Shown here in pieces: positions 1-64,000 of a stretch of 64,000 nt of DNA. Made by a program: the position numbers and the translations under genes. This DNA comes from a virus (lineage: Duplodnaviria; Caudoviricetes). The stretch's first letter is position 1. Each line of letters begins with the position of its first letter. The notes beneath the pieces were generated by a model. The model was not told the DNA's origin. It saw only the letters and a list, made by a program, of their open reading frames with translations, and searched no databases. The stretch spans positions 96,163 to 160,162 of IMG/VR virus record IMGVR_UViG_2922690425_000004, one strand, 5' to 3'.

Positions 1-316
1 TATAAGTCTCTTGGATATCACATACACAGCAAGAAAGAAGAAAAGCGTGTGAAAGGCTGTAAAGGACTGACTGAACTAACAAAGGAATATACCGATTCTT
101 ATTATCAAAAGACTTTTCCTAAAGGAACATTGTTTTATCATGGTTCACCAGTTGAGCCAGTAACTGATCCACAGCAATTTAAAATTGAGATTAAATCGAG
201 TGGTGGTTCAATTTGGGGGTCAATCAATGAAGTTAATGTGGCACTTAAAGACATCAATACATTGGTCGGCAAATACCAATGAAAATTGAATTTGATCGGG
301 GAACGAGGAGGTAATC

Positions 317-550
317 ATGGAAGAGTTCATAAAATTTTATGATTCAATAAAAAAGTATCATAAAAGTTGGACGCTAGAAGTATATCATTCAGACGTTCTA
401 GATTGGTGTATTTCTGTGGGATACAGAATCGGTCATCCATGGCATGGGCGAACTATAATCCATGTTCAAAGCAATGATATTGAATTGGCTTTCGCAAAGG
501 CCCAAGTGGAACTAAAAGAGTGGCTGTTGGAGAAGGACGGAGGATACTGA
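317..550 (+). CDS. Hypothetical phage protein
   Basis: GAGGAGG RBS, ATG start, lies between sites 280 and 583. Confidence 0.7.
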   Translation: MEEFIKFYDSIKKYHKSWTLEVYHSDVLDWCISVGYRIGHPWHGRTIIHVQSNDIELAFAKAQVELKEWLLEKDGGY

Positions 551-617
551 GCTTTTATTTATTCTAAGGAAATGTAGGACTATAAAATAAAGATTTGATG
601 ATAAAGTATGTACACTA

Positions 618-668
618 TATGAATAGTAGGCTCAGGTAAATAGAAAAATATAGAGCCTACTATTCATA
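618..668. terminator. 16-bp inverted repeat, probable bidirectional terminator
   Basis: TATGAATAGTAGGCTC ... GAGCCTACTATTCATA between convergent genes. Confidence 0.7.
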
Positions 669-685
669 AAATTAATTAACTAAAC

Positions 686-1003
686 TTATCGATTTACCCA
701 TCCTGCATAAGTGACTGTCCAAGTGTAACCTGTTTGTCCATCGACAGAACGCAAAGGTATGGTGCCCGTCCAACCATCTTGATTGTACCCATAATACATA
801 GGCAAACTAGACATATCAGGAAAAGATGATTTCGGTAAAACCTCTTGATGAGTGACATATTTAGTTTCAAAAGGTGTTATTGATGAAATTTTACTTGAGT
901 TAGTATTAGTGGTTTGTGTGGTAGCACTAGCCGCAAAAGATGTTGATCCAAGTGTGAAACAAGCAACAACAGTCAACAGACTAACTAATAGTTTCTTTTT
1001 CAT
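686..1003 (-). CDS. Small secreted protein, possibly LCI-like antimicrobial-peptide fold
   Basis: GAAAGGA RBS; MKKKLLVSLL...SFA signal peptide; Ser/Thr linker; aromatic/Gly-rich C-terminal ~55 aa. The fold call is tentative. Confidence 0.6.
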   Translation of the reverse strand: MKKKLLVSLLTVVACFTLGSTSFAASATTQTTNTNSSKISSITPFETKYVTHQEVLPKSSFPDMSSLPMYYGYNQDGWTGTIPLRSVDGQTGYTWTVTYAGWVNR

Positions 1004-1164
1004 CTTTATCATCCTTTCATATTTGGAATACACATTTATCATAGTGGATGTTTTACCATAAGTAAACAATAAAATGAATTAATTGTAAATGATGATGAAC
1101 ATAATGTGAACATCATATTAAATTTAATTAAAATTGATATTTCATTAGGAAAGGAGAGATTTAT

Positions 1165-1356
1165 CTGAGCGTTCAAAGCGCAAAACATTTTATTGAGCAG
1201 CAGTTAGACTACTACGAAAACTTTATTCCTGATTTAGAGAGAGAAAAGGAAGATTTGGGGCATAAGTTGGAGTTAGTTCAAAGTCGAATTGAAATTTACA
1301 AAGAAAAGTTCTCTGATTATAGAACAATATTAGATCAATTAAAAAGCGATGTGTAA
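1165..1356 (+). CDS. 63-aa coiled-coil-like protein with CTG start (not in ORF track)
   Basis: AAGGAGAG RBS, then CTG AGC GTT ... GTG TAA open frame between sites 1129 and 1358. Confidence 0.55.
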   Translation: MSVQSAKHFIEQQLDYYENFIPDLEREKEDLGHKLELVQSRIEIYKEKFSDYRTILDQLKSDV

Positions 1357-1387
1357 ATAAAATCGATCATTTATCAAGAAGTAGATA

Positions 1388-1816
1388 ATGAAAATAAAAA
1401 TACTTGAATGTTCATCAAAAGGAGATAAACGATTTTCCGCTTTTTATGCGAAAGTAAGGGCATGGGGTAGGTTTAATTCAATAGAAAATCACTATCAGAT
1501 GTGTAAGAGATTTGGGGATTATAAACCATCAAACTGGAAAGATGCAAAGGGAAAACAACCTACACACATTGAGTTGAACGGAAAACAATACGATCTTAAT
1601 TATTTGTCACAATGGTACAAAATGCTTTGGGTAAATTATTTAGATAACCATCCTGATTTGGTAAGGTATGCAGAAGAGTTTGATGATTTTAATGACATTT
1701 TCAAAGGTAAAAGCTTGAACTGTCAAGCAGACGTAATTAGACAATACATAAAGCAAGGCAGACAATCTTTGGTAGACGAATATCAAGAACTAATGGATTT
1801 ATTTAGATCGAAGTAA
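1388..1816 (+). CDS. Putative NADAR-like protein (DarT1-associated antitoxin-like)
   Basis: ECSSKGDKRFSAF...SIENHYQMCKRF resembles the NADAR SSK..SAF..SVExxyQxxK pattern, recognised from memory. Confidence 0.45.
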   Translation: MKIKILECSSKGDKRFSAFYAKVRAWGRFNSIENHYQMCKRFGDYKPSNWKDAKGKQPTHIELNGKQYDLNYLSQWYKMLWVNYLDNHPDLVRYAEEFDDFNDIFKGKSLNCQADVIRQYIKQGRQSLVDEYQELMDLFRSK

Positions 1817-1850
1817 AATCAGCATTTCACTATGTTAAAACAATTTAGTA

Positions 1851-1879
1851 TTTACATAATATTATTATAATACTATAAT
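1851..1879 (+). promoter_or_regulatory. SigA-type promoter
   Basis: TTTACA-N17-TATAAT upstream of the XRE gene. Confidence 0.6.
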
Positions 1880-1902
1880 GATCTCAAAAGGAGGTTGTTA
1901 CA

Positions 1903-2571
1903 GTGATAATAAAATTTCACAATCTTTTGAAAAAGTACAGAAATGAACATGGTATAAGCAGAAGAGCATTTTCCGAAAAAGTAGGTCTTCATGAATCCAC
2001 TATTCAAAAGTATGAAAATCTAGAGATTGCTGTTTCAAAAAGTAACGCACTGTATCTTGGAAAAAATATGGGGATGAGTGAATATAATATACTCATATCG
2101 CTTGATGATCCTCCTGTGATAGGAGTAGATATTTCAGGCTCATTAATCTCAGATGAAAAAATGCAAGAAGAGCTTCGTTTAAATTACACAATATCTGCAC
2201 TAGGATCTCTTTATAACATTCTTTCAAAAAATGATGTGTTAATTGATTTAGAAATAGATACGGGAATAAATAAGACAAGACTAAATGAGGTTAAAGAAAG
2301 TTGTTTTGAAAGTATACCAGTAACTATGTTTGAAGCCACGGCTATTTGTAAGGCTCTGGATCGAAGGTTCAGCGAGTTGTTTGCCGTGGTTGCCAATGAT
2401 TATTTCAATGACATTAAAGCTATAGATATAGCACACTCACTTCAACAATTTATACAAAAGCAAAAAGAGCTGGTATTTGTTTGGGACAAAGTAGATGTTA
2501 GTGTAACGGAGAAAGAATCAGCTTTGCTTAGAGAAATGCTAAAAACGATAAGGAAACTTGATTTTAAATGA
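1903..2571 (+). CDS. XRE-family HTH transcriptional regulator
   Basis: N-terminal LKKYRNEHGISRRAFSEKVGLHESTIQKYE HTH_3 motif. Confidence 0.85.
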   Translation: MIIKFHNLLKKYRNEHGISRRAFSEKVGLHESTIQKYENLEIAVSKSNALYLGKNMGMSEYNILISLDDPPVIGVDISGSLISDEKMQEELRLNYTISALGSLYNILSKNDVLIDLEIDTGINKTRLNEVKESCFESIPVTMFEATAICKALDRRFSELFAVVANDYFNDIKAIDIAHSLQQFIQKQKELVFVWDKVDVSVTEKESALLREMLKTIRKLDFK

Positions 2572-2884
2572 ATTGTACAAATGGGGGGATTATTTCCCCC
2601 CATCAGATAATGACAGAGGAGGCACAATGAAGATTTATCACACACAAACCGCAAAAAATAAGCAATACAAGTACCATATTTTGAGTGATATTGGTGAACA
2701 TGTATATCATTCACTATGCAACTCTGGGAGCTTTTGGGTAGGTGGGTATCATAATGATAAGCCAGCAATTAAGCCTATTTTAATTGATTTTGATAATAAT
2801 TATGCCAATAAACTATGTCCTTCTTGTGTATTACAAGCGTATAAAAACGGAATGATTGGAATCTATGAAAGGTAAGGTGAATAA

Positions 2885-3154
2885 ATGGCTACAGCAGAAG
2901 AGCGTGAAACTGTATGTGTGTGTAATGATGAAACAAATGAGTGGGAAGTGTACAGTTGTTCCCCTAAAACAATCACAAAAATCAAAAAAGCTGGTTTGGA
3001 GCTGCTTCGAGTTGATGCAGATGGTGGTCATTACTTCAAGGGTGACTATGGGCAGGTATCATTGCGTGCTAAGAGTAGTGGTCGCAACTGGACACCCGAA
3101 CAGAGACAGGCTGCTGCTGATAGAATGAGAGCAATAGCAACTAAAAATACGTAA
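2885..3154 (+). CDS. Hypothetical phage protein
   Basis: AAGGTGA RBS, ATG start, 89 aa. Confidence 0.7.
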   Translation: MATAEERETVCVCNDETNEWEVYSCSPKTITKIKKAGLELLRVDADGGHYFKGDYGQVSLRAKSSGRNWTPEQRQAAADRMRAIATKNT

Positions 3155-3165
3155 GAAGTGGTTTA

Positions 3166-3786
3166 ATGAAAATAAATCAACAGTTTCAATGTGAGAAATG
3201 TGAAGAGGTTTTTACAGATGAGGGCAATTGCGCCAACCACGAAGCAAATTGTTGTCCAGAAGAGACAAGATGGTGCTATAAATGTGGTAAAACAGAAACT
3301 TGGAATGAAAAAGATGATTGGGCATTTAGTTATCAAGAGCAATGGCACACAATCAATCTTGGAAGAGTGGGATATGGTAGTTCATTAGATGCATGCGATG
3401 TTGAATTTACAATTTGTGATGATTGTTTGTATGGATTTATAGATACATTTACGATAGAAGGACAAGAAAAAATACATAATAGTGGTTCGAATGGTGATTT
3501 ACCAACAGATATTTGGATTCGCGAAGCAAGAGGCGAATTGAGTGATGAAGAGTATGAAGATTATGGTATGTATTCCCCTCGTCAAATTAAAGCTTACAAA
3601 GAAAGATTTCCTATATGTGAAAAGGTAATAATTTATGAATATGAGGATGGAAGCAGGGGGAGTCATTGTTGTAACTTTACCTTTGGAGACAGAGAAGGTA
3701 AGGCCGACCGTAATGGACACTCCAAGTGTTTTGATTGTGTTTCTTTTAAAGAAAGAACTGGGGAAATAGAAATTGAAAAAGCATAA
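3166..3786 (+). CDS. Cys-rich putative zinc-binding protein
   Basis: Several CxxC pairs (CEKC, CYKC, CDDC, CFDC). Confidence 0.65.
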   Translation: MKINQQFQCEKCEEVFTDEGNCANHEANCCPEETRWCYKCGKTETWNEKDDWAFSYQEQWHTINLGRVGYGSSLDACDVEFTICDDCLYGFIDTFTIEGQEKIHNSGSNGDLPTDIWIREARGELSDEEYEDYGMYSPRQIKAYKERFPICEKVIIYEYEDGSRGSHCCNFTFGDREGKADRNGHSKCFDCVSFKERTGEIEIEKA

Positions 3787-3827
3787 AGATTATCAAATAA
3801 GAATTTTACATAGAAGGGAATTAAATT

Positions 3828-4508
3828 TTGAGTAAAAAGTTAAAAACTATTATGGGTGACGAATTTGGAATTACTGCACTTGATGGTATACCAGTAGTAA
3901 GTAGTAGAAAAGTTGGAGAAATATTTGTAAAACGACACGATCATGTACTCAGAGATATTGCAAACATTCAAAGTTCACTCCCCAAAATTGGGGAGTCAGA
4001 TTGGGACATTAATTTTATAAAATCGTCCTATAAAAATGATCGAGGAAAAGAGTATCCAGAGTTTTTGTTGACTGAAAATGGATTCACACTTTTGGCAATG
4101 GGATTTACAGGTGAAAATGCAATTAAATTTAAAATAAAATACATAGAGAAATTCAACGAAATGAAAAAGTTCATTCAAGAGCGACAACTGGCACGAATTG
4201 AATATCCAGCATTAACAACGATGATTAAAATGTCTCACGAAAATCCAAATCCGTTTCATTACAGTAATGAGGCAGACATGATAAATAAGATAGTACTCGG
4301 GATGACTTCAAAAAAATTCAAAGAGAAACATAGTCTAAAGAAACATCAAGGAATCAGAGATTTTATGAGTCATCAGCAAGTGGAAGCGATTGTTAAATTA
4401 CAACAAGTAGATGTTGGACTAGTAGCATCAATTAAAGATATTTCTGGACGAAAAAAAATATTAGAGGACTATTATTATAGAATCTACGGGAAGCTATCCT
4501 TGATTTAA
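3828..4508 (+). CDS. Rha family phage regulatory protein
   Basis: VSSRKVGEIFVKRHDHVLRDI and LLTENGFTLLAMGFTGENAIKFKIKYIEKFNEM motifs. Confidence 0.92.
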   Translation: MSKKLKTIMGDEFGITALDGIPVVSSRKVGEIFVKRHDHVLRDIANIQSSLPKIGESDWDINFIKSSYKNDRGKEYPEFLLTENGFTLLAMGFTGENAIKFKIKYIEKFNEMKKFIQERQLARIEYPALTTMIKMSHENPNPFHYSNEADMINKIVLGMTSKKFKEKHSLKKHQGIRDFMSHQQVEAIVKLQQVDVGLVASIKDISGRKKILEDYYYRIYGKLSLI

Positions 4509-4774
4509 AATCGCGATTTAATTGAAATTATCTCGTTTAGAAAAGAGTGGATTTATTTTTGATTAACTTTTTGATTGGCTTACTTCTCTTTATTATTGAT
4601 TTCATTATTGTATTGGGAATCTACTGCGTGATAGGTCTTTTATGGACAATTGCAGAAAAAGTATTTTATGGCACGATCACACCTAGATGCATTGACGATA
4701 TTGTTGCTTTTGTTTTAGCCTGCTCTATTTATTTGAATCTAGTTAGATTGTAATTTTAGATTAAAAGGAGAGAT

Positions 4775-5215
4775 ATGATGATTCAGAAAATTGAAATTAA
4801 AACCCCAAAGTATGAAACTGTACAAGTGGGGGAAGATGTTGAAACAATGTGGGAGACAAGTGATGGTAAGCAATTCGAAAGTGAAGGCGATGCAGAACGA
4901 CATGAGTTTTACCAGTGTAAAATTAATCATAGAGGTCACAATCTCCCCATACAAGGGCTTGAGTTATTTGATTTTACATGTGTTGAAGATTTAGAAAGAT
5001 ACGAAAAGGACTATTTGTATAATGAACATGTTAAAAAGTATGATAAAAAATCAATGAGCTTTCCAAATACATATGCAATGTATGAAGAAGATGATCCTAC
5101 TTTCGATTATGAAGATTATGATGATTACTACAATCGACCAGACAAGCATATTTATTTTATGACCCTTGAGGACTATAAAAATAAACTGATAACTGCCGTC
5201 AAAAACTTTCGTTGA
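4775..5215 (+). CDS. Hypothetical phage protein
   Basis: AAGGAG RBS, 146 aa. Confidence 0.7.
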   Translation: MMIQKIEIKTPKYETVQVGEDVETMWETSDGKQFESEGDAERHEFYQCKINHRGHNLPIQGLELFDFTCVEDLERYEKDYLYNEHVKKYDKKSMSFPNTYAMYEEDDPTFDYEDYDDYYNRPDKHIYFMTLEDYKNKLITAVKNFR

Positions 5216-5258
5216 AGAATCATTGACAATGTAAATTTAATGTAAAATAGAAATTTCA

Positions 5259-5290
5259 TAAAAAAGAAGAGCAGCCTTACAGACCGCTCC
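5259..5290 (-). terminator. Intrinsic terminator of the minus-strand gene
   Basis: Minus strand GAGCGGTC-TGTAA-GGCTGCTC followed by TTCTTTTTT. Confidence 0.6.
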
Positions 5291-5734
5291 CTAGAGAATA
5301 GTATGTCTCAGCTCATAGTGACAGCGAATAAGATTATCGGGGAGGGTATATCCATGAGGAACTCTTGCGAAAAAGTAGAGCAGAGTGTCTGTTTCTTTCT
5401 CTGTTAGTTCGTGTGAAATTACGTTAAACACGTTTTCCATAAACTTTAGAAACCTCTGATTTGGTGTGGAATTGGGGAACTGATACATGTCATAGGAAGA
5501 TTCGTGCCAGTTTTTAATGATAAGTTCATCATCTCCAAACGATCTTAAATGAAGAGCGGTAATCAAAGCGTCACCTAGAAATATGTTAGCGTTTAATTTC
5601 TGGAGCACCTTAAGTACAGTTGACGGTATCTTGATTGCAGTATTTTTTTTACTATTTAATAAGTAACGCGCGCCGTCAGAAGAATTGATTTTTGATTTAT
5701 CAAATTCTTTGAGTGGTTTAGGAGAGAGTGCCAT
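5291..5734 (-). CDS. Hypothetical protein, reverse-oriented moron
   Basis: AAAGGTGG RBS, own terminator, bounded by sites 5243 and 5809. Confidence 0.75.
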   Translation of the reverse strand: MALSPKPLKEFDKSKINSSDGARYLLNSKKNTAIKIPSTVLKVLQKLNANIFLGDALITALHLRSFGDDELIIKNWHESSYDMYQFPNSTPNQRFLKFMENVFNVISHELTEKETDTLLYFFARVPHGYTLPDNLIRCHYELRHTIL

Positions 5735-5929
5735 TTAATTGCCACCTTTAGTGAGAGTTAGTATTTATATTATAAACCTTCTCATTAAATAAAGCACAAA
5801 TAATTGAATAAAAGAGGACTTTTATTGAGTCAAAATTAAACAACAAAGTTTTGATTCTTTTGAACTTTATCTTTCAAAAAGCTGGAAAAATGGAGCACTC
5901 TTCCTAAGTCGAACAAAAACAACAGAGAA

Positions 5930-5955
5930 AGACCACCTTATCAAAAAGGTGGTCT
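5930..5955. terminator. Hairpin terminator
   Basis: AGACCACCTT-N6-AAGGTGGTCT just past the stop of 5969..6439(-). Confidence 0.65.
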
Positions 5956-5968
5956 AGATTAAAAAATG

Positions 5969-6439
5969 TTACTTGGAAGTTGTAATGTTCACATTCAATG
6001 TTCCATCAATTTTTTTAGCATCAACTTTAGCTCCCAATACTTCAGAAACAATTCGCAATGGAACTTGAATGCGAGTTGCCGGACTTTGCGGTGCAACAAG
6101 CAAGGTTTTCTTTTCACCATTGACATACGCAGTTTTGCTACCGACCGCTAATTTAATTACAGTTCCGTCTTTCGATTGGATGGTGACTTGTTGCAAAGCT
6201 TTATTCCAATCTGTTACTTTGCCACCTAAATTTTCAGAAACAAAACGAAGAGGAACAAAAGCTGTATTTGTAGCATTATCAATATACGGAGGCGCATCTG
6301 AATTAGTTCCGAAATTAACGGGAACATTGTTTACCTCCACATTAATTGTGTAATTATAAGGATGTTTTGTTGCACTGGCTTGTACGCTTAATGCAAGTGA
6401 AAAAATAAGAAACACAGAAACCATAAAGAATCTTTTCAT
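5969..6439 (-). CDS. Secreted copper amine oxidase N-terminal (stalk) domain protein
   Basis: Signal peptide; PYID...FVPLRFVSENLGGKV and VPLRIVSEVLGAKV repeats typical of Paenibacillus surface proteins. Confidence 0.88.
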   Translation of the reverse strand: MKRFFMVSVFLIFSLALSVQASATKHPYNYTINVEVNNVPVNFGTNSDAPPYIDNATNTAFVPLRFVSENLGGKVTDWNKALQQVTIQSKDGTVIKLAVGSKTAYVNGEKKTLLVAPQSPATRIQVPLRIVSEVLGAKVDAKKIDGTLNVNITTSK

Positions 6440-6470
6440 GATGTCTTTCTCCTTTTAATTCAAAGTACAA

Positions 6471-7631
6471 TCAATTTACTGAAAAGACATATCTTTCTGA
6501 CTGCCCTGACTTGGTATAGTCTATTTTTCCTCCGTGAGTCCATACGTCGTTGCTTAATCCTGAGACGCTACTTGGGTAAACAGAACTGGAACTATTGTTA
6601 GTTAGAAATTTCATATTGTTCCAAATAGCAGGTGTAGTGTATCCATAGTGGAATGGGCTGGTGGTTGAAGTGGCAGAACCCATAGCTATTGCAGTTAGCC
6701 GCTTAACTGATCTACCTGTGCTTCCTAATCCATTAAATCTAACAACATAAATATCCGAGTAATTTATTTGCTCTCTAATGGTGAGCGTTGAGTCTGTTGA
6801 GTAATAATATACTTTATAGCCGTTAATTTTGTCACCACCATAGAACTTTTTAGTTGTATCATAGTAATATTTACCACTACTAGGTTGTGGTATGCCATTG
6901 GTATTTCCTGAATCAACAGTATGATTTGATTTTGCATGGAACATTGGATACCACCCAGCTGGAGTAAACTGAGAAGCAATTCCTTCAAATCCAACTTCAG
7001 CTACTCCATCAACACCAGTGTATAAGTAGGCTGCCTCTGAATATTTCAAAGCATCAGTGATATTATAAGTTGGCAAAACAACAGAGTCTGCAACTACGCC
7101 ATTATATATTTTATTAGCGTTACTAGCGGGAGTTTGAAGGCGATGGAATGCCCCTGTTTCTTTGCCTGCTGTGTTTCCTTGATTACCTAAGTAAGATTGT
7201 GTAGAGATTCTTTCATGTGGTTCAGTTCCATATGTAGATTCTGTAGTTGTGATTTCTCTTGTTTCAAAATTTGATCGGATATCGCCTTTATCGGAGGAAG
7301 TTGCGTTAATTAATTCTCCATCTGAATCGAAGTCTAGAAGAACAACTTCTGCATTTTCCAATTTTTTGATGTTTTCTTTTGTGGTTTGACTAATGCTAGA
7401 ACTTTCTGTGATGTTGTCTAAAGTTTTATCGAATTCCTTATTGCTCAAAGTTGACATGCCTTTTGCAGTACTAGATGCACCTTTATCTAGTAAGATTTCT
7501 TGTTCAATCGCTTCTTTAATATACTGGTCATAGTTGTTGGGAGTAGCATTTTCTTGGGCATTTGCCATTAAAGAAGGGATTGATGCAGATAGGAGCAAAA
7601 CAGATAAAGCAACTTTAGCTACTTTTAACAT
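6471..7631 (-). CDS. Secreted 386-aa protein with a beta-rich C-terminal domain (possibly YrpD-like)
   Basis: AAGGAGG RBS, signal peptide (..ANA), Tyr/Gly/Ser-rich C-terminal half; family call tentative. Confidence 0.65.
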   Translation of the reverse strand: MLKVAKVALSVLLLSASIPSLMANAQENATPNNYDQYIKEAIEQEILLDKGASSTAKGMSTLSNKEFDKTLDNITESSSISQTTKENIKKLENAEVVLLDFDSDGELINATSSDKGDIRSNFETREITTTESTYGTEPHERISTQSYLGNQGNTAGKETGAFHRLQTPASNANKIYNGVVADSVVLPTYNITDALKYSEAAYLYTGVDGVAEVGFEGIASQFTPAGWYPMFHAKSNHTVDSGNTNGIPQPSSGKYYYDTTKKFYGGDKINGYKVYYYSTDSTLTIREQINYSDIYVVRFNGLGSTGRSVKRLTAIAMGSATSTTSPFHYGYTTPAIWNNMKFLTNNSSSSVYPSSVSGLSNDVWTHGGKIDYTKSGQSERYVFSVN

Positions 7632-7806
7632 AGTATATCCTCCTTGATATTGGGTTTATATAGTAAGCTGGCCAGCATTACTTCCCAAAAAAACTTACTG
7701 AAAAAGTATAATATGAATAAAAATATATAGCAAGGAAAAGTTTTGTTGCTATTTACTAGTATAAAACATAGATTTTACCATAATACATACAAAAGGATGA
7801 TAAAGT

Positions 7807-8319
7807 ATGAGTAAGTTATATGAGCTTGGGGAGCAGTATAGAGTATTTAACAATTTTGTAGATTCTGCGTGGGACAATGACGATTTAACGGAAGATGATT
7901 TGCAACTGTACATTGAGACACTAGAATCTATTGAAGATGAGATTAGTAATAAGGCAGAGAATATCGCTAAGTTCATGAAAAACATCGAGGGAGATATCAA
8001 AGCCTTAAAAGAAGAAGAAGATCGACTTGCAAAAAAACGCAAATACCTTCAGAACAAAATAGAAGGATTAAAGAGCTACACTCAAGCTGTGCTAGAAGTA
8101 AATAAAATTGACAAGATAGACGCAGGTCTATTTAAAGTTAGACTACAAAAGAATCCTCCATCCATTAATATTGTGAATGAAAGAGCTATTCCTAATACAT
8201 ACAGAATTCCGCAACCCGATAAGATTGATACCAAGGGGTTATTGGCTGCCGTAAAACAGGGTAAAGTTGTTGAAGGTGTTGAATTAGTGACAGATAAAAA
8301 GCATTTGCGTATTAGTTAG
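7807..8319 (+). CDS. Siphovirus Gp157 family protein
   Basis: MSKLYEL...KAENIAKFMKNIEGDIKALKEEEDRL...LQKNPPS...KHLRI pattern. Confidence 0.9.
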   Translation: MSKLYELGEQYRVFNNFVDSAWDNDDLTEDDLQLYIETLESIEDEISNKAENIAKFMKNIEGDIKALKEEEDRLAKKRKYLQNKIEGLKSYTQAVLEVNKIDKIDAGLFKVRLQKNPPSINIVNERAIPNTYRIPQPDKIDTKGLLAAVKQGKVVEGVELVTDKKHLRIS

Positions 8320-8322
8320 TGC

Positions 8323-8352
8323 AAAGCCTCCTTTAATGGAGGTTTTTTTTAT
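8323..8352 (+). terminator. Intrinsic terminator
   Basis: GCCTCC-TTTAAT-GGAGGT followed by a T run. Confidence 0.8.
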
Positions 8353-8379
8353 TTAAATAAGCAAAAATAATGAAATATA

Positions 8380-8408
8380 TTGATATCAAACAAGATGGAT
8401 GCTATAAT
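8380..8408 (+). promoter_or_regulatory. SigA-type promoter with extended -10
   Basis: TTGATA-N17-TATAAT with TG at 8400. Confidence 0.65.
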
Positions 8409-11400
8409 TGATTTATGGAAAGATACATATCAATTCAAAAAAAGAGGTGAGTAAAATGTATCACTGTATTGGAGTACCCAAGAGGCATTTATTCCATCTA
8501 TCTCACTATGAGGGCTGTGGGGAGAAGTGGGTATTTGATTATGACAAATGTCCGATTTGTAGAGGATACTTAATTCCAGAGTCGCTAATTAGCAAGCAAG
8601 CTAATCATTCTGAAGTTATACAATTGAAAAAAGAAAGTATAGAGGAGGAAAGCAGTTTGCCAAAGCTTCTGTATGAAATTAAAACTTATGAATATGAAAA
8701 TTATGAAGAGTATCTTCAACACGCCGTAGAAATGACAAACAATGGATGGAAATTTCAATCTCAAAGTAACAATCATAAGGAAGTTGTTTGGACAATCGAT
8801 CATAGAAATTAGCTAAAAGAGTTCTTTTATTAAGAAAGGGGAGAATTGGGTATGGGACGCTTCGATAATAATAAACTACAAGTCAACGAAAAGAGAATGA
8901 TTCTTCAACACTACAAAGCTATTAAGGAAACTTTACTTGAGTTACAAGAAGAAACAATGAACAACTTAGATTACTCAGCATTTGAGAGAACGATTGAATT
9001 TATTGATAATAAAGTAAACTTAATTAAGAATAGTTGATGGTCTGTTTCATAAGGAGTTGAACAATGAGAAAAATATCAGAAGCTCAATACAAGAAAATAA
9101 TAAAAATGTTTAACGATCAAGTAAATAAAGAAACGAGCGCGATGACTATCGTGTTATCATCTTGGGGAAGAAATTCTGAATTAGTAAAATTGGAGAATGA
9201 AGCAAGCGCAAAGAAAGAGGAGTTCATTAAACTGTTTCAGTAAAAGGCACGTTTTATAAGTAGGAGGAAATTGATGTATAAGAAGTATTGGAACGAAGAT
9301 GGTAAACAATACAAGATAAAAATTGATGAAGTCAGAGTTAATACAAGCAGAGAACATGGGATGACTTACTACAAACTTGTTCAAAAACTAAAAATCTACC
9401 AGAAGAAAAAATACTGCTTGGGTTGGAAGTGTATTTATATAAATCAATGGGACGAAAAAAGGGGCGAGGATTTAATTAAAAGAATCCGTGAGAGCACTAA
9501 TGATTGCTTCAGTAAATAAATAAAGGAGAGAAATCTTTTATGACTATAAGTGTGCCAATTGAAATTATCAGAAATAATAAAACTCAGGAGTTTATTGAGT
9601 TGCAACAAGTACATGAAAGTTTAGACAACGAATTGAAAAGATGCGCTATTAAGCTGGAAGAATTATATGTCGAATTAAATAAAACAATTAATCCAACAGA
9701 TCGTTATGGTCATTCATACACTTACAACTACGAATACTTTAAGAAACGAACAGCATGGAGAGAAGCGTTGCTTATGCAAGATGCGATTAACGAAGTTGTG
9801 AACGTAGAAGGAGAAATGCAAGAAGTAAATGCGGCATACATAGAAGTCAGAGAGAAACTTAGAGTTATTTATAGAAAATGTGGTATGACAGATGTGGTTA
9901 TTTAAGTGGTGTTGATTTATGTAACAAAAGGAGGATGAATATGTTTTTTGTGGGTCTAGCAGAAATAGAAACTTTTGATGTTGTAGAAACTCCTATTTAC
10001 AATAAAGAGGTTGAAGAGTTATTGCAATATTTTTATGGAGATTACTATGAAATAGCTTTTGTTGTAGAGGGTGAAGCTAAATTTTTTAAGCCGCTATATA
10101 AAGAACCAATTTCGGATCTCCTGAAGAAATGGACATCTAGCTGGAAAGCAGAAGATAATAATGAATATAAAAGTAAACTAGCACGACTAAAAGTAATTAT
10201 TCAGTAAAATGCGTGTTTGATTAAGAATTTAATGTTGTAAATCTAGAGGGAATATGAAGTGATTAAAATCAAAGTTAACACAAGCAGTATTTGTTTGAAA
10301 TGTACACATTTCTGGCATGAATGTGGAGATGCAGTCCAACAGGATGAATACGAATGTCTTGAGACTTGTAGTAATTCAGATGAAGCTATTCAAGAATTTT
10401 TTGAGAATAAACATGAAATAAAAGAATGTAGAGGGTTTGAAAGAGAGTATTAATAAAAAAATAGGAGGTACTGAATGGAATTGGAGTTAATGAAAAAAGA
10501 ATATGAACAAGTGGAATCGGATTACAAATCTGTACTGTCTAGAACGGCAAAATTGAGCATTAGTGAAGAAATGAGTAAACTGAAGCGGAAAATTGATGAC
10601 GAAGAACGTAGACTGAATGCCGAAATAAAGGTTGTAAACATCAATGGAGTTAATTATGAAGTCCCAAATGGATTTGGTTTTTATCGAGAAGTTGATCGTT
10701 ATACATATGAAGTAAAAGATGAATGTTTGTATCGATTTGAAAAGATGAAATTAGATTCAGATGGAAGTTTTCACTTGCACCACCATGTATGGATTCCACA
10801 AAGAGAGGATAAGTTTGTAGATCTCTGTGTTCGTGTTCTGGGTGGTGATAGGTTCGGAGAAAGATACTTTATAAGTGCCAGTTACTATAAGCATCCATCT
10901 GATTCGTTTCCATATATGCACAAGTATGTTCGGACTGACAATTACGGATACAAACCCATCTATTCATATGTTATTGCTAAGATGGGACTAAAGCATAAAA
11001 AGGATAATTGGGACACTAATAAGCTTGAGTGGATTGAAAAGGAGAAGAGAAATGAAGCAGAAAAATGAACAAAGTATTTATGTAGTACAAGGGAGAAGTG
11101 GAATTGTATTTTCTGCAACTTCAAATTACGAAGAAGCCTTAAATGTTATGAACAATTTGAATGAGATGGAATACGGTAGAGCCAGAATGGAACATTGGGA
11201 ACATAATAGAGTTGTGCTTCGGGAGTCGTGATGAATTTATGCAAAGGTGGTGCCAAAGTGGATATTGACACTTGCCCATATTGTAGTGGTAGGCCATTGG
11301 CAGACAGAAAGCCATTAATGAGAAATCACAGTGATGACTATTCAGTTTTCATTAATAGCTGCAATTATCTGGAGGATAGTGTTATTGGTGGAAGCGAACT

Positions 11401-11895
11401 TCATTCATTGTATGGGGTAAAAATATATTTCTGTCCTGTGTGTGGTAGAAAACTGTAGGTTGATGAAATACATATTTTACATAGAAAATAAAAATACAAA
11501 CTCAATTTTATTGGAGGATTATTATGGATAAGATTATTGCTTCAGAACAATTGCTTGACAAGATCATAAATATTGACCCTCCTTTGAAAGCTGCCATGAG
11601 CGACAAAAGCACAAAAACTATTGTTATTAACAAACTAAGTGAAGGATTTGAGGGTATTGTAGCTCATTATCCGCATTTGATCGATGACATCCAAAGAAGG
11701 ATTGTTGAGTATCATAAAAACAAGGGGAGGGATGGGAAGATCACTGATTTCGTGTCACTTGTTGATTGGTACAGTATGAGCTTGTTAGAAAAACCTGCGG
11801 AGTGGTGGGATAGCACAGGAGAATACTTTAATTTAAGAATGAATGAAGTTATCAATATGTTTCTTATGGCTAGATTCAATTTTGGATTGGTATAA
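8408..11895 (+). other. Run of ~11 small hypothetical phage ORFs (8408, 8846, 9064, 9271, 9540, 9878, 10259, 10475, 11025, 11228, 11524)
   Basis: Co-oriented ORFs with RBSs; no recognisable family; several Cys-rich. Confidence 0.65.
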
Positions 11896-12112
11896 AATGA
11901 ACATTTTAATATAAAGGGTGACAAAAATTCTAATTACTTATCTTAATACTGCTTTGGGTATGTTGGCGGCGATGGCAATATTATACCCACCTTGTCGCCT
12001 CATAAGTTTCACTAACAAGTCAAAATTCTCTCATAAAACATATTTCTATGTAATGATGGGGTCATTTATTTTAATTGCAGCGCTACAGAGATTTTAGATT
12101 TTTAAGAAAGAG

Positions 12113-12787
12113 GTGATACTCATGGTTGACTTCGCATGGCTAAATTCCCCTGAAGGAAGAGAAGAAATAAACAAAAGACGTGAAGAACGCAGAGTACAGG
12201 AGAAGCTAGAAAGTAGAACACTATCATTCACAGGACACCGCCCGAATAAATTAGGAAATTGCTACAGCCTTATGGATAAACAATCAAAATACATAAAGAG
12301 CAAAATTGAAACAGTGTTAATTGACTTAATTAAGAACGAGGGAGTTGAACGTTTTATTACTGGCGGTGCTATCGGCTTTGACCAAATAGCATTCTGGACA
12401 GTTCAGGGGCTAAAGAACACAGATTATTCTGAAATCAAAAACATTGTAGCGATACCATTCAAAAATCAAGCAAGTAAATGGACTGATCGTGTAACTCAGC
12501 ACTGGTACACGAAGATGCTTGATACAGCAGATGAAGTTGTTTATGTAGACGAGATGCCACTATATAGAGTAGAGGGAGTGCCGATTGGCGAGTATCATGT
12601 AGCGAAAATGCAAAAGAGAAATGAATACATGGTAGATAAATCACGGATTGTTGTCGCTGCTTGGGATGGAACGAAGGGTGGTACTGGTAACTGTTGTAGA
12701 TATGCAAGAAAAGTGGGAAAGACACTCTATACACTAAGACCACAAAATGATTTTGAATTAGACATATTGTATGGATTCAATGGATAA
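12113..12787 (+). CDS. SLOG-superfamily protein (YpsA/DUF1273-like)
   Basis: SFTGHRPNKL, FITGGAIGFDQ, KRNEYMVD, WDGTKGGTGNC motifs. Confidence 0.85.
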   Translation: MILMVDFAWLNSPEGREEINKRREERRVQEKLESRTLSFTGHRPNKLGNCYSLMDKQSKYIKSKIETVLIDLIKNEGVERFITGGAIGFDQIAFWTVQGLKNTDYSEIKNIVAIPFKNQASKWTDRVTQHWYTKMLDTADEVVYVDEMPLYRVEGVPIGEYHVAKMQKRNEYMVDKSRIVVAAWDGTKGGTGNCCRYARKVGKTLYTLRPQNDFELDILYGFNG

Positions 12788-13141
12788 ACGAATTTATGAC
12801 GGAGGAATGATAACAATGATTACGAAAGTTCAGGATTACGTTGATACTATGATCAAAAAATTGGAAAGCGAAGGACATCGCGACATTCAATTTCTAAGCG
12901 CTTCTGATTGTACGTTTGTGAAGAATGGAATTAAAGAAGGCTATTTAATGGAAGAAACAAATTTAAACAAAATATGTTCTGGAATAAACTTGAACGAAAT
13001 AGAAGACGGAGTTGAAGTTGTGGGAAGCAAACTAAGAATCTTTAGTATTCCAAAAAGAAAACGTAAAGGCGTAACTTCTGTTTATTATGTAGTAATTCAA
13101 TAATACTAAACTGATAAAATTGGGCTTTTAGAAGGAATGAA

Positions 13142-13723
13142 ATGACGAGGAGGCTACTGTTAATGAAGGTCATGTATTCTAAGTGGCATAATAACTACGA
13201 TGAATTGGTACTTGGACAAGAATATAGCGCTCAGTATTATAAAAAAGGATGGTTGTTAATTGATACAGTTTTGTACAGAGAGGACTGTTTTCAGATGGTA
13301 AACAACTTAAACAACGCAATCTCAATTGCTGCAACTATGCATAATGGTCAACATGATAAGGGTGGTAATCCATATATCTTACATCCATTGCGTGTAATGA
13401 TGAATATGAATTCAAATGAAGAACAAATTGTGGCTGTACTACATGACATCCTAGAAGACACAACTATGACCGGAGAAAAACTGTCGAAATATTTCACAAG
13501 TCAAATTATTGAAGCAGTTATTGCCTTGACAAGACAAGAGAACGAAACGTACTGGGAGTTCATTGCACGTTGTAAACAAAATAAGTTGGCGCGAAAAGTT
13601 AAGATTGCTGATATTGAAGATAACATTGATTTGAGTAGGATTGAGCAGCCAACAAAGAAGGACTATGAGCGAATAAAGAAATATGAAAAGGCATTAAAGG
13701 AGCTAATGAGCATTGAAGAGTAA
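13142..13723 (+). CDS. HD-domain protein, RelA/SpoT hydrolase-like (small alarmone hydrolase type)
   Basis: AATMHNGQHDKGGNPYILHPLRV, AVLHDILEDT, VKIADIEDN motifs. Confidence 0.85.
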   Translation: MTRRLLLMKVMYSKWHNNYDELVLGQEYSAQYYKKGWLLIDTVLYREDCFQMVNNLNNAISIAATMHNGQHDKGGNPYILHPLRVMMNMNSNEEQIVAVLHDILEDTTMTGEKLSKYFTSQIIEAVIALTRQENETYWEFIARCKQNKLARKVKIADIEDNIDLSRIEQPTKKDYERIKKYEKALKELMSIEE

Positions 13724-14231
13724 TTTAGAATTGCTTCAGCAGATTTATAAAGTAGCAAGCGCCCTAGATCTTGAATTATGTACTGTATTGAATCGTGGCA
13801 AAAGTACTATGAGTGGTGCAGAGTATGAAGAGTTAATGGAATTGATGATTGAAGTAGAAGATTATTTAGAAGCTAAAGATTTGTAAAAGCATCGTTTTAC
13901 CAAGATAGGAGAATACATAATAATGGCAAAACAGAAGACTAATGTTCAGTATCAGTTTCCACCCAAATCAGACACTGTTTTTAGAATTTACCTTAAAACA
14001 AATCATATGAACAGTCTAATTGTTGTTCGGTTTGAGTTGCTTAGTGGAGAGGAGTACACAAGGAATTACGGGAACATTCCTTCAAATACTCTCTTGGTTG
14101 AATACAAAGGTTATGAATTCGAATTATACATAGATGGCGAATATGTTGGACAAAGAGTTCTTGTTGAAGCAGATAGGAACATGTTTAGATACGATGCTAT
14201 TGAATAGTTATTTAGTTAGTTGTACACTATA

Positions 14232-14245
14232 AGAACAAACGTTCT
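14232..14245. promoter_or_regulatory. LexA (SOS/Cheo) box
   Basis: AGAACAAACGTTCT fits GAAC-N4-GTTC and lies directly before the RBS of 14254..14646. Confidence 0.7.
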
Positions 14246-14253
14246 AGGAGTGT

Positions 14254-14646
14254 GTGTACAGCATGAGTAATTATAAAACATCTAATGAAGACACTCAGCT
14301 TGTAATTGATTTTATACAACTACCTTATGTGTTGGATGTATTGGAGCTTAACATAAGCAAGATCAAGAAGTCTGACTTAAAGATGAAGGAATTGTTTGTT
14401 TTATATCTAGAGGGCTTACAAAGCAGAGTATTGACAGATTTAAAAGTGGTTCGTCAAAAAATGAGACAGAGAGGCATAAAAGTTTATGAGGGGGTTAGGT
14501 CAGATAAAGATTTGGTGACCGAGTATCTATGTCGTGGATATACTCACACCATGCGATTTCTTTGGTCTAAAATTAGGAATGATGTAGAAGTAAGGATAGC
14601 TGCTTATATGGATGTTGACTTGAGTAAATTGGTCAGGTTGGAATAA
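14254..14646 (+). CDS. YhjD-like protein, probably SOS-regulated (likely start 14263)
   Basis: LPYVLDVLE...LKVVRQKMRQRGIKV...YLCRGY pattern plus the upstream LexA box. Confidence 0.55.
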   Translation: MYSMSNYKTSNEDTQLVIDFIQLPYVLDVLELNISKIKKSDLKMKELFVLYLEGLQSRVLTDLKVVRQKMRQRGIKVYEGVRSDKDLVTEYLCRGYTHTMRFLWSKIRNDVEVRIAAYMDVDLSKLVRLE

Positions 14647-14652
14647 TTCAGC

Positions 14653-14681
14653 TTGACTTAAACAAACAAAAATAATAAAAT
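14653..14681 (+). promoter_or_regulatory. SigA-type promoter
   Basis: TTGACT-N17-TAAAAT. Confidence 0.55.
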
Positions 14682-14759
14682 AATATGTATAAGTTGTTAA
14701 GAAATACATAGGAAAATGTTGTATAATATTGCTATGTTAAGCATCGAGGAGGGATAGAG

Positions 14760-14972
14760 ATGCAACAAGAAGATATTGATCTTATTTACAAGAATATTGG
14801 TGACTACAAAGGTTGGACATGTCCATTTATCGGTTTGGGCTCATTAGTTATGAGAAAAGGCAACGAGGAAATTAAAGCTAACAGAGGATTAGAAGTTAGC
14901 AATTGGGTAGTTTAATGTTGGTATGAACTAAAAAATGATATTGATAAAATTGAAAAAAGAGCTACTGCATAA
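14760..14972 (+). pseudogene. Small ORF with an in-frame premature TAA
   Basis: GAGGAGGG RBS and ATG; TAA near 14912, then the frame stays open to TAA at 14972. Confidence 0.4.
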
Positions 14973-15009
14973 GGTAATAAGTTAGTTCTATAAAGAGAGG
15001 TGACAGCAT

Positions 15010-15266
15010 ATGAAGACTAAAATCTCTAAAGAAATTAGGGCTTCAATTAGGAAAGCAGCCAAATATCGTCACAAGGCTAGTCATTTTGAGATTATAATTG
15101 AAAATGGTTGGATACAAATGGGGTCGGAGATAATGACAGTTTTAGAGATACATACATAGATTCGGTACAACTGAGCAACAATCCCGAAGAAGCCATTGAA
15201 CGTTTCGAAGAACTGCTTATAGAAAAAGAGATATCTGAGAAAATAGATAGAGAATATAATAACTAA
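15010..15266 (+). pseudogene. Frameshifted small ORF
   Basis: GAGGTGA RBS and ATG; adding one A to GAAAAT near 15100 restores an ~85-aa frame ending at 15266. Confidence 0.5.
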
Positions 15267-15288
15267 GGATTAAAAAGATAAAATTTTA

Positions 15289-16074
15289 TTGGTGGTGATA
15301 ATATTGGAGATGACGCAAAGAAAAGTAAGAAAAAAATTGCGTGGGAAAATCGGTAGAATCAGACATGCATTACAATTGGTCACTATTTTATTTTATACGC
15401 TAATACTATTGATTTTAGCATTATTGATATCTATTTGGATTGAAGGTATTATACCCGGTTTGCCCAGTATCATCTCTGTCATAATCCCGTACATAGGATA
15501 CTTTGTTCTTGTTCCTTTACTCTATCCTTTGAAATCGAGATATTACATAAGACGGATCATAAAAGAAGAGTATGAAAAATTGAATGGAAGGAATTTAATA
15601 CATTATACCGACCACTTATTTCCTTACGAAATTGAAGAGGCTGAAAGAACTGGGATAATTAGATTGATTGCAAATAGTAGCGCACGTTCAAATTATAATT
15701 TTAAATTCAGTGATGCAACTAAGAAATTTGTTTGGTTTCACCCTTCTCGAACTGATGAAAACAAGGAACCTAAATTTAACTCTTTCTGGTACTCTCATTA
15801 TAGCGAATCAGATCCAAGAGACTATAAGATAATAGTTAATCCAATGAATGTAGATATGAACAGAATATTTATTAGACCTATTGATGGTGCAATAGTAATT
15901 GAAGATGATTATACAGGTGAAGCGAATATAGAAAAAACATTTAATTGGTACAATAGTAAGATATATTTTTGGAGGTCGTTGTGTGTGTCGCCAATCACAT
16001 TCGGTCTTGTCATGTTTATTGGTATTAAGCAACTTATGGGAAGTATTATCGATAGGAAACGCGCAATAAAATAA
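15289..16074 (+). CDS. Membrane protein of unknown function
   Basis: Two N-terminal and one C-terminal hydrophobic segments. Confidence 0.7.
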   Translation: MVVIILEMTQRKVRKKLRGKIGRIRHALQLVTILFYTLILLILALLISIWIEGIIPGLPSIISVIIPYIGYFVLVPLLYPLKSRYYIRRIIKEEYEKLNGRNLIHYTDHLFPYEIEEAERTGIIRLIANSSARSNYNFKFSDATKKFVWFHPSRTDENKEPKFNSFWYSHYSESDPRDYKIIVNPMNVDMNRIFIRPIDGAIVIEDDYTGEANIEKTFNWYNSKIYFWRSLCVSPITFGLVMFIGIKQLMGSIIDRKRAIK

Positions 16075-16490
16075 CACTTTTACTAGGAAACGAGGTGTAG
16101 CAAATGGATTCTCAATCAAAATATAACCGAAGTATGATGGATTACAACAATCTAAGAGATAGCAATAATTCATCAGGATATTTTTTAGAGCAAATAAGGA
16201 AAGGTGAAATAGTAAGAGCAGTGGACTTGTTTGTTGGGGGTCACTATGTTGTTTCACCATTGAATCTTCTGAAGATCAAACACAGAGATAGAAGGTGTGT
16301 TATAGCTGAATTTGAATTAGATGAGTTGGATAATCCCATAAGGGCTAAAGTTCGTTTTGATGACAATAATCGATCAGGTATAGTTGATTTGCACGATTTA
16401 GATATTATTCAAAGTAGCTGATAAAGCAATTCTTTTATTATATATGCTTGGTAAATAGAGTGTGTGACAACATAGAATGGAGGAAGGAAT

Positions 16491-17180
16491 ATGCAGTATT
16501 TTTCTCCTTTAACTCCTTGGCTGGAGAGGAAAAGAACTCTCCCTGCTTTTGCTTATTTAGAAGAAGGAAAACCCGAGTTCAATCTTGGTGGTTTTTTAGG
16601 TATGGATGTTTGTTATCCTCTTCACGAAGTTAATAAACATATACCTAGAAGTCTAGAAACGACGTGGAACATGGTAAGGGAATATGTGAATGAGGCTTTA
16701 GTCATCACACAAAACAATACAGGAAATTGGTTGGATAGAGAAGAAGTCGAAATGATTAAAGAGGAGCTTGGTGAACCTCCAAATCACTGTTATCCAATTT
16801 ATATTGTTACTGTGGGAATTTTTCCAAATGAAAAAATTGTTTACATTGGTAAAACATCTTCAAATTTAAGTCGTTTTGCAGGAGGGCATAGAGTAGCTTT
16901 AAAACTTCATGATCCTATATATAACAATCTGCCCAAGAGGGTTTACTTTTGTAGTGTGAGTTTTTTGGTGGGAAAAGAATATTTACCAATTGAATGGATA
17001 TCGCCAATAGAAGAAGCAAAGACTATTTTGGATAGTGTGGAGTCACAATTAATATCTAGTTTTCAGCCTGAATTAAATAGGTCAAAAACAAAACGGAACT
17101 ATTCAAAACATCCTATAATGCTCCAATTACAGAATTTTACGGGGAGTAGATTTCTACATGATGAAATGGTAAATGATTAA
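16491..17180 (+). CDS. GIY-YIG-like nuclease domain protein
   Basis: PIYIVTV...IVYIGKT...SRF...E.QLI...QPELN. Confidence 0.65.
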   Translation: MQYFSPLTPWLERKRTLPAFAYLEEGKPEFNLGGFLGMDVCYPLHEVNKHIPRSLETTWNMVREYVNEALVITQNNTGNWLDREEVEMIKEELGEPPNHCYPIYIVTVGIFPNEKIVYIGKTSSNLSRFAGGHRVALKLHDPIYNNLPKRVYFCSVSFLVGKEYLPIEWISPIEEAKTILDSVESQLISSFQPELNRSKTKRNYSKHPIMLQLQNFTGSRFLHDEMVND

Positions 17181-17278
17181 ACAAACTTAAGGTGTGTTTA
17201 TCACGCATTAAAGTCGTTTTTCGAAATGTAGATAATTTATATAATTAGTCTTTCACTTACAATTTAGGATGGTGCCAC

Positions 17279-17794
17279 GTGGTCTATATTGATAAGAAGA
17301 TAATTGAGTCGACTGCTGTAATGGCGGATAACAAGCTATACAGATATCGACTAACGAGAATTTGGGAGAAAGACAAGGAAATTGTAGGGGTAGTTATGCT
17401 CAATCCAAGTAGAGCTAATTCATTGAAAACAGATGATACGATAATGAACCTTACTAATTATTTGATTGATAACAACTATGGTGGCGTAGATATTGTTAAC
17501 ATGTATGCATTTATGGCATCAAAACCGTCTGAACTTCAAAATAGAGATCAAGCATATGAGGCGTATAATGATAGTCACATCACAGAAACAGCAGCCGAAA
17601 GAGATGTCCTTATTATTGCATGGGGATCTGACATGAAGAAATATGTGAGACGAAAAAGAGAGATTGAGACTTTATTATTTCCGTATGCTCATAAGATAAA
17701 ATGCTTAGAAGACCCTGAAGGCAAGAGTCCAAGACACCCTCTGCTTTTGTCAAAGGATTGGAAGTTAGTCCCATATAGTTTTAGATACATCTAA
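17279..17794 (+). CDS. DUF1643 domain protein
   Basis: YRYRLTRIW, VMLNPSRA, IIAWG, PRHPL motifs. Confidence 0.85.
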   Translation: MVYIDKKIIESTAVMADNKLYRYRLTRIWEKDKEIVGVVMLNPSRANSLKTDDTIMNLTNYLIDNNYGGVDIVNMYAFMASKPSELQNRDQAYEAYNDSHITETAAERDVLIIAWGSDMKKYVRRKREIETLLFPYAHKIKCLEDPEGKSPRHPLLLSKDWKLVPYSFRYI

Positions 17795-18042
17795 TCAAAC
17801 GAATCTTTTAAGGGAAGTGATATTTTTCTTGAAGAGTAATGTTTTTGAAGGAATTGTAGATGTGTTTTTAGTTAATGGAGAACCCGCATACGCAGACGTT
17901 GATAATCGAGAGCAAGGTTGCTCTTTGAATGAGTATCTGCTCTTAGTTTTAGCAGGTAAAAGAGTGCGAATCACAGTTGAAAGATTAGAAGACTGAATGA
18001 AGTGTGAGTTTTAACAAGAAAATTAAATAAGGGGGGATTAAC

Positions 18043-18561
18043 ATAAGTAAAGAGTGGCTTGATAGTGATGACGTACTTGAAGAATACTATGACTCAACTA
18101 AGTATGCATTAATTGAATTAGGTGTACAATTAATTGATCCTAAGAAGATCATTGCTTTATCACGGGAACTAAGAGAAGTGAAATTAGAGAGACTTCGAAT
18201 GAAAATAATAAATAATGGTTGGCAGGACGAGTCTCCAACGGATTTTAATCTCATAAAAACATTGGATGGAAATTATGTTGTAGATGGTGGAGGCAATCAT
18301 AGAGCCTATCTCAGTAATGAACTTGAAATTAAAGAAGTGAAAGCTAGAGTGTGGTCTCACGTTGAACTTAATAAATTATCGAAAGAAGAGTTTGATCAAT
18401 ATAAAATATATAAGGATGAAATTTCTGGATTCTATAAACAATTTAAAATTTATAAGATTAGAGGAGACGAAGAGAAACAATTCGAATTTTTACATAAAGC
18501 TGGGAAATTAGAGGAGAAGCTTAAAGCATTTCTTCTAAAAATTTATAACGGATCATTATAA
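18043..18561 (+). CDS. ParB/Srx-like domain protein (frame open from ATA at 18043; ORF track start 18178)
   Basis: YVVDGGGNHRA motif; GGGGGGA RBS before an in-frame ATA. Confidence 0.6.
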   Translation: MSKEWLDSDDVLEEYYDSTKYALIELGVQLIDPKKIIALSRELREVKLERLRMKIINNGWQDESPTDFNLIKTLDGNYVVDGGGNHRAYLSNELEIKEVKARVWSHVELNKLSKEEFDQYKIYKDEISGFYKQFKIYKIRGDEEKQFEFLHKAGKLEEKLKAFLLKIYNGSL

Positions 18562-18593
18562 AACAAATATTTTATAAAGAAAAAGGAGCATAT

Positions 18594-19127
18594 ATGAACT
18601 ACATAATTTTTGATCTAGAAGCTACTTGTTGGGAAAATGACCGCAAAAGACAAAACGAAATTATTGAGATCGGAGCCGTAAAACTAAATGATAGGCTGAA
18701 GACTGTAAGTGAATTCCAAATTTTTGTCAAGCCTGTATTAAGCCCACAGCTTTCTGATTTTTGTAAGCGGCTTACCTCCATCTCTCAGGCGGATGTGGAT
18801 GCTGCAATGTATTATCCGCAGGCAATCCGTCAATTTCGAGAGTGGATAGGCAATGAACCTCATGTTCTCTGCTCCTGGGGGTTCTATGATAAGAACCAGT
18901 TGCAGAAGGATTGTGCACTACATCAAATCGCATGTGAATGGACGGATAACCATATCAGTCTCAAGCATCAGCATGGGAGGATGATTGGTAGGGAGCGAGG
19001 CGTAGGCATGGAAAGAGCTTTGACTATGCTTAAACTGCCAATGGAGGGAACCCATCACAGAGGGATTGATGACGCTAAGAATATTGCTAAGATTTTTGTG
19101 AAGATTTATGATCAATTGAGATTCTGA
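18594..19127 (+). CDS. DEDDh 3'-5' exonuclease (ERI-1/KapD-like)
   Basis: IFDLEATCW, EIIEIGAV, CSWGFYD, HHRGIDDAKNI. Confidence 0.9.
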   Translation: MNYIIFDLEATCWENDRKRQNEIIEIGAVKLNDRLKTVSEFQIFVKPVLSPQLSDFCKRLTSISQADVDAAMYYPQAIRQFREWIGNEPHVLCSWGFYDKNQLQKDCALHQIACEWTDNHISLKHQHGRMIGRERGVGMERALTMLKLPMEGTHHRGIDDAKNIAKIFVKIYDQLRF

Positions 19128-20710
19128 TAAATCGTACATTTTACGGGAAGAGTGATATAAAAAATGCCTTGGATTCAGGTTCTTATATTTCTAGTTGCTC
19201 TATTCTATCTACGTGGCACCATTAGATTGGGAAAAGAAACATTGTTTATAAAATTTGTTTTTGTAGTTCTACTGATAGTCGTATTTGCTTTGCCTTTTAA
19301 TTTTATCTATAACGTGTCTCCTTGGAAAGAAGGTCCAGTGTTGGCATGGATATGTTCTTTATTTTATCTAGTATTGATTGTTTACCTTGCAAACATTAAA
19401 CCAAAAGAAAAATAGAATCAAATTTTCCTTTTACATAGAAATGGGGAGATAATATGAGCACAAGTACGGATTATGTGTTGGGGTACAACAAAGGAAGAAT
19501 GGTCGAGGCAGAAGAAACATTAAGGAATTTGTACATTATCTTAGACCAAATGACTGAAATCCCTCATTACTCAAATCATATTATGGTTTACATTCGTGAC
19601 CTTGAGAAAGCCACTGGGAAAAATCGCAAATATTTTTCAGATGAAGAAAACGCATTTGACTGATCCAATTAAAATCTTTCTTTTACTAAGAATGGAGACT
19701 TAGGTATGCAGAACGAGAACAAGCATATGGTTGAAGAGTGCTATGATGCTTTAGAATGGGTCATAATTCAATTTAAAAAAGTTCTATCTGGAGAAGTCGC
19801 AGGGAATGTACAAGAAAGCCTATCCTATGCTGAATCAATCCTTAAAAACAGATAAAAGTTTACTTTGATCAAAAATGGGGGATGTCAATGCAATTGTATC
19901 AATTTTGGTGGGAAGGTTCTTATGAAGGTGATAATGGAGAGCCATTGGCTCATGAAAGTATCTTCACAAGAGAAGAATTAGTAGAAATGGTCAAAGAATC
20001 TGGCAATCGTTATGACTTGGACAGATTAGAGGAATTTTTAATCGAAAATAAAGGGTTTTTCAAGCCCAATTGTATTAGGATCAATACTGAAAATTCCTTT
20101 GGGTAGATAAGTACACGACAACAAGGAGCTACAACAATGAGCGAACAAGAATATAAAATTAAGCTACTTACCAGTAATCAATACAGTGATTTTTATTTTT
20201 ATGCCTCTATCGATGAACTAGAAGAGTATTTAAATGAAACGTTGGCAATAACTCCAGAACAGTTTTTAGAGTGCTACACTTTGGGGCAGTCACGACAGTT
20301 TTTTGAATGGATTAAAGCGAAATCTAATCAAAGAAATCAGAATGAACTAAAGGGAACAAATGAAGAATTAAAAGAAACAAAAGAAGAAGAATAGTAAAAG
20401 GTTGATCTTACTAGGAGAAGGAGGTGAAATTTTGAGTTTATATGAAAAACTGTCGGGAATTTACCATGAATTGGGTTGGAAGTACGAGGAACTACATGTC
20501 GCAGTAGAGGATGATAATAAAAAAGAAATATTACGACTTAATGATGAAATTAACTCATTAATGCAACAAAGCGAAGAATTATATATTGAAAAAATACATA
20601 CAAAATTACCGTAAGAATGCAGATTGGATATGAAGAAAAAATTTACTCGCTAGACATAAATACTTTGAGTAAAAGTTCAATTTTACCAAATACATAGTGG
20701 AGGAAAATAA

Positions 20711-20926
20711 ATGGTTTACGAAGTAACTAAGGGAGCTAGATACAAGCATTATAAAGGAAATTACTACACAATTGTCAGTATGGCTACACACACTGAAACA
20801 TTGGATGGTTTGGTGATCTACAAGGATAAAAATAATAACATTTGGGCTAGACCAGTGGATATGTTTTTTGGATATACAGATGATGGCATCAAGCGCTTTG
20901 AGCTAATGGAGGAGGAGATGGAATGA
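20711..20926 (+). CDS. DUF1653 domain protein
   Basis: YKHYKGNYY...ATHTET...VIY...WARPVDMF. Confidence 0.85.
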   Translation: MVYEVTKGARYKHYKGNYYTIVSMATHTETLDGLVIYKDKNNNIWARPVDMFFGYTDDGIKRFELMEEEME

Positions 20927-21169
20927 CAGCAGGATATACACTAAGTCTAGAAGAGGTCAGGAAGATCATTGTAAAACACCTCAATGAAACGGGTGTCTAT
21001 ATTCCAATGGATGATTCATTCATTATGGTATTGGATGAACACGATCAATTAATCGACAACACAAATGTTTTACAAGTATACCATGAAATTGAATAAAATC
21101 TTCATTTTAAACGATATACATAACTTACCGCTGAAATAGTATATACTCATTTGATATACTGTTAAATGG

Positions 21170-22006
21170 GTGATGAATATGTTTGTATCTCCAATGCTTC
21201 TGTATAAGGCAGATAACAATGAGCCATTTAACAGTAATTTGCATTTAACAGAGTTAAAGCTTGATGGGATAAGACTTCTTGTAGATACACGAGATGGAGT
21301 AAGGCTATATACACGACATAAGAACGAAGTAACTGGCAAGTTCCCTGAGCTTATTGATAATATTCCAATTGAAAATGGAACAACTCTAGATGGGGAACTA
21401 ATTGTTACTGACTCAGAAGGAAAACCAAATTTTGAATCAGTTATGGAAAGGTTTAAATCAAGAAAAAGTAAACACAAAGTAGCTTTTTGTGCATTCGATA
21501 TCATTAATTATAATGGAAAAAGTGTTACCCACTTGCCGTTAATTGAGCGCAAAGAGATACTGGAGTCAGCATTTAAGGATAATGATTATTACAAAAAGAC
21601 AAAGTTTATCTTAGGTCATGGAGTTGACTACTTTAATCTAACTAAACAACAAAAACTTGAAGGAATCGTTCAGAAAGACATCGGTTCAAAATATGAGATT
21701 GACAAAAGATCAGATAAGTGGCTTAAAGTAATTGCCTATGATGTTGGAGAGTACTACATTGCTGGTTATAAAAAAGATGAATTTGGTTGGCTACTATCTG
21801 ATGGTGAACGAATAGTAGGTGTCTTAACTTTAGCAGTAGGCTCAAATGAGAGAAAAGCAGGGTACAAGGTATTCCAGCAGCTTAAAGTAAAGGAAACAGA
21901 AAGTACAGTCTACATTAAAGAAGTTATTAAGTGCGTAGTTAAACATAGAGGATTTACGAAAAACAATTTGTTGAGATTGCCTGAGTTTGAATGTTTTAAA
22001 TTCTAA
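21170..22006 (+). CDS. ATP-dependent DNA ligase (SPbeta LigB-like)
   Basis: ELKLDGIR adenylation motif, LDGELI, AFDII, EGIVQK, WLKV. Confidence 0.92.
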   Translation: MMNMFVSPMLLYKADNNEPFNSNLHLTELKLDGIRLLVDTRDGVRLYTRHKNEVTGKFPELIDNIPIENGTTLDGELIVTDSEGKPNFESVMERFKSRKSKHKVAFCAFDIINYNGKSVTHLPLIERKEILESAFKDNDYYKKTKFILGHGVDYFNLTKQQKLEGIVQKDIGSKYEIDKRSDKWLKVIAYDVGEYYIAGYKKDEFGWLLSDGERIVGVLTLAVGSNERKAGYKVFQQLKVKETESTVYIKEVIKCVVKHRGFTKNNLLRLPEFECFKF

Positions 22007-22011
22007 AGGGG

Positions 22012-22593
22012 GTGATTAAACTGGCAAGACCAGTTAAGTGTCCGATTTGTAGTCAGTATGGACTTAGAGAAGATATGATTTTAGAAAACAGGAGATATTA
22101 CCACAAAGAATACTGCTTTGATAGGTTTAAGAAAGAGCAAGAGGCAACTAGAATTGAAAACGAACAATGGGATGATCTATATCAATACATAATAAAGTTT
22201 CACGATTTAGTAACACTATCAGTAGCAAATATAACAAGACTGAAGCATCTTCGAGCTGGCTTTGAGTATAAAAAAGGCAAGAAAATTCCAAAGTGGAGAA
22301 CGGGGCCTGACTATGCTCTAATGCTTGAAGCTTATAGGCTATCTGAGAAAAATAACTTACATGCAATGTCTACAAAGATTGGAGATTGGAACGATGTTAA
22401 TCAGGTCAACTATACAATCTCTACTATGATGGGGCATTTAAATGATGCTTGGAGAATAAGACAGAATAAAAAGAAACAATTAGAAGTGGCAAAGAGAGTT
22501 GAAAAACAAGAGTCAAAAAGAGACCAATCTCTTACAAACAAAAATACATATAGCAATAAACGGGATGAGTTAGACATTTCTGATTATGTGTAA
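22012..22593 (+). CDS. Replication-operon protein (YorH-like position; probable CTG start at 22021)
   Basis: N-terminal CPIC...H..C zinc motif; directly upstream of the helicase. Confidence 0.6.
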   Translation: MIKLARPVKCPICSQYGLREDMILENRRYYHKEYCFDRFKKEQEATRIENEQWDDLYQYIIKFHDLVTLSVANITRLKHLRAGFEYKKGKKIPKWRTGPDYALMLEAYRLSEKNNLHAMSTKIGDWNDVNQVNYTISTMMGHLNDAWRIRQNKKKQLEVAKRVEKQESKRDQSLTNKNTYSNKRDELDISDYV

Positions 22594-24103
22594 TTCGTTA
22601 GGAGTGGTAACAATAGAATATATCAAAGAATTTGTAGATCCATCAAAAGTTCATGAGTCTATATTTATCGGTTATTTATGGAATACGCCCACCTTATACG
22701 GTAAATATAAAACCCATAAAATCAGCAAAGAAACTTTTACAGAAGGAATATGGTGGTACTACTTTTATATTGGAAAAGAGATGTATGAAAGTGGTATTCG
22801 ATTATTTGATGATGTAACCACTTACTCATTTATTACATCTAAACCTTCTGAAAACGGCAAGAAGTCATACTTTGATTATTATAATGATTATGGCGGCTTC
22901 TCAACAATTGATGAAGTCGTATCAGAGTGTGACGGAGACAAAGGAAATGATGAATATCATTTTAGCGAAGTACAAAAATATGAGTCACTTCGTAATCTTC
23001 AAAAGCAAGGATTGTTGGATATAAGTAATACAAATCTGGTTTCAAAATTGGCTAATATGTCACTTAAACAGATGCAAAGCTTCTTTCAATTTAAACATAA
23101 AGAATCCTTTTCTCACGTAAATAGTGGAGAAGTAATTGAATACAATCTTATAGATAACCTAGATGAAACCATTGATCAATTGGAGGCAGGTGAAGATGCA
23201 GGAATACCGCTATTCGAGTCTCCTAGGCTAAATAAGAAGATCAATGGTCAGAAGCTTGGGAACTTAATGTATCTCGTCCTTCCTTCAGGTGTGGGGAAAT
23301 CGAGCATATTAACTGAGAAAGGTGTTTTGGGGTTACTTGAGAGCGGAGAAAAAGGAATTATCTTTGCAAATGAAGAAGGGATAAAAAGATGGAGAACAAG
23401 ACTTCTAGTGACCGTTGCCGCAAGAATTTTGAAAAAGCCAGTGGCACGAGATACGGTTAACAGGGGTGGATTTAGTGCAGAGATTAAACAGACACTTAAG
23501 GAAGCTGCCGAATGGTTGCAGACACACCGTCCAGACTTTATTAAGTTTGTACAACTTAAAAAGTATCGGATTGAAGATGTCATTAATAGGATTGAACTTT
23601 ATAGACCGTTAGGTTATAAGCATATTTATTTCGATACATTTAAACCTGACTTATCACAGAACGTAGAACGATGGCTGGCTTTCTCCAACTCAGCTCAAGA
23701 ACTGTATGACTGTATCAAAGAAGAGTCTAATAATTGCGCCACAATAGCAACAGTTCAACTTAAGATTGGTAAAGAGTTTAGATACATAGATTTAGATTGT
23801 ATTGGTAAATCACCAGAGATTGTAGAAGTAGCAGCCGTTGTGATGGCTGGCAGATTGATTTTTGCAGACGAATATCCCGGTGGAAAAAACGAATTAGATC
23901 CATACAACTGGGAGAAGGATAGTGGTTTTGGTGGATGGCACAAGAAACCGTATAAATTAGACCCGGGGAAAAAATATCTCATTCTGTTCCTACCTAAAAA
24001 CCGTGAAGGATCTGAGGATGAACAAATAGTGTTTGAAGTGAATTATGATTTTAATATTTGGAAAGAGGTAGCATTAGTAGTCGTACCTAATAACGGACGT
24101 TAA
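22586..24103 (+). CDS. Replicative DnaB-like helicase (YorI-like)
   Basis: Walker A LPSGVGKS, FANEE, YFDTFK, TVQL, KNREG. Confidence 0.88.
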   Translation: MCNSLGVVTIEYIKEFVDPSKVHESIFIGYLWNTPTLYGKYKTHKISKETFTEGIWWYYFYIGKEMYESGIRLFDDVTTYSFITSKPSENGKKSYFDYYNDYGGFSTIDEVVSECDGDKGNDEYHFSEVQKYESLRNLQKQGLLDISNTNLVSKLANMSLKQMQSFFQFKHKESFSHVNSGEVIEYNLIDNLDETIDQLEAGEDAGIPLFESPRLNKKINGQKLGNLMYLVLPSGVGKSSILTEKGVLGLLESGEKGIIFANEEGIKRWRTRLLVTVAARILKKPVARDTVNRGGFSAEIKQTLKEAAEWLQTHRPDFIKFVQLKKYRIEDVINRIELYRPLGYKHIYFDTFKPDLSQNVERWLAFSNSAQELYDCIKEESNNCATIATVQLKIGKEFRYIDLDCIGKSPEIVEVAAVVMAGRLIFADEYPGGKNELDPYNWEKDSGFGGWHKKPYKLDPGKKYLILFLPKNREGSEDEQIVFEVNYDFNIWKEVALVVVPNNGR

Positions 24104-24122
24104 ACTCCTTTGGAGGAGCAAC

Positions 24123-25196
24123 ATGAGCAATGATCTGAAGTTAATAAAGGAAAGAATCATAGAAGAATCAAGGGTTGGAGAACTTTTAGAAGCAATGGGT
24201 TGCGAATATGTAGAAAAAAAGAATAATCGCTACGAGGCGCAACTCCCCCACAAATTTGAATCGCCAAATAAAAGATCCGTTCAAGTTTACTTAAATGAAA
24301 GCCTATCAAGCAGAATTAGGACGCTTGGAGAGTCAGACATAGATATTTATGGATTGGTATCTTATATAGTTTTTGATCAAATATCGGAAGATGACAGACA
24401 AAGAGGATTGCCTAAAGCGAAGAGATGGATATGTGAACAATTAGGCTACAAAGAATTTTTAGACAGCAGCTATATACCTCCACCTAGTTTAGTTCAACTT
24501 GATTGGCTCAAGGATGTTAGAAGGAAACGTAAGAAAAAAAGAGAGTTAAATAACCTTGAAAACGACACTTATGCTGACGAAATATTGAATCAATATGTCA
24601 TGTACCCTCATCAATTTTATCTAGATGAGGGGGTGTCATGCGAAATACAGCGAGAATTTCAAATAGGGTTTGATTTAAGAAGTCAGCGAATCATTTTCCC
24701 CATTCATAATCGGTTTGGTGACATTGTATCTATAAAGGGCAGAACTATCTTTGAAGATTATGAGGAAAGAAACGTTTATAAATTTTTATATCTTATTAAT
24801 TTCAATAAAATGATTGAACTCTACAATTGGCATAGAGCCTTGTATTACATATTAGAAAGAAAAGAGATATTGATATTCGAAGGTGAAAAAACTTGCTGGT
24901 TAATTAGTCAATACGGTCATCGAAACTGTGTTGCTATTAGTGGTGATGATCTAAGTGATTGGCAGGTTAAGATGATAAAAGAATTAGACCATGATGTAGA
25001 GATAGTTATAGCGTTAGATAAAGACAAGCCAGTAGAAGCAGTAAAAAAACAAGCAGCTAAGTTCGGGAAAACTAGAAATGTGTATGCCTTATATGACAAT
25101 AGAAACTTGTTTAAAGATAAAGACAGTCCATGTGACAGAGGGGAAGAGGTATTCAGTATTCTTTATACAGAGTGTAAATACAAAGTATCAGTCTGA
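24123..25196 (+). CDS. DNA primase (TOPRIM, YorJ-like)
   Basis: RIIFPIHN..G.IVSIKGR, IFEGEK, IALDKD. Confidence 0.88.
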   Translation: MSNDLKLIKERIIEESRVGELLEAMGCEYVEKKNNRYEAQLPHKFESPNKRSVQVYLNESLSSRIRTLGESDIDIYGLVSYIVFDQISEDDRQRGLPKAKRWICEQLGYKEFLDSSYIPPPSLVQLDWLKDVRRKRKKKRELNNLENDTYADEILNQYVMYPHQFYLDEGVSCEIQREFQIGFDLRSQRIIFPIHNRFGDIVSIKGRTIFEDYEERNVYKFLYLINFNKMIELYNWHRALYYILERKEILIFEGEKTCWLISQYGHRNCVAISGDDLSDWQVKMIKELDHDVEIVIALDKDKPVEAVKKQAAKFGKTRNVYALYDNRNLFKDKDSPCDRGEEVFSILYTECKYKVSV

Positions 25197-25228
25197 GTAA
25201 AATATAGTTTTTACTCAGATTATTTTTT
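25192..25228 (+). terminator. Perfect 11-6-11 palindromic copy of the repeated site followed by a T run (terminator-like)
   Basis: TCTGAGTAAAA-TATAGT-TTTTACTCAGA then TTATTTTTTT. Confidence 0.65.
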
Positions 25229-25307
25229 TGATGAAGCTTGTTTGAAAGAAGACATAGCAGCTATTAGATTTACTAAAAGTAGAACTATAAAGTTATAAAA
25301 TTAGCGG

Positions 25308-25336
25308 TTGACAACATTCCAATATACAAATATAAT
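25308..25336 (+). promoter_or_regulatory. Consensus SigA promoter
   Basis: TTGACA-N17-TATAAT. Confidence 0.85.
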
Positions 25337-25365
25337 TAAATTATGAAACAGAGAGGTGTGGTTCC

Positions 25366-28300
25366 ATGCATGAAGAGCAACCTGCAAATCTTATTCCTAC
25401 GGAGAATATAGATGAAGCAACTCATGTTTTTATTGCAGACAAGAAATTCAACATCAAGACCACGGTGGGAAAGTTTTATAAATTATACAGATGGGAGGCA
25501 AACGCAAGTTCATGTGGTATAGCTGAAGCATATATTATTGATGATGAAGGAAAAGATTCAACGGGGTTCATGTATTATTGCAAAGCTAAGTTTTATATAC
25601 AAAAATAAAGAATAATACATATAAGAGGTTGACCGTAGATTAATCATAGCCAACAACCTCTCAAACTCGTAAACAAGCATGTAGAAGTTGGATTTTATAA
25701 GAATAAAGGAGGCTACTAAATGCCACGACCAAGAGTATACAAACTTTTTCATACATTTGATCCAGAGGACTTAAAAATATATTTTAAAACAACAATGACA
25801 GATGAACACCTAATTAAACTGATTAAGATTTGGCAAGTTAAACTGAGCAACATTGTTCCTGAGTATGACTGGGGAACAGAAGAAATGATGGAGTTGCTTT
25901 CGACATTTGGCTGTGAACAGATAAACGAAAATAGTGGATTTAGAACATATTACGAAGCAAACCTGTATGATATTTGGGAGTATGCGAATACATGGCCTAC
26001 GGATGAAGAAATAGAAGATCCTAAATATAACAATGACAATACTCAACCTGTTTTCGATAAAGTTATTGAGCAAAATAGAGAAGTTTATAAAGGTTATTGG
26101 ATGAAGTGGGAAGCAAAGAATGAAGAAAGACAATCAAATAAAATTTGAATTTTAACCAAGAAAGGAGGATGAAAAATGGCAAAGGTTCATATTCATCAAA
26201 TTCTTCCGTATACAGTAAATAGTATTGTAAAGACACCAAAAGGAGAGCTTATTCAGGAGCAGCTTATTCGGGGAAGTAGAAAAGACTATAAGGTTGTTTA
26301 TAATGGCGATAAAACAATTGTAATTTTAAGCGATGGTTCGAAGGGAATTGCTAAAAGAAATCCTAATGATCCTTATAATATTCAAATTGGACATGATATT
26401 GCTCACGCAAGAGCGATTATCAAGCAGCAAGAAAAAGAAATTGAAGATATTACTAAGAATATGACTACTGAGGACAGAAGAATTGATTTTTAAGTAATAG
26501 GATAAAAGAAGAGTTTTACCAAGAAAGGAGAAAAGTAAAATGTTTGCTGAAATCAGTGAAGAAGGCGTCAGTTTCTATGAGCCAAACATCCGATACAACG
26601 AGGAAAACAAGTTAATTCTAGACGGTGTCTGCTGGGTTAAAGACGACCAATTAGATTGTTACAATTGGGAAAATGAAGATATGTTATGGATCTTAGACAC
26701 TATTCCTGCAAGTGATGATGATATTCCAGAAGCTAGATATTATTGTCACAACGTTAACCAAAATGCAACTGGGTGGGTACTCCATAATCAGGTGAAATTT
26801 AATTTGGAATTGGCAGAGTAAACAACTCTAAGAAGTTTATAAAAATATACTTTTACATAGAGGAGAATAAAATATAATGACTAAAATTGCTATGGTCAAA
26901 CATAATGGAAATTCAAAAGAGTACGCATTTAAAACAGACATCAATCTCAACATTGGCGACCTCGTGGTTTGCGATACTGCAAATGGATACGAGACTGGAA
27001 GAGTACAAAATATTACTGACCAAGACTATTGGGCAACTAAGAGATGGATTGTTTCTAGAATTGACACCAAAAGTCACGTAGAACGAGTAAAAAAAGAAAA
27101 GAAGATTAGTGAGCTAAATCAGCAGATCGAGATGAGAAGAAATGAGTACGAAGGAAAAATTAATGATTTGATTGCTCAACATGACAAGGTAATGTTTGAT
27201 CTGTTGGATGAACTCAACGAACTAACGAATACTAATAATCGTAGTAACGACATTGAACTGAAAGATTCATTTTATTTTAAAAATCAGAATGGATTTGAAT
27301 ATTATGCTACTAAATTAGGAGATAAGTATTCTATTGTACACGTTGATACTTTAGATACCTATGAAATTAATGTAAAGACAGTGAAAAAATATATCTCTAA
27401 AGGGGAATGGAGAATAATTAAGTATTATAAAATGGGTATCTTTTGAGGAGAGTGGGAGTAAAAACAAGAATTTATAAAAAATGTGTAAATAAAAAATATA
27501 ATAATATGGGGAGATAGCGGAATGAATGAAATGAGATTTTTTAAGATTAAACAAGGAACAAAATATCATGAAGCAGTGAAACAACACTTAACCTTACTTC
27601 CAAAGTGGAAACCAATTTATGCTAAAGTAAGTGAATTGCTCGATGAGAAAATCACTTTAATGGTTCAAGCCCCAGACTATCTTCAAATAGAATACTCAGA
27701 ACTTAAAAAGGATGAAAACAAGAAGATTTTCAAAAAAGACGGTACTTTAAAAGCAAACTCGAAAAAGGCAAAAGAAATTGAAGCTGCTTACAAAGAGATT
27801 GTCAAAGAAGCTGGACTAGAGAAGTTTGAAAGTTTGGGACATATCAATTTCTGTTACTGTGTAATGCGTTATCATGGAGAAACATTAAAAACCTTTAAGA
27901 CTAGTGGCCATGAACTCTATTATGAGGCAGATTTCGATCTAGAAGAGAGAACTAAAGAATCAAATTCAGGAGATGGTCTAGTAATTCCGATTACAGAAAT
28001 CGAGCATCAAGAAAAATATCTTGAAGAAATTAAAAAACAGTCTGCGTAAAACTACTATTTTATAAGGAGTGATGATAGCGATGACACAAGATTTAGAACC
28101 AACAGCCACACTAAAAGAAAAAGCAGATATAGTGTTTATTAAAGTAGATTCAGGAATCTATCAGATACATAAAGACAGAAATGGTAGATTTGCAGGAAGA
28201 GTTTATGTAGGCACGCAGGAAGTTTTGGATGCACTGAATTTTGATGATGTAGTTATTATAAGAAAACATAAAAACGGATTATCCTTGCATGATAATTTCA

Positions 28301-29100
28301 GTGATTTTTGAAAAAGGAGAGGAGATAGAGAACAATGGATGAACTCGAATTAAAATTAGGGATTTACACAGACGTTTTGTATTCAAAAGTGGAACTGTTT
28401 CGGAAGCAAGGCAAGGAAGAAGTGGCACATGAAATCATGAATATAATCAACGAACTGCTTGAAATTCAAGGAATGATCTAAGAGAGGGGACAGCGGAATG
28501 AAAAAGGACATAGAAAAAATCATCGAAGACCTGAAGCAAGAACGAGAAGAGTACGGAGAACGAATCGTATCCTTATCCCATGCCTATGACAGTGCCTTAG
28601 AAAAGCTTTGTGATTTGGTAGGTCAAGAGTTTGTTGCTTACGAGGATAGATACTAATACAGCCCCAAAAGGGCAAGGAGAGGAATAAAGGATGATTAGAA
28701 TATCGGGAACAGCAACTGTGCGTGTGGATTATGAAGTGGAAATCGAATTGACGGAAGATGAATTTTATGAACTAACCGAGAAGAAACAAACCGAACTAAT
28801 TGAATCTGCAATTGACTGGCGGGATGCTTTACGGAATGGACAAACAGACGAAATTGAAGTCGATGACATTGAGGAGGCCTAAACCATATATAAGAAGTGA
28901 TATAAAAAGTAGAAATATTGAATTATATGTCTTTAAACTAACCTGAACTGAGGAGTGATTAGATATGGCAAGTATCAAAGTCATAAACAAACAGACAGGA
29001 AGGGAGAACAGGCATCTCACCCACAACTTTATGAAAGCAATTGACAATAACCTTAAAATTACACTACCTGAAAAATTCAAAATAAGTATTCAATAAAGTA
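25366..29100 (+). other. Run of small hypothetical phage ORFs (25366, 25720, 26176, 26540, 26877, 27522, 28069, 28691 and shorter ones)
   Basis: Co-oriented ORFs with RBSs, mostly separated by the palindromic site. Confidence 0.65.
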
Positions 29101-29121
29101 GTATCAAGGGGTGATTAAATC

Positions 29122-30759
29122 ATAGTCTGGAAGCAAAAGAAACCCAAAATTCCGTTTGAGCCTTATGACAATACATACAGTAAACTCGCTAAGATTAATG
29201 GAATTGAAGATATAGATCAATTTCTAAATCCATTGTCTAATGTAATATGTAGCCCATATTTACTCAAAAATATCGATCCATTAGTAACACGAATAGTCCT
29301 TGCAATTAGAAACCATGAAACTATAACTATATCAGGAGATCCAGACTTTGACGGGATAACTGCTCTAGCAACCCTATATAAATATCTTAAGAATTTTACC
29401 GATGATGTCAATTATGTGTGTAATGAACGAAGTGAAGGCCACTCAATAAATAATCTAATTTCTACTGTCTCAGATCAAACAAGATTATTTATTGCTGTTG
29501 ATAGTTCATCAAATGATTTATGGTCAATGAAAGAGTTGACAGATAGAGGCATTGACTGTTTGGTAATCGACCATCACACAGTAACCGTAAATAATCCATA
29601 TATTACATTGGTTAATCCTCAACAAGAAGGATGTAAGTATCCAAATAAAAATGCTTGTGGTGGATTGCTTGTATTCAAGGTTTGCGAGGTAATTGATGAT
29701 TACATGGATACATATTATGCAAACCAACTATCTGACTTGCCGGGATTTTCATTAATGGCAGACATGATGTCAATGATGGAGTTAGAGAACAGATATTTTG
29801 CGAAACTATCCTTAAAGGGGTTGCGACATGCAGGATTAAAAGCGCTATTTTCAGCTATGAACTTTGACTTAAACAACCTTTCAGCAGCAGACTTTCTTTA
29901 TGGCGTAAGTCCTGCTGTTACCGCTGCTACAAGAGCAGATAATATTCAATTAGCAATAGACTTCCTGATGTGTGATGAAGACTCACCAGAGATTAAAACG
30001 ATAGTAAAAGAATTGATCAAGTTAAATGAAAATCGTAAAGTAATCCAAGCTGAAGCATTAGTTAGATTGAAGCCCTTGGTTAATAAAAACGACAAAGTTG
30101 TTATTGTTATTGATCATACTCTTGGAAAAGGGATGAATGGACTTGTAGCGCAAGAGCTATCTAGAACATTCAATAAGCCAGCAATTGTTCTTGGAGAAGG
30201 AGCTAATGAAGATACATATGCAGGTAGCTTCAGAGGATTAGAGGACTTTTCGATGCTCGACTTGCTAAACGAATGTGAGAGTGTAATTTATACTGGTGGA
30301 CACCCTGCGGCTGGAGGGGTGCAGATACTTAAAACGGATTTTGATGTATTGCGTCAAGAGTTGAATGAGAAGCTTTACGAATTTGAGCCTGATGATACTG
30401 TATATTATGATTTACAATTCGATATTAGAGAAGTTAATGAAAAATTAGTTCAACACCTATCAGAGTTTTATCGGATTACGGGAAACGAATTTAAACAAGG
30501 TCAATTTAAGATTTCTGGATTATTTGTTTCAGATAAAAAACTGATCGGTAAGTTAAATAATACAGTTAAGTTTGATTGTGACAAACTCCAGCTTATGAAG
30601 TTTAAGACTGACGTAGATTACTATAAAAGCGTTCCTGTCTTTAGTGAAATTGAAGCAATTGGAACATTAAATATAAATGTATGGAAGGTTTATAGACCAA
30701 AATTCAAAGTAACTAAAACAGTCCAGTTATTTATAGAAGAATATAGAGAAACAAAATAA
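29122..30759 (+). CDS. RecJ-like DHH ssDNA exonuclease (YorK-like); frame open from ATA at 29122
   Basis: GDPDFDG, AVDSS, IDHH, GSFRG, GGHPAAGG motifs. Confidence 0.9.
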   Translation: MVWKQKKPKIPFEPYDNTYSKLAKINGIEDIDQFLNPLSNVICSPYLLKNIDPLVTRIVLAIRNHETITISGDPDFDGITALATLYKYLKNFTDDVNYVCNERSEGHSINNLISTVSDQTRLFIAVDSSSNDLWSMKELTDRGIDCLVIDHHTVTVNNPYITLVNPQQEGCKYPNKNACGGLLVFKVCEVIDDYMDTYYANQLSDLPGFSLMADMMSMMELENRYFAKLSLKGLRHAGLKALFSAMNFDLNNLSAADFLYGVSPAVTAATRADNIQLAIDFLMCDEDSPEIKTIVKELIKLNENRKVIQAEALVRLKPLVNKNDKVVIVIDHTLGKGMNGLVAQELSRTFNKPAIVLGEGANEDTYAGSFRGLEDFSMLDLLNECESVIYTGGHPAAGGVQILKTDFDVLRQELNEKLYEFEPDDTVYYDLQFDIREVNEKLVQHLSEFYRITGNEFKQGQFKISGLFVSDKKLIGKLNNTVKFDCDKLQLMKFKTDVDYYKSVPVFSEIEAIGTLNINVWKVYRPKFKVTKTVQLFIEEYRETK

Positions 30760-32426
30760 AAAGACATATAAGAACGGAGAAATATACATATGAAATTTTA
30801 CGGAATCGCAGTAAACACACAAAACAAAAACGTGGTAATTAACAATCTACCAACTGACTATCTTGGAGCAGTAAAAGAGGCAAAACGAATCGCGACTAAA
30901 GAAGGATTAAAGTTTCAATTTGTTAAGCCTGCCGTGAATGGACAAAAAGAAGGGGCAACGCTCACGAAATTTGCAGCACAACGCAAGAATCGTAAGTCTG
31001 TAAAACGGTGATTTTATGCGTATTAAAGTGTCCGATCATGCGAGAACAAGATGTGAGCAAAGTAATGTTGGAGTGGGTCGCCTCATTAAAGAGGTGGCTG
31101 CCATTCCTAATATTGTGGGAAAGATTAGCTGGAAGACTAAATTTGGAGTAATAGTTGTAGAGAGGGTTAATGAAGGATTGCTGCTTATCAAGACGTTTAT
31201 CGCTCGATTTAAGTATAGAGGTAAACAATATCACAAAGGTTGTAGAACAATTTAAAGGGTGAAGAATTGTGAGCAAAAATTACGATCAAATACAAGTTTG
31301 ATGAGAAGTGAGTGTGTATCCAATTGACTAAAAATAGAAATCTTTTGATTACTATTGAAGAAGTTATAGAGAAAAAGAATCCATCTCAACCATACATGGC
31401 CGGGGTTCATGTTGCTCAAACGACATCAATTTACACGGAAATAGATCATAACTATGAAATTGTAAATATGATTGTTGATAATACGGTTATTCATGAGGAA
31501 GAAAAAGAAAGATTTGTTAAGGTTAGTAGTGAAGATAAGGATATTTTTAAGCGAATATTGAATAAATATCTCAAAATAAAATAATGCTTTTACTGGGATG
31601 ACAAATTAGGAGGAATGAGTTTGAAGTATATCCGTCTACCTAGGGGATCAGGAAAGCCAGACACCATTATGAATTTAATCAAAGAAAAGATAGAAAAGGA
31701 GGAATGTTTCATCGTGTTAAATGATATGAATTATCTTGATATCACCAAACGTTTGGAGAAGTTACGCAAGGATCGAGCAAAGATTGATCGGGAAATATAT
31801 GACCTAGAAAATATGAAAAGCAGAAAGCTATCTGAAGAATCAAGTATCTGGAATCAAATTCAAAAAGTTCGGAAAGATTGCGAAACAAGACATCCTACAA
31901 CAATTAGATTTTAAAAGAATAATGAAAAGGAGAATTTAAATACATATGATTTTTTGGACAATTGTATTTTTCGCAATTAATTTTTATGGAATGATTAAGG
32001 GAAGTATTTTCTATACTGCATATAGAAATTTAGAATTGCTTGGCATTAGAGAGGCACAGGGAGAAGATAAACATAAGATCAATCTCGAATTTACAAAAAA
32101 GGGATGCTTACCTATGTTTATTCTATTCATATTGGCAGTTGTTGAAGTAATTTATTTGATTAACGCAATCGGACATGACATTTACAAATATCCAAGCATT
32201 CTGATTATTCTTTATTTGATTATTTCATTCATTGCAAGTAAAAAGAAGACATCTTATAAGAGCATGAGTGACAATGAGCTGCTTGAAGCAAAAGAAAATC
32301 TACAAAAAGAAAATAAACAGACTCTGAAATCGTTTCTTAAAAATTTTGTATGGGTCGTTTATTTCGGGTACATGTTCTACTGCCTTGTGTTTTAGGTAAA
32401 AGAGTATTTCTCAGAGAAAGGAGTAA

Positions 32427-32969
32427 ATGTTGCATAATTATACTTATGAAATACTGGGTGATACGACCCAATTCACCTTTGTTCAAAAGAATGGAAATGT
32501 GGTTCAATCATACATTGACACAGAAGATTTAGAAAGTGTATTGAATTTCAAATATAGATGGCATCCGCATTATCATAAATGTAAGAGAGATTTTTATATA
32601 GAAGCAACAGTCTATATGGGTATAGTGGATGGTAAACCTAAATACCATATCCTATCTCAACAGAGATTCATAATGAATGCCAACAAAGGCGAATATGTGG
32701 ATCATATTTCTCACAATACAAGAGACAATAGAAAGCTTAATTTAAGAGTCACCGAGGCTTCGAAAAATTTAAGACATAGAAGTGGCAAGAACTCGAACAA
32801 TAAATCGGGTTATCGTAATGTTTGCTGGATGTATAATAAATGGGTTGTTCAATTGCAGTTAAATGGTAAAAATACTAAGTTGGGTAGTTTCGATGATGTA
32901 CATGAGGCAGGACGGTTTGCTAAAGAGATGAGAGAAAAATATTACAAGGGTTTTAGTGGAAAGGGTTGA
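32427..32969 (+). CDS. HNH homing endonuclease with a C-terminal AP2-like domain
   Basis: VDHISHNTRDNRKLNLR; NKSGYRNV.W...W......LGSF...EA. Confidence 0.88.
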   Translation: MLHNYTYEILGDTTQFTFVQKNGNVVQSYIDTEDLESVLNFKYRWHPHYHKCKRDFYIEATVYMGIVDGKPKYHILSQQRFIMNANKGEYVDHISHNTRDNRKLNLRVTEASKNLRHRSGKNSNNKSGYRNVCWMYNKWVVQLQLNGKNTKLGSFDDVHEAGRFAKEMREKYYKGFSGKG

Positions 32970-32975
32970 TAAATA

Positions 32976-35774
32976 ATGGCTGAAAGAATCTATGGTTACA
33001 ACCATAACAAAGATTACACTGGATTTGTTTGTGAACTAACTTGGACACTTGAAAAGACAATGACTAAATTAGAGGAACTGGGCGTTATCCCTCCAGACGG
33101 TTGGATTCCACACCCAGAAGGATTTTCTGTAAAAGAAGATCATCAAGATGATATGTTGATTCAATTCTGTAATATTGATTCTGGAGAGGATATCGAAGGA
33201 GAACCGTTTTGGATTAAATTTGAGGATGCCGTGTCTTATTGGGCATAGGAATAATTGAATGGATAAATATGAAGCTATAGATAAATATGAGCAGCGAGTA
33301 AATGAATTAGAAATTCAACGAAAAATAATTTTATTGGCTCTTGAGGACAGAGATGTATTTAAAAATAGAGAATTGGTTTTTAAAGAAGTCACAGACATTG
33401 ATGTTCAAATTGCATTATACATAGACGTTATTGAAACGATTAATTCATTAAACTCTAAGTAAAAGTGAGATTTTATCTAAAAAGGAATAGGTGTATATGG
33501 GGTTAAAACCAGAACGTTTGAAAGAGATTACGGAAGCATACTACTCAGACGATGACTTATTTAAAGAAGAAATGATAGTTGAGTTAATCAACGGAGTTAA
33601 TGCATTAAGAGAAGGTTTTGAATGGATCAAGTATGGTGAGGACGATTTCTATAACCAGATTTCTGATACTGCATTTGGAGAAATAAGAAAGTTAGATCCA
33701 CGTTTGAAACCATGGGCTAGTCAAATTCAAGTTATTTACTCAACAGTAAACGAATCATTGAATCCAAAATATTGAGGGGAATTGATAAAACTGACACCCA
33801 GTGAATTTAGGTTTGAATTAATTTGTGATGGGCATCTTGTCAACAAACATAGTGATGGTGGAAAGTACTATGGTTGGGGTAATCCGTTTGATGTATTACC
33901 TCCAGTTGGATCAATTGTTGAATATAAGACATTTAATCAAGGTAGCAATCCCCGTGAAGGAGACGGATTATTAAGTAAATATGTCGTTAAGAACTATTTG
34001 TTTACAACTGAAGAGGATTACAATCACACATATAGACACAAGGTTTGCAAAATTATCGTAGACAAAATAAATCAGTAAAAGGCGTATTTTACATAGACAT
34101 AGGAGCAGAGAAATGAATCTATATAAAATCATGTTTGAGCATTTTTCACAAAAAGATAGCCAAAATGGAATTCTTACTTATCTCGCTGCAAATTCAGACA
34201 GCGAAGTATATGAGTGGTTAAAATCAGAACCATACTCTGAAAGCTGGGGAAATATCTTTAATAATTACAATTACAAAGAAAAAGACAATGAAGTATTCGA
34301 TATTTATGACAATGACTTTAGCATTATAGATCAAGAGAGTTTCAGAGATAGGATGATTAGATTGCATGGAGATATGTACGATGAAGAGGTAGAGTTAAGT
34401 GATTTGTATTATGGAGCAACACTGTATGGATGGAATTTAGTAAGAGAAAATATAAGTTTCAATGATATAAAAATAATGAGGGACTTAGGAGTCAATGTTG
34501 AAATGGGGGGAATCTAATTGAATCATAAAGAGTATGCACCAAAAGTAAAATTGGGGGATGAAGTATGGATCTGTGACTATAGATTCAACGATATAGATAA
34601 TCAACCAATCCGTCACATTACTCCTAGAAAAGTCGTCGTTTTGAGTAATGATAATTTGCCTAAAAATAAACGTGTTTACTATTCTGATTTCCACTTTAGG
34701 CCAGTTAATGAGAAAGGGAAAGTACTCTCACAAATAATTGCTCCTTACGATAACACTGGATATAGAGCCTATACAGGAGTATCGTTAAATATTTTCTACA
34801 CGGAGGAAGAATGTAAACAGCATTATCTAAATCAGTGTATGGAAAATCTTAAGCAGTTTGAGCAAGCCAGGATTAGCAAGGTCAAATATTATGATAAAAA
34901 GATTGAGGAGATAAACAAGGAGATATTGGCTTTGTTGTAATAAAAGCCGCATTTTAAAATAATTATAAAATTGGAGGAATATGAATGACAGAGTATGAAC
35001 TGGTAGTTCCAAAAATGGAGGAGTGCAATAAGTTTATTGTTACCGTTGTTGCAGATTCAAATGACGGAGACTATATTACGACCATTAATACATATACAAA
35101 ACCATATTTTGAAGAGGCGATTGTACGTGATTTGATTGACTTAATTAATAATTACAGCGGACACCATGAATTAGAAAAATATAATGGAGAATTTGAAGAT
35201 TTACCCTTTAATCCTCACGATGATTACGGGCGATGTCATACATTAGTATCTGTAAACATTCGTTTTATTGATAATAAAGGTTTTACGTGGAATGTGAAAT
35301 TGTAAGAGAGTAAAAGTCAAATTTTAATAAGAAAGAGTGGATTTAATGAAATTAAAGAATCTCACATTGGATCAGTTGGAAGAGATGCAAAAAGAAATCG
35401 ATAAAGAAATTGAACAAGTTAAAAGAGCAATGGAACTGGAAAAGTGCGGGCATTTTAAAGAGGAAATTGCCATTTGGGGCCCTTCTTTTGGAGCGGACGA
35501 GTTGGATGAGATTGTTGATCCACTAGAAAAAAACTTTCTTCGATGGTTTTTAAAAACAAAAGTAAATCACAATATTGACTTAGAGAAATATTTTATGATT
35601 TATAAAGTTGCTGATTCAAGCATAAAAGAAGGCTACAGAGACATATCTGTGTATGGCTTCTTCGATGTTAATCCTATGGTGGCCTCAGCAGGAGTAAAAT
35701 ATCCCACAATTCAAATTGGTTTAAAAGGAAGAGAATATTTACTTCAAGAATACGTGAAATATAAGTTTGTGTAA
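32976..35774 (+). other. Run of small hypothetical phage ORFs
   Basis: Co-oriented ORFs separated by sites at 33460, 34076, 34941, 35311, 35772. Confidence 0.65.
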
Positions 35775-35783
35775 AATGCACAT

Positions 35784-35999
35784 TTGAAGGGGGGATGCGA
35801 GATGGACTTTAACAAAAAGTTGATGTTTGAATATAAGAATTATAAAGGTGAAGTGAGTCTGAGACATGTGTATCCTCAAGGTATCCGCTATGGGTCTACA
35901 GAATGGCACCCAGAAGAACAGTGGTTACTTAAAGCTTGGGATTATGCTAAAGGAGATTATCGAGAATTTGCCATAAAAGACATCTTGGGATTCATATAA
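35784..35999 (+). CDS. Stand-alone WYL-domain-like protein
   Basis: FEYKNYKGEVSLRHVYP...QWLLKAWD..KGDYREFAIKDI. Confidence 0.7.
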   Translation: MKGGCEMDFNKKLMFEYKNYKGEVSLRHVYPQGIRYGSTEWHPEEQWLLKAWDYAKGDYREFAIKDILGFI

Positions 36000-36051
36000 A
36001 ATGTACCTTTTACAAACAGTAGACTAAAATAAATAAATAATTAAAATACAA

Positions 36052-36080
36052 TTGACTTATTCTTTATAAATGAATATAAT
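36052..36080 (+). promoter_or_regulatory. SigA-type promoter
   Basis: TTGACT-N17-TATAAT with an A-rich UP region. Confidence 0.75.
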
Positions 36081-37374
36081 GAAATTATAATAAAGAAGGA
36101 GGTGAGCAATATGGAACAGATAAGCGGTGCAATACACCACTTGTTATTTGTAGCTTCAATAGCTTATCCTGATGGTACATATCCTCGAAGGTGGGATGAG
36201 TAATGAGTAAAAAAACCACTGAGTTATTAAGAAATGTTGCTAAGCTAAATGATTCAATAGAAAGACTGAATAAGAGTCTTAAAAGTTTAACAAAAGCACG
36301 AATCAGCTTAGAAAAAGCTCAAAGAGACAAGATAGATTTTATAAATGAACGGATGGGGCATATCAATATCAAGAGATGGATTGAAAAAAATGGACGTAAG
36401 TGATGAATTGGCTCAAATACTCGTTAGTTGTTTTATGTGTGATATAGGCACTGAGCAAGAAAAAAAGCTGCATGAAGATAATTATGTAAAGAAGAAACTT
36501 AAACAGTATTTGGGCAAGAAGGATTTTGATAAGTATGATGGACTAAAGGAACAGATTTGGAAGGACGCTTGGAGAGAGTTTGATAAAGTAGTGTCAAACA
36601 AAAATACATAAAAGAGGACAACTTAATATGAATGATGAATTGAAGAGATTTATTGTTGAGGATATGTTGCCTCGTGAAGTCGAAGCTTTGACTATTGCTG
36701 CTGATACATTATATCTAAAGAGAGATAAAGATAGGGAGTATTTAGATGACTGGTGGCTCGTGGTTAGAGCATTGCTAGGAGAAAGAGTAGAGGAATTTAG
36801 AAATTGTCGGATTGTAAATGAATTATATAATTATTTAAATCATAGACAGGAAAATGAGGAGGTAAGGAAACGTGAATTATGGTATTAGAGATATCATTGA
36901 GCTGCATGTGTTTGATGAGGCTGGAAATTTTATTTCAACTATCAATACCCTGAAAAAAGGGAGCATAAGTGTAGCAAATAGAACGATCAGAGTTAAAGAT
37001 GCTCTGTTGAATGGCGACATGCTCAAGTTTCTAAATAAATCGGAAGACACGAAGTCAGATTATGATAAGTTCTTTAGTAAAACTCAAAATTGTGAAACTA
37101 TAGTTTTTAATCGTAGAGTTGTTAATTGCAAACTTATAGCTGAAGGCTTTTATAGAAAACAAGAAAATCAAAAAGATGTATTAGTACAATATGAAATGCC
37201 AAAGTGCAGTATTGTAAGTGCTTATAACTTCAACCATTCTTATATGGGCGATGCAGATGATTTTGATTATGTATTTGAAATAAAAGAGTTTAATGAAAAA
37301 GGCGATTTATTCAAGCTTCATATTGAGAAGTAATACATAGCATTTTAGATAAAACAGTTCTTTTACACAGGATA

Positions 37375-39570
37375 ATGGAGATGATACATACGCAAGTTAC
37401 TAAAAGAGATGGTTCGGTTGTAGCGTTTAATCAACAAAAGATAGTTGAAGCTATTTTCAAAGCAATGAATAGAACAAAAAGAGGTATCGATAAGCAATTA
37501 GCGACTAATGTCACCAAAGAAGTTGTAGCAATTTTTAACAATGTGACTAACGTAGACATTGAATCCATCCAAGATACAGTAGCAGATGTTCTTATGCAGA
37601 GTGAGAGAAAAGATGTAGCCAAAGAGTACATAGGCTATCGAGAAGTGCGGAATCTAAAACGAAGAGAACGAAGCAGCCTTGATAAAAAAGTATCTGGATT
37701 ATTGGACATGTCCAATGAGGAAGTATTAAAAGAAAACTCAAACAAAGATGGACAGACGATTCCCACACAACGAGATCTTCTAGCAGGTATTATGGCAAAG
37801 GACTATGCTCAAGCCTATATGATACCAAAACGAGTTGTTGAAGCTCATAATAGAGGAGATTTACATTTCCATGATCAGGACTATTCACCTTATTTCCCAA
37901 TGACGAACTGTATGTTAATTGACTTAAAAGGAATGTTGGAGAATGGGTTTAAACTTGGCAATGCTCAAATAGAAACTCCAAAGTCTATTACAACCGCCGC
38001 AGCAGTTACTGCACAAATTATTGCACAAGTAGCTAGTCATATCTATGGCGGTAACACAATTAACGAAATCGATATGATTTTGGCTCCATATGTTAGAGCT
38101 TCGTTCATCAAACATTTTAGAGTCGGAATGAAATGGTTTGAGGGCAATCCAAACGATCATATACTTGAAAGCCAAGTGTATCCAGAAAGTTCAATCTTCA
38201 AGACCAAATTTATAAAAGAATACAATTACGCAATTCAAATGACAGAAAAAGAAACACTAGATTCATTCCAATCACTTGAGTATGAGATCAACACATTGGT
38301 TTCGGCAAACGGACAAACTCCTTTTTCAACGTTCGGATTCGGTAGAGGAACAAGTTGGGAAGAAAGACAGATCCAGATCGCCATTCTTAAAAATCGAATT
38401 AGGGGACTAGGTAAAGAAGGCAGTACCCCCATATTCCCAAAATTGATTTTTGCCCTAGAAGAAGGAGTTAATCTTAAACCTAAAGATCCCAATTACGACA
38501 TCAAACAATTGGCAATCAAATGTAGTACATTGAGAATGTATCCTGATATCCTTTCAGTCCCGAAGGTTAAGGAAGTGACTGGTTCATTTAAGTTCCCAAT
38601 GTCATGTCGCAGCTTTTTAAGTAAATACATAGAAAATAATGAAGAACTACATGATGGGCGATTTAATATGGGAGTAGTGACTCTTAACTTGCCACGGATT
38701 GCAATTCGCGCAAAGAATAGTGAAACAGAATTTTATAATCTATTGGATGATGAATTAGAAATTTGTAAGGAAGCGTTAATGTTTAGAATCAATCGCCTGA
38801 AGGGAGTCAAAGCAAAAGTTGCACCGATCCTCTATATGGAGGGGGCGGCAGGAGTCAGATTAAAACCAGAAGATACAATTGATCGCCTGCTACAAAATGA
38901 CAGAGCTAGTATCTCACTTGGATATATAGGTATTCATGAAGCAATATTGGCGCTATTTGAGAAGCACATTTTTGATGACTCTATTATGCGTCAAAAAGGA
39001 TTAAATATTGTAAAATATCTCAATAGCAAAGCGAGTAAATGGAAAGAAGAAACGGGTTACGGATTCAGCGTATACAGCAGCCCAGCAGAGTCCGTGTGTT
39101 ATCGTTTTTGTGAGTTGGATAAGAATGAATTTGGAATAATAAAAGGTATTACCGACAAAGGTTATTATATTAACTCGTTTCATTTAGATGTTAACAAAAA
39201 GGCAACTCCTTTTGAAAAGATTGAGTTTGAAAAAGATTACCCTCAATACGCAAGTGGTGGATTCATTTCATATTGTGAATTTGATTCATTAGTGAAAAAT
39301 CCAGAAGCATTAGAAGTTGTGTGGGATTTTGCTTATGAGAGAGTGCCTTACTTTGGAACAAACACTCCAGTAGACAAGTGTTATGATTGTGGATATGAGG
39401 GAGAATTTGAGGCAACTAATCAAGGATTCAAGTGTCCAAATTGCAATAACAACGATCCAGAGACATCCTCCGTCATTAGACGCTGCTGTGGTTACTTGAG
39501 CCAACCATCTCAAAGACCGTTCAACAAAGGAAAACAAAAAGAGGTCGTATCGAGAGTGAAACATAACTAA
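37375..39570 (+). CDS. nrdD: Anaerobic (class III) ribonucleoside-triphosphate reductase
   Basis: N-terminal ATP-cone VTKRDG, ENSNKD, TNCMLID, MSCRSFL, CxxC...CxxC, RRCCGYL glycyl-radical loop. Confidence 0.97.
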   Translation: MEMIHTQVTKRDGSVVAFNQQKIVEAIFKAMNRTKRGIDKQLATNVTKEVVAIFNNVTNVDIESIQDTVADVLMQSERKDVAKEYIGYREVRNLKRRERSSLDKKVSGLLDMSNEEVLKENSNKDGQTIPTQRDLLAGIMAKDYAQAYMIPKRVVEAHNRGDLHFHDQDYSPYFPMTNCMLIDLKGMLENGFKLGNAQIETPKSITTAAAVTAQIIAQVASHIYGGNTINEIDMILAPYVRASFIKHFRVGMKWFEGNPNDHILESQVYPESSIFKTKFIKEYNYAIQMTEKETLDSFQSLEYEINTLVSANGQTPFSTFGFGRGTSWEERQIQIAILKNRIRGLGKEGSTPIFPKLIFALEEGVNLKPKDPNYDIKQLAIKCSTLRMYPDILSVPKVKEVTGSFKFPMSCRSFLSKYIENNEELHDGRFNMGVVTLNLPRIAIRAKNSETEFYNLLDDELEICKEALMFRINRLKGVKAKVAPILYMEGAAGVRLKPEDTIDRLLQNDRASISLGYIGIHEAILALFEKHIFDDSIMRQKGLNIVKYLNSKASKWKEETGYGFSVYSSPAESVCYRFCELDKNEFGIIKGITDKGYYINSFHLDVNKKATPFEKIEFEKDYPQYASGGFISYCEFDSLVKNPEALEVVWDFAYERVPYFGTNTPVDKCYDCGYEGEFEATNQGFKCPNCNNNDPETSSVIRRCCGYLSQPSQRPFNKGKQKEVVSRVKHN

Positions 39571-40073
39571 TGTACATAGCTGATTATAAAAGATTCGATG
39601 TTATAAATGGTATTGGTCTGAGACATTCATTGTTTGTATCTGGATGCGCTCACCATTGTAAAGGGTGCTTCAATGTTTCAGCATGGAATTCACACTATGG
39701 AATAAAATATACGGATGAATTAGAGAATAAGATTATCAGTGATTTGAAGATTGATTATGTACAAATAGCTGGATTATCAGTGTTGGGTGGTGAGCCATTT
39801 CAAAGTATTGATGGACTGTTACCACTTTTGAAACGAGTAAAGAATGAGTGTGAAGATAAGACAATTTGGATATGGTCGGGTTATACGTTTGAAAAGATAA
39901 TGGAAAACCAAACAATGAAAGAATTAATGTTACACTGCGACATTCTGGTTGATGGACGTTTCGAACTTTCCAAACGTGATCTAAACCTTAAATGGCGCGG
40001 CTCATCCAACCAGAGAATTATTGATATTCAAAGAAGCTTATCAGAGAATAAAGCAGTTTTGTTCGCAAATTAA
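39570..40073 (+). CDS. nrdG: Anaerobic RNR activating protein (radical SAM)
   Basis: FVSGCAHHCKGCFN, LGGEPF, DILVDGRF, RGSSNQR. Confidence 0.96.
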   Translation: MYIADYKRFDVINGIGLRHSLFVSGCAHHCKGCFNVSAWNSHYGIKYTDELENKIISDLKIDYVQIAGLSVLGGEPFQSIDGLLPLLKRVKNECEDKTIWIWSGYTFEKIMENQTMKELMLHCDILVDGRFELSKRDLNLKWRGSSNQRIIDIQRSLSENKAVLFAN

Positions 40074-40132
40074 TAAATGGGTGGACGGATGGGGGATTTC
40101 TAAATAACAGAGAGAAAGGAAGAAGAATTGGG

Positions 40133-41392
40133 TTGCAAAATTTGATTACGAAACGCAATGGAACAAGAGTCGGTTTTAACGCAGAGAAGATCACGAATGC
40201 TATTAAAAGAGCAGGAAATCAAACAGGAGAATTTGATATACCTGAAGCAAAAAGACTGACTCAGTGTGTCTTAGAATTAATAAAGCTTAATGAGTACGAT
40301 GAATTGACCGTTGAAAATGTGCAAGATTTAGTAGAAATGGTCTTACTAAAATCAGAATATAAGGTTACGGCAAAAGCATACATTATTTATCGTGAAAAAC
40401 GAACACAGGCAAGAAAGCCCGACATTTTCAAATACCGCTTAAATTTGAAGCCATATGAGTATCCCGAACTCATAGAGTACAAAGAAGCAATCCAACATTC
40501 GTACTGGCTTCATACTGAATTCAACTACACTTCGGACATTCATGATTTCAAATTTAATGTAAGCAACAATGAGAGAAATGCAATCAAAAATGTAATGCTC
40601 GCCATTGCACAAGTTGAGGTTGCAGTTAAGACGTTTTGGGGAGATATATATCATCGTCTCCCAAAACCAGAGGTTGGTGCGGTGGGGCATACATTCGCAG
40701 AAAGCGAAGTTCGTCATCATGATGCATATTCACACCTACTTGAAATATTAGGATTGAACGAGGAATTTGAGAAAATCAAAGAAATTCCAGTCCTTAGTCG
40801 GCGAGTAGACTATTTGACAAAATCTGCTAAATTGGCTCGTACTGGTGAGAATAAAGATTATGCCTTATCCATCCTACTGTTTTCTTTATTCATTGAGCAC
40901 GTATCATTGTTTTCACAATTTTTGATTATCATGTCGTTTAATAAATATAAAAATATCTTTAAGGGAATGTCAAATGTGATTGAAGCTACCTCAAAAGAGG
41001 AGCAGGTTCATGGACTGTTTGGAATTGAACTTATCAATATTATCCGCAAAGAACATCCTGAATGGTTTGATAAGAAACTAGAAAATACAGTTTATCAGGC
41101 GTGTATTGAAGCTTATGATTCTGAAGGACTGGTTATAGATTGGATTTACGAGTCAGGAGAATTGAGTTTTTTACCAAAAGAAATTGTTAAAGAATTTGTT
41201 AAGAATCGCCTTAATAACTCATTGAAAAGTATTGGATATAGACCTGTCTTTGATGTTAATGAGAAATTGGTAGATAAAACTGATTGGTTTGATGATGAGA
41301 TAATCGGGACAAAACATGGCGACTTTTTCGTAAAACGTCAAATCAATTATACAAAGCGTACACGTAGCATTACTGGAGATGACTTATTCTAA
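40133..41392 (+). CDS. nrdB: Class I RNR beta subunit with a fused N-terminal ATP-cone
   Basis: ITKRNG ATP-cone; ESEVRHHDAY, EHVSLFSQF, KEEQVH ferritin-like ligands; DFF..R..NY tail. Confidence 0.92.
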   Translation: MQNLITKRNGTRVGFNAEKITNAIKRAGNQTGEFDIPEAKRLTQCVLELIKLNEYDELTVENVQDLVEMVLLKSEYKVTAKAYIIYREKRTQARKPDIFKYRLNLKPYEYPELIEYKEAIQHSYWLHTEFNYTSDIHDFKFNVSNNERNAIKNVMLAIAQVEVAVKTFWGDIYHRLPKPEVGAVGHTFAESEVRHHDAYSHLLEILGLNEEFEKIKEIPVLSRRVDYLTKSAKLARTGENKDYALSILLFSLFIEHVSLFSQFLIIMSFNKYKNIFKGMSNVIEATSKEEQVHGLFGIELINIIRKEHPEWFDKKLENTVYQACIEAYDSEGLVIDWIYESGELSFLPKEIVKEFVKNRLNNSLKSIGYRPVFDVNEKLVDKTDWFDDEIIGTKHGDFFVKRQINYTKRTRSITGDDLF

Positions 41393-41420
41393 TACATAAA
41401 AAGATGGGGATTGATTAAAT

Positions 41421-43091
41421 ATGAAATGGTTGAATGAAAACAGTAAAAGCTTCTTGTCTCGGGGATATTTAACAGAAGGAGTTACGGCAGAAAAACGTAT
41501 TCGTACAATTGCAGATACGGCTGAGAAGATTCTTAATATCAAAGGGTTTGCTGATAAATTTTACGATTATATGGAAAAGGGATACTATTCGCTCTCTTCT
41601 CCAGTGTGGGCTAATTTTGGAATTGACAAAGGATTGCCTATTAGTTGCTTCGGTTCCTACCTCTCAGATAATATGGGAGATATTCTTTACACAACATCTG
41701 AGGTTGGAATGATGAGTAAGTTTGGTGGAGGAACATCTGGATACTTTGGCGAACTTCGTCACAGAGGAGCACCAATCAAAGATAACGGTGAATCATCTGG
41801 TGCAGTTCATTTCATGAAATTGTTTGAATCCACTATGGATGTCGTTAGTCAGGGAAGTACGAGACGCGGAAGATTCGCTCCATATCTTCCTATCGATCAT
41901 CCAGATATTGAAGAATTTTTGAAAATTGGAACCGAAGGAGACCCTATTCAAGAATTGACACACGGAGTAATTGTGACAGATAAATGGATGGAGAAAATGG
42001 TTTCTGGAGATCCTGAAAAACGTACTCTATGGGCAAAGGTCATTCAGAGACGCGTTGAGATTGGCTATCCCTATATTTTCTTTGATGATGCAGTCAATAA
42101 TAATACCGTTGATGTATACAAAGACAAAGGTCTGAAGATTTATGCTAGCAACCTTTGTAGTGAAGTTATGTTACCAAGTAACGATGAATGGTCATTCGTT
42201 TGTAACTTATCTTCAATGAATATATTGCATTATGATGAATGGAAAGATACAGATGCGGTTGAAACAATGGTATTTTTCTTGGATGCCGTAATGACTGATT
42301 TTATAAAAAAACTAGAAAAGATGCGTGACTCTGAAAGCAGAGAAGAAAATTTAGCTTTTTATTTTATGGAGAAGACCTACAACTTTGCAAAAGCTAATCG
42401 TGCATTAGGAGTAGGAGCACTGGGGTGGCATTCCTACCTTCAATCAAAAATGATTCCATTTGAAAGTCTGGAAGCAGCTAAGTTGAATTCTCGTATCTTT
42501 AGTTTGATTCAAAAGAGATCACATGAAGCATCGAGAGAGCTAGCGGCACTTTATGGCGAACCAGAAGTATTGAAAGGTTACGGAAGACGGAACGCTACCC
42601 TCACTGCTATTGCACCTACAACAAGTTCTGCGTTTATTCTCGGCCAAGTTTCACAAAGTATCGAACCTATCTGGTCTAATTGTTATGTTAAGGATATTGC
42701 TAAAATCAAAGTAACAATCCAAAATCCATATCTAAAAGAAGTGTTGAAAACTTATAACAAAGATACAAAAGAAGTGTGGAATAGTATTCGAGATAATGAC
42801 GGCTCTGTGCAACATCTTGATTTTTTAAGCACGAATGAAAAAGAAGTGTTTAAAACATTCAGTGAAATCGACCAATATGTAATTCTAGACCAAGCTTCAA
42901 CTCGGCAACTATTCTTGGATCAGAGCCAATCTCTAAATATTACGGTTAACCCGAAAATGTCTGCTAAACAAATCAATGAACTGTATTTATTCGCTTGGGA
43001 AAACAAGATTAAAACACTGTATTATCAACATAGCACAAATGCAGCACAGCAGTTTAGCAAGGATAAACTATGTTCTTCGTGTGAAGCATAA
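41421..43091 (+). CDS. nrdA: Class I RNR alpha subunit, short form without ATP-cone
   Basis: PISCF, SNLCSE, VCNLSS, IAPTTSS, KTLYY, C-terminal CSSCEA. Confidence 0.94.
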   Translation: MKWLNENSKSFLSRGYLTEGVTAEKRIRTIADTAEKILNIKGFADKFYDYMEKGYYSLSSPVWANFGIDKGLPISCFGSYLSDNMGDILYTTSEVGMMSKFGGGTSGYFGELRHRGAPIKDNGESSGAVHFMKLFESTMDVVSQGSTRRGRFAPYLPIDHPDIEEFLKIGTEGDPIQELTHGVIVTDKWMEKMVSGDPEKRTLWAKVIQRRVEIGYPYIFFDDAVNNNTVDVYKDKGLKIYASNLCSEVMLPSNDEWSFVCNLSSMNILHYDEWKDTDAVETMVFFLDAVMTDFIKKLEKMRDSESREENLAFYFMEKTYNFAKANRALGVGALGWHSYLQSKMIPFESLEAAKLNSRIFSLIQKRSHEASRELAALYGEPEVLKGYGRRNATLTAIAPTTSSAFILGQVSQSIEPIWSNCYVKDIAKIKVTIQNPYLKEVLKTYNKDTKEVWNSIRDNDGSVQHLDFLSTNEKEVFKTFSEIDQYVILDQASTRQLFLDQSQSLNITVNPKMSAKQINELYLFAWENKIKTLYYQHSTNAAQQFSKDKLCSSCEA

Positions 43092-43115
43092 TATATATTC
43101 AAATTCATAAAAAGT

Positions 43116-43137
43116 AGAGGGCAATAAAAAGCCCTCT
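43116..43137 (+). terminator. Hairpin after nrdA
   Basis: AGAGGGC-N8-GCCCTCT. Confidence 0.55.
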
Positions 43138-43170
43138 TAATAAATATTTTAAAGGGAGCAATTAATACAT

Positions 43171-43884
43171 ATGACAGCTAAAAATAATAAGCAAGTAAAA
43201 CAACCATTTTACGCAATTAATGAGACAGTATACATCAAGCCACTCAAGGTGAAAGGTGTTGTTAAGGGACATCTGGACGGTTTGACAGTGGTAACATACT
43301 ATATCAAGAATAAAAGACGGACAAACAAGTTTGATGATTCCTTGCTGCGACAATATAAAGAAAAGAAGAGTTCAATTAGAGATAAAAATAAGTACATGAA
43401 ACCTAATGGAGTAAAATTACATGCTTCACCTATTAACACAAAGGGAGAAATGACAAAAAAACAAATCAAAGTAAAATACTTTACTGATATCGAACCTCTG
43501 CAAAAGATTTCTAAGGGTGATTGGATTGATCTTCGTTCTGCTAATGATGTTGAAATGAAGGCAGGAGAATACAAACTTATCCCTCTTGGTGTAGGGATGA
43601 AGCTACCTGAGGGTTATGAGGCCAACCCAGTACCTCGAAGCAGCACATTTAAGAATTTTGGAATCATTCAAGCAAATCATTTCGGAGTTATTGATAACTC
43701 GTATTCAGGTAACGAAGATCAGTGGCATTTTCCGGCTATTGCTCTTCGGGATACTGTTATCAAAAAGAATGATCGAATTTGTCAGTTTAGAATTCAAAAG
43801 GTAATGCCTGAAATCGAACTTATCACTGTTGATGTGCTTGATGATATTTCAAGAGGTGGATTTGGCAGTACAGGAGTAATGTAA
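43171..43884 (+). CDS. dut: Trimeric dUTPase with a ~93-aa N-terminal extension (internal RBS and ATG at 43450)
   Basis: [33 protein letters not shown] motifs. Confidence 0.92.
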
Positions 43885-43886
43885 TT

Positions 43887-44672
43887 TTGGGGGTTGTTGT
43901 TGATATAACTGGGAATAAATACGGAAGACTTTTTGTGCTAAATATGTCAAGGATATTCAAACATAAGGCTATGTGGTTATGTATTTGCGATTGCGAAAAC
44001 ACTGTAGAGGTGTCTGGAAGCGATTTAAGAAGTGGACACACCAGAAGTTGCGGCTGCTACCATAAAGATATTGTTACGAAACACGGTTTACGGAGTACTA
44101 AGCTTAATTCAGTTAGATCGGCTATGATAGATAGATGCTACAATATTAAGAATTCCAATTATTATAATTATGGTGGTAGAGGAATCAAAGTATGTGATGA
44201 ATGGTTGAATAAAGAAAAAGGACTATTAGATTTCTACAATTGGGCAATGGATAACGGATACAAAGAAGGTGTATCAATCGACAGGATAAACAATAACGGT
44301 AATTATTGTTCAGAGAATTGCAGATGGGTCGATATGAAAACTCAATTAAACAATCGAAGAAATAATAGGCTTGTTACCATAGGAGGAGAGACAAAAACAG
44401 TTTCGCAGTGGGCTGAGGTTGCTGGTATTGGTACAAGCACTATAGACTTTAGGCTAAGATCGGGTAAATCAGGTGAAGACTTAATTAAAAGTTCATCGCG
44501 TGACAAAACTAAGTCTGGAGTAAAAGGAGTAACATGGGAAGCTAAAAGCAACAAATGGATAGCAAGAGTGCAATTCAATGGCGCGCGCCAATACTTGGGT
44601 CTTTATGAAACAGTAAATGAAGCGAGTTTAGCCATTCAGGATTACTTAAGCAATACAACTGGGCGGTGGTAA
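43887..44672 (+). CDS. HNH-type homing endonuclease with an AP2-like C-terminus
   Basis: WLCICDC, YGGRGIKVCDEW, SIDRINNNGNYCSENCRW, SGVKGV.W. Confidence 0.88.
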   Translation: MGVVVDITGNKYGRLFVLNMSRIFKHKAMWLCICDCENTVEVSGSDLRSGHTRSCGCYHKDIVTKHGLRSTKLNSVRSAMIDRCYNIKNSNYYNYGGRGIKVCDEWLNKEKGLLDFYNWAMDNGYKEGVSIDRINNNGNYCSENCRWVDMKTQLNNRRNNRLVTIGGETKTVSQWAEVAGIGTSTIDFRLRSGKSGEDLIKSSSRDKTKSGVKGVTWEAKSNKWIARVQFNGARQYLGLYETVNEASLAIQDYLSNTTGRW

Positions 44673-44712
44673 TTCCACTGCCTTTAAAATTGATCAAAAG
44701 GAGAATTTATAT

Positions 44713-45396
44713 ATGAACAAAATCGATGTACTAGACAAGGGTTATGTACGATTAGTAGATGTAATGGGTTCGGATCTTACAGTGGTTAATGCTGCAAAAG
44801 CATCATATGCAAAAGAGTCAAAAGAATTAACTGAAAAGGATATTAAGCTAATTAAATTTCTAGCGCGAGAAGATCATACCAGCCCTTTTAGACATGCATT
44901 TCTCCAGTTTGAAGTGTATGCGCCTCTTATGGTAGCTCGACAATGGTGGAAATATATCGTTGGCTCTGACCATACAATGGACGCATGGAACGAGTCTAGT
45001 CGCCGTTACATCACTGAAGAGCCGAACTTTCATGTACCAGCATTTAATGAGTGGCGTTCTAAACCTGAAAACTCAAAGCAAGGCAGCGGAGATATTGTTA
45101 AATTTGAGCTTGGTGAAGAAGCTACATATCGACTTATTAAAACCATTGAGGATGCAGAAAGCAATTATGAGTGGGCCATTGAAAAAGGGATCTGTGCAGA
45201 ACAAGCAAGACTGTTTCTCCCAGCGTACGGTATGTATGTGCGTTGGTATTGGTCTACTTCACTCCAAGGAGTTTGCCATTTCCTAAACCAGAGACTTGAA
45301 CATGACGCTCAAAAAGAAATCCAAGAATACGCAAAAGCAGTTATCGAATTGGCAAAAGAAAGATTCCCTGTTAGCATTGACGAATTAAATAAATAA
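44713..45396 (+). CDS. thyX: FAD-dependent thymidylate synthase
   Basis: HTSPFRH, VARQW, WNESSRRY, EQARLFLP, R...AQKEI. Confidence 0.93.
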   Translation: MNKIDVLDKGYVRLVDVMGSDLTVVNAAKASYAKESKELTEKDIKLIKFLAREDHTSPFRHAFLQFEVYAPLMVARQWWKYIVGSDHTMDAWNESSRRYITEEPNFHVPAFNEWRSKPENSKQGSGDIVKFELGEEATYRLIKTIEDAESNYEWAIEKGICAEQARLFLPAYGMYVRWYWSTSLQGVCHFLNQRLEHDAQKEIQEYAKAVIELAKERFPVSIDELNK

Positions 45397-45443
45397 AAAT
45401 AATGAAATACCTATATACAAAAATAATTAAATATGATAATATG

Positions 45444-45476
45444 AGTACAGGTTAAACGAAGCCTGTACTTTTTTTA
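45444..45476 (+). terminator. Intrinsic terminator
   Basis: AGTACAGG-N10-CCTGTACT followed by a T run. Confidence 0.75.
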
Positions 45477-45499
45477 TTAGGAGGTTGATAGTTTGAAAG

Positions 45500-46039
45500 T
45501 TGCACACAAGAAAGGAAGTGAAGAGTACGCTCTTCTTCATAACAAACATTGCACCTACGATCATATTGGGATTAATGATGAGGTATGGTCGTCGAATATT
45601 TAAAGAAGATTTTTCTCAAATAGATTCAAAATTAAATAGAGAATCGATCTTCAATTCATTTTGTATAGCAATTATGGGCTTCTCAATTCTCTCTAAATTA
45701 TTTTCGCTACTGATCACACAGCAACCAGTTATATCGCATATTCAAACACCGATTATGTATGTGTATGCCATAGCATTTAGCCCTGTATTTGAAGAATTGA
45801 TTTGCAGAAAGTATATATTCACAAAACTACATAAACGTTACAACTTTTGGTTGTCAGCAATATTAAGTTCTATAATATTTGCAATTCCACATTTCAACGC
45901 AGTTAATTTTATAGGGTATGTATTTATCGGAATTGTGTGGAGTTGGTATTATAAAAAGACAGATAACATTCTAGTACCAATATTCAGTCATCTATTATTT
46001 AATTACTTTGTTATTTTATTTATGTCATTGAAAGGGTGA
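45500..46039 (+). CDS. CPBP (CAAX/Abi) family intramembrane metalloprotease
   Basis: PVFEELICR, FAIPH, SHLLFN motifs; hydrophobic. Confidence 0.9.
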   Translation: MHTRKEVKSTLFFITNIAPTIILGLMMRYGRRIFKEDFSQIDSKLNRESIFNSFCIAIMGFSILSKLFSLLITQQPVISHIQTPIMYVYAIAFSPVFEELICRKYIFTKLHKRYNFWLSAILSSIIFAIPHFNAVNFIGYVFIGIVWSWYYKKTDNILVPIFSHLLFNYFVILFMSLKG

Positions 46040-46851
46040 AACATATGAACTTATCAAAAGAAGCAGAAACATTATTGAATTTATGTTGGGTAGACAATGA
46101 GCCGAGATCTACAACTTTCCTTGTTGGTGAAAAGATGATTTTCAATGGAGTCGAGTTTAAGCCAACCGAAGAGACATATGATGAATTACTTGAATATCAG
46201 CAACATTCATTTCGACCATACAAAGTCGAGAAGTTTGGCAAGTTCGTTAATCTCACGGGAAGGAAGGTAAAATAATTTGATTCAAAACATTATACATAAG
46301 ATATTTTGGAGTAAAGCATTTGAGGAAGTCAGAGAAGGACATAGGAAAATGTGCTATGAGCTAGGCATTAAAGATGGTCAGGATGAATTTGATAAAAACA
46401 ATAAATTCTATAAAGAGTTTGCTGAAGCATATAACAAAGAATCAATCATATTAAATTAAATAATACATAGGAGAACAGTTGAATGAAAGTGAGTTACAGA
46501 GTTATTGAGCAGTTTAAAGTGTGTTGTCCAATTAGTTATTTAAAGTGTGATTCAATCACTGATGTTGAATACAAAATTAAAAGGGCAGTTACATTGGGAA
46601 GAAAATATGCTGAACACGAAGACAGAAAATATATACAATACTATCACCTTCAGTTTACAGTACAAAACGGCAAAGTGATTGATTTGATCAAAGATTATGA
46701 TAAATACATAGAAGTAAGCGAGAGTGTAAAAAACGCATATGATCGATTAGAAGGAAAGTTGCTTGTGTAACTCTTCGTAAAAGCCATCTTTTATCAAGAT
46801 GATAAATTCATATAACTTTGTATTAATAATACTAATAGGAGGATTAGCATA

Positions 46852-47132
46852 ATGAGTAAAGTGATTTTTGGAGCTAATAAAGAAATGGTCGGGATGTATG
46901 TGGATCAAGTGTTAGAAAATACGATGACAGTTTAATGGTCTTGGCTCCACCTTCAGGAACGATTAACACCTATGCGCCATCTAAAAAAGGAAAGAACAAG
47001 GGCTATTATCGAGTCAAACTTGAAGTTTGGATTCCTGAAGATGCAATTAAGGGTGAGGACGCATTAAATGATTTTGGCGCATCTATTTTAATGAGACTAC
47101 CCAAAGATAGAGTTGCAGACCATTTGAAGTGA
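46852..47132 (+). pseudogene. Frameshifted hypothetical gene
   Basis: AGGAGG RBS and ATG at 46852; one extra A in GAAAAT near 46915 would join it to ORF 46935..47132. Confidence 0.55.
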
Positions 47133-48401
47133 ACTACGCAAACAATAAAGGAGATGATTCAATGAAAAGTAGTGTGGATTGTGAACTGATTAGTGTTTCA
47201 CTTAGTGGTGAAAATTATTTTGGCGAAGATGTTGAACTTAATGGAAGTGCAAAAATTAAAGTTGATATCTCGATGGAGAAATTATTTGGAAAAACATTGG
47301 AGTGTTCCGAAACAGAATATATCAGTCTGTCAATGTTCTCTAAAGGAACTCAACAAAAAGCAATAGAATTGTTTGAACAAATTAAAACAGAAATTAAGAA
47401 CGAGATAAAAATCTAATTTTATCACTAAATACGGATATGTAAATGGAGGAATAGAATGTGGAAGAAGAATATGAACGTCTTAAAGTGATCAACGACACTT
47501 TAGTTAATAAAGGTGAATACATTTTTAAGGAAGAAAATGCTGCTCAAAAATTTGCAAGAGAAGTGTTATCAGAGGCAGAAAACCAATACTCAGATGAGGG
47601 CTATTATCGCACTTATGAAGATTTCAAAGATTTTCTTTATACTCATCATGTTGATAGTATTGCCTACTTCATTTATGAAGAGAAGTATTCAAACTGATTT
47701 ATGATCAAATACCTGTTTTTTTATTTAGAGGAAGAGTTTCTGATTGTACAAATTAAATAGTTATTGAATAGAGGGGGACGCAAGTGAATAAAATAGAAAG
47801 TCTAATTAATGATTTCATGAAGAGTATCTTTCACGATGAGATAGTTATTGATAATTTTAGTGAAGAGAGCAGAGATATTGAATTCACATTGATTAATAAA
47901 CTCTTTAAAGACGAAACGTATGTGTTGATAGATACTTACTGTCAGGATGAAAACGAGCTTGCCGAATATCTATCCAAATATTTCTTTGATAGTTTTAAGG
48001 AGTATATTGAGGATCTGCGTAAATCAGCGGATTTGGCATTATGCGATGAACCAGACGAAATGGAGTATGAAAATTGTTATCCTTCAATTGACGATATTGC
48101 TTATAGTATGGGGTTTGACATTGACGATGATGGACATTGGACTGAACGTTCAAATGATGATTTTGGATGGTGGAGCTATGACAATTGTGGCCCACACACT
48201 TACTATGAAGAAATAGATGGTGACAATGTTTATGAATATGAAGATCACATATTTTTCAAAACACGCCGAATAATCAATAGGGCAGATTACGAGAAAAAAA
48301 TTATGCCATTTTCAGACCATGAATACAGTGATGATCCGTTTGAAATTAAACCACGACAGAATTTGCAGAACAATTTGTGAATTTCTACTGGAGGAAGATG
48401 A

Positions 48402-49520
48402 ATGAGTAAATATGAATTAAGTTTATCAAAAGACTATGTACCAACTTGGACAGTAGTTGATGCTGTACGTGAATTGTTTCAAAATGCACTCGATCAGCAA
48501 ACGATATCGGATGACAATAAAATGTTCTTCAAATATGATAACGAAAAGCAAATCCTGCATATTGGAAACAAATCATCTATCCTAAATGTGAAAACTCTTC
48601 TGCTTGGCTCTTCATCTAAACGTGACGATCCAAATACAATTGGTCAATTTGGAGAAGGGTATAAAATTGCTACACTAGTGTTGACTCGACTCAATAAACC
48701 AGTGACCTTTTATAACTATGGAGCAAAAGAAGTTTGGAAGCCTAGATTCGTTAATAGTCGTCGTTATGGTGAAGAAATACTAACTTTTTTCGTTGATAAA
48801 AAATATCCATGGGAGAAAGCACCCGACAATAATCTAACTATTGTTATTGAGAATATTACAAATCAAGAATATCACGATATTTTAGAATCTAATCTTCATT
48901 TACAGGAAGTTGGAGAAATAATTGAAAGTAGCTTTGGACGAATACTTGAAGAAGATAGATACAAAGGTAAAGTGTTTGTTAATGGACTGTTTGTATGCAA
49001 TTACAGTGAGTATACAAAAGGATATGATTTCAAGCCTGAGTACATAAAGATTGATAGGGATAGAAAGTTGGCAGACTCATTTGAATTGAAATGGTTGTCT
49101 TCAAGGATGCTGAGTGGCGTTAACTCGAATAAGACTGTTGATATGATCAAAAGTAGCTCTCCAGATGTTCAATATATTACAAGTGCCTATGCTACAAACG
49201 AAAACAATAAGCTCAGAGAGATTGTAGATAATGTTTATGATGATTTTAGAAATGAACATGGCGAGAATGCTATTCCTGTTTCAAATCAAGAAGAGTATAT
49301 AGAGGTGTCTAAATCGGCAAAGTATAGACCAATTTATGTTTCATCGTCACATGCAATTGCAATTAAAACTAGCCACAAATATGTGAAGCCTATTCTAGAA
49401 CCAGAAAAGAAAGAATCGGTAAATAAAAGACTCGTTACATGGTTAGACAGTCACAAACAAAGCTTGTCTAAAAAAGCAATTAAGCAGCTAGAAGAAATTA
49501 TAGAAGACGTTGTTGAATAA
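48402..49520 (+). CDS. GHKL (HATPase_c) ATP-binding protein
   Basis: AVRELFQNALD, LGSSSKR, IGQFGEGYK motifs. Confidence 0.82.
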   Translation: MSKYELSLSKDYVPTWTVVDAVRELFQNALDQQTISDDNKMFFKYDNEKQILHIGNKSSILNVKTLLLGSSSKRDDPNTIGQFGEGYKIATLVLTRLNKPVTFYNYGAKEVWKPRFVNSRRYGEEILTFFVDKKYPWEKAPDNNLTIVIENITNQEYHDILESNLHLQEVGEIIESSFGRILEEDRYKGKVFVNGLFVCNYSEYTKGYDFKPEYIKIDRDRKLADSFELKWLSSRMLSGVNSNKTVDMIKSSSPDVQYITSAYATNENNKLREIVDNVYDDFRNEHGENAIPVSNQEEYIEVSKSAKYRPIYVSSSHAIAIKTSHKYVKPILEPEKKESVNKRLVTWLDSHKQSLSKKAIKQLEEIIEDVVE

Positions 49521-49552
49521 TTGAAAATAAAAGATAAAAGGAGTAATTAATA

Positions 49553-50299
49553 ATGACACTAGAAAATAGTATTAAGGATGTAATTTCTAAAAAACTTGAG
49601 GATGGAACAGTTGAAAAACTTATTGAACAGCAACTAGAGAAGGGAGTGGTTAACGCTCTTGAAAACTTGTTCAGATCCTACGGAGATGTCACCAAAATTA
49701 TTGAGGAGAAAGTGAAGTCGGTTATGGTTCCTCATCTTGAGAATTATGATTATTCACAATACATAACAAAGCTAGATAGTGTCTTGGTTGACGTTCTTCA
49801 AAATTCAGCACTTGAGAATAAACAGCTACTTCAGAATTTTAAAAGTATCATGACAACTGACAATGTAGATAAGCAAATGAATGTCTCAAGGCTTTATGAA
49901 CAGTGGATGGATTTTGTTGCTGAGAATATCGACACAAGTAAACTAGAGGTTAATTATGACGATGGTGTTAGTTACGAATATGCAGAAGTCAGTCTGGAGC
50001 TGGAAAGTGATGATACTAGAAGTTGGAGTATATACGAGTATGCAAATTTAATCTTTGAATGTGAGCAAGATGAGGAAATGAACCAATCCATTAGACTGTA
50101 TCGATGGAAAGAAAGCAAAGATAAGGGGTGGGATATTGAACGACACGGAATCATGAATTTACAATCGCTTAGACACCTAAACGACTTTGAAGTATTGTTA
50201 ATGAATTTAAATCAGAATCATATTAAATTGAACATTGATACGGAATCTGAATCAGATAGTGTTGAAGTAAAAGCAGAACCCGAACCGACATTTAGTTAA
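49553..50299 (+). CDS. Hypothetical acidic phage protein
   Basis: AAGGAG RBS, 248 aa. Confidence 0.7.
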   Translation: MTLENSIKDVISKKLEDGTVEKLIEQQLEKGVVNALENLFRSYGDVTKIIEEKVKSVMVPHLENYDYSQYITKLDSVLVDVLQNSALENKQLLQNFKSIMTTDNVDKQMNVSRLYEQWMDFVAENIDTSKLEVNYDDGVSYEYAEVSLELESDDTRSWSIYEYANLIFECEQDEEMNQSIRLYRWKESKDKGWDIERHGIMNLQSLRHLNDFEVLLMNLNQNHIKLNIDTESESDSVEVKAEPEPTFS

Positions 50300-50334
50300 T
50301 ACATACTCTTGATGAAACACTTGTTTTATAGAAC

Positions 50335-50368
50335 TCGCTGCTCCTCAGGAGTCTATAAGGAGCAGCGA
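50335..50368. terminator. GC-rich hairpin between convergent ORFs
   Basis: TCGCTGCTCCT-N12-AGGAGCAGCGA. Confidence 0.7.
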
Positions 50369-50373
50369 ACTTA

Positions 50374-50532
50374 TTAATGGGTTAATTCGAGAACAATTTC
50401 AAGCAATACATCAAATAGAACTTCTTTTGATTCCCATACAGAATCCATAAAACGATTTGGAAAGATTACATTTACGTAGATAGAAATGCATTTTTTGCGA
50501 CAGAAATTTAATAAATGAGTAAAAATGATCAA
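50374..50532 (-). CDS. 52-aa small protein (not in ORF track)
   Basis: Minus-strand GAGGAG RBS, TTG start, open frame to TAA, terminator immediately downstream. Confidence 0.5.
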   Translation of the reverse strand: MIIFTHLLNFCRKKCISIYVNVIFPNRFMDSVWESKEVLFDVLLEIVLELTH

Positions 50533-50709
50533 GGTGTAACCACTCCTCTATTTTGTGACTCCTACACCTTGATTTTTCAGACAATTTTGCGCTCTATATA
50601 TGAGTACATTGTTAATTTTTATAGACAGATATGCTCTTATGAGAACGCGTTTCACTTTAGTTAGTACAATTGCTATTTGTGCAGTACAAAATGATTTTAG
50701 CGAAAGAAA

Positions 50710-51402
50710 ATGCAAAAAATTTCATTATACATAGAGGCGAAATACATGATTAACAAGACTTTAAATTATAAAAGAGATCCTAGCTTGAACAATGAAGAGA
50801 TGATTAAAGAGGCAAAACTAACAAACAATAAAGACATCAGGGATAAGATTATAAATAATAATATTCCTTTTGTTAAAAGCCTAGCTGACCGCTGGTTTAA
50901 ACGTGGAGTTCCAGAAGAGTTTGATGATCTAGTGGGAATGGGAATGGTAGCACTAATGAAGGCTTACGATACATATGACATAAGCAAAAATATTAAATTT
51001 ACTTCATATCTTGGAAAAGTGGTATGGAAAGAATTTATGGCACATTCCAGATATAAAAGCATGAAATGTCGAAGCAAGTACTACAGTATTAGCTTCAATG
51101 AAACACTCCATAAATCAAAAGGAACAGACGAAGAAAAGCTACTTGCTGAAGTTATTTCAAATGACAGTCACCTAGATTATCTGACAGTCGAGGATGAAAT
51201 GTTCAATACACATTTAGTTGAACAAATGGATGCATTGTTGGCGAAGAAGGAAAGAGCTGTTGCTGACAAGTACTTTTTTGAAGGGAAAAGCATATCGGAA
51301 ATTGGAGTTGAACTTGGTGTGTCGCGTCAGGCAGCGCATCAAGCTTTTCAAAGAACAATAAAACGACTGAAACCAATCTATACTAATTGGGAAGTGGTTT
51401 AA
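50710..51402 (+). CDS. Sigma-70 family RNA polymerase sigma factor, sporulation-type (likely start 50746)
   Basis: Region 2 NNIPFVKSLA...DDLVGMGMVALMKAYDTYD...KFTSY; region 4 SISEIGVELGVSRQAAHQ. Confidence 0.9.
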   Translation: MQKISLYIEAKYMINKTLNYKRDPSLNNEEMIKEAKLTNNKDIRDKIINNNIPFVKSLADRWFKRGVPEEFDDLVGMGMVALMKAYDTYDISKNIKFTSYLGKVVWKEFMAHSRYKSMKCRSKYYSISFNETLHKSKGTDEEKLLAEVISNDSHLDYLTVEDEMFNTHLVEQMDALLAKKERAVADKYFFEGKSISEIGVELGVSRQAAHQAFQRTIKRLKPIYTNWEVV

Positions 51403-51403
51403 T

Positions 51404-51592
51404 CTGAACAGAAAACAACTTTTAACCTTCACTATTAACTTATTAACTATATTGACTGCTTGCTGTCTAGTAGGTGCAATTTATGGTCTGATTTATCCCC
51501 AAACTACAACCCCTTGGTTTTGGTTTGGATTCTCTGGAGTTTGTTTATTAAGTGTTGTTTTAGATTATTTAGACTATCGAAAATTGAAGTAA
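51404..51592 (+). CDS. 62-aa two-TM membrane protein with CTG start (not in ORF track)
   Basis: Open hydrophobic frame ending at the TAA of site 51590. Confidence 0.5.
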   Translation: MNRKQLLTFTINLLTILTACCLVGAIYGLIYPQTTTPWFWFGFSGVCLLSVVLDYLDYRKLK

Positions 51593-53361
51593 AACTCATA
51601 TTTTACATAGAGGAGATGATCAAATTTAATGGACAAAGAATTATACAGATACACGAAAAAACTAATTAAACAAGCTTTCCCTAAATACAAAAGAATTCAA
51701 GTGGGTGCTACACTAACCGAAGTGTTAATAGAAAGAAGCGATAGCTACACAAAAAAGATTCCTTTAGTGAAATTCACAGTTGTATGCAATTCGTATGGTC
51801 TTTTTACGACAAATAGACATCAAATAAATGTAGCTGTTGATCAACTGACGAATAGGGTCTATTGGAATTTTGAGAGATTGTAATGGACGATTGGAGATGG
51901 GACTGTGATTATATTTTGGATTGGATTTTTGTTTATGATGGCACAAATGGTACACGTAGGAATTTATAAAAACCTAAAGAGAAACTTTACTTGGAATCAA
52001 CTTGGCTGGTTTGTGCTGGGACTGATTGATGGAGTCTTTTTAAAGTATATCCATAATCTTAGATAAGGAGTGCCTACATGAACAAGAAAAAACTTGAAGA
52101 GATATTTTATTCCAAAGAGATGGAACAGATTAGGCTTGATTATTATAACAATGCATATAATCAGGGAAAATTCGATGAAACAATGAAGAAAATGAATCCC
52201 AAAACATTGATCATTATGCATGATGGAGACTTTGAAGTCTGGAAAGGTAAGGTATGGTATTCAGATAAAGATCAGTACAACATTTCAGTTGAGGGTTACA
52301 TGGGGTTTGAAACTATTCAGCAAGGCATTGAGTTATACGAAATGTTTAATGCAGAACTATTGAGATACATAGAACAAAACGGTGGTCTGAAAGGTAGGCA
52401 CGAGTGGAAGAAGGTATATCATACTAGAGCAGTCGAGGTATCAAACGAACATGATAGTTACTGGATTTTTCTTGATGGATACAAATCTGAAGAGATTAGT
52501 GACCTTTATTGGTATATGTGTGATGTAATTGAGCAACTGAAACGGTTAAACAAAAATTTAAATATAACTAAAATTATGAAAGAGGTAGCATATGAAAATA
52601 GTACTCGATTTACTAACTGACAGCTATAACTCATATTCATCAGAAACAATTGATTTTGAATCTTACAGTGATTCTTCGGAAGTGGAGATAAGGTTGGGAG
52701 ACAGAGTGGTTGGTATTGATAAGCAAGAATTAATTAAGTCAATTGAAGCACTATGTAAGTAAAAGATGCATTTTACGAGGAGATGGAACATATGGCTTTT
52801 GATATTGAGAATTATAAAAATGAAACGCAGTACTATATTGATGAGTTTAAATTATGTTCTTACAAGGACGAAGATGGGTTTCCCAACGTTTATGTTGATA
52901 GAGTTTGGAGTACCATAGACAAAATGGATGAGAAGATGAAAGATAAAGTATTGTTTTGGTTTGCGGCAGAACATCTAACATTGATTAATAAATAAAAGGT
53001 AACTTGTAAAATGAGTAAAGGAGATGTAACGATGAAGATTGAACGCGAAGAAGTTGTTTATACGTATGAAACAGAAGAAGAAGGCATTAATCACCAAAAA
53101 CTGATGGAATCACAAGGGTGGAAGATTAGAGACGTTCACCCTTATATATTAAAAATAACCTATGTTAAATAATTCGGCTTGAATCGGAGGTACAAATTGA
53201 TTCAAAACTACATGGAAATCATGAATAACAAGAAAGATTCTAAACAAATTTCAGATGAAGAATATGCAAAATACATAAGCAAGCTATGGCAGTGGCAAAT
53301 AAATAGTACAACAGAATATTATCAATCGGAGGATGATCATTTTTGATGATCAATAATACAT

Positions 53362-53817
53362 ATGAAATTTTTAAATCAAGATGATATTTTTCAAATTTTA
53401 AGGAAATCACTTAAGAAGCATTATGGCAATTTTAGAAGCGAGCCTAAGATTGAAATTGATGTTGATGTAATGGCTAGTAAATATGATTTTTATTCGAGAA
53501 AAATTAATTTTAGTGGAAAGATTGTATCTTTTAAATATAATGAGGAAATCTATAAGAGAAGACTTACTTTGAAAGAAATTGAGGGAATGATTAAATTAGA
53601 GTTAGGTGGAGAAGTAAATGTTGCAGCATACATAAATGAGATTGAAGAAGTCTTAACAAGAGATAGTTACAATAAACACACTGTTTTAGTGGCTACAGTG
53701 ACAAACGAAGAACTTTCTTTAGATAAAGATTGCACCATGACTTTAATCGATATGGCAATCGACATGAACGACAAAGAGTGGTTTATCGAGCTATCAAATA
53801 GATATAAGCAATTATAG
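53362..53817 (+). CDS. IDEAL domain protein
   Basis: C-terminal LIDMAIDMNDKEWFIELS. Confidence 0.75.
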   Translation: MKFLNQDDIFQILRKSLKKHYGNFRSEPKIEIDVDVMASKYDFYSRKINFSGKIVSFKYNEEIYKRRLTLKEIEGMIKLELGGEVNVAAYINEIEEVLTRDSYNKHTVLVATVTNEELSLDKDCTMTLIDMAIDMNDKEWFIELSNRYKQL

Positions 53818-54013
53818 TAAAACATGAAAAAGAAAACTTAATGTTTATAAGGGTTTTATGAATCAATAATCTACGTAAAATCCTGATTTCATTGGGATTG
53901 AGTAGGCTACGGCCTACAGATACATAAAATAAGAGAAGCTACCGTTGAATATCAGAAGCACCTAGTGAATAAGTGTTATGTTAATGGCATTAATCATTTG
54001 ATAAAACATATCA

Positions 54014-54043
54014 GCATGTTGTAGACCATATAAGGCATATACT
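54014..54043 (+). promoter_or_regulatory. SigE-like mother-cell promoter upstream of the phage spoVK
   Basis: GCATGTT-N15-CATATACT versus the SigE consensus tCATAtt-N15-CATAcanT. Confidence 0.5.
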
Positions 54044-54056
54044 GTCACAACGAGAG

Positions 54057-55040
54057 GTGATTACTGTGGATGAAAACTCCAGAAGGATTACTGTTAATGA
54101 ATCAAGAATCAATGTTGTTTTTAAAAGTCAGGAGGCTTATGAAGCAATATCTGAACAAAACGAAGAAATTCCATTAACCAGTAATCATTACGAATCCGCA
54201 GCAGACATATTTAAAGATTTGGATGATATGATTGGACTTGAAAAGGTAAAAGAACTTGTGTACGAAATTTATGCATTGATACAGGTGCAAAAACTTAGAA
54301 GTGAAGAAGGTCTTAAAAGTAGTAATCAGGTATACCATATGATATTCAAAGGGAATCCCGGTACAGGGAAGACGACAGTGGCAAGAATAGCTTCTAAATT
54401 GCTAAACAGAATGGGTATCCTTAGTAAAGGTCATCTAATTGAAGTGGAACGAGCAGACTTAGTTGGAGAATACATTGGTCACACTGCACAAAAAACACGA
54501 GATCTTGTTAAGAAGGCTATGGGAGGTATTCTTTTTATTGATGAAGCCTACAGTTTGGCTAGGGGAGGGGAAAAGGATTTTGGGAAAGAAGCTATAGACT
54601 GTCTTGTAAAAGTCATGGAGGATAGAAGCGATGATTTAATAATTATCCTCGCTGGATATCCAGATGAGATGGAGATGTTTCTTAGAACAAATACAGGTCT
54701 TCCATCCCGGTTTCCAATACAAATAGATTTTCAGGATTACACAACAGATGAGCTAATGTTAATTGCAGTAAAGATGGCATATGAAAAAGACTACAACATT
54801 ACCTCTGATGCACTTATAAAGCTTAGAGAAATAATTCAGATTGAGAAAGACTCAAGAAGTAATTTTAGTAATGCACGTTATGTTCGTAATGTGATTGAAA
54901 AAGCGATTCGACACCAAGCTGTCAGAATAATGAGTAGACGTGTGAAGATTTCTAAGCAAAATTTAATGGATATTTTGCCACGAGATATATCAAATTCAAA
55001 TGTTGAAATGAATAAAAGAGAATCTATCATATTGCCATAA
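54057..55040 (+). CDS. spoVK: Phage-encoded full-length SpoVK-like AAA+ ATPase
   Basis: HMIFKGNPGTGKTT, ERADLVGEYIGHTAQKT, LFIDEAYSLARGGEKDFGKEAID; C-terminal part aligns with the host remnant at 62194-62601. Confidence 0.92.
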   Translation: MITVDENSRRITVNESRINVVFKSQEAYEAISEQNEEIPLTSNHYESAADIFKDLDDMIGLEKVKELVYEIYALIQVQKLRSEEGLKSSNQVYHMIFKGNPGTGKTTVARIASKLLNRMGILSKGHLIEVERADLVGEYIGHTAQKTRDLVKKAMGGILFIDEAYSLARGGEKDFGKEAIDCLVKVMEDRSDDLIIILAGYPDEMEMFLRTNTGLPSRFPIQIDFQDYTTDELMLIAVKMAYEKDYNITSDALIKLREIIQIEKDSRSNFSNARYVRNVIEKAIRHQAVRIMSRRVKISKQNLMDILPRDISNSNVEMNKRESIILP

Positions 55041-55057
55041 ATTGAATTGTATTTGTC

Positions 55058-55115
55058 CATAAAGAACAATCATACTTAATTAACTTAGCTAGAAATCCAT
55101 CGATTGTTCTTTATG
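55058..55115. terminator. 14-bp inverted repeat downstream of the phage spoVK
   Basis: CATAAAGAACAATC-N30-GATTGTTCTTTATG. Confidence 0.5.
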
Positions 55116-55209
55116 AAGCCTCATAAATATTTAAGGGGGTGAGAGGTGCAAAGTATTCATATTAGATTAAATCAATATTTTATAGAAAGAAAACGTAGTT
55201 TGAAGGAGT

Positions 55210-58200
55210 GTGTTGATTAATTTGTGTGAAAAGTGCAATTCGATTTTACTCCATAATCATGTCGATAGGGGTTCAAACTTAAGGCTTAGAGATACAACAA
55301 ATCGAGTGGAAGACCTAATACAAACAGCTTATGATATGGGACATAAGGGAGTTGCTATAACAGATCATGAATCCATCTCAGCTCATGTTAAAGCAATTCA
55401 GGCAACAGAAAAACTGAAGCAAGAAGGCAAGATACATAAAGAATTTAAGCTAATATTAGGCAATGAAATTTATTTGGTGGAAAGCCTTGCAGAAGTAAGA
55501 GATAACTATAAATCTGGAGTTACTAAATTCCCGCATTTTTTGTTATTAGCCAAAGATGAAATTGGTCATGAACAGCTTCGCTATATGAGTTCAAAGGCTT
55601 GGACTGATTCATTTTTCACAGGCCCAATGTTAAGAACACCAACAGAACGCTTCTTTTTACGATCAGTTATAAAGGAAAATCCGGGACATTTGATTGCTTC
55701 GTCTGCATGTTTAGGTTCACCTCATTGCATATACCTTTTGGAGATGAAGTCACATTTAGAAAATAACAATAGAGAAGAAGCAAAAAAGAGCTATAAAAAA
55801 GTATGTGATTTTACAAATTGGTGTATCGAAGTATTCGGAAAAGAAGATTTTTATTTAGAGTTGCAACCTGCCTACAGTGAGGAACAGATTTATTGCAACA
55901 AGCAATTGCTTTTATTGGCTGATAAATTTGATCTTAAATACATAGTAACAACAGATAGTCATTATCTTCGTCCAGAAGATCGTATTGTACATAAAGCTTT
56001 CCTAAATGCAAAAGAAGGAGAACGGGAAGTTGATTCATTTTATGAGGCAACCTTTGTACAAAATCACGAAGAGATAAATGATCGCTTAAGTTACCTAAGT
56101 CACGATGTGATAATGAAAGCATTAAACAATACAATAGAAGTCGGTAACAAGATTAAAGATTATACTATTTTAAAACCAACGATTATCCCTAAAATCGATC
56201 TTCCAAACTTCGAAATTAGTGGATTATTTCGTTCAATTTATTCTCAGTATGAATATATAGATAAAATGGCTCACTCGAATAATAGCCAAGATAGATACAT
56301 AGTAAAATTAATAGAAGATGGATTTAGAGAGTATCTTCCATACAACACCTACTCGAAAGAAAAATTGCATGAAGTAGCCGCTAGGATCAACACTGAATTG
56401 GGCGAACTATGGAAGATATCTGAGAAAATGAATCAATCAGTAGCAAGTTACTACATTACAGTTCGAGAAATTGTAAATGTTATTTGGGATGACGAGTGTG
56501 GGAATAGTTTGGTTGGCCCATCCCGTGGCTCTTCTGCTGGGTACTTAATTTGCTTCCTCTTGGGAATTACTCAAGTCAATCCTTTAGAGTATGGTATCGA
56601 AATGCCGCATTGGAGACACTTGACAGCAGAGAGACCCGAATTCCCAGATATTGATATCGATACTGAAGCAGCAAAACGGAATCAGATCTTCAAACAACTA
56701 AAGAAGTACTTTGGTGAAAACCAAGTTCTACAGGTTTGCACATTTGGTACAGAAGCATCAAAATCTGCTGTACAAACAGCAGCTAGAGGATTAGGGATCG
56801 ATAATGATACGGCTATGTATGTATCTGGACTAATTCCTTTCGAAAGAGGCAGCAGTTGGACGTTATCAGATTGTGTTAATGGAAATGAAGAAAAAGAACG
56901 TAAGCCAGTTAAAGAATTTGTTGCAGAAATAAATAAATTTGATAATTGGCTCAATGTGGCAATGAAAATTGAGGGATTAGTAAATAAAAGAAGTATCCAT
57001 GCTAGTGGTGTAATAGTTTTCAATGAAGAATATTATAAAACCAATGCTATGATGACTGCCCCCAATGGTACTCATGTAACGCAACTTAGCCTAGAAGACT
57101 GTGAAGCCGTATCAAATATGAAATTTGACTTGTTGACAATTGAGGGTTTGGATAAGATCCGTGTAGCATTAGATTTTTTGATCAAAGAAAATCTAATGGA
57201 ATGGCAAGGATCAATTCGCAAAACTTATAACAAGTATTTGCATCCCAATATTATCGACATAAAGAGTCAAGAAATATATGACCTAATTGGTTCGGATAGT
57301 ATAACTGATCTTTTTCAGTTTTCCACAGAAATAGGAATACAAACCGTAAAAAGAACTAAACCATCTAATCTAATCGAACTAGCTGCTGCAAACTCACTTA
57401 TGCGTCTCATGGGTGACCATAACAGCGAAACACCAATTGACAGCTTTATCAGATTTAAAAAGGATATTAATGAATGGTACACGGAATTGCACGAGAATTT
57501 TTTAAATGAAGAAGAAATAGAGACTATGAAGAAGCATTTGCTTGCATTGAATGGAGTGGCAGACACACAAGAGTCTATAATGCTTCTTTCAATGGACAAA
57601 AAAGTGGCAGGATTTACAATCCAAGAAGCAAATAAGCTCAGGAAAATTATTGCAAAGAAAAAAGCAAATGAAATCGAAGACATAAAGAATAAATTTTATA
57701 AGAAAGGCTTGGAGTTAAACAATAGAAAAGAGATCCTAGATTATGTCTGGAATAAACAAATAGTTAGACAGTTAGGATATTCATTCTCTGTGTTGCATAC
57801 CTTGGCTTATTCAATTATCGCGTTACAGGAAGCTAACTTGAATAATATTTACGACCCTATCTATTGGAGAACAGCTTGTTTAACTGTAAACTCTGCTTCT
57901 ATTCACGATGAAGATGAAGATACTAAAACACAATCCACAAACTATGGGAAAATTGCTTCTGCAATAGGGAACATGCAAAGCCGTGGCGTAAAAATCGGTC
58001 TTCCTGATATAAGCAAAGCCGATTATGGATTTTTTCCCGATACAGAGCTTAATCAAATTGTTTTTGGTCTAAAAGGTATCAATGGAATCGGTGACGATGT
58101 AGTTCAGAACATCATTAAACACAGACCTTATAAATCATTTGATGATTTTATTGAAAGAATGTTTAATACCTCAATCATTAAAAAGTCCCAAATAATTCAG

Positions 58201-59154
58201 TTGATAAAGGCAGGTTGCTTTGAATCCTTTGGTAATCGTTTAGAGATTATGAAGCAATTTATACATAAAATTTTTACACCTAAACAAAAAGTTACTATGC
58301 AGAACTTTAATGCTCTCAGTGAAAACAATCTGATTCCTGAAGATATGTCCCAATATAAGAGACTGTTCAATTTTAGAAAGTACGTTACCAAAAATGTCTA
58401 TGGAAAAGAAGGTAAAGAGAAGCTTTACTTGCTCGATAAAATTTCCACTCCTTTTTATTATGAGCACTTTTCAGGAGAAGCTATAAAAGACTATCATAAT
58501 AATTTCCCAATTATAGCAGAACGAACATTCAAAAAAGAATACGATAAAAAGATGGAAGGAATAAAGAGTTGGTTAACTGAGGATACTACTCTGTCTCTTT
58601 TAAACTCGAAGTTATATCAGAATGAGTGGGACAGTTTAGCATCTGGAACATTGAGTAAGTGGGAGATGGACTCTTTATCATTTTACTATACAGAACATGA
58701 ACTCCAAAAAATTGACACATTCAAATATGGAATTGTTAACTTTTTTGAATTACCTGAAGAACCAGTAGTTGTTGAAATAATTCAATATAGAAATGGATCA
58801 ACCAGACCTAAATTCAAATTGGATTTTATTGCTGGGACTGTATTAGATAAAAACAAAAATAAAAATACAGTAACGATTCTTACAACAACAGGTGTAGTTA
58901 CTGCAAAATATTATGATGGTGCTTTTGCACATTACAATAAACAAATATCAAAACCAAAACCAGATGGGACTAAAGAAATTATTGAAAAATCATGGTTTAC
59001 GCGTGGTAATAAGTTGATCCTGTTTGGATATCGTAGAGGTTCACAGTTTAGACCTTACAACTATAAAGATTCTAGAGTTAAACATACCACTATATTTATT
59101 GATGAAATCAGAGAAGATGGCACAGTTAAAGTAATTACAGAGCGAAAAAGCTAA
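55210..59154 (+). CDS. dnaE: DNA polymerase III alpha subunit (DnaE, YorL-like)
   Basis: PHP domain LHNH/AITDHE/TTDSHY, SRGSSAG, FPDIDID, KFDLL, GYSFS..H. Confidence 0.95.
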   Translation: MLINLCEKCNSILLHNHVDRGSNLRLRDTTNRVEDLIQTAYDMGHKGVAITDHESISAHVKAIQATEKLKQEGKIHKEFKLILGNEIYLVESLAEVRDNYKSGVTKFPHFLLLAKDEIGHEQLRYMSSKAWTDSFFTGPMLRTPTERFFLRSVIKENPGHLIASSACLGSPHCIYLLEMKSHLENNNREEAKKSYKKVCDFTNWCIEVFGKEDFYLELQPAYSEEQIYCNKQLLLLADKFDLKYIVTTDSHYLRPEDRIVHKAFLNAKEGEREVDSFYEATFVQNHEEINDRLSYLSHDVIMKALNNTIEVGNKIKDYTILKPTIIPKIDLPNFEISGLFRSIYSQYEYIDKMAHSNNSQDRYIVKLIEDGFREYLPYNTYSKEKLHEVAARINTELGELWKISEKMNQSVASYYITVREIVNVIWDDECGNSLVGPSRGSSAGYLICFLLGITQVNPLEYGIEMPHWRHLTAERPEFPDIDIDTEAAKRNQIFKQLKKYFGENQVLQVCTFGTEASKSAVQTAARGLGIDNDTAMYVSGLIPFERGSSWTLSDCVNGNEEKERKPVKEFVAEINKFDNWLNVAMKIEGLVNKRSIHASGVIVFNEEYYKTNAMMTAPNGTHVTQLSLEDCEAVSNMKFDLLTIEGLDKIRVALDFLIKENLMEWQGSIRKTYNKYLHPNIIDIKSQEIYDLIGSDSITDLFQFSTEIGIQTVKRTKPSNLIELAAANSLMRLMGDHNSETPIDSFIRFKKDINEWYTELHENFLNEEEIETMKKHLLALNGVADTQESIMLLSMDKKVAGFTIQEANKLRKIIAKKKANEIEDIKNKFYKKGLELNNRKEILDYVWNKQIVRQLGYSFSVLHTLAYSIIALQEANLNNIYDPIYWRTACLTVNSASIHDEDEDTKTQSTNYGKIASAIGNMQSRGVKIGLPDISKADYGFFPDTELNQIVFGLKGINGIGDDVVQNIIKHRPYKSFDDFIERMFNTSIIKKSQIIQLIKAGCFESFGNRLEIMKQFIHKIFTPKQKVTMQNFNALSENNLIPEDMSQYKRLFNFRKYVTKNVYGKEGKEKLYLLDKISTPFYYEHFSGEAIKDYHNNFPIIAERTFKKEYDKKMEGIKSWLTEDTTLSLLNSKLYQNEWDSLASGTLSKWEMDSLSFYYTEHELQKIDTFKYGIVNFFELPEEPVVVEIIQYRNGSTRPKFKLDFIAGTVLDKNKNKNTVTILTTTGVVTAKYYDGAFAHYNKQISKPKPDGTKEIIEKSWFTRGNKLILFGYRRGSQFRPYNYKDSRVKHTTIFIDEIREDGTVKVITERKS

Positions 59155-59685
59155 AGGAGAATGACTTAATGGACAAGATGAGCAAACATAAGATTGAAAG
59201 TATTTTGAATCGAAAGCTTAGCGAGAAAGAGTATAAAGAGATTGTATCTATCGTACTGAACAAGCTTCTAGAGGAAAGCAATAATGAACAATAATCTCGA
59301 CAGATTTGAAACTCCATATCAGAAGTATAGATTTCCTGATACACAAGATAAGGAGGTGAATAGGTTTTCAACTTGTGCAGGATGTAATGAAGATATCTTA
59401 GTTGGAGATGAAATATTGATCTTGTTTGATGGTTTGACTGTTCACGATGACTATGAATGCCTAAAGAAAGCAAATGGAGCAAAAAGAATTATTGCAGGAG
59501 AGGAATGGTAATTTGAATTTAGTTGGACATAACATTGAATTGATTAAAGAGTTGAAGACACATACTTTGAATCGACTAAAAATTTACAAAAAGTTGGGAT
59601 TTATAGTTGATGAAAAATATGATGAATTAGTAAAACTAGAAACTGATTATATAAATAGTAGAATTAGAACGATGGAGAGTTTTTT

Positions 59686-60261
59686 ATGAAATTAACATTA
59701 AAACTCCCCTTACCAGTCTCCATTAACGATCTATACATAAATCAATATGTTTGGAATCCGAAAAGTAAAACTAGAGTTCCTTCAGGAAAAAGAATACTCA
59801 GCAAGGAGGGAGAAAAAGTTAAAGAAAAAATAATAGAAGCAGCCAAAGACCAAGTTAGCAATCAGATGTGGGATTACGAATATACAATGAATCATTATTT
59901 ATATATGGATTCGATTATTTACTTTAATCGTAAAGGGCGAGACGATAATAACATTTATAAACTCAATAATGATGCATTAGAAAAGATTGTTTACGATAAT
60001 GACAGTAGAGTATTAACCAGAACACAACGTATCCTTTATGACAAAAAGAATCCTAGAATTGAGCTTACGTTTTCCCCCGTTGAGTATATAGGAATATTTG
60101 ATAACGAGGAAACATACATAGAGTTTTTAGAAAACTGTAAAACATGCAGTAGATATAAACGCAATTGTTCCATTTTAAAAGCTGCAACCGAGGGATACGT
60201 TCAAGATGAAATTATTGAGGGAAACTGCTTCAAATACAAGCGGGCGAAGGTTAATGAGTGA
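59686..60261 (+). CDS. RusA-family Holliday junction resolvase
   Basis: LPLPVSINDLY, RDDNNIYK...DAL....YDNDSRV, NPRIEL. Confidence 0.85.
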   Translation: MKLTLKLPLPVSINDLYINQYVWNPKSKTRVPSGKRILSKEGEKVKEKIIEAAKDQVSNQMWDYEYTMNHYLYMDSIIYFNRKGRDDNNIYKLNNDALEKIVYDNDSRVLTRTQRILYDKKNPRIELTFSPVEYIGIFDNEETYIEFLENCKTCSRYKRNCSILKAATEGYVQDEIIEGNCFKYKRAKVNE

Positions 60262-60340
60262 GTAAAAGTAGTATTTTATAGAAGTGTAGATAACTATTTA
60301 TTGCGCCTTCTTTCAACACAAATAGAAAGGAGGGAACAAA

Positions 60341-60493
60341 TTGAAAAGAAGTAACATAAATATTTTTGAGGTTGCAATACATATTGCTGATAAAGAAGAA
60401 GCCAAATCGATTGAAGAAATAAATAATGAATTTTTAATTTGGTTGGAAAGTACCATGAAAAAGTATTCTCATTTAGTACCAAAAGATATATAA
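60341..60493 (+). CDS. 50-aa ORF upstream of the integrase (candidate recombination directionality factor)
   Basis: GAAAGGAGGG RBS, TTG start, open frame to TAA at 60493; function inferred from position only. Confidence 0.45.
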   Translation: MKRSNINIFEVAIHIADKEEAKSIEEINNEFLIWLESTMKKYSHLVPKDI

Positions 60494-60536
60494 TGAATAT
60501 ATGAAAATAAATAAAAAAACTATTTGGAGGAACTTA

Positions 60537-62321
60537 ATGCTCAGGACTCTAACAGGTTCAGAAAAATTTAGTAAAGCTGAGCTTGAAGCCTTGGTCGCTA
60601 AGATCAAGGCCCTTATTTACGCTCGTGTATCTACTGACGGACAAGTTGATAATTATTCAATCGAGTCACAGATTGAAAGATGCATGGATTTAGCCAAACA
60701 AAAGGGGATTAAAGAAGAAGAGGTAGTTGTTCTAATAGAAGATGGGGAATCAGGTGATAACCCTAATCGCCCAATGATCAACTATGTTTTATTCTTGTTG
60801 GAGTATGGGATTGGTGATCACGTTATTTTTCTACATCCCAACAGAATGAGTCGTTTTCTTCATTTGCAAACACAACTGTCTAATCGTATATGGGGTCTTG
60901 GTAAAGATTTCTGGTTTGTCGAGTTTGATTTTGACAAATCGAGTCCAGAATCAATGTTAAACTTCAATATTCAAGGTTCTATTGCCGAATACAACAAAGC
61001 AAAGATATTAGCAGATACTAAGCGTGGAAGAATTACCAAAGTGAAGAGTGGAAAAATACCCGGATTAAATAGAATTTATGGATATACTTATGATACGGAA
61101 CTAGACACACTAGTTGAAAACCCTGTTGAAAAAGAAATATATCTGAAAATGGTAGATATGCTCCTACATAAAGATTATAGTTGCTCTAGGATTGCCGAAG
61201 AGTTGTCTTTACGAAACGTGCCAGCCCCTAAAAAAGATAGGTGGTATCAGGTTACAATAAGTAGAATATTTAAAAATGAAACTTACACAGGTAATTTTTA
61301 CTTCGGAAAATCTAAAGTAATAACAAATCCTGATGGCACGAAAAAACAAGTTCCACAACCGAGAGAAGAATGGAGGCATATATCTGTACCTGCTTATATT
61401 ACAATGGAGATATACCATAGAATTCAAAAGAGACTTGATGAACTAAATAAGAATAAACCCGGAAGACCCACAGAAGATTATCTGTTACAGGGAATTTGTC
61501 GTTGTGGTAGATGTGGGGCAGCAGTATCGTCGGGTGTGACTACGAAAACTAAAAATGGATTGCTGAAGTATTACGTTTGTCAACATAAAACAAAGAAGTC
61601 TTATAAAGTAGGAACTGGAGAATCTAATCCAATTTGCAAAGGACGCAATTGGAGAGTGGACTATGTAGATAAGATTATTTGGGAGTATGTTAAAAAAATA
61701 ATATCTGAACCAACAGAATTTTTTGAGCGCATAATTAAACAACAGTCAGAAAACTCAAATTCTGATGAATTACTTAAACAGAAAAACAAATTGGAAAAGT
61801 CTCTAAAGGAAACAGAAACATCTCGTGAACGTTATACTGAGATGTATGCTGCTGGAATAATTAAAACAATGAAGGACTTAGAAGATAAAGTGTCAGCCGT
61901 AGATAAACAGATAAAAGATATAAAAGAGGAATTGCATACAATAGAACAAAGTTTATCGACAGTGCTTAATAAGAAAAATCACATTGAATTAGTACAAAAA
62001 TCGCTAAGATCTTTTAAATATTTGCTTGATAACGATCATATAGATATAGAAACAAAAAGAAAAGTGACGCGATTATTTGTGAAAAAAGTTATGCTCAATG
62101 AGGATAATAAAATAAATGTTTATTTACACCTAGGATTTATTGATAACGCCGAGAAAGAATCCGATAATAAACATATAAATGTAAACAGTCGCCAAGGCCA
62201 TGGAAGACCAAAAAAATCAATTTATTTTGATCCTCGCAGGGTATTCGGGAGAAATGGACTTTTTTTTACGGACCAATCCTGGTCTTCCTTCTCGTTTTCC
62301 AATCCAACTGGATTTTCCTGA
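60537..62321 (+). CDS. Large serine recombinase (prophage integrase)
   Basis: IYARVST catalytic motif, DGESG...RP, recombinase domain, CRCGRCG zinc ribbon, coiled coil; GGAGG RBS before ATG 60537. Confidence 0.96.
   Translation: MLRTLTGSEKFSKAELEALVAKIKALIYARVSTDGQVDNYSIESQIERCMDLAKQKGIKEEEVVVLIEDGESGDNPNRPMINYVLFLLEYGIGDHVIFLHPNRMSRFLHLQTQLSNRIWGLGKDFWFVEFDFDKSSPESMLNFNIQGSIAEYNKAKILADTKRGRITKVKSGKIPGLNRIYGYTYDTELDTLVENPVEKEIYLKMVDMLLHKDYSCSRIAEELSLRNVPAPKKDRWYQVTISRIFKNETYTGNFYFGKSKVITNPDGTKKQVPQPREEWRHISVPAYITMEIYHRIQKRLDELNKNKPGRPTEDYLLQGICRCGRCGAAVSSGVTTKTKNGLLKYYVCQHKTKKSYKVGTGESNPICKGRNWRVDYVDKIIWEYVKKIISEPTEFFERIIKQQSENSNSDELLKQKNKLEKSLKETETSRERYTEMYAAGIIKTMKDLEDKVSAVDKQIKDIKEELHTIEQSLSTVLNKKNHIELVQKSLRSFKYLLDNDHIDIETKRKVTRLFVKKVMLNEDNKINVYLHLGFIDNAEKESDNKHINVNSRQGHGRPKKSIYFDPRRVFGRNGLFFTDQSWSSFSFSNPTGFS
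62170..62220. other. Prophage-host junction (attR-type site) inside spoVK
   Basis: SpoVK frame (K-A-M-E-D, AAG GCC ATG GAA GAC) begins abruptly at 62194 and GC content shifts there; the exact crossover cannot be fixed without the other end. Confidence 0.8.
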
Positions 62322-62601
62322 CTACACTGTGGATCAACTCATTCAAATTTCGGAGATGATGGCTAAGGAACGGGATTATATTCTCATGCCTCAGTCTATA
62401 CTCAAAATGAAGGAGCATTTGCTAAATGAGCGGAATGACAGTCTCCATGCATTTAGTAATGCACGTTATGTTCGTAATGTGATTGAAAAAGCGATTCGGC
62501 ACCAAGCCGTCAGGCTGCTTAATCAGTACAGGAGTGGGCAACCCGGCAAGCAGGAATTGATGACGTTGCGACCAGAGGATTTGAAAATGGACAAAAGATA
62601 G
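62194..62601 (+). pseudogene. spoVK: 3' part of host spoVK, split by the prophage
   Basis: KAMEDQKNQFILILAGY...NPGLPSRF...FSNARYVRN; Walker A and B are missing; directly upstream of hflX. Confidence 0.93.
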
Positions 62602-62713
62602 GCGATAATAGGAATCTGAATCATATCGAATTGTATGACATCGAACGAGGGCCGGCCTGACATCAGGTCGGTTTCTGTTCGAGAGTTGACATGAAAATAA
62701 AGGAGCAAACAAT

Positions 62714-64000
62714 ATGGCGAACTCCACTCATGATACACAAACCGAAATGCAGGATAAGGCGGTTCTGGTCAGTCTAATTACGGATGAAGTCAAACGATCT
62801 GGTATCAATACGGAATATTCGTTGGAAGAACTGGTGAAGCTGGCTGAAACAGCGGGAGTTGAAGTGCTGAGCGTCCTCACACAAAATAGGGAATCCAAGG
62901 ACTCAAAATGGTTTATTGGCAAAGGAAAAGTAGATGAATTGCGTGCAGTTGCTGAAGAATTGGGAGCGAATACAGCTATTTTTGATCAGGAGCTCTCGGG
63001 AGCTCAAGTACGAAATCTTGAAGAGAGCCTGGATCTCAAAATAATTGACCGGACACAGTTAATTCTGGATATTTTTGCTCAGCGTGCAAAGACACGGGAA
63101 GGTATTATCCAGGTTGAACTGGCGCAGTTGTCATACTTACTCCCTCGACTGTCTGGACACGGTAAAAATCTTTCGCGGCTCGGTGGCGGAATCGGAACAC
63201 GTGGTCCTGGTGAAAGCAAGCTAGAGACGGACCGTCGTCACATTCGTGACCGAATCAGTGATCTGAAACGCCAACTTGAGGAAGTGACGCGTCATCGGTA
63301 TTTACACAGGGAGCGTAGACAAAAGGCCGGCATCGTCCAGGTGGCACTCGTTGGCTATACAAATGCCGGCAAATCAACACTGTTGAAGCAACTGACAGCT
63401 GCCGATGTATATATTGAGAACCAACTATTTGCGACGCTTGATCCTACCTCTAGAACAATGGAACTGCCGAGTGGCAAAGAAGTTATTCTCACAGATACAG
63501 TAGGATTTATTCAAAATCTGCCTCATGATTTGGTTGCCTCTTTCCGAGCCACTTTGGAGGAGGCCAATGAGGCTCATCTCATTTTACATGTCGTGGACGC
63601 CTCCTCAGACATGCGTGACGAACAAATGAAAGTTGTAGAGTCAATCCTGCAACAGCTTGGGGCTGCGGACAAGCCTCAGATCGTATTGTTTAACAAAAAA
63701 GATGCTTGCACCCCTGAGCAATTGGAAATGCTCCCTTCTGGGGAAGGCTATTTGAAAATCAGTGCTTTTGATGAAGCAGATTTGCTACGCATTCGCGAAC
63801 TGGTTCAGGAGCATCTGAGCGGTGACACACTGAGATTTCGTATTCCTGCGGAACGTGGGGATTTAACATCGGTGCTTTATCGAATTGGAGATGTACTGCT
63901 GACAGAGTATGATGGCAATGATGTCATTTATGAGGTAGAAATTCAAAGAGGAGAATACGAAAAGTATGGTCATTCGCTTAGTGAGTTCACAGAAAGTTAA
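62714..64000 (+). CDS. hflX: GTPase HflX
   Basis: GGGIGTRGPGESKLE, VGYTNAGKST, LFATLDPT, DTVGF, NKKD. Confidence 0.98.
   Translation: MANSTHDTQTEMQDKAVLVSLITDEVKRSGINTEYSLEELVKLAETAGVEVLSVLTQNRESKDSKWFIGKGKVDELRAVAEELGANTAIFDQELSGAQVRNLEESLDLKIIDRTQLILDIFAQRAKTREGIIQVELAQLSYLLPRLSGHGKNLSRLGGGIGTRGPGESKLETDRRHIRDRISDLKRQLEEVTRHRYLHRERRQKAGIVQVALVGYTNAGKSTLLKQLTAADVYIENQLFATLDPTSRTMELPSGKEVILTDTVGFIQNLPHDLVASFRATLEEANEAHLILHVVDASSDMRDEQMKVVESILQQLGAADKPQIVLFNKKDACTPEQLEMLPSGEGYLKISAFDEADLLRIRELVQEHLSGDTLRFRIPAERGDLTSVLYRIGDVLLTEYDGNDVIYEVEIQRGEYEKYGHSLSEFTES

Follow-up and report, generated by a model that had tools for sequence, protein, structure and literature searches.

In heterospecific lox and FRT sites (Cre, Flp; cassette exchange) the arms do not differ, pairing depends on the spacer, and two different spacers around a segment allow an in-register swap without reordering. 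These are engineered sites with arms of 13 bp and spacers of 8 bp, whereas for the palindrome described here, TAAAA-N6-TTTTA in a 160-kb SPbeta-like provirus, spacer-dependent pairing is deduced from comparative patterns. The attC sites of integrons likewise stand after each gene, with mostly promoterless genes and with gene-plus-site units gained or lost; however, attC is an imperfect palindrome of 57–141 bp that recombines as a folded single strand, travels with its gene and occurs in free order, while the present palindrome is a 16-bp core that does not fold, is tied to its position and keeps a fixed order. Cluster A mycobacteriophages have stoperators, asymmetric 13-bp sites that follow the direction of transcription, are the same as the promoter operator and are bound by a monomeric immunity repressor. 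Like the palindrome, they recur dozens of times as one short sequence in short intergenic spaces genome-wide (PMC9283540, PMC6550527), but identity with stoperators was rejected because the palindrome is symmetric and the promoter box in the provirus (SPBRE-like) is a different sequence.

Three further systems come close in other respects. Like the sites here, the PeSL of T4-type phages are intergenic motifs that recur in the variable regions of large phage genomes, at the borders of inserted, deleted or replaced segments, although PeSL are homology-driven composites of early promoter and terminator hairpin, tens of bases long (PMC2839356, PMC4122927), and the palindrome is a 16-bp core with its own centre, without promoter or hairpin. 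The pdif of Acinetobacter plasmids (PMC6449649) are many short inverted-arm sites with a 6-bp centre, flanking accessory modules that vary between related replicons while the sites persist, with no dedicated integrase-plus-attI platform, and none was seen here. The other features are found here as well, but pdif have two different 11-bp arms in alternating orientation and use the host Xer pair, whereas the present sites have identical 5-base arms, individual centres, a fixed order, a phage carrier and a reader that is likely phage-encoded. Finally, SPBRE, the operator of MrpR (YopR) in SPbeta, also recurs in these phages and has a reader with the tyrosine-recombinase fold, yet it has a different sequence (around ATACAAATAATATGTAT), occurs in approximately ten copies and lies at promoters (PMC10516654). 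Our literature search found no paper that describes the TAAAA-N6-TTTTA palindrome as a phage gene-junction feature.

The window, a 64-kb stretch of the provirus, contains 31 exact copies against 0.89 ± 0.87 in shuffles (shuffle maximum 3). A previous sequence-only reading had claimed enrichment over about one chance copy, which stands, although its count of 29 falls short; its approximately 54 sites of the form TNAAA-N6-TTTNA agree with our 54 matches (11.2 ± 3.7 expected). One-mismatch copies number 33 in the window against ~19 by chance, and about half of the near-match copies are probably chance; the excess lies at arm position 2 (TCAAA/TGAAA, TTTGA/TTTCA), where mismatches had been said to gather. 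Many of the intergenic variant sites are real nonetheless, because relatives have a site (at most one arm mismatch) with the same centre. Across the whole provirus there are 56 exact copies against 2.8 expected, and 6 is the sole enriched spacer length. The arms TAAAA and TTTTA are inverted around a 6-bp central region, the geometry of Xer/dif-type sites. Weak symmetric conservation extends to −6/+22 around the palindrome, clearest in SPbeta, although this apparent 11-6-11 extension may be a reflection of stop codons and ribosome-binding sites. The copies in the window are as follows, first exact and then variant and decayed sites (no strand assigned), with G and L handles denoting relatives and X handles contig pieces of other assemblies.

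5809–5824, exact site, centre GAGGAC; same centre in G001
7762–7777, exact site, centre CATAGA, intergenic between divergent genes; centre shared with G001, to which homology restarts here
8814–8829, exact site, centre GAGTTC; same centre in G001
9241–9256, exact site, centre GGCACG, whose left-arm TAA stops the upstream gene; same centre in G002
11893–11908, exact site, centre TGAACA, provides stop codon; same centre in G002
13115–13130, exact site, centre TTGGGC; centre in G001 and G002, borders a non-homologous gap
13884–13899, exact site, centre GCATCG, provides stop codon; centre in G001, gap boundary
16067–16082, exact site, centre TAACAC; centre absent from the relatives examined
18559–18574, exact site, centre CAAATA, provides stop codon; same centre in G002
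19670–19685, exact site, centre TCTTTC; centre in L013 and L019 between unrelated flanks, X5 piece begins here
20670–20685, exact site, centre GTTCAA; in L013/L014 fused to the next site's right flank
21094–21109, exact site, centre TCTTCA, provides stop codon; X7 piece begins at 21094
25198–25213, exact site, centre TATAGT, within a terminator-like hairpin of 13 pairs that precedes a T-run; centre in five relatives, X7 and X11 pieces end at 25213
26139–26154, exact site, centre TTTGAA; following interval unrelated in L012, L013 and L019
26503–26518, exact site, centre GAAGAG; centre kept in five relatives, left and right flanks largely unrelated
26840–26855, exact site, centre ATATAC; X7 piece begins at 26839, X11 piece ends at 26857
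28047–28062, exact site, centre CTACTA, provides stop codon; from motif match and comparison with relatives
31001–31016, exact site, centre CGGTGA, overlaps a stop and the next start; from motif match and comparison with relatives
31577–31592, exact site, centre TAATGC, a chimera when compared with L013; X11 ends at 31593, X7 begins at 31579
33460–33475, exact site, centre GTGAGA, provides stop codon; X7 ends at 33476, X11 begins at 33455
34076–34091, exact site, centre GGCGTA, provides stop codon; X11 ends at 34091, X7 begins at 34075
34941–34956, exact site, centre GCCGCA; X7 piece ends at 34956
35311–35326, exact site, centre GTCAAA; centre in six relatives, X5 begins at 35309
35997–36012, exact site, centre TGTACC, provides stop codon, strong sigma-A-like promoter downstream (36052–36080); X5 ends at 36012
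37350–37365, exact site, centre CAGTTC, immediately upstream of nrdD; X5 and X11 pieces end at 37366
43196–43211, exact site, centre CAACCA, 25 nt into the 5' end of a called CDS (start may be miscalled); centre in G001 and G002
46778–46793, exact site, centre GCCATC; from motif match and gene calls
47406–47421, exact site, centre ATCTAA; centre in G001, left border of a non-homologous gap
51590–51605, exact site, centre CTCATA; same centre in G001
52760–52775, exact site, centre GATGCA, provides stop codon; same centre in G001
60263–60278, exact site, centre GTAGTA, last copy before the serine integrase gene; from motif match and gene calls
3793–3808, variant site TCAAA...TTTTA, centre TAAGAA; same-centre exact site at G001:105214
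10205–10220, variant site TAAAA...TTTGA, centre TGCGTG, provides stop codon; same-centre exact site at G001:111278
11464–11479, variant site TGAAA...TTTTA, centre TACATA; exact site at G001:111564, gap boundary
19853–19868, variant site TAAAA...TTTGA, centre GTTTAC; X5 piece ends at 19866
35772–35787, variant site TAAAA...TTTGA, centre TGCACA, provides stop codon; X11 piece begins at 35774
50313–50328, variant site TGAAA...TTTTA, centre CACTTG; exact site at G001:149699
53876–53891, variant site TAAAA...TTTCA, centre TCCTGA; exact site at G001:153485
25682–25697, decayed site TAGAA...TTTTA, centre GTTGGA; same centre as an exact site in L012 and L019
27459–27474, decayed site TAAAA...ATTTA, centre ACAAGA; same-centre exact site in L012, L013, L014 and L019

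By our own gene calls on the provirus, 49 of the 56 exact copies lie at gene boundaries, and the upstream stop codon is the left-arm TAA in 12 exact boundary copies; both features had been read from the sequence earlier. Sites are present in all transcription units, divergent and convergent spacers included, and flank multi-gene modules and variable genes without tracking promoters. Exact copies are lacking from 21109–25198 (helicase/primase block) and from 37365–43196 (nrd block), in line with the earlier statement that the ligase-primase and nrdD-thyX operons are free of sites. Strong sigma-A-like promoters are rare (two in 20 kb) and genes between sites mostly have none of their own. The PeSL type of composite, an early promoter with a stem-loop, was rejected, as neither of the two strong promoters overlaps a site and only 1 of 16 sites (the copy at 25198) lies in a hairpin. 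That copy, inside a true terminator-like hairpin, and the general position between stop codon and next ribosome-binding site in long operons would suit a signal at the RNA level in polycistronic transcripts, whether for processing, for translation or for weak termination. However, the palindrome core folds with an MFE of −0.08 kcal/mol, equivalent to no RNA hairpin, and folding is no stronger for 40-nt site contexts than for 40-mers nearby (−3.19 vs −3.60). Covariation was found neither at the base pair adjoining the arms nor at the centre ends, and pairing beyond the arms does not exceed chance across copies. With no hairpin and no covariation, the arm symmetry suggests that a dimer recognises the DNA duplex rather than single-stranded RNA, and the copies in divergent and convergent spacers also speak against an RNA role, which we regard as scarcely credible.

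The six-base centres are individual and positional. All 56 in the provirus are distinct, extending to its whole length what had been claimed for the window, and no two are reverse complements of each other. The closest relative, G001, shares 43 of the 56, and all 43 are colinear; site order is likewise colinear in all four close loci examined. Each centre stays put whatever the flanking genes and travels with neither neighbour, and among the 34 intervals between consecutive centres shared with G001, 10 are unrelated (tblastx) and 19 partly replaced. The 16-bp site islands are flanked on one or both sides by unrelated sequence, often up to the site edge. Site pairs with an identical centre although both 30-nt flanks are unlike number 131 against ~3 expected (the pairs are not independent). 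Where the flank is homologous, centre conservation is about that of the flank (0.85 vs 0.83; 0.95 vs 0.97), and this comparison demonstrates no extra selection on centres.

These patterns bear on a true integron-like system, the sequence-only reading's own proposal, where any two sites can recombine, so that cassettes without promoters are taken up, cut out and rearranged. Indels of a gene plus its site whose joint falls within a site (see below), the lack of a strong own promoter for most genes between sites and the tyrosine-recombinase genes in the provirus would all be expected of it. On the other hand, strict colinearity in every relative already contradicts that proposal, the centres are positional and independent of neighbouring genes, and attC-like foldable structure is absent at the core MFE given above. 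In addition, none of the three Phage_integrase-fold genes found was seen at the head of an array beside an attI-like site, where an integron has its IntI-type integrase with attI and the Pc promoter. We consider such a system highly improbable.

Sequence comparison among related phages supports the sites as preferred mosaic breakpoints, as the earlier reading had anticipated. In three other assemblies, 16 of 47 contig-piece ends fall at most 2 nt from a motif edge. The same holds for 10 of 92 unique BLAST HSP ends against 3.1 expected (intergenic-only null, maximum 9 in 2000 trials), and between SPbeta and phi3T one-sided homology was found at 10 of 19 junctions with the motif versus 19 of 110 without (p = 0.0018). 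The sites occur at the edges of indels and replacements among variable genes, although they hold only a minority of homology breakpoints, most of which fall elsewhere, and in the first 55 kb (late region) just one non-homologous gap is at a site. Two precise gene-plus-site indels (711 and 889 nt) have their joint inside the site, with the centre whole from one parent. In the first, the 31577 site is chimeric, combining the left flank of L013:13584 (centre TAGTGG) with the centre and right flank of L013:14295, and 711 nt are missing here; in the second, the 20670 site in L013/L014 is joined to the next site's right flank, a precise loss of the interval (889 nt in G001). A similar chimeric-site case is seen in phi3T. 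At joints of unlike sites the 5-bp arms are the sole common sequence. Whole-gene replacement and the two indels support the part of the earlier claim that these are recombination sites for gene insertion and excision, whereas shuffling is contradicted by the 43 colinear centres.

A second explanation is that the sites are primarily regulatory or architectural: a DNA-binding protein of the phage would dock at the many copies, for instance to set up silencing roadblocks in the way of mycobacteriophage stoperators or to be loaded there in the way of KorB/ParB. Crossovers would then be incidental, by short homology, with general or phage-encoded relaxed recombination using the conserved sites, as at PeSL in T4-type phages. 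In one laboratory SPbeta-phi3T hybrid the parent changes within a 5.1-kb interval that lacks distinguishing k-mers, inside a late block of ~99.7% identity, which is what ordinary homologous recombination would give; this crossover in long homology favours the docking explanation, as does the fact that centres are conserved no more than linked flanks. A phi3T gene annotated pfam13479 AAA_24 is similar to SPbeta yorG, so the phage family carries this domain, a mark of Sak4-type annealing proteins. Dimer-type symmetry and intergenic placement in every kind of transcription unit would equally fit. Furthermore, MrpR, a paralogue of the candidate enzymes discussed below, is a proven non-catalytic DNA binder, a recombinase-fold protein acting purely on operators (PMC10516654), yopP, yopQ and mrpR are reported to be expressed in lysogens (10.1101/2021.11.22.469490), and YopQ, of which the provirus encodes a homologue, has a ParB-like domain (PMC8612738).

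Against docking as the primary role, 16 bp of identity is far under the usual need of general recombination, flanks are often unrelated up to the site edge, and unlike-site joints share the 5-bp arms alone. The sites also bracket modules and variable genes, not promoters, and the provirus has no Pfam ParB_N or Crp-type HTH match. Because MrpR ChAP-seq gave ten SPBRE peaks only (PMC10516654), this known repressor does not bind the palindrome sites. Upstream regions of 9 of the 10 MrpR ChAP-seq genes have a box around ACAAATACAAATAATATGTATA, not TAAAA-N6-TTTTA; identity of the palindrome with the SPBRE/MrpR operator was rejected, since the sequences differ and a separate SPBRE-like box stands at promoters here. 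We see a primarily regulatory role, which the sequence-only reading had listed as an alternative and which is the strongest competitor, as a real but rather doubtful possibility.

Enrichment of the palindrome is limited to phage DNA (reversed-pattern controls, 2–8 per genome) and extends through the family, with 34 exact copies in the model phage SPbeta, where they again stand between genes (2.4 expected), 30 in phi3T, 57 in the related provirus G001 and 17 in a Staphylococcus SPbeta-like phage (2.9 expected). In G003 both arms are changed symmetrically to TGAAA/TTTCA (12 copies vs 0.7 expected), and another relative has mixed arm forms. Phased A4-N6-T4 DNA is bent. A nucleoid protein preferring phased A-tract/T-tract DNA could be a host factor reading the sites, as could XerC/XerD (CodV/RipX in Bacillus): the A and T tracts are in helical phase, the core is identical in phages of Bacillus, of Staphylococcus and in the present provirus, and the 5-6-5 geometry is dif-like. 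The arms here are equal, however, in contrast to the distinct XerC and XerD arms of dif, and presumably differ from those of B. subtilis dif. Confinement of the enrichment to phage DNA likewise disfavours a host reader. The symmetric shift in G003 would fit a phage-specific reader, and together with the mixed forms elsewhere suggests one that differs between close phages. Although pdif modules offer a precedent (PMC6449649), we judge a host reader improbable.

Integration of the provirus is covered by a large serine recombinase, and the window has no tyrosine recombinase, as had been noted. The search of the remaining prophage that had been proposed yielded three proteins of tyrosine-recombinase fold (YomM-like, YopP-like and MrpR-like). 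Aligned to XerA, XerH and XerD, the YopP-like protein has R, K, HxxR, H and Y all in place, and the YopP profile matches IntI4 weakly (E = 0.0011). Its identity does not follow the motif form, and none was found in the Staphylococcus SPbeta-like phage, although the motif is present there. The YomM-like protein, the best conserved of the three, exceeds the Pfam threshold for Phage_integrase, shares 59% identity with SPbeta YomM and turned up in four of four further phages searched. YomM-like proteins and SPbeta YopP have HxxK instead of HxxR.

We tentatively propose, at somewhat under even confidence, that the sites are double-stranded DNA targets of a phage-encoded dimeric protein, acting as fixed gene-exchange joints in SPbeta-like phages. 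The data show the motif, where it is placed, how far it spreads in the phage family, its positional centres, the breakpoints at its edges and the chimeric sites; that a protein binds there, which protein this is and whether it catalyses anything is what we infer. Each joint, with its own 6-bp centre, follows the stop codon of a gene or module and precedes the next ribosome-binding site. In a dif/Xer-like reaction the protein would sit on the arms and strands would be exchanged at the edges of the 6-bp centre, the catalyst being most likely one of the phage's Xer-like tyrosine-recombinase-fold proteins. Productive exchange would need the same centre on both sites, so that two phages would cross over only at an equivalent position, swapping the content between two joints while keeping gene order; rare crossover of neighbouring unlike sites would lead to gain or loss of one gene and one site. 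Although genes between copies are exchanged among related phages, the six-base centres and their order stay the same, and exchange at such joints would preserve gene order, unlike integron-like shuffling.

The window contains 31 exact copies of the palindrome TAAAA-N6-TTTTA (0.89 expected) and the whole provirus 56, while the looser form TNAAA-N6-TTTNA, of which the sequence-only reading had counted about 54, gave 54 matches in the window against 11.2 expected. When every inverted pair of 5-mers was scanned with spacers of 0-14, TAAAA/TTTTA was the outstanding signal, and at spacer 6 only. Copies with one mismatch number 33 (around 19 by chance), and their excess falls at arm position 2, the base at which that reading had seen mismatches cluster. 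Many of the intergenic variants are genuine sites, since the closest related provirus has an exact copy with an identical centre. One decayed site (TGAAA..., centre GATTCA; window 27259-27274) lies within a 189-aa ORF (26877-27446), which may be a fusion or extension over a lost joint because relatives have an exact GATTCA site between two small genes.

The placement at gene boundaries likewise held up, for 49 of the 56 exact provirus copies by our own gene calls. A typical site stands straight after, or includes, the upstream stop codon, 10-35 nt ahead of the next start, and some exact sites occupy divergent or convergent spacers. All 56 centres are distinct, as had been noted for the 6-bp spacers of the window; with only about 0.75 duplicates expected within the genome, this is uninformative on uniqueness. 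At the ends of the centre there is a symmetric bias, against A in the first position and against T in the last. An apparent extension of the palindrome to 11-6-11, most visible in SPbeta, could be a by-product of upstream stop codons and downstream ribosome-binding sites. At window 25190-25336, a site with centre TATAGT sits inside a terminator-like 13-pair hairpin followed by a T-run, with a perfect TTGACA-17-TATAAT promoter 95 nt downstream; together these look like an operon boundary built round a site.

The provirus record (160,162 bp, IMG/VR, rated complete), of which the window is the final 64 kb, belongs to an SPbeta-like phage, with a 1313-aa DNA polymerase that shares 55% identity with SPbeta YorL. 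A minus-strand late block precedes a long stretch of small plus-strand genes. Two features mark the right-hand end of the window:
window 60537-62321, large serine recombinase gene
window 62714-64000, host hflX, after the serine recombinase gene
Directly upstream of the DNA polymerase gene is a phage gene with AAA and AAA_lid_6 domains (SpoVK/CbbX-like ATPase, window 54066-55040), notable because the sequence-only reading put the prophage in spoVK. At window 37381-43091 the phage also encodes ribonucleotide reductases of both kinds: an anaerobic one (NrdD, with ATP-cone) and an aerobic pair whose small subunit bears an N-terminal ATP-cone.

The palindrome extends across the family. SPbeta carries 34 exact copies (2.4 expected), likewise at junctions of stop codon and ribosome-binding site, and phi3T carries 30; three related proviruses have 57, 16 and 5, against 2-3 in reversed-pattern controls, and 17 occur in a Staphylococcus SPbeta-like phage (2.9 expected). 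In the relative with five exact copies (G003; 60-160 kb) the enriched form is TGAAA-N6-TTTCA, 12 copies against 0.7 expected, with both arms changed symmetrically. This relative has many half-changed sites as well, and the centres that it has in common with the window are retained; one further relative has mixed arm forms. Such symmetric drift of both half-sites is as predicted for a dimeric, phage-encoded DNA reader.

Several other readings of the motif were tried and rejected. It differs from the published SPBRE, the operator of the SPbeta repressor MrpR, as the MrpR-bound promoters (ChAP-seq, PMC10516654) bear a different box around ACAAATACAAATAATATGTATA. The provirus carries an SPBRE-like box of its own, ATATACAAAAATAA, at no fewer than six promoter-like places, beside -10-like hexamers:
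window 25595-25616, box ATATACAAAAATAA(A/T)TAAATAT
window 45413-45434, the same box
C1:59886, 60769, 64165 and 72388 (whole-provirus coordinates), the same box
From its similarity to SPBRE, this second box is probably the operator of the provirus's MrpR-like repressor. An RNA hairpin or terminator was discarded, the core having a mean MFE of -0.08 kcal/mol and the contexts folding no better than neighbouring sequence; covariation was seen neither for the base pair adjoining the arms nor for the ends of the centre. A sigma-A promoter was dismissed too, the two strong sigma-A-like promoters in 20 kb each lying downstream of a site without overlap. For a CRP/FNR-type reader, which shares the 5-6-5 geometry, HTH_Crp_2 was unmatched across the provirus, and the ParB_N Pfam domain had zero matches there.

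We then compared the centres and the genes between them. Eight loci of related proviruses around a RecJ-like gene carry the window's centres in identical order, and over the whole genome 43 of the 56 are found again in the closest relative, every one colinear. The 34 intervals between consecutive common centres are the same in 5 cases, partly replaced in 19 and without tblastx similarity in 10, one of these last being 5.9 kb long. In alignments the sites appear as 16-bp islands: the centre GAAGAG, for example, is kept in five relatives whose left and right neighbours are largely unrelated, with similarity ending at the arms. There are 131 site pairs that agree in the centre but differ in both 30-nt flanks, where about 3 would be expected, although the pairs are not independent. 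This positional pattern holds for the window's own relatives; with SPbeta the provirus has two centres in common (GATGCA and GAATAC, about 0.5 expected), which we treat as chance.

Breakpoints between relatives, which the sequence-only reading had proposed to check, fall preferentially at the sites. First, when contigs of three other assemblies were set against window 19233-39232, 16 of 47 contig-piece ends lay within 2 nt of the outer edge of a motif by our count, and some pieces span one site to the next (for example 34075-34956 and 35309-36012). Second, of the 92 unique HSP ends from BLAST against the eight loci, 10 lay as close as this, where an intergenic-only null gives 3.1 (maximum 9 in 2000 trials). 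Third, between SPbeta and phi3T, homology is one-sided at 10 of 19 motif junctions and at 19 of 110 motif-free ones (p = 0.0018), a contrast that weakens to p = 0.06 when only roomy early-region junctions are used. Lastly, comparison of whole genomes gave 51 non-homologous gaps, of which 19 are bounded by a site on one or both sides; 18 of these 19 lie beyond 55 kb. The sites are not the sole breakpoints.

Individual joints show indels at sites. The left flank of window site 31577 matches one site of a related locus (L013), its centre and right flank match the site after that, and the window lacks the 711 nt separating the two; at L013:1748 the left flank and centre of a GTTCAA site are joined to the right flank of a TCTTCA site, with 889 nt missing; phi3T has a comparable chimeric joint. 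Because the centre is always inherited whole from one parent, crossover occurred in or at an arm. In one and the same gene the stop is supplied by the site centre, as TAA of TAATGC (window 31577-31592) or TAG of TAGTGG (L013:13584), so that the centre swap left the upstream reading frame closed.

The sites are real: double-stranded DNA sites of the protein type, at which crossover occurs preferentially. The integron-like shuffling proposed earlier is contradicted, as exchange preserves order; what we see resembles instead cassette exchange between heterospecific lox sites, or pdif modules. We tentatively favour, at a little under even confidence and from sequence comparison, a dedicated Xer-like reaction. 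Sixteen identical bases between unrelated flanks are very little for general recombination, joints of unlike sites have just the 5-bp arms in common, and there are conserved recombinase-fold genes with no other evident task. The main rival, that these are regulatory or architectural sites acting as incidental linkers in the manner of the PeSLs of T4-type phages, is somewhat less likely. For it we count the precedent of MrpR and the fact that the centres show no extra constraint: a centre is about as conserved as clearly homologous flank, so that we claim no additional purifying selection. We also count the laboratory hybrid Hyb1phi3Ts-SPbeta (MT366946; L041-L043), whose one major SPbeta-to-phi3T switch falls inside long homology, in a 5.1-kb interval (45080-50185) without distinguishing k-mers, and in itself speaks neither for nor against the sites.

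If an Xer-like reaction does operate, candidate enzymes are at hand. Beyond the window, where the sequence-only reading had suggested looking for tyrosine recombinases, the provirus has three genes of this fold, two of them as follows and the third encoding an MrpR-like protein, after a YopQ homologue (28% identity):
C1:55121-56170, YopP-like protein, aligns to XerA, XerH and XerD with R, K, HxxR, H and Y all in place
C1:31945-32946, YomM-like protein, HxxK, 59% identical to SPbeta YomM
With phmmer the YopP-like protein had zero matches in the PDB, the Xer structures being reached by a three-sequence profile only; the YomM profile gave a weak N-terminal match to Cre only. YomM identity to SPbeta exceeds that of the DNA polymerase, and a YomM-like protein is present in all four further phages searched, including the Staphylococcus phage. 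YopP does not track the form of the motif, nor did we find it in the Staphylococcus phage, which makes YomM the better candidate on distribution, itself weak evidence. The YopP-like gene is itself variable: its identity to the counterpart in the otherwise closest relative is only 46%. Unlike in SPbeta, it lies outside the yopQ-mrpR operon, 30 kb away, and adjoins a divergently transcribed 853-aa gene, probably a YonO-like RNA polymerase. Published work calls YopP XerC-like and gives it no function. It is reported as expressed in lysogens in one of three data sets (10.1101/2021.11.22.469490). A literature search for yomM found no phage paper.

More specifically, we postulate, as a doubtful proposal in its full form, that SPbeta-like phages possess a natural cassette-exchange system in which a conserved phage protein of Xer type, YomM-like and/or YopP-like, recognizes the TAAAA/TTTTA arms and recombines sites only if their centres match. 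The 6-bp centres would then be addresses by which co-infecting phages and resident prophages exchange accessory genes one slot at a time, leaving gene order unscrambled.

Although SPbeta, a temperate phage of Bacillus subtilis, is a model system, the element, with its 34 exact copies there, is undescribed in the literature searched for the motif string, yopP and yomM (the SPbeta genome paper lay outside this search), where SPBRE alone is mentioned. If the sites are docking points of a global regulator, they would form a second genome-wide control layer besides MrpR/SPBRE. If they are dedicated exchange joints, they would give the long-standing notion of linkers between phage modules a concrete, testable mechanism, account for the turnover of accessory genes in large temperate phages whose architecture is kept, and provide a job for the conserved recombinase-like genes yomM and yopP.

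Follow-up and report, generated by a model that had tools for sequence, protein, structure and literature searches.

The window analysed here, 64,000 nucleotides long, forms the right-hand end of a provirus record of 160,162 bp. Its GC content is 0.31-0.37 up to about position 62190 and 0.41-0.46 rightward from there. The last gene, hflX (62714-64000, plus strand, continuing past the end of the window), is 99% identical to that of Paenibacillus jamilae, and its product is 98% identical to HflX of P. peoriae and P. ottowii; by this similarity, the DNA to the right of the prophage comes from a host of the Paenibacillus polymyxa group. Upstream of hflX lies a 3' fragment of the host spoVK gene (62194-62601, plus strand, codons 193-327) with no internal stop. 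The host gene had been described as split near 62193, and this was borne out: the break falls at 62193/62194, within the AAG codon of Lys193, and homology to the intact spoVK of P. jamilae (L097) begins at 62194 and extends, with 94% identity, past the stop at 62601 and on into hflX. In a family search, the open reading frame at 62200-62601 matched the AAA lid domain alone.

Neither attL nor the host 5' half was present in any of the IMG/VR relatives and provirus records examined, and attL was located by walking outward from the leftmost gene of the record. Residues 1-194 of the host SpoVK are encoded on an NCBI contig of 1,389,519 bp, about 5.6 kb past the point where the record stops on the left. 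The longest contig with the exact phage SpoVK of the window is equally long, and the two are probably one and the same. The gene upstream of this 5' half is a DUF218 gene, the usual neighbour. Because the 5' half lies about 5.6 kb beyond the 160-kb record, the prophage is about 164 kb long; a close relative in a complete chromosome (G046) is about 174 kb. Both halves of the host spoVK are free of defects. We conclude that the window contains the right-hand part of a temperate phage, about 164 kb long, carried by a P. polymyxa-group host.

Integration module

The prophage ends in a large serine recombinase gene (60501-62321, plus strand; start likely at 60537), whose reading frame crosses attR so that its final 42 codons consist of host sequence in a different frame. 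The crossover (62193-62195) has an AA core inside the AAG codon of Lys193, and AA(G) at this codon is the sole sequence common to attB, attL, and attR. Since attP lies inside the 3' coding region of the integrase, the prophage and excised forms of the protein differ, with 606 amino acids in the prophage and 693 in the reconstructed excised form. The integrase gene is intact. A recombinase gene at one end of an element inserted in the coding sequence of a sporulation gene is the arrangement that defines an intervening element, and it is the arrangement found here.

This module is already known from the Bacillus phage Goe14, which has an AAG core in spoVK and an attP in the 3' end of its integrase, and whose integrase length is altered by integration (Kohm et al., bioRxiv 10.1101/2021.11.22.469490). 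The window phage resembles Goe14 and the B. subtilis BS155 prophage described in the same work in using the spoVK AAG lysine target and in having attP in the 3' end of the integrase. It differs from the Goe14 group in residing in Paenibacillus and in carrying a full spoVK, which the five complete Bacillus proviruses lack. At the Bacillus provirus junction in spoVK, GTCAAG is followed directly by CATATGGAAGAC, and the integrase acting at this same codon is 42% identical to that of the window phage over 551 residues. An element in Alicyclobacillus tolerans occupies the same spoVK position and has a 41% identical integrase. The same species has a full-length SpoVK homologue (43%), which we rejected as a phage-borne copy, as the surrounding DNA has a host-like GC content. 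The new part of the window phage is its own copy of spoVK.

Family searches identified two genes between this copy and the integrase, encoding a DnaE-like DNA polymerase III alpha subunit (55210-59154, plus strand) and a RusA-like resolvase (59686-60261, plus strand). A 50-residue open reading frame at 60341-60493 had no family match, and a megablast search of 53000-62190 against the phage collection gave no matches.

The phage-borne spoVK cassette

The phage-borne spoVK (54066-55040, plus strand) encodes 324 amino acids and lies 7.15 kb inside the prophage. A ribosome binding site, GAGAGGTG, is found at 54052-54059, and an alternative GTG start at 54057. The predicted protein is 60% identical to the host SpoVK and matches the Pfam families AAA (5.6e-18) and AAA_lid_6 (1.8e-17). 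Across the alignment of phage-type and host-type proteins, the Walker A (GNPGTGKT) and Walker B (LFIDEAY) motifs are invariant, as are the GY sensor-1 (LAGY), Asn 212 with the arginine of PSRF, and the sensor-2 motif FSNAR. The clade is marked by a GY sensor-1, a conserved asparagine that precedes the arginine finger, and a second arginine in sensor-2 (Delerue et al. 2024, PMC11513918). Against TIGR02881 (cut-off 422.95 bits), the phage protein scored 410 bits, slightly too low for the cut-off; the host's own SpoVK (417) and the genuine P. jamilae SpoVK (416.9) also fall slightly short, and CbbX scored 271. These features identify the phage gene as a true SpoVK-class gene, and the original prediction of an intact full-length paralogue about 7 kb inside the prophage was correct, with all AAA+ motifs present. 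In the spoVK lysogens, it is the sole intact spoVK. Public annotation hides the identity of the gene under the label "AAA family ATPase". Two short members of the protein cluster might be read as truncated genes; we rejected this reading, since the 270-residue member reflects a start-codon call and the 297-residue member begins inside the same sequence.

The N-terminal domain of SpoVK is short, with three beta-strands and one helix (Delerue et al. 2024, PMC11513918). It differs between the phage and host types, which have in common an SR-IN-V/I-V core alone. An AlphaFold2 model from a 16-row alignment had a good AAA+ core, and its residues 1-46 were uninterpretable (pLDDT about 30).

Bacillus phage G (gp596) and Brevibacillus phage Emery (gp95) also encode members of the SpoVK/CbbX/EccA clade of AAA+ proteins. 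They scored 287 and 230 bits against TIGR02881, are much more diverged than the SpoVK of the window phage, and are unlinked to insertion in spoVK. We know of no host gene replaced by the SpoVK-like ATPases of these two phages.

Upstream of the gene, a predicted promoter of sigE/sigK type (54014-54043, plus strand) has the -35 element GCATGTT, a 15-nucleotide spacer, and the -10 element CATATACT, an arrangement that we take to resemble the B. subtilis sigE consensus. A relaxed sigE pattern had two matches in the window, this promoter being one of them, where 0.27 would be expected. The -35 and -10 blocks are kept in six relatives with a variable spacer, in agreement with the SigE-like promoter first proposed. 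More distant phage copies have the promoter GCATTTT-N14-CATATACTGTCTTAACGAGGTGAT, and the host-type spoVK has a different sigE-like promoter ending in GAATACATT. The B. subtilis spoVK has one sigE and one sigK promoter. A phage sigma factor gene (50710-51402, plus strand) lies 2.7 kb upstream of spoVK; among host proteins, SigE is the closest to its product (27-28% identity).

Two potential stem-loops accompany the gene. A short hairpin, GTAGGC-TACG-GCCTAC, lies upstream of the cassette (53902-53917, plus strand), and the sequence GTAGGCTTCGGCCTAC recurs in every phage lineage compared in this region (L085, G079, G071, G024, and G082). Downstream, the inverted repeat that had been noted earlier (55058-55115) has perfect 14-nucleotide arms (55058-55071 and 55102-55115) around a 30-nucleotide loop; it is conserved, with two compensatory changes in the diverged relative L085. 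It has no T-run, and we rejected the reading of it as a classical terminator.

The unit is flanked by two palindromic junction sites, TAAAATCCTGATTTCA at 53876-53891 and TTAAATCAATATTTTA at 55167-55182, each with one mismatch to the family TAAAA-N6-TTTTA. This family has 64 matches against 19.8 expected, and the candidate sites AATCAATAWTYTA and AAATCANNATTTTA were rejected as partial views of it. The spoVK unit occupies the interval between two adjacent members of the family, and in relatives these sites correspond to mosaic breakpoints. The 14-nucleotide core of the second site, AAATCAATATTTTA, is invariant in six relatives and is exactly where the downstream DnaE switches type; on either side of the first site, relatives have 1.5-2 kb of extra genes. 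Because the flanking sites are general mosaic joints, spoVK is one mosaic unit and no special package. Thus the sites predicted to bound the unit exist, but they do not set it apart, and in relatives other genes lie between the first site and spoVK.

Outside one short tract, the phage and host spoVK genes have a third-position identity of about 0.35. The tract (54864-54925, plus strand) covers the sensor-2 motif, and 60 of its 62 nucleotides are identical to the host 3' fragment at 62452-62513 (plus strand). The P. peoriae orthologue resembles the host tract less closely than the phage tract does. Six related lysogens were compared, and in every one the phage tract follows that of its own host; the L085 tract is identical to its own host at 61 positions of 62 and to other hosts at 49-52. 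This agreement of the tract with each lysogen's own host shows that host-to-phage gene conversion has occurred more than once. The tract is not a general feature, since in the distant phage lineages G079, G071, and P. medicaginis the identity (44/62) is at background.

The phage copy also differs from the host gene at the position equivalent to the att site, as predicted, with a local identity of 56/80 (70%). Consistent differences between the types in this region are Thr to Cys, Ala/Ser to Val, and QKNQF to KSDDL. It had been proposed that this recoding prevents self-integration. However, the identity is within the range of the conserved gene core (0.63-0.78) and the AA crossover core is retained in the phage copy, so we see no support for deliberate recoding beyond ordinary divergence.

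Phage-type spoVK genes in Paenibacillus

We surveyed spoVK in 93 Paenibacillus species genomes. The gene is split in five (G046, G013, G079, G071, and G012), all of which have a phage-type copy, one with a stop codon; in G046 the phage-type copy is the sole full-length spoVK. Two further genomes (G024 and G082) have a phage-type copy plus an intact host spoVK. Their prophages have the spoVK-dnaE-int layout of the window phage (with rusA detected in G024) and a different serine recombinase, and they interrupt ytfJ near codon 33. No second ytfJ was found in either genome, and their phage spoVK genes are constrained as strongly as other copies. Among five complete Bacillus proviruses at the same spoVK codon, none has an internal spoVK copy. 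The question of whether the phages carrying spoVK are those integrated in spoVK therefore has a mixed answer: all spoVK-splitting prophages in the Paenibacillus genomes surveyed (5/5) have a copy, but there are carriers inserted in ytfJ and five Bacillus phages without a copy. The spoVK cassette belongs to the phage lineage and is not bound to the insertion site; it outlasts a change of integration site, and one copy has decayed. We do not regard it as a kit dedicated to repair.

The decayed copy is in P. medicaginis, where a prophage of about 154 kb with a 72% identical integrase has its spoVK adjoining attL, with an in-frame TAA at codon 149. In the circular form this copy would be just downstream of the 3' extension of int; in the window phage, spoVK is 5.5 kb upstream of int, so that in the circular phage the copy is near int and attP in both arrangements. 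This proximity and the nonsense codon are what might be expected if spoVK were a functionless, drifting passenger acquired by imprecise excision beside attP. We consider such an origin without function highly improbable. Values of dN/dS among phage copies are 0.04-0.07 over synonymous divergence that is saturated (dS up to 2.5), compared with 0.02-0.03 for host genes, and the phage copy is under strong purifying selection. The invariant catalytic motifs, the conserved promoter, and the presence of the phage type as the sole spoVK of several species also argue against a passenger.

In five of the 93 genomes (G057, G060, G068, G094, and G029), the sole spoVK is a phage-type gene. The identity of SpoVK to that of P. 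jamilae normally tracks the identity of HflX. These five species are outliers to this relationship, as are P. dendrobii, P. solani, P. apiarius, and P. taiwanensis; most of the outliers are nearer to the phage type, P. apiarius being the exception. The G057 SpoVK, for example, is 57% identical to the host type, compared with about 78% predicted by hflX. The native-locus genes of G057 and G060 have the promoter (CATATACTGTC..AACGAGGTGAT) and leader of the phage copies. The GC3 of the odd native genes relative to hflX tends to be lower than that of normal host genes.

A phylogenetic tree placed 12 prophage copies and seven native-locus genes in one clade (support 100/99, stem 1.05), in which insertion in ytfJ looks derived within spoVK-inserting lineages. 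A clade of prophage copies alone was rejected by the AU test (p = 2e-40), although the groups were named after the first tree, which weakens the test.

The clearest example is P. dendrobii. Its sole spoVK is an intact phage-type gene, upstream of which is a host-type 5' relic (residues 1-29 and 55-81). Downstream, an integrase relic (residues 519-534) is joined directly to a host 3' relic (residues 243-284, with a frameshift and a stop) immediately before hflX. We read this locus as a fossil prophage whose spoVK survived. The atypical native-locus genes in P. solani, P. apiarius, and G060 had no relics beside them, and that of G029 had a single weak one (E = 0.008). Taken at the level of sequence, the chromosomal spoVK has repeatedly been replaced by the phage type, and replacement appears to have occurred several times in Paenibacillus: in P. 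dendrobii, with relics, in the G057 clade, in G029, and in P. solani.

Function of the phage copy in the lysogen

SpoVK is expressed in the mother cell during sporulation and promotes the activity of MurG (Delerue et al. 2024, PMC11513918). Because the phage gene is elsewhere the sole spoVK at the native locus, in one case flanked by relics, it can very probably do the job of spoVK. The phage sigma factor was not found in the non-lysogen species with a native-locus phage-type spoVK, including G057 and G060, so a host sigma factor must read the phage-type promoter in G057 and G060.

The sequence of events that we propose begins with a Goe14-type large serine recombinase, which inserted the phage at the AAG codon of Lys193 in spoVK. 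The phage brings with it what seems to be an old, mobile cassette of hairpin, sigE/K-like promoter, spoVK, and downstream stem-loop. Mother-cell RNA polymerase would transcribe the phage spoVK during sporulation, and the product would take over the role of SpoVK; in B. subtilis, this protein stimulates MurG for the synthesis of the cortex. The spore could then mature with or without excision of the prophage. As what appears to be a working spoVK-class gene, able to be the sole spoVK, the phage copy has complementation of the broken host gene in trans as its most likely function in the lysogen, and we favor this reading with some reserve. The proposal of complementation in trans has in its favor the SpoVK class of the protein, selection, the promoter, the status of sole intact copy in lysogens, and the native-locus replacements. 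Four observations count against it: the relatives in ytfJ, the copy with the TAA codon, the Bacillus phages without a copy, and the intact integrase and host halves.

The same four observations would be expected if excision in the mother cell rebuilds the host spoVK, and the phage copy, possibly with the SigE-like sigma factor, is a general sporulation auxiliary that benefits the phage at any insertion site. The ytfJ-inserted relatives retain a selected copy despite an intact host spoVK, the copy in P. medicaginis is disrupted, Bacillus phages inserted at this codon do without one, and the host halves are undecayed beside an intact integrase. The change of the integrase between 606 residues in the prophage and 693 in the excised form is also as proposed for Goe14. 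An auxiliary role is further suggested by the SpoVK-like genes in phages that do not target spoVK, that of Emery adjoining a sigma factor gene, and by the sigma factor gene upstream of spoVK in the window. However, neither a directionality factor nor a sporulation-controlled excision signal was identified, and every spoVK-splitting Paenibacillus prophage sampled has the copy. The decayed loci show that the phage copy suffices after the host halves are lost, and insertion in ytfJ looks derived on the tree, within lineages that insert in spoVK. We consider timed excision with an auxiliary copy rather unlikely, if by no means negligible.

The phage SpoVK might instead be an antagonist of the host, preventing or delaying sporulation, for instance through poisoned hexamers. 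Phage sporulation-type sigma factors are reported in one preprint to alter dormancy (bioRxiv 10.1101/2021.11.12.468384), but a spoVK lysogen makes no host SpoVK that could be poisoned, the phage protein retains its ATPase motifs, and the phage type is the only spoVK in presumed spore-forming species. We give an antagonist very little weight.

Complementation in trans would distinguish the window phage from known elements. Prophages that interrupt sporulation genes are the textbook example of developmentally timed excision. Skin in sigK, SPbeta in spsM, gin in gerE, and yin in yabG are among the recombinase-bearing elements interrupting sporulation genes that these sources describe (PMC5499854, PMC5595907). 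In those elements repair is by timed excision alone, whereas the window phage adds a second copy with a predicted sporulation-type promoter. Phages that integrate in tRNA genes, like phage 21 and e14 in icd, have the 3' end of the target gene in attP and so restore that gene in cis. Likewise, SPbeta-like phages have a 106-bp duplication at glnA (Kohm et al., bioRxiv 10.1101/2021.11.22.469490). Like the window phage, these cis-repairing phages (tRNA, icd, glnA) offset the damage of their own insertion, but they carry only a gene end, fused in frame; the window phage carries a whole gene, 60% identical and 7 kb away, that is proposed to act in trans. Among the papers in the library searched, we found no description of a phage-borne spoVK tied to integration in spoVK.

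A more tentative possibility is that spoVK serves as a replacement or "addiction" module. The prophage would destroy the host gene and supply its own, imprecise loss of the prophage would cost the host sporulation, and decay would leave the phage allele permanently in place, with attB gone.

If complementation in trans is correct, a prophage carrying its own target gene is a second solution to the problem of an interrupted sporulation gene. Sporulation would be uncoupled from excision, lysogeny would be stabilized, and a phage allele could take over an essential developmental gene. The species with only a phage-type spoVK, the fossil junction of P. dendrobii, and the ongoing gene conversion between phage and host are natural experiments on this exchange.

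Genes flanking the phage spoVK

The phage copy of spoVK (54066-55040, + strand) lies 2.7 kb downstream of a phage sigma factor gene (50710-51402). The nearest host homologue of this sigma factor is SigE, with which it shares 27-28% identity over its full length. Brevibacillus phage Emery likewise has a SpoVK-like gene directly preceded by a sigma factor gene.

Past the palindromic site at 55167-55182 is a DnaE-like gene. Comparison of 55185-59175 with relatives (L081, L083, and L085) shows that this gene occurs as two types with only about 22% protein identity between them, and the types are swapped at one shared position between phages that are otherwise closely related. On the other side of spoVK, the interval that separates it from the IDEAL-domain gene measures only about 55-125 bp in the window, but in relatives (L209, 7439-8658; L081-L084, about 8300-9890) it accommodates an actin-like (ALP_N / MreB-like) gene together with an ORF of 94 aa.

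A typical Paenibacillus spoVK was also present on a contig (L035) assigned by its label to a MAG of Candidatus Udaeobacter (Verrucomicrobiota), probably as a result of binning contamination.

An integrase gene extending over attP

The integrase, a large serine recombinase, is encoded at 60501-62321 by a gene that extends over attP, the phage attachment site. In the prophage it is 606 aa long, with 42 codons supplied by host DNA in a different frame, while the excised form is predicted to reach 693 aa through an extension of 129 aa, in which two segments looked like putative helix-turn-helix motifs. Upon integration the extension is left as an orphan ORF at attL (L178), and in P. medicaginis this orphan ORF immediately precedes the phage spoVK. 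Between the palindromic site at 60263-60278 and the integrase gene is a 50-aa ORF (60341-60493) with a good ribosome-binding site. Our search for a family match to this ORF found none; its product may act as either a directionality factor or a small regulator.

A recurrent motif in the window

The motif TTTTACATAGA has 15 matches in the window, where 4 were expected, with 11 of them on the + strand; positions include 3804, 11475, 19429, 26851, 34087, and 51601. In the copies examined, it is immediately 5' of a GGAG ribosome-binding site and overlaps the right arm of a palindromic site, and it may represent a phage promoter or translation-control element.

Integration loci of related elements

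Two Paenibacillus genomes (G024 and G082) contain large related prophages (L196, 3393-5318; L197, 3514-5459) whose serine recombinase, 495-500 aa long, differs from that of the window phage. These prophages split the sporulation gene ytfJ at approximately codon 33, an integration locus for which we found no description for this phage group in the literature searched. Alicyclobacillus tolerans BL-1 (L183) has an element at the same spoVK position as the window phage, with an integrase 41% identical to that of the window. Insertion at this position therefore occurs in Bacillus, Paenibacillus, and Alicyclobacillus.
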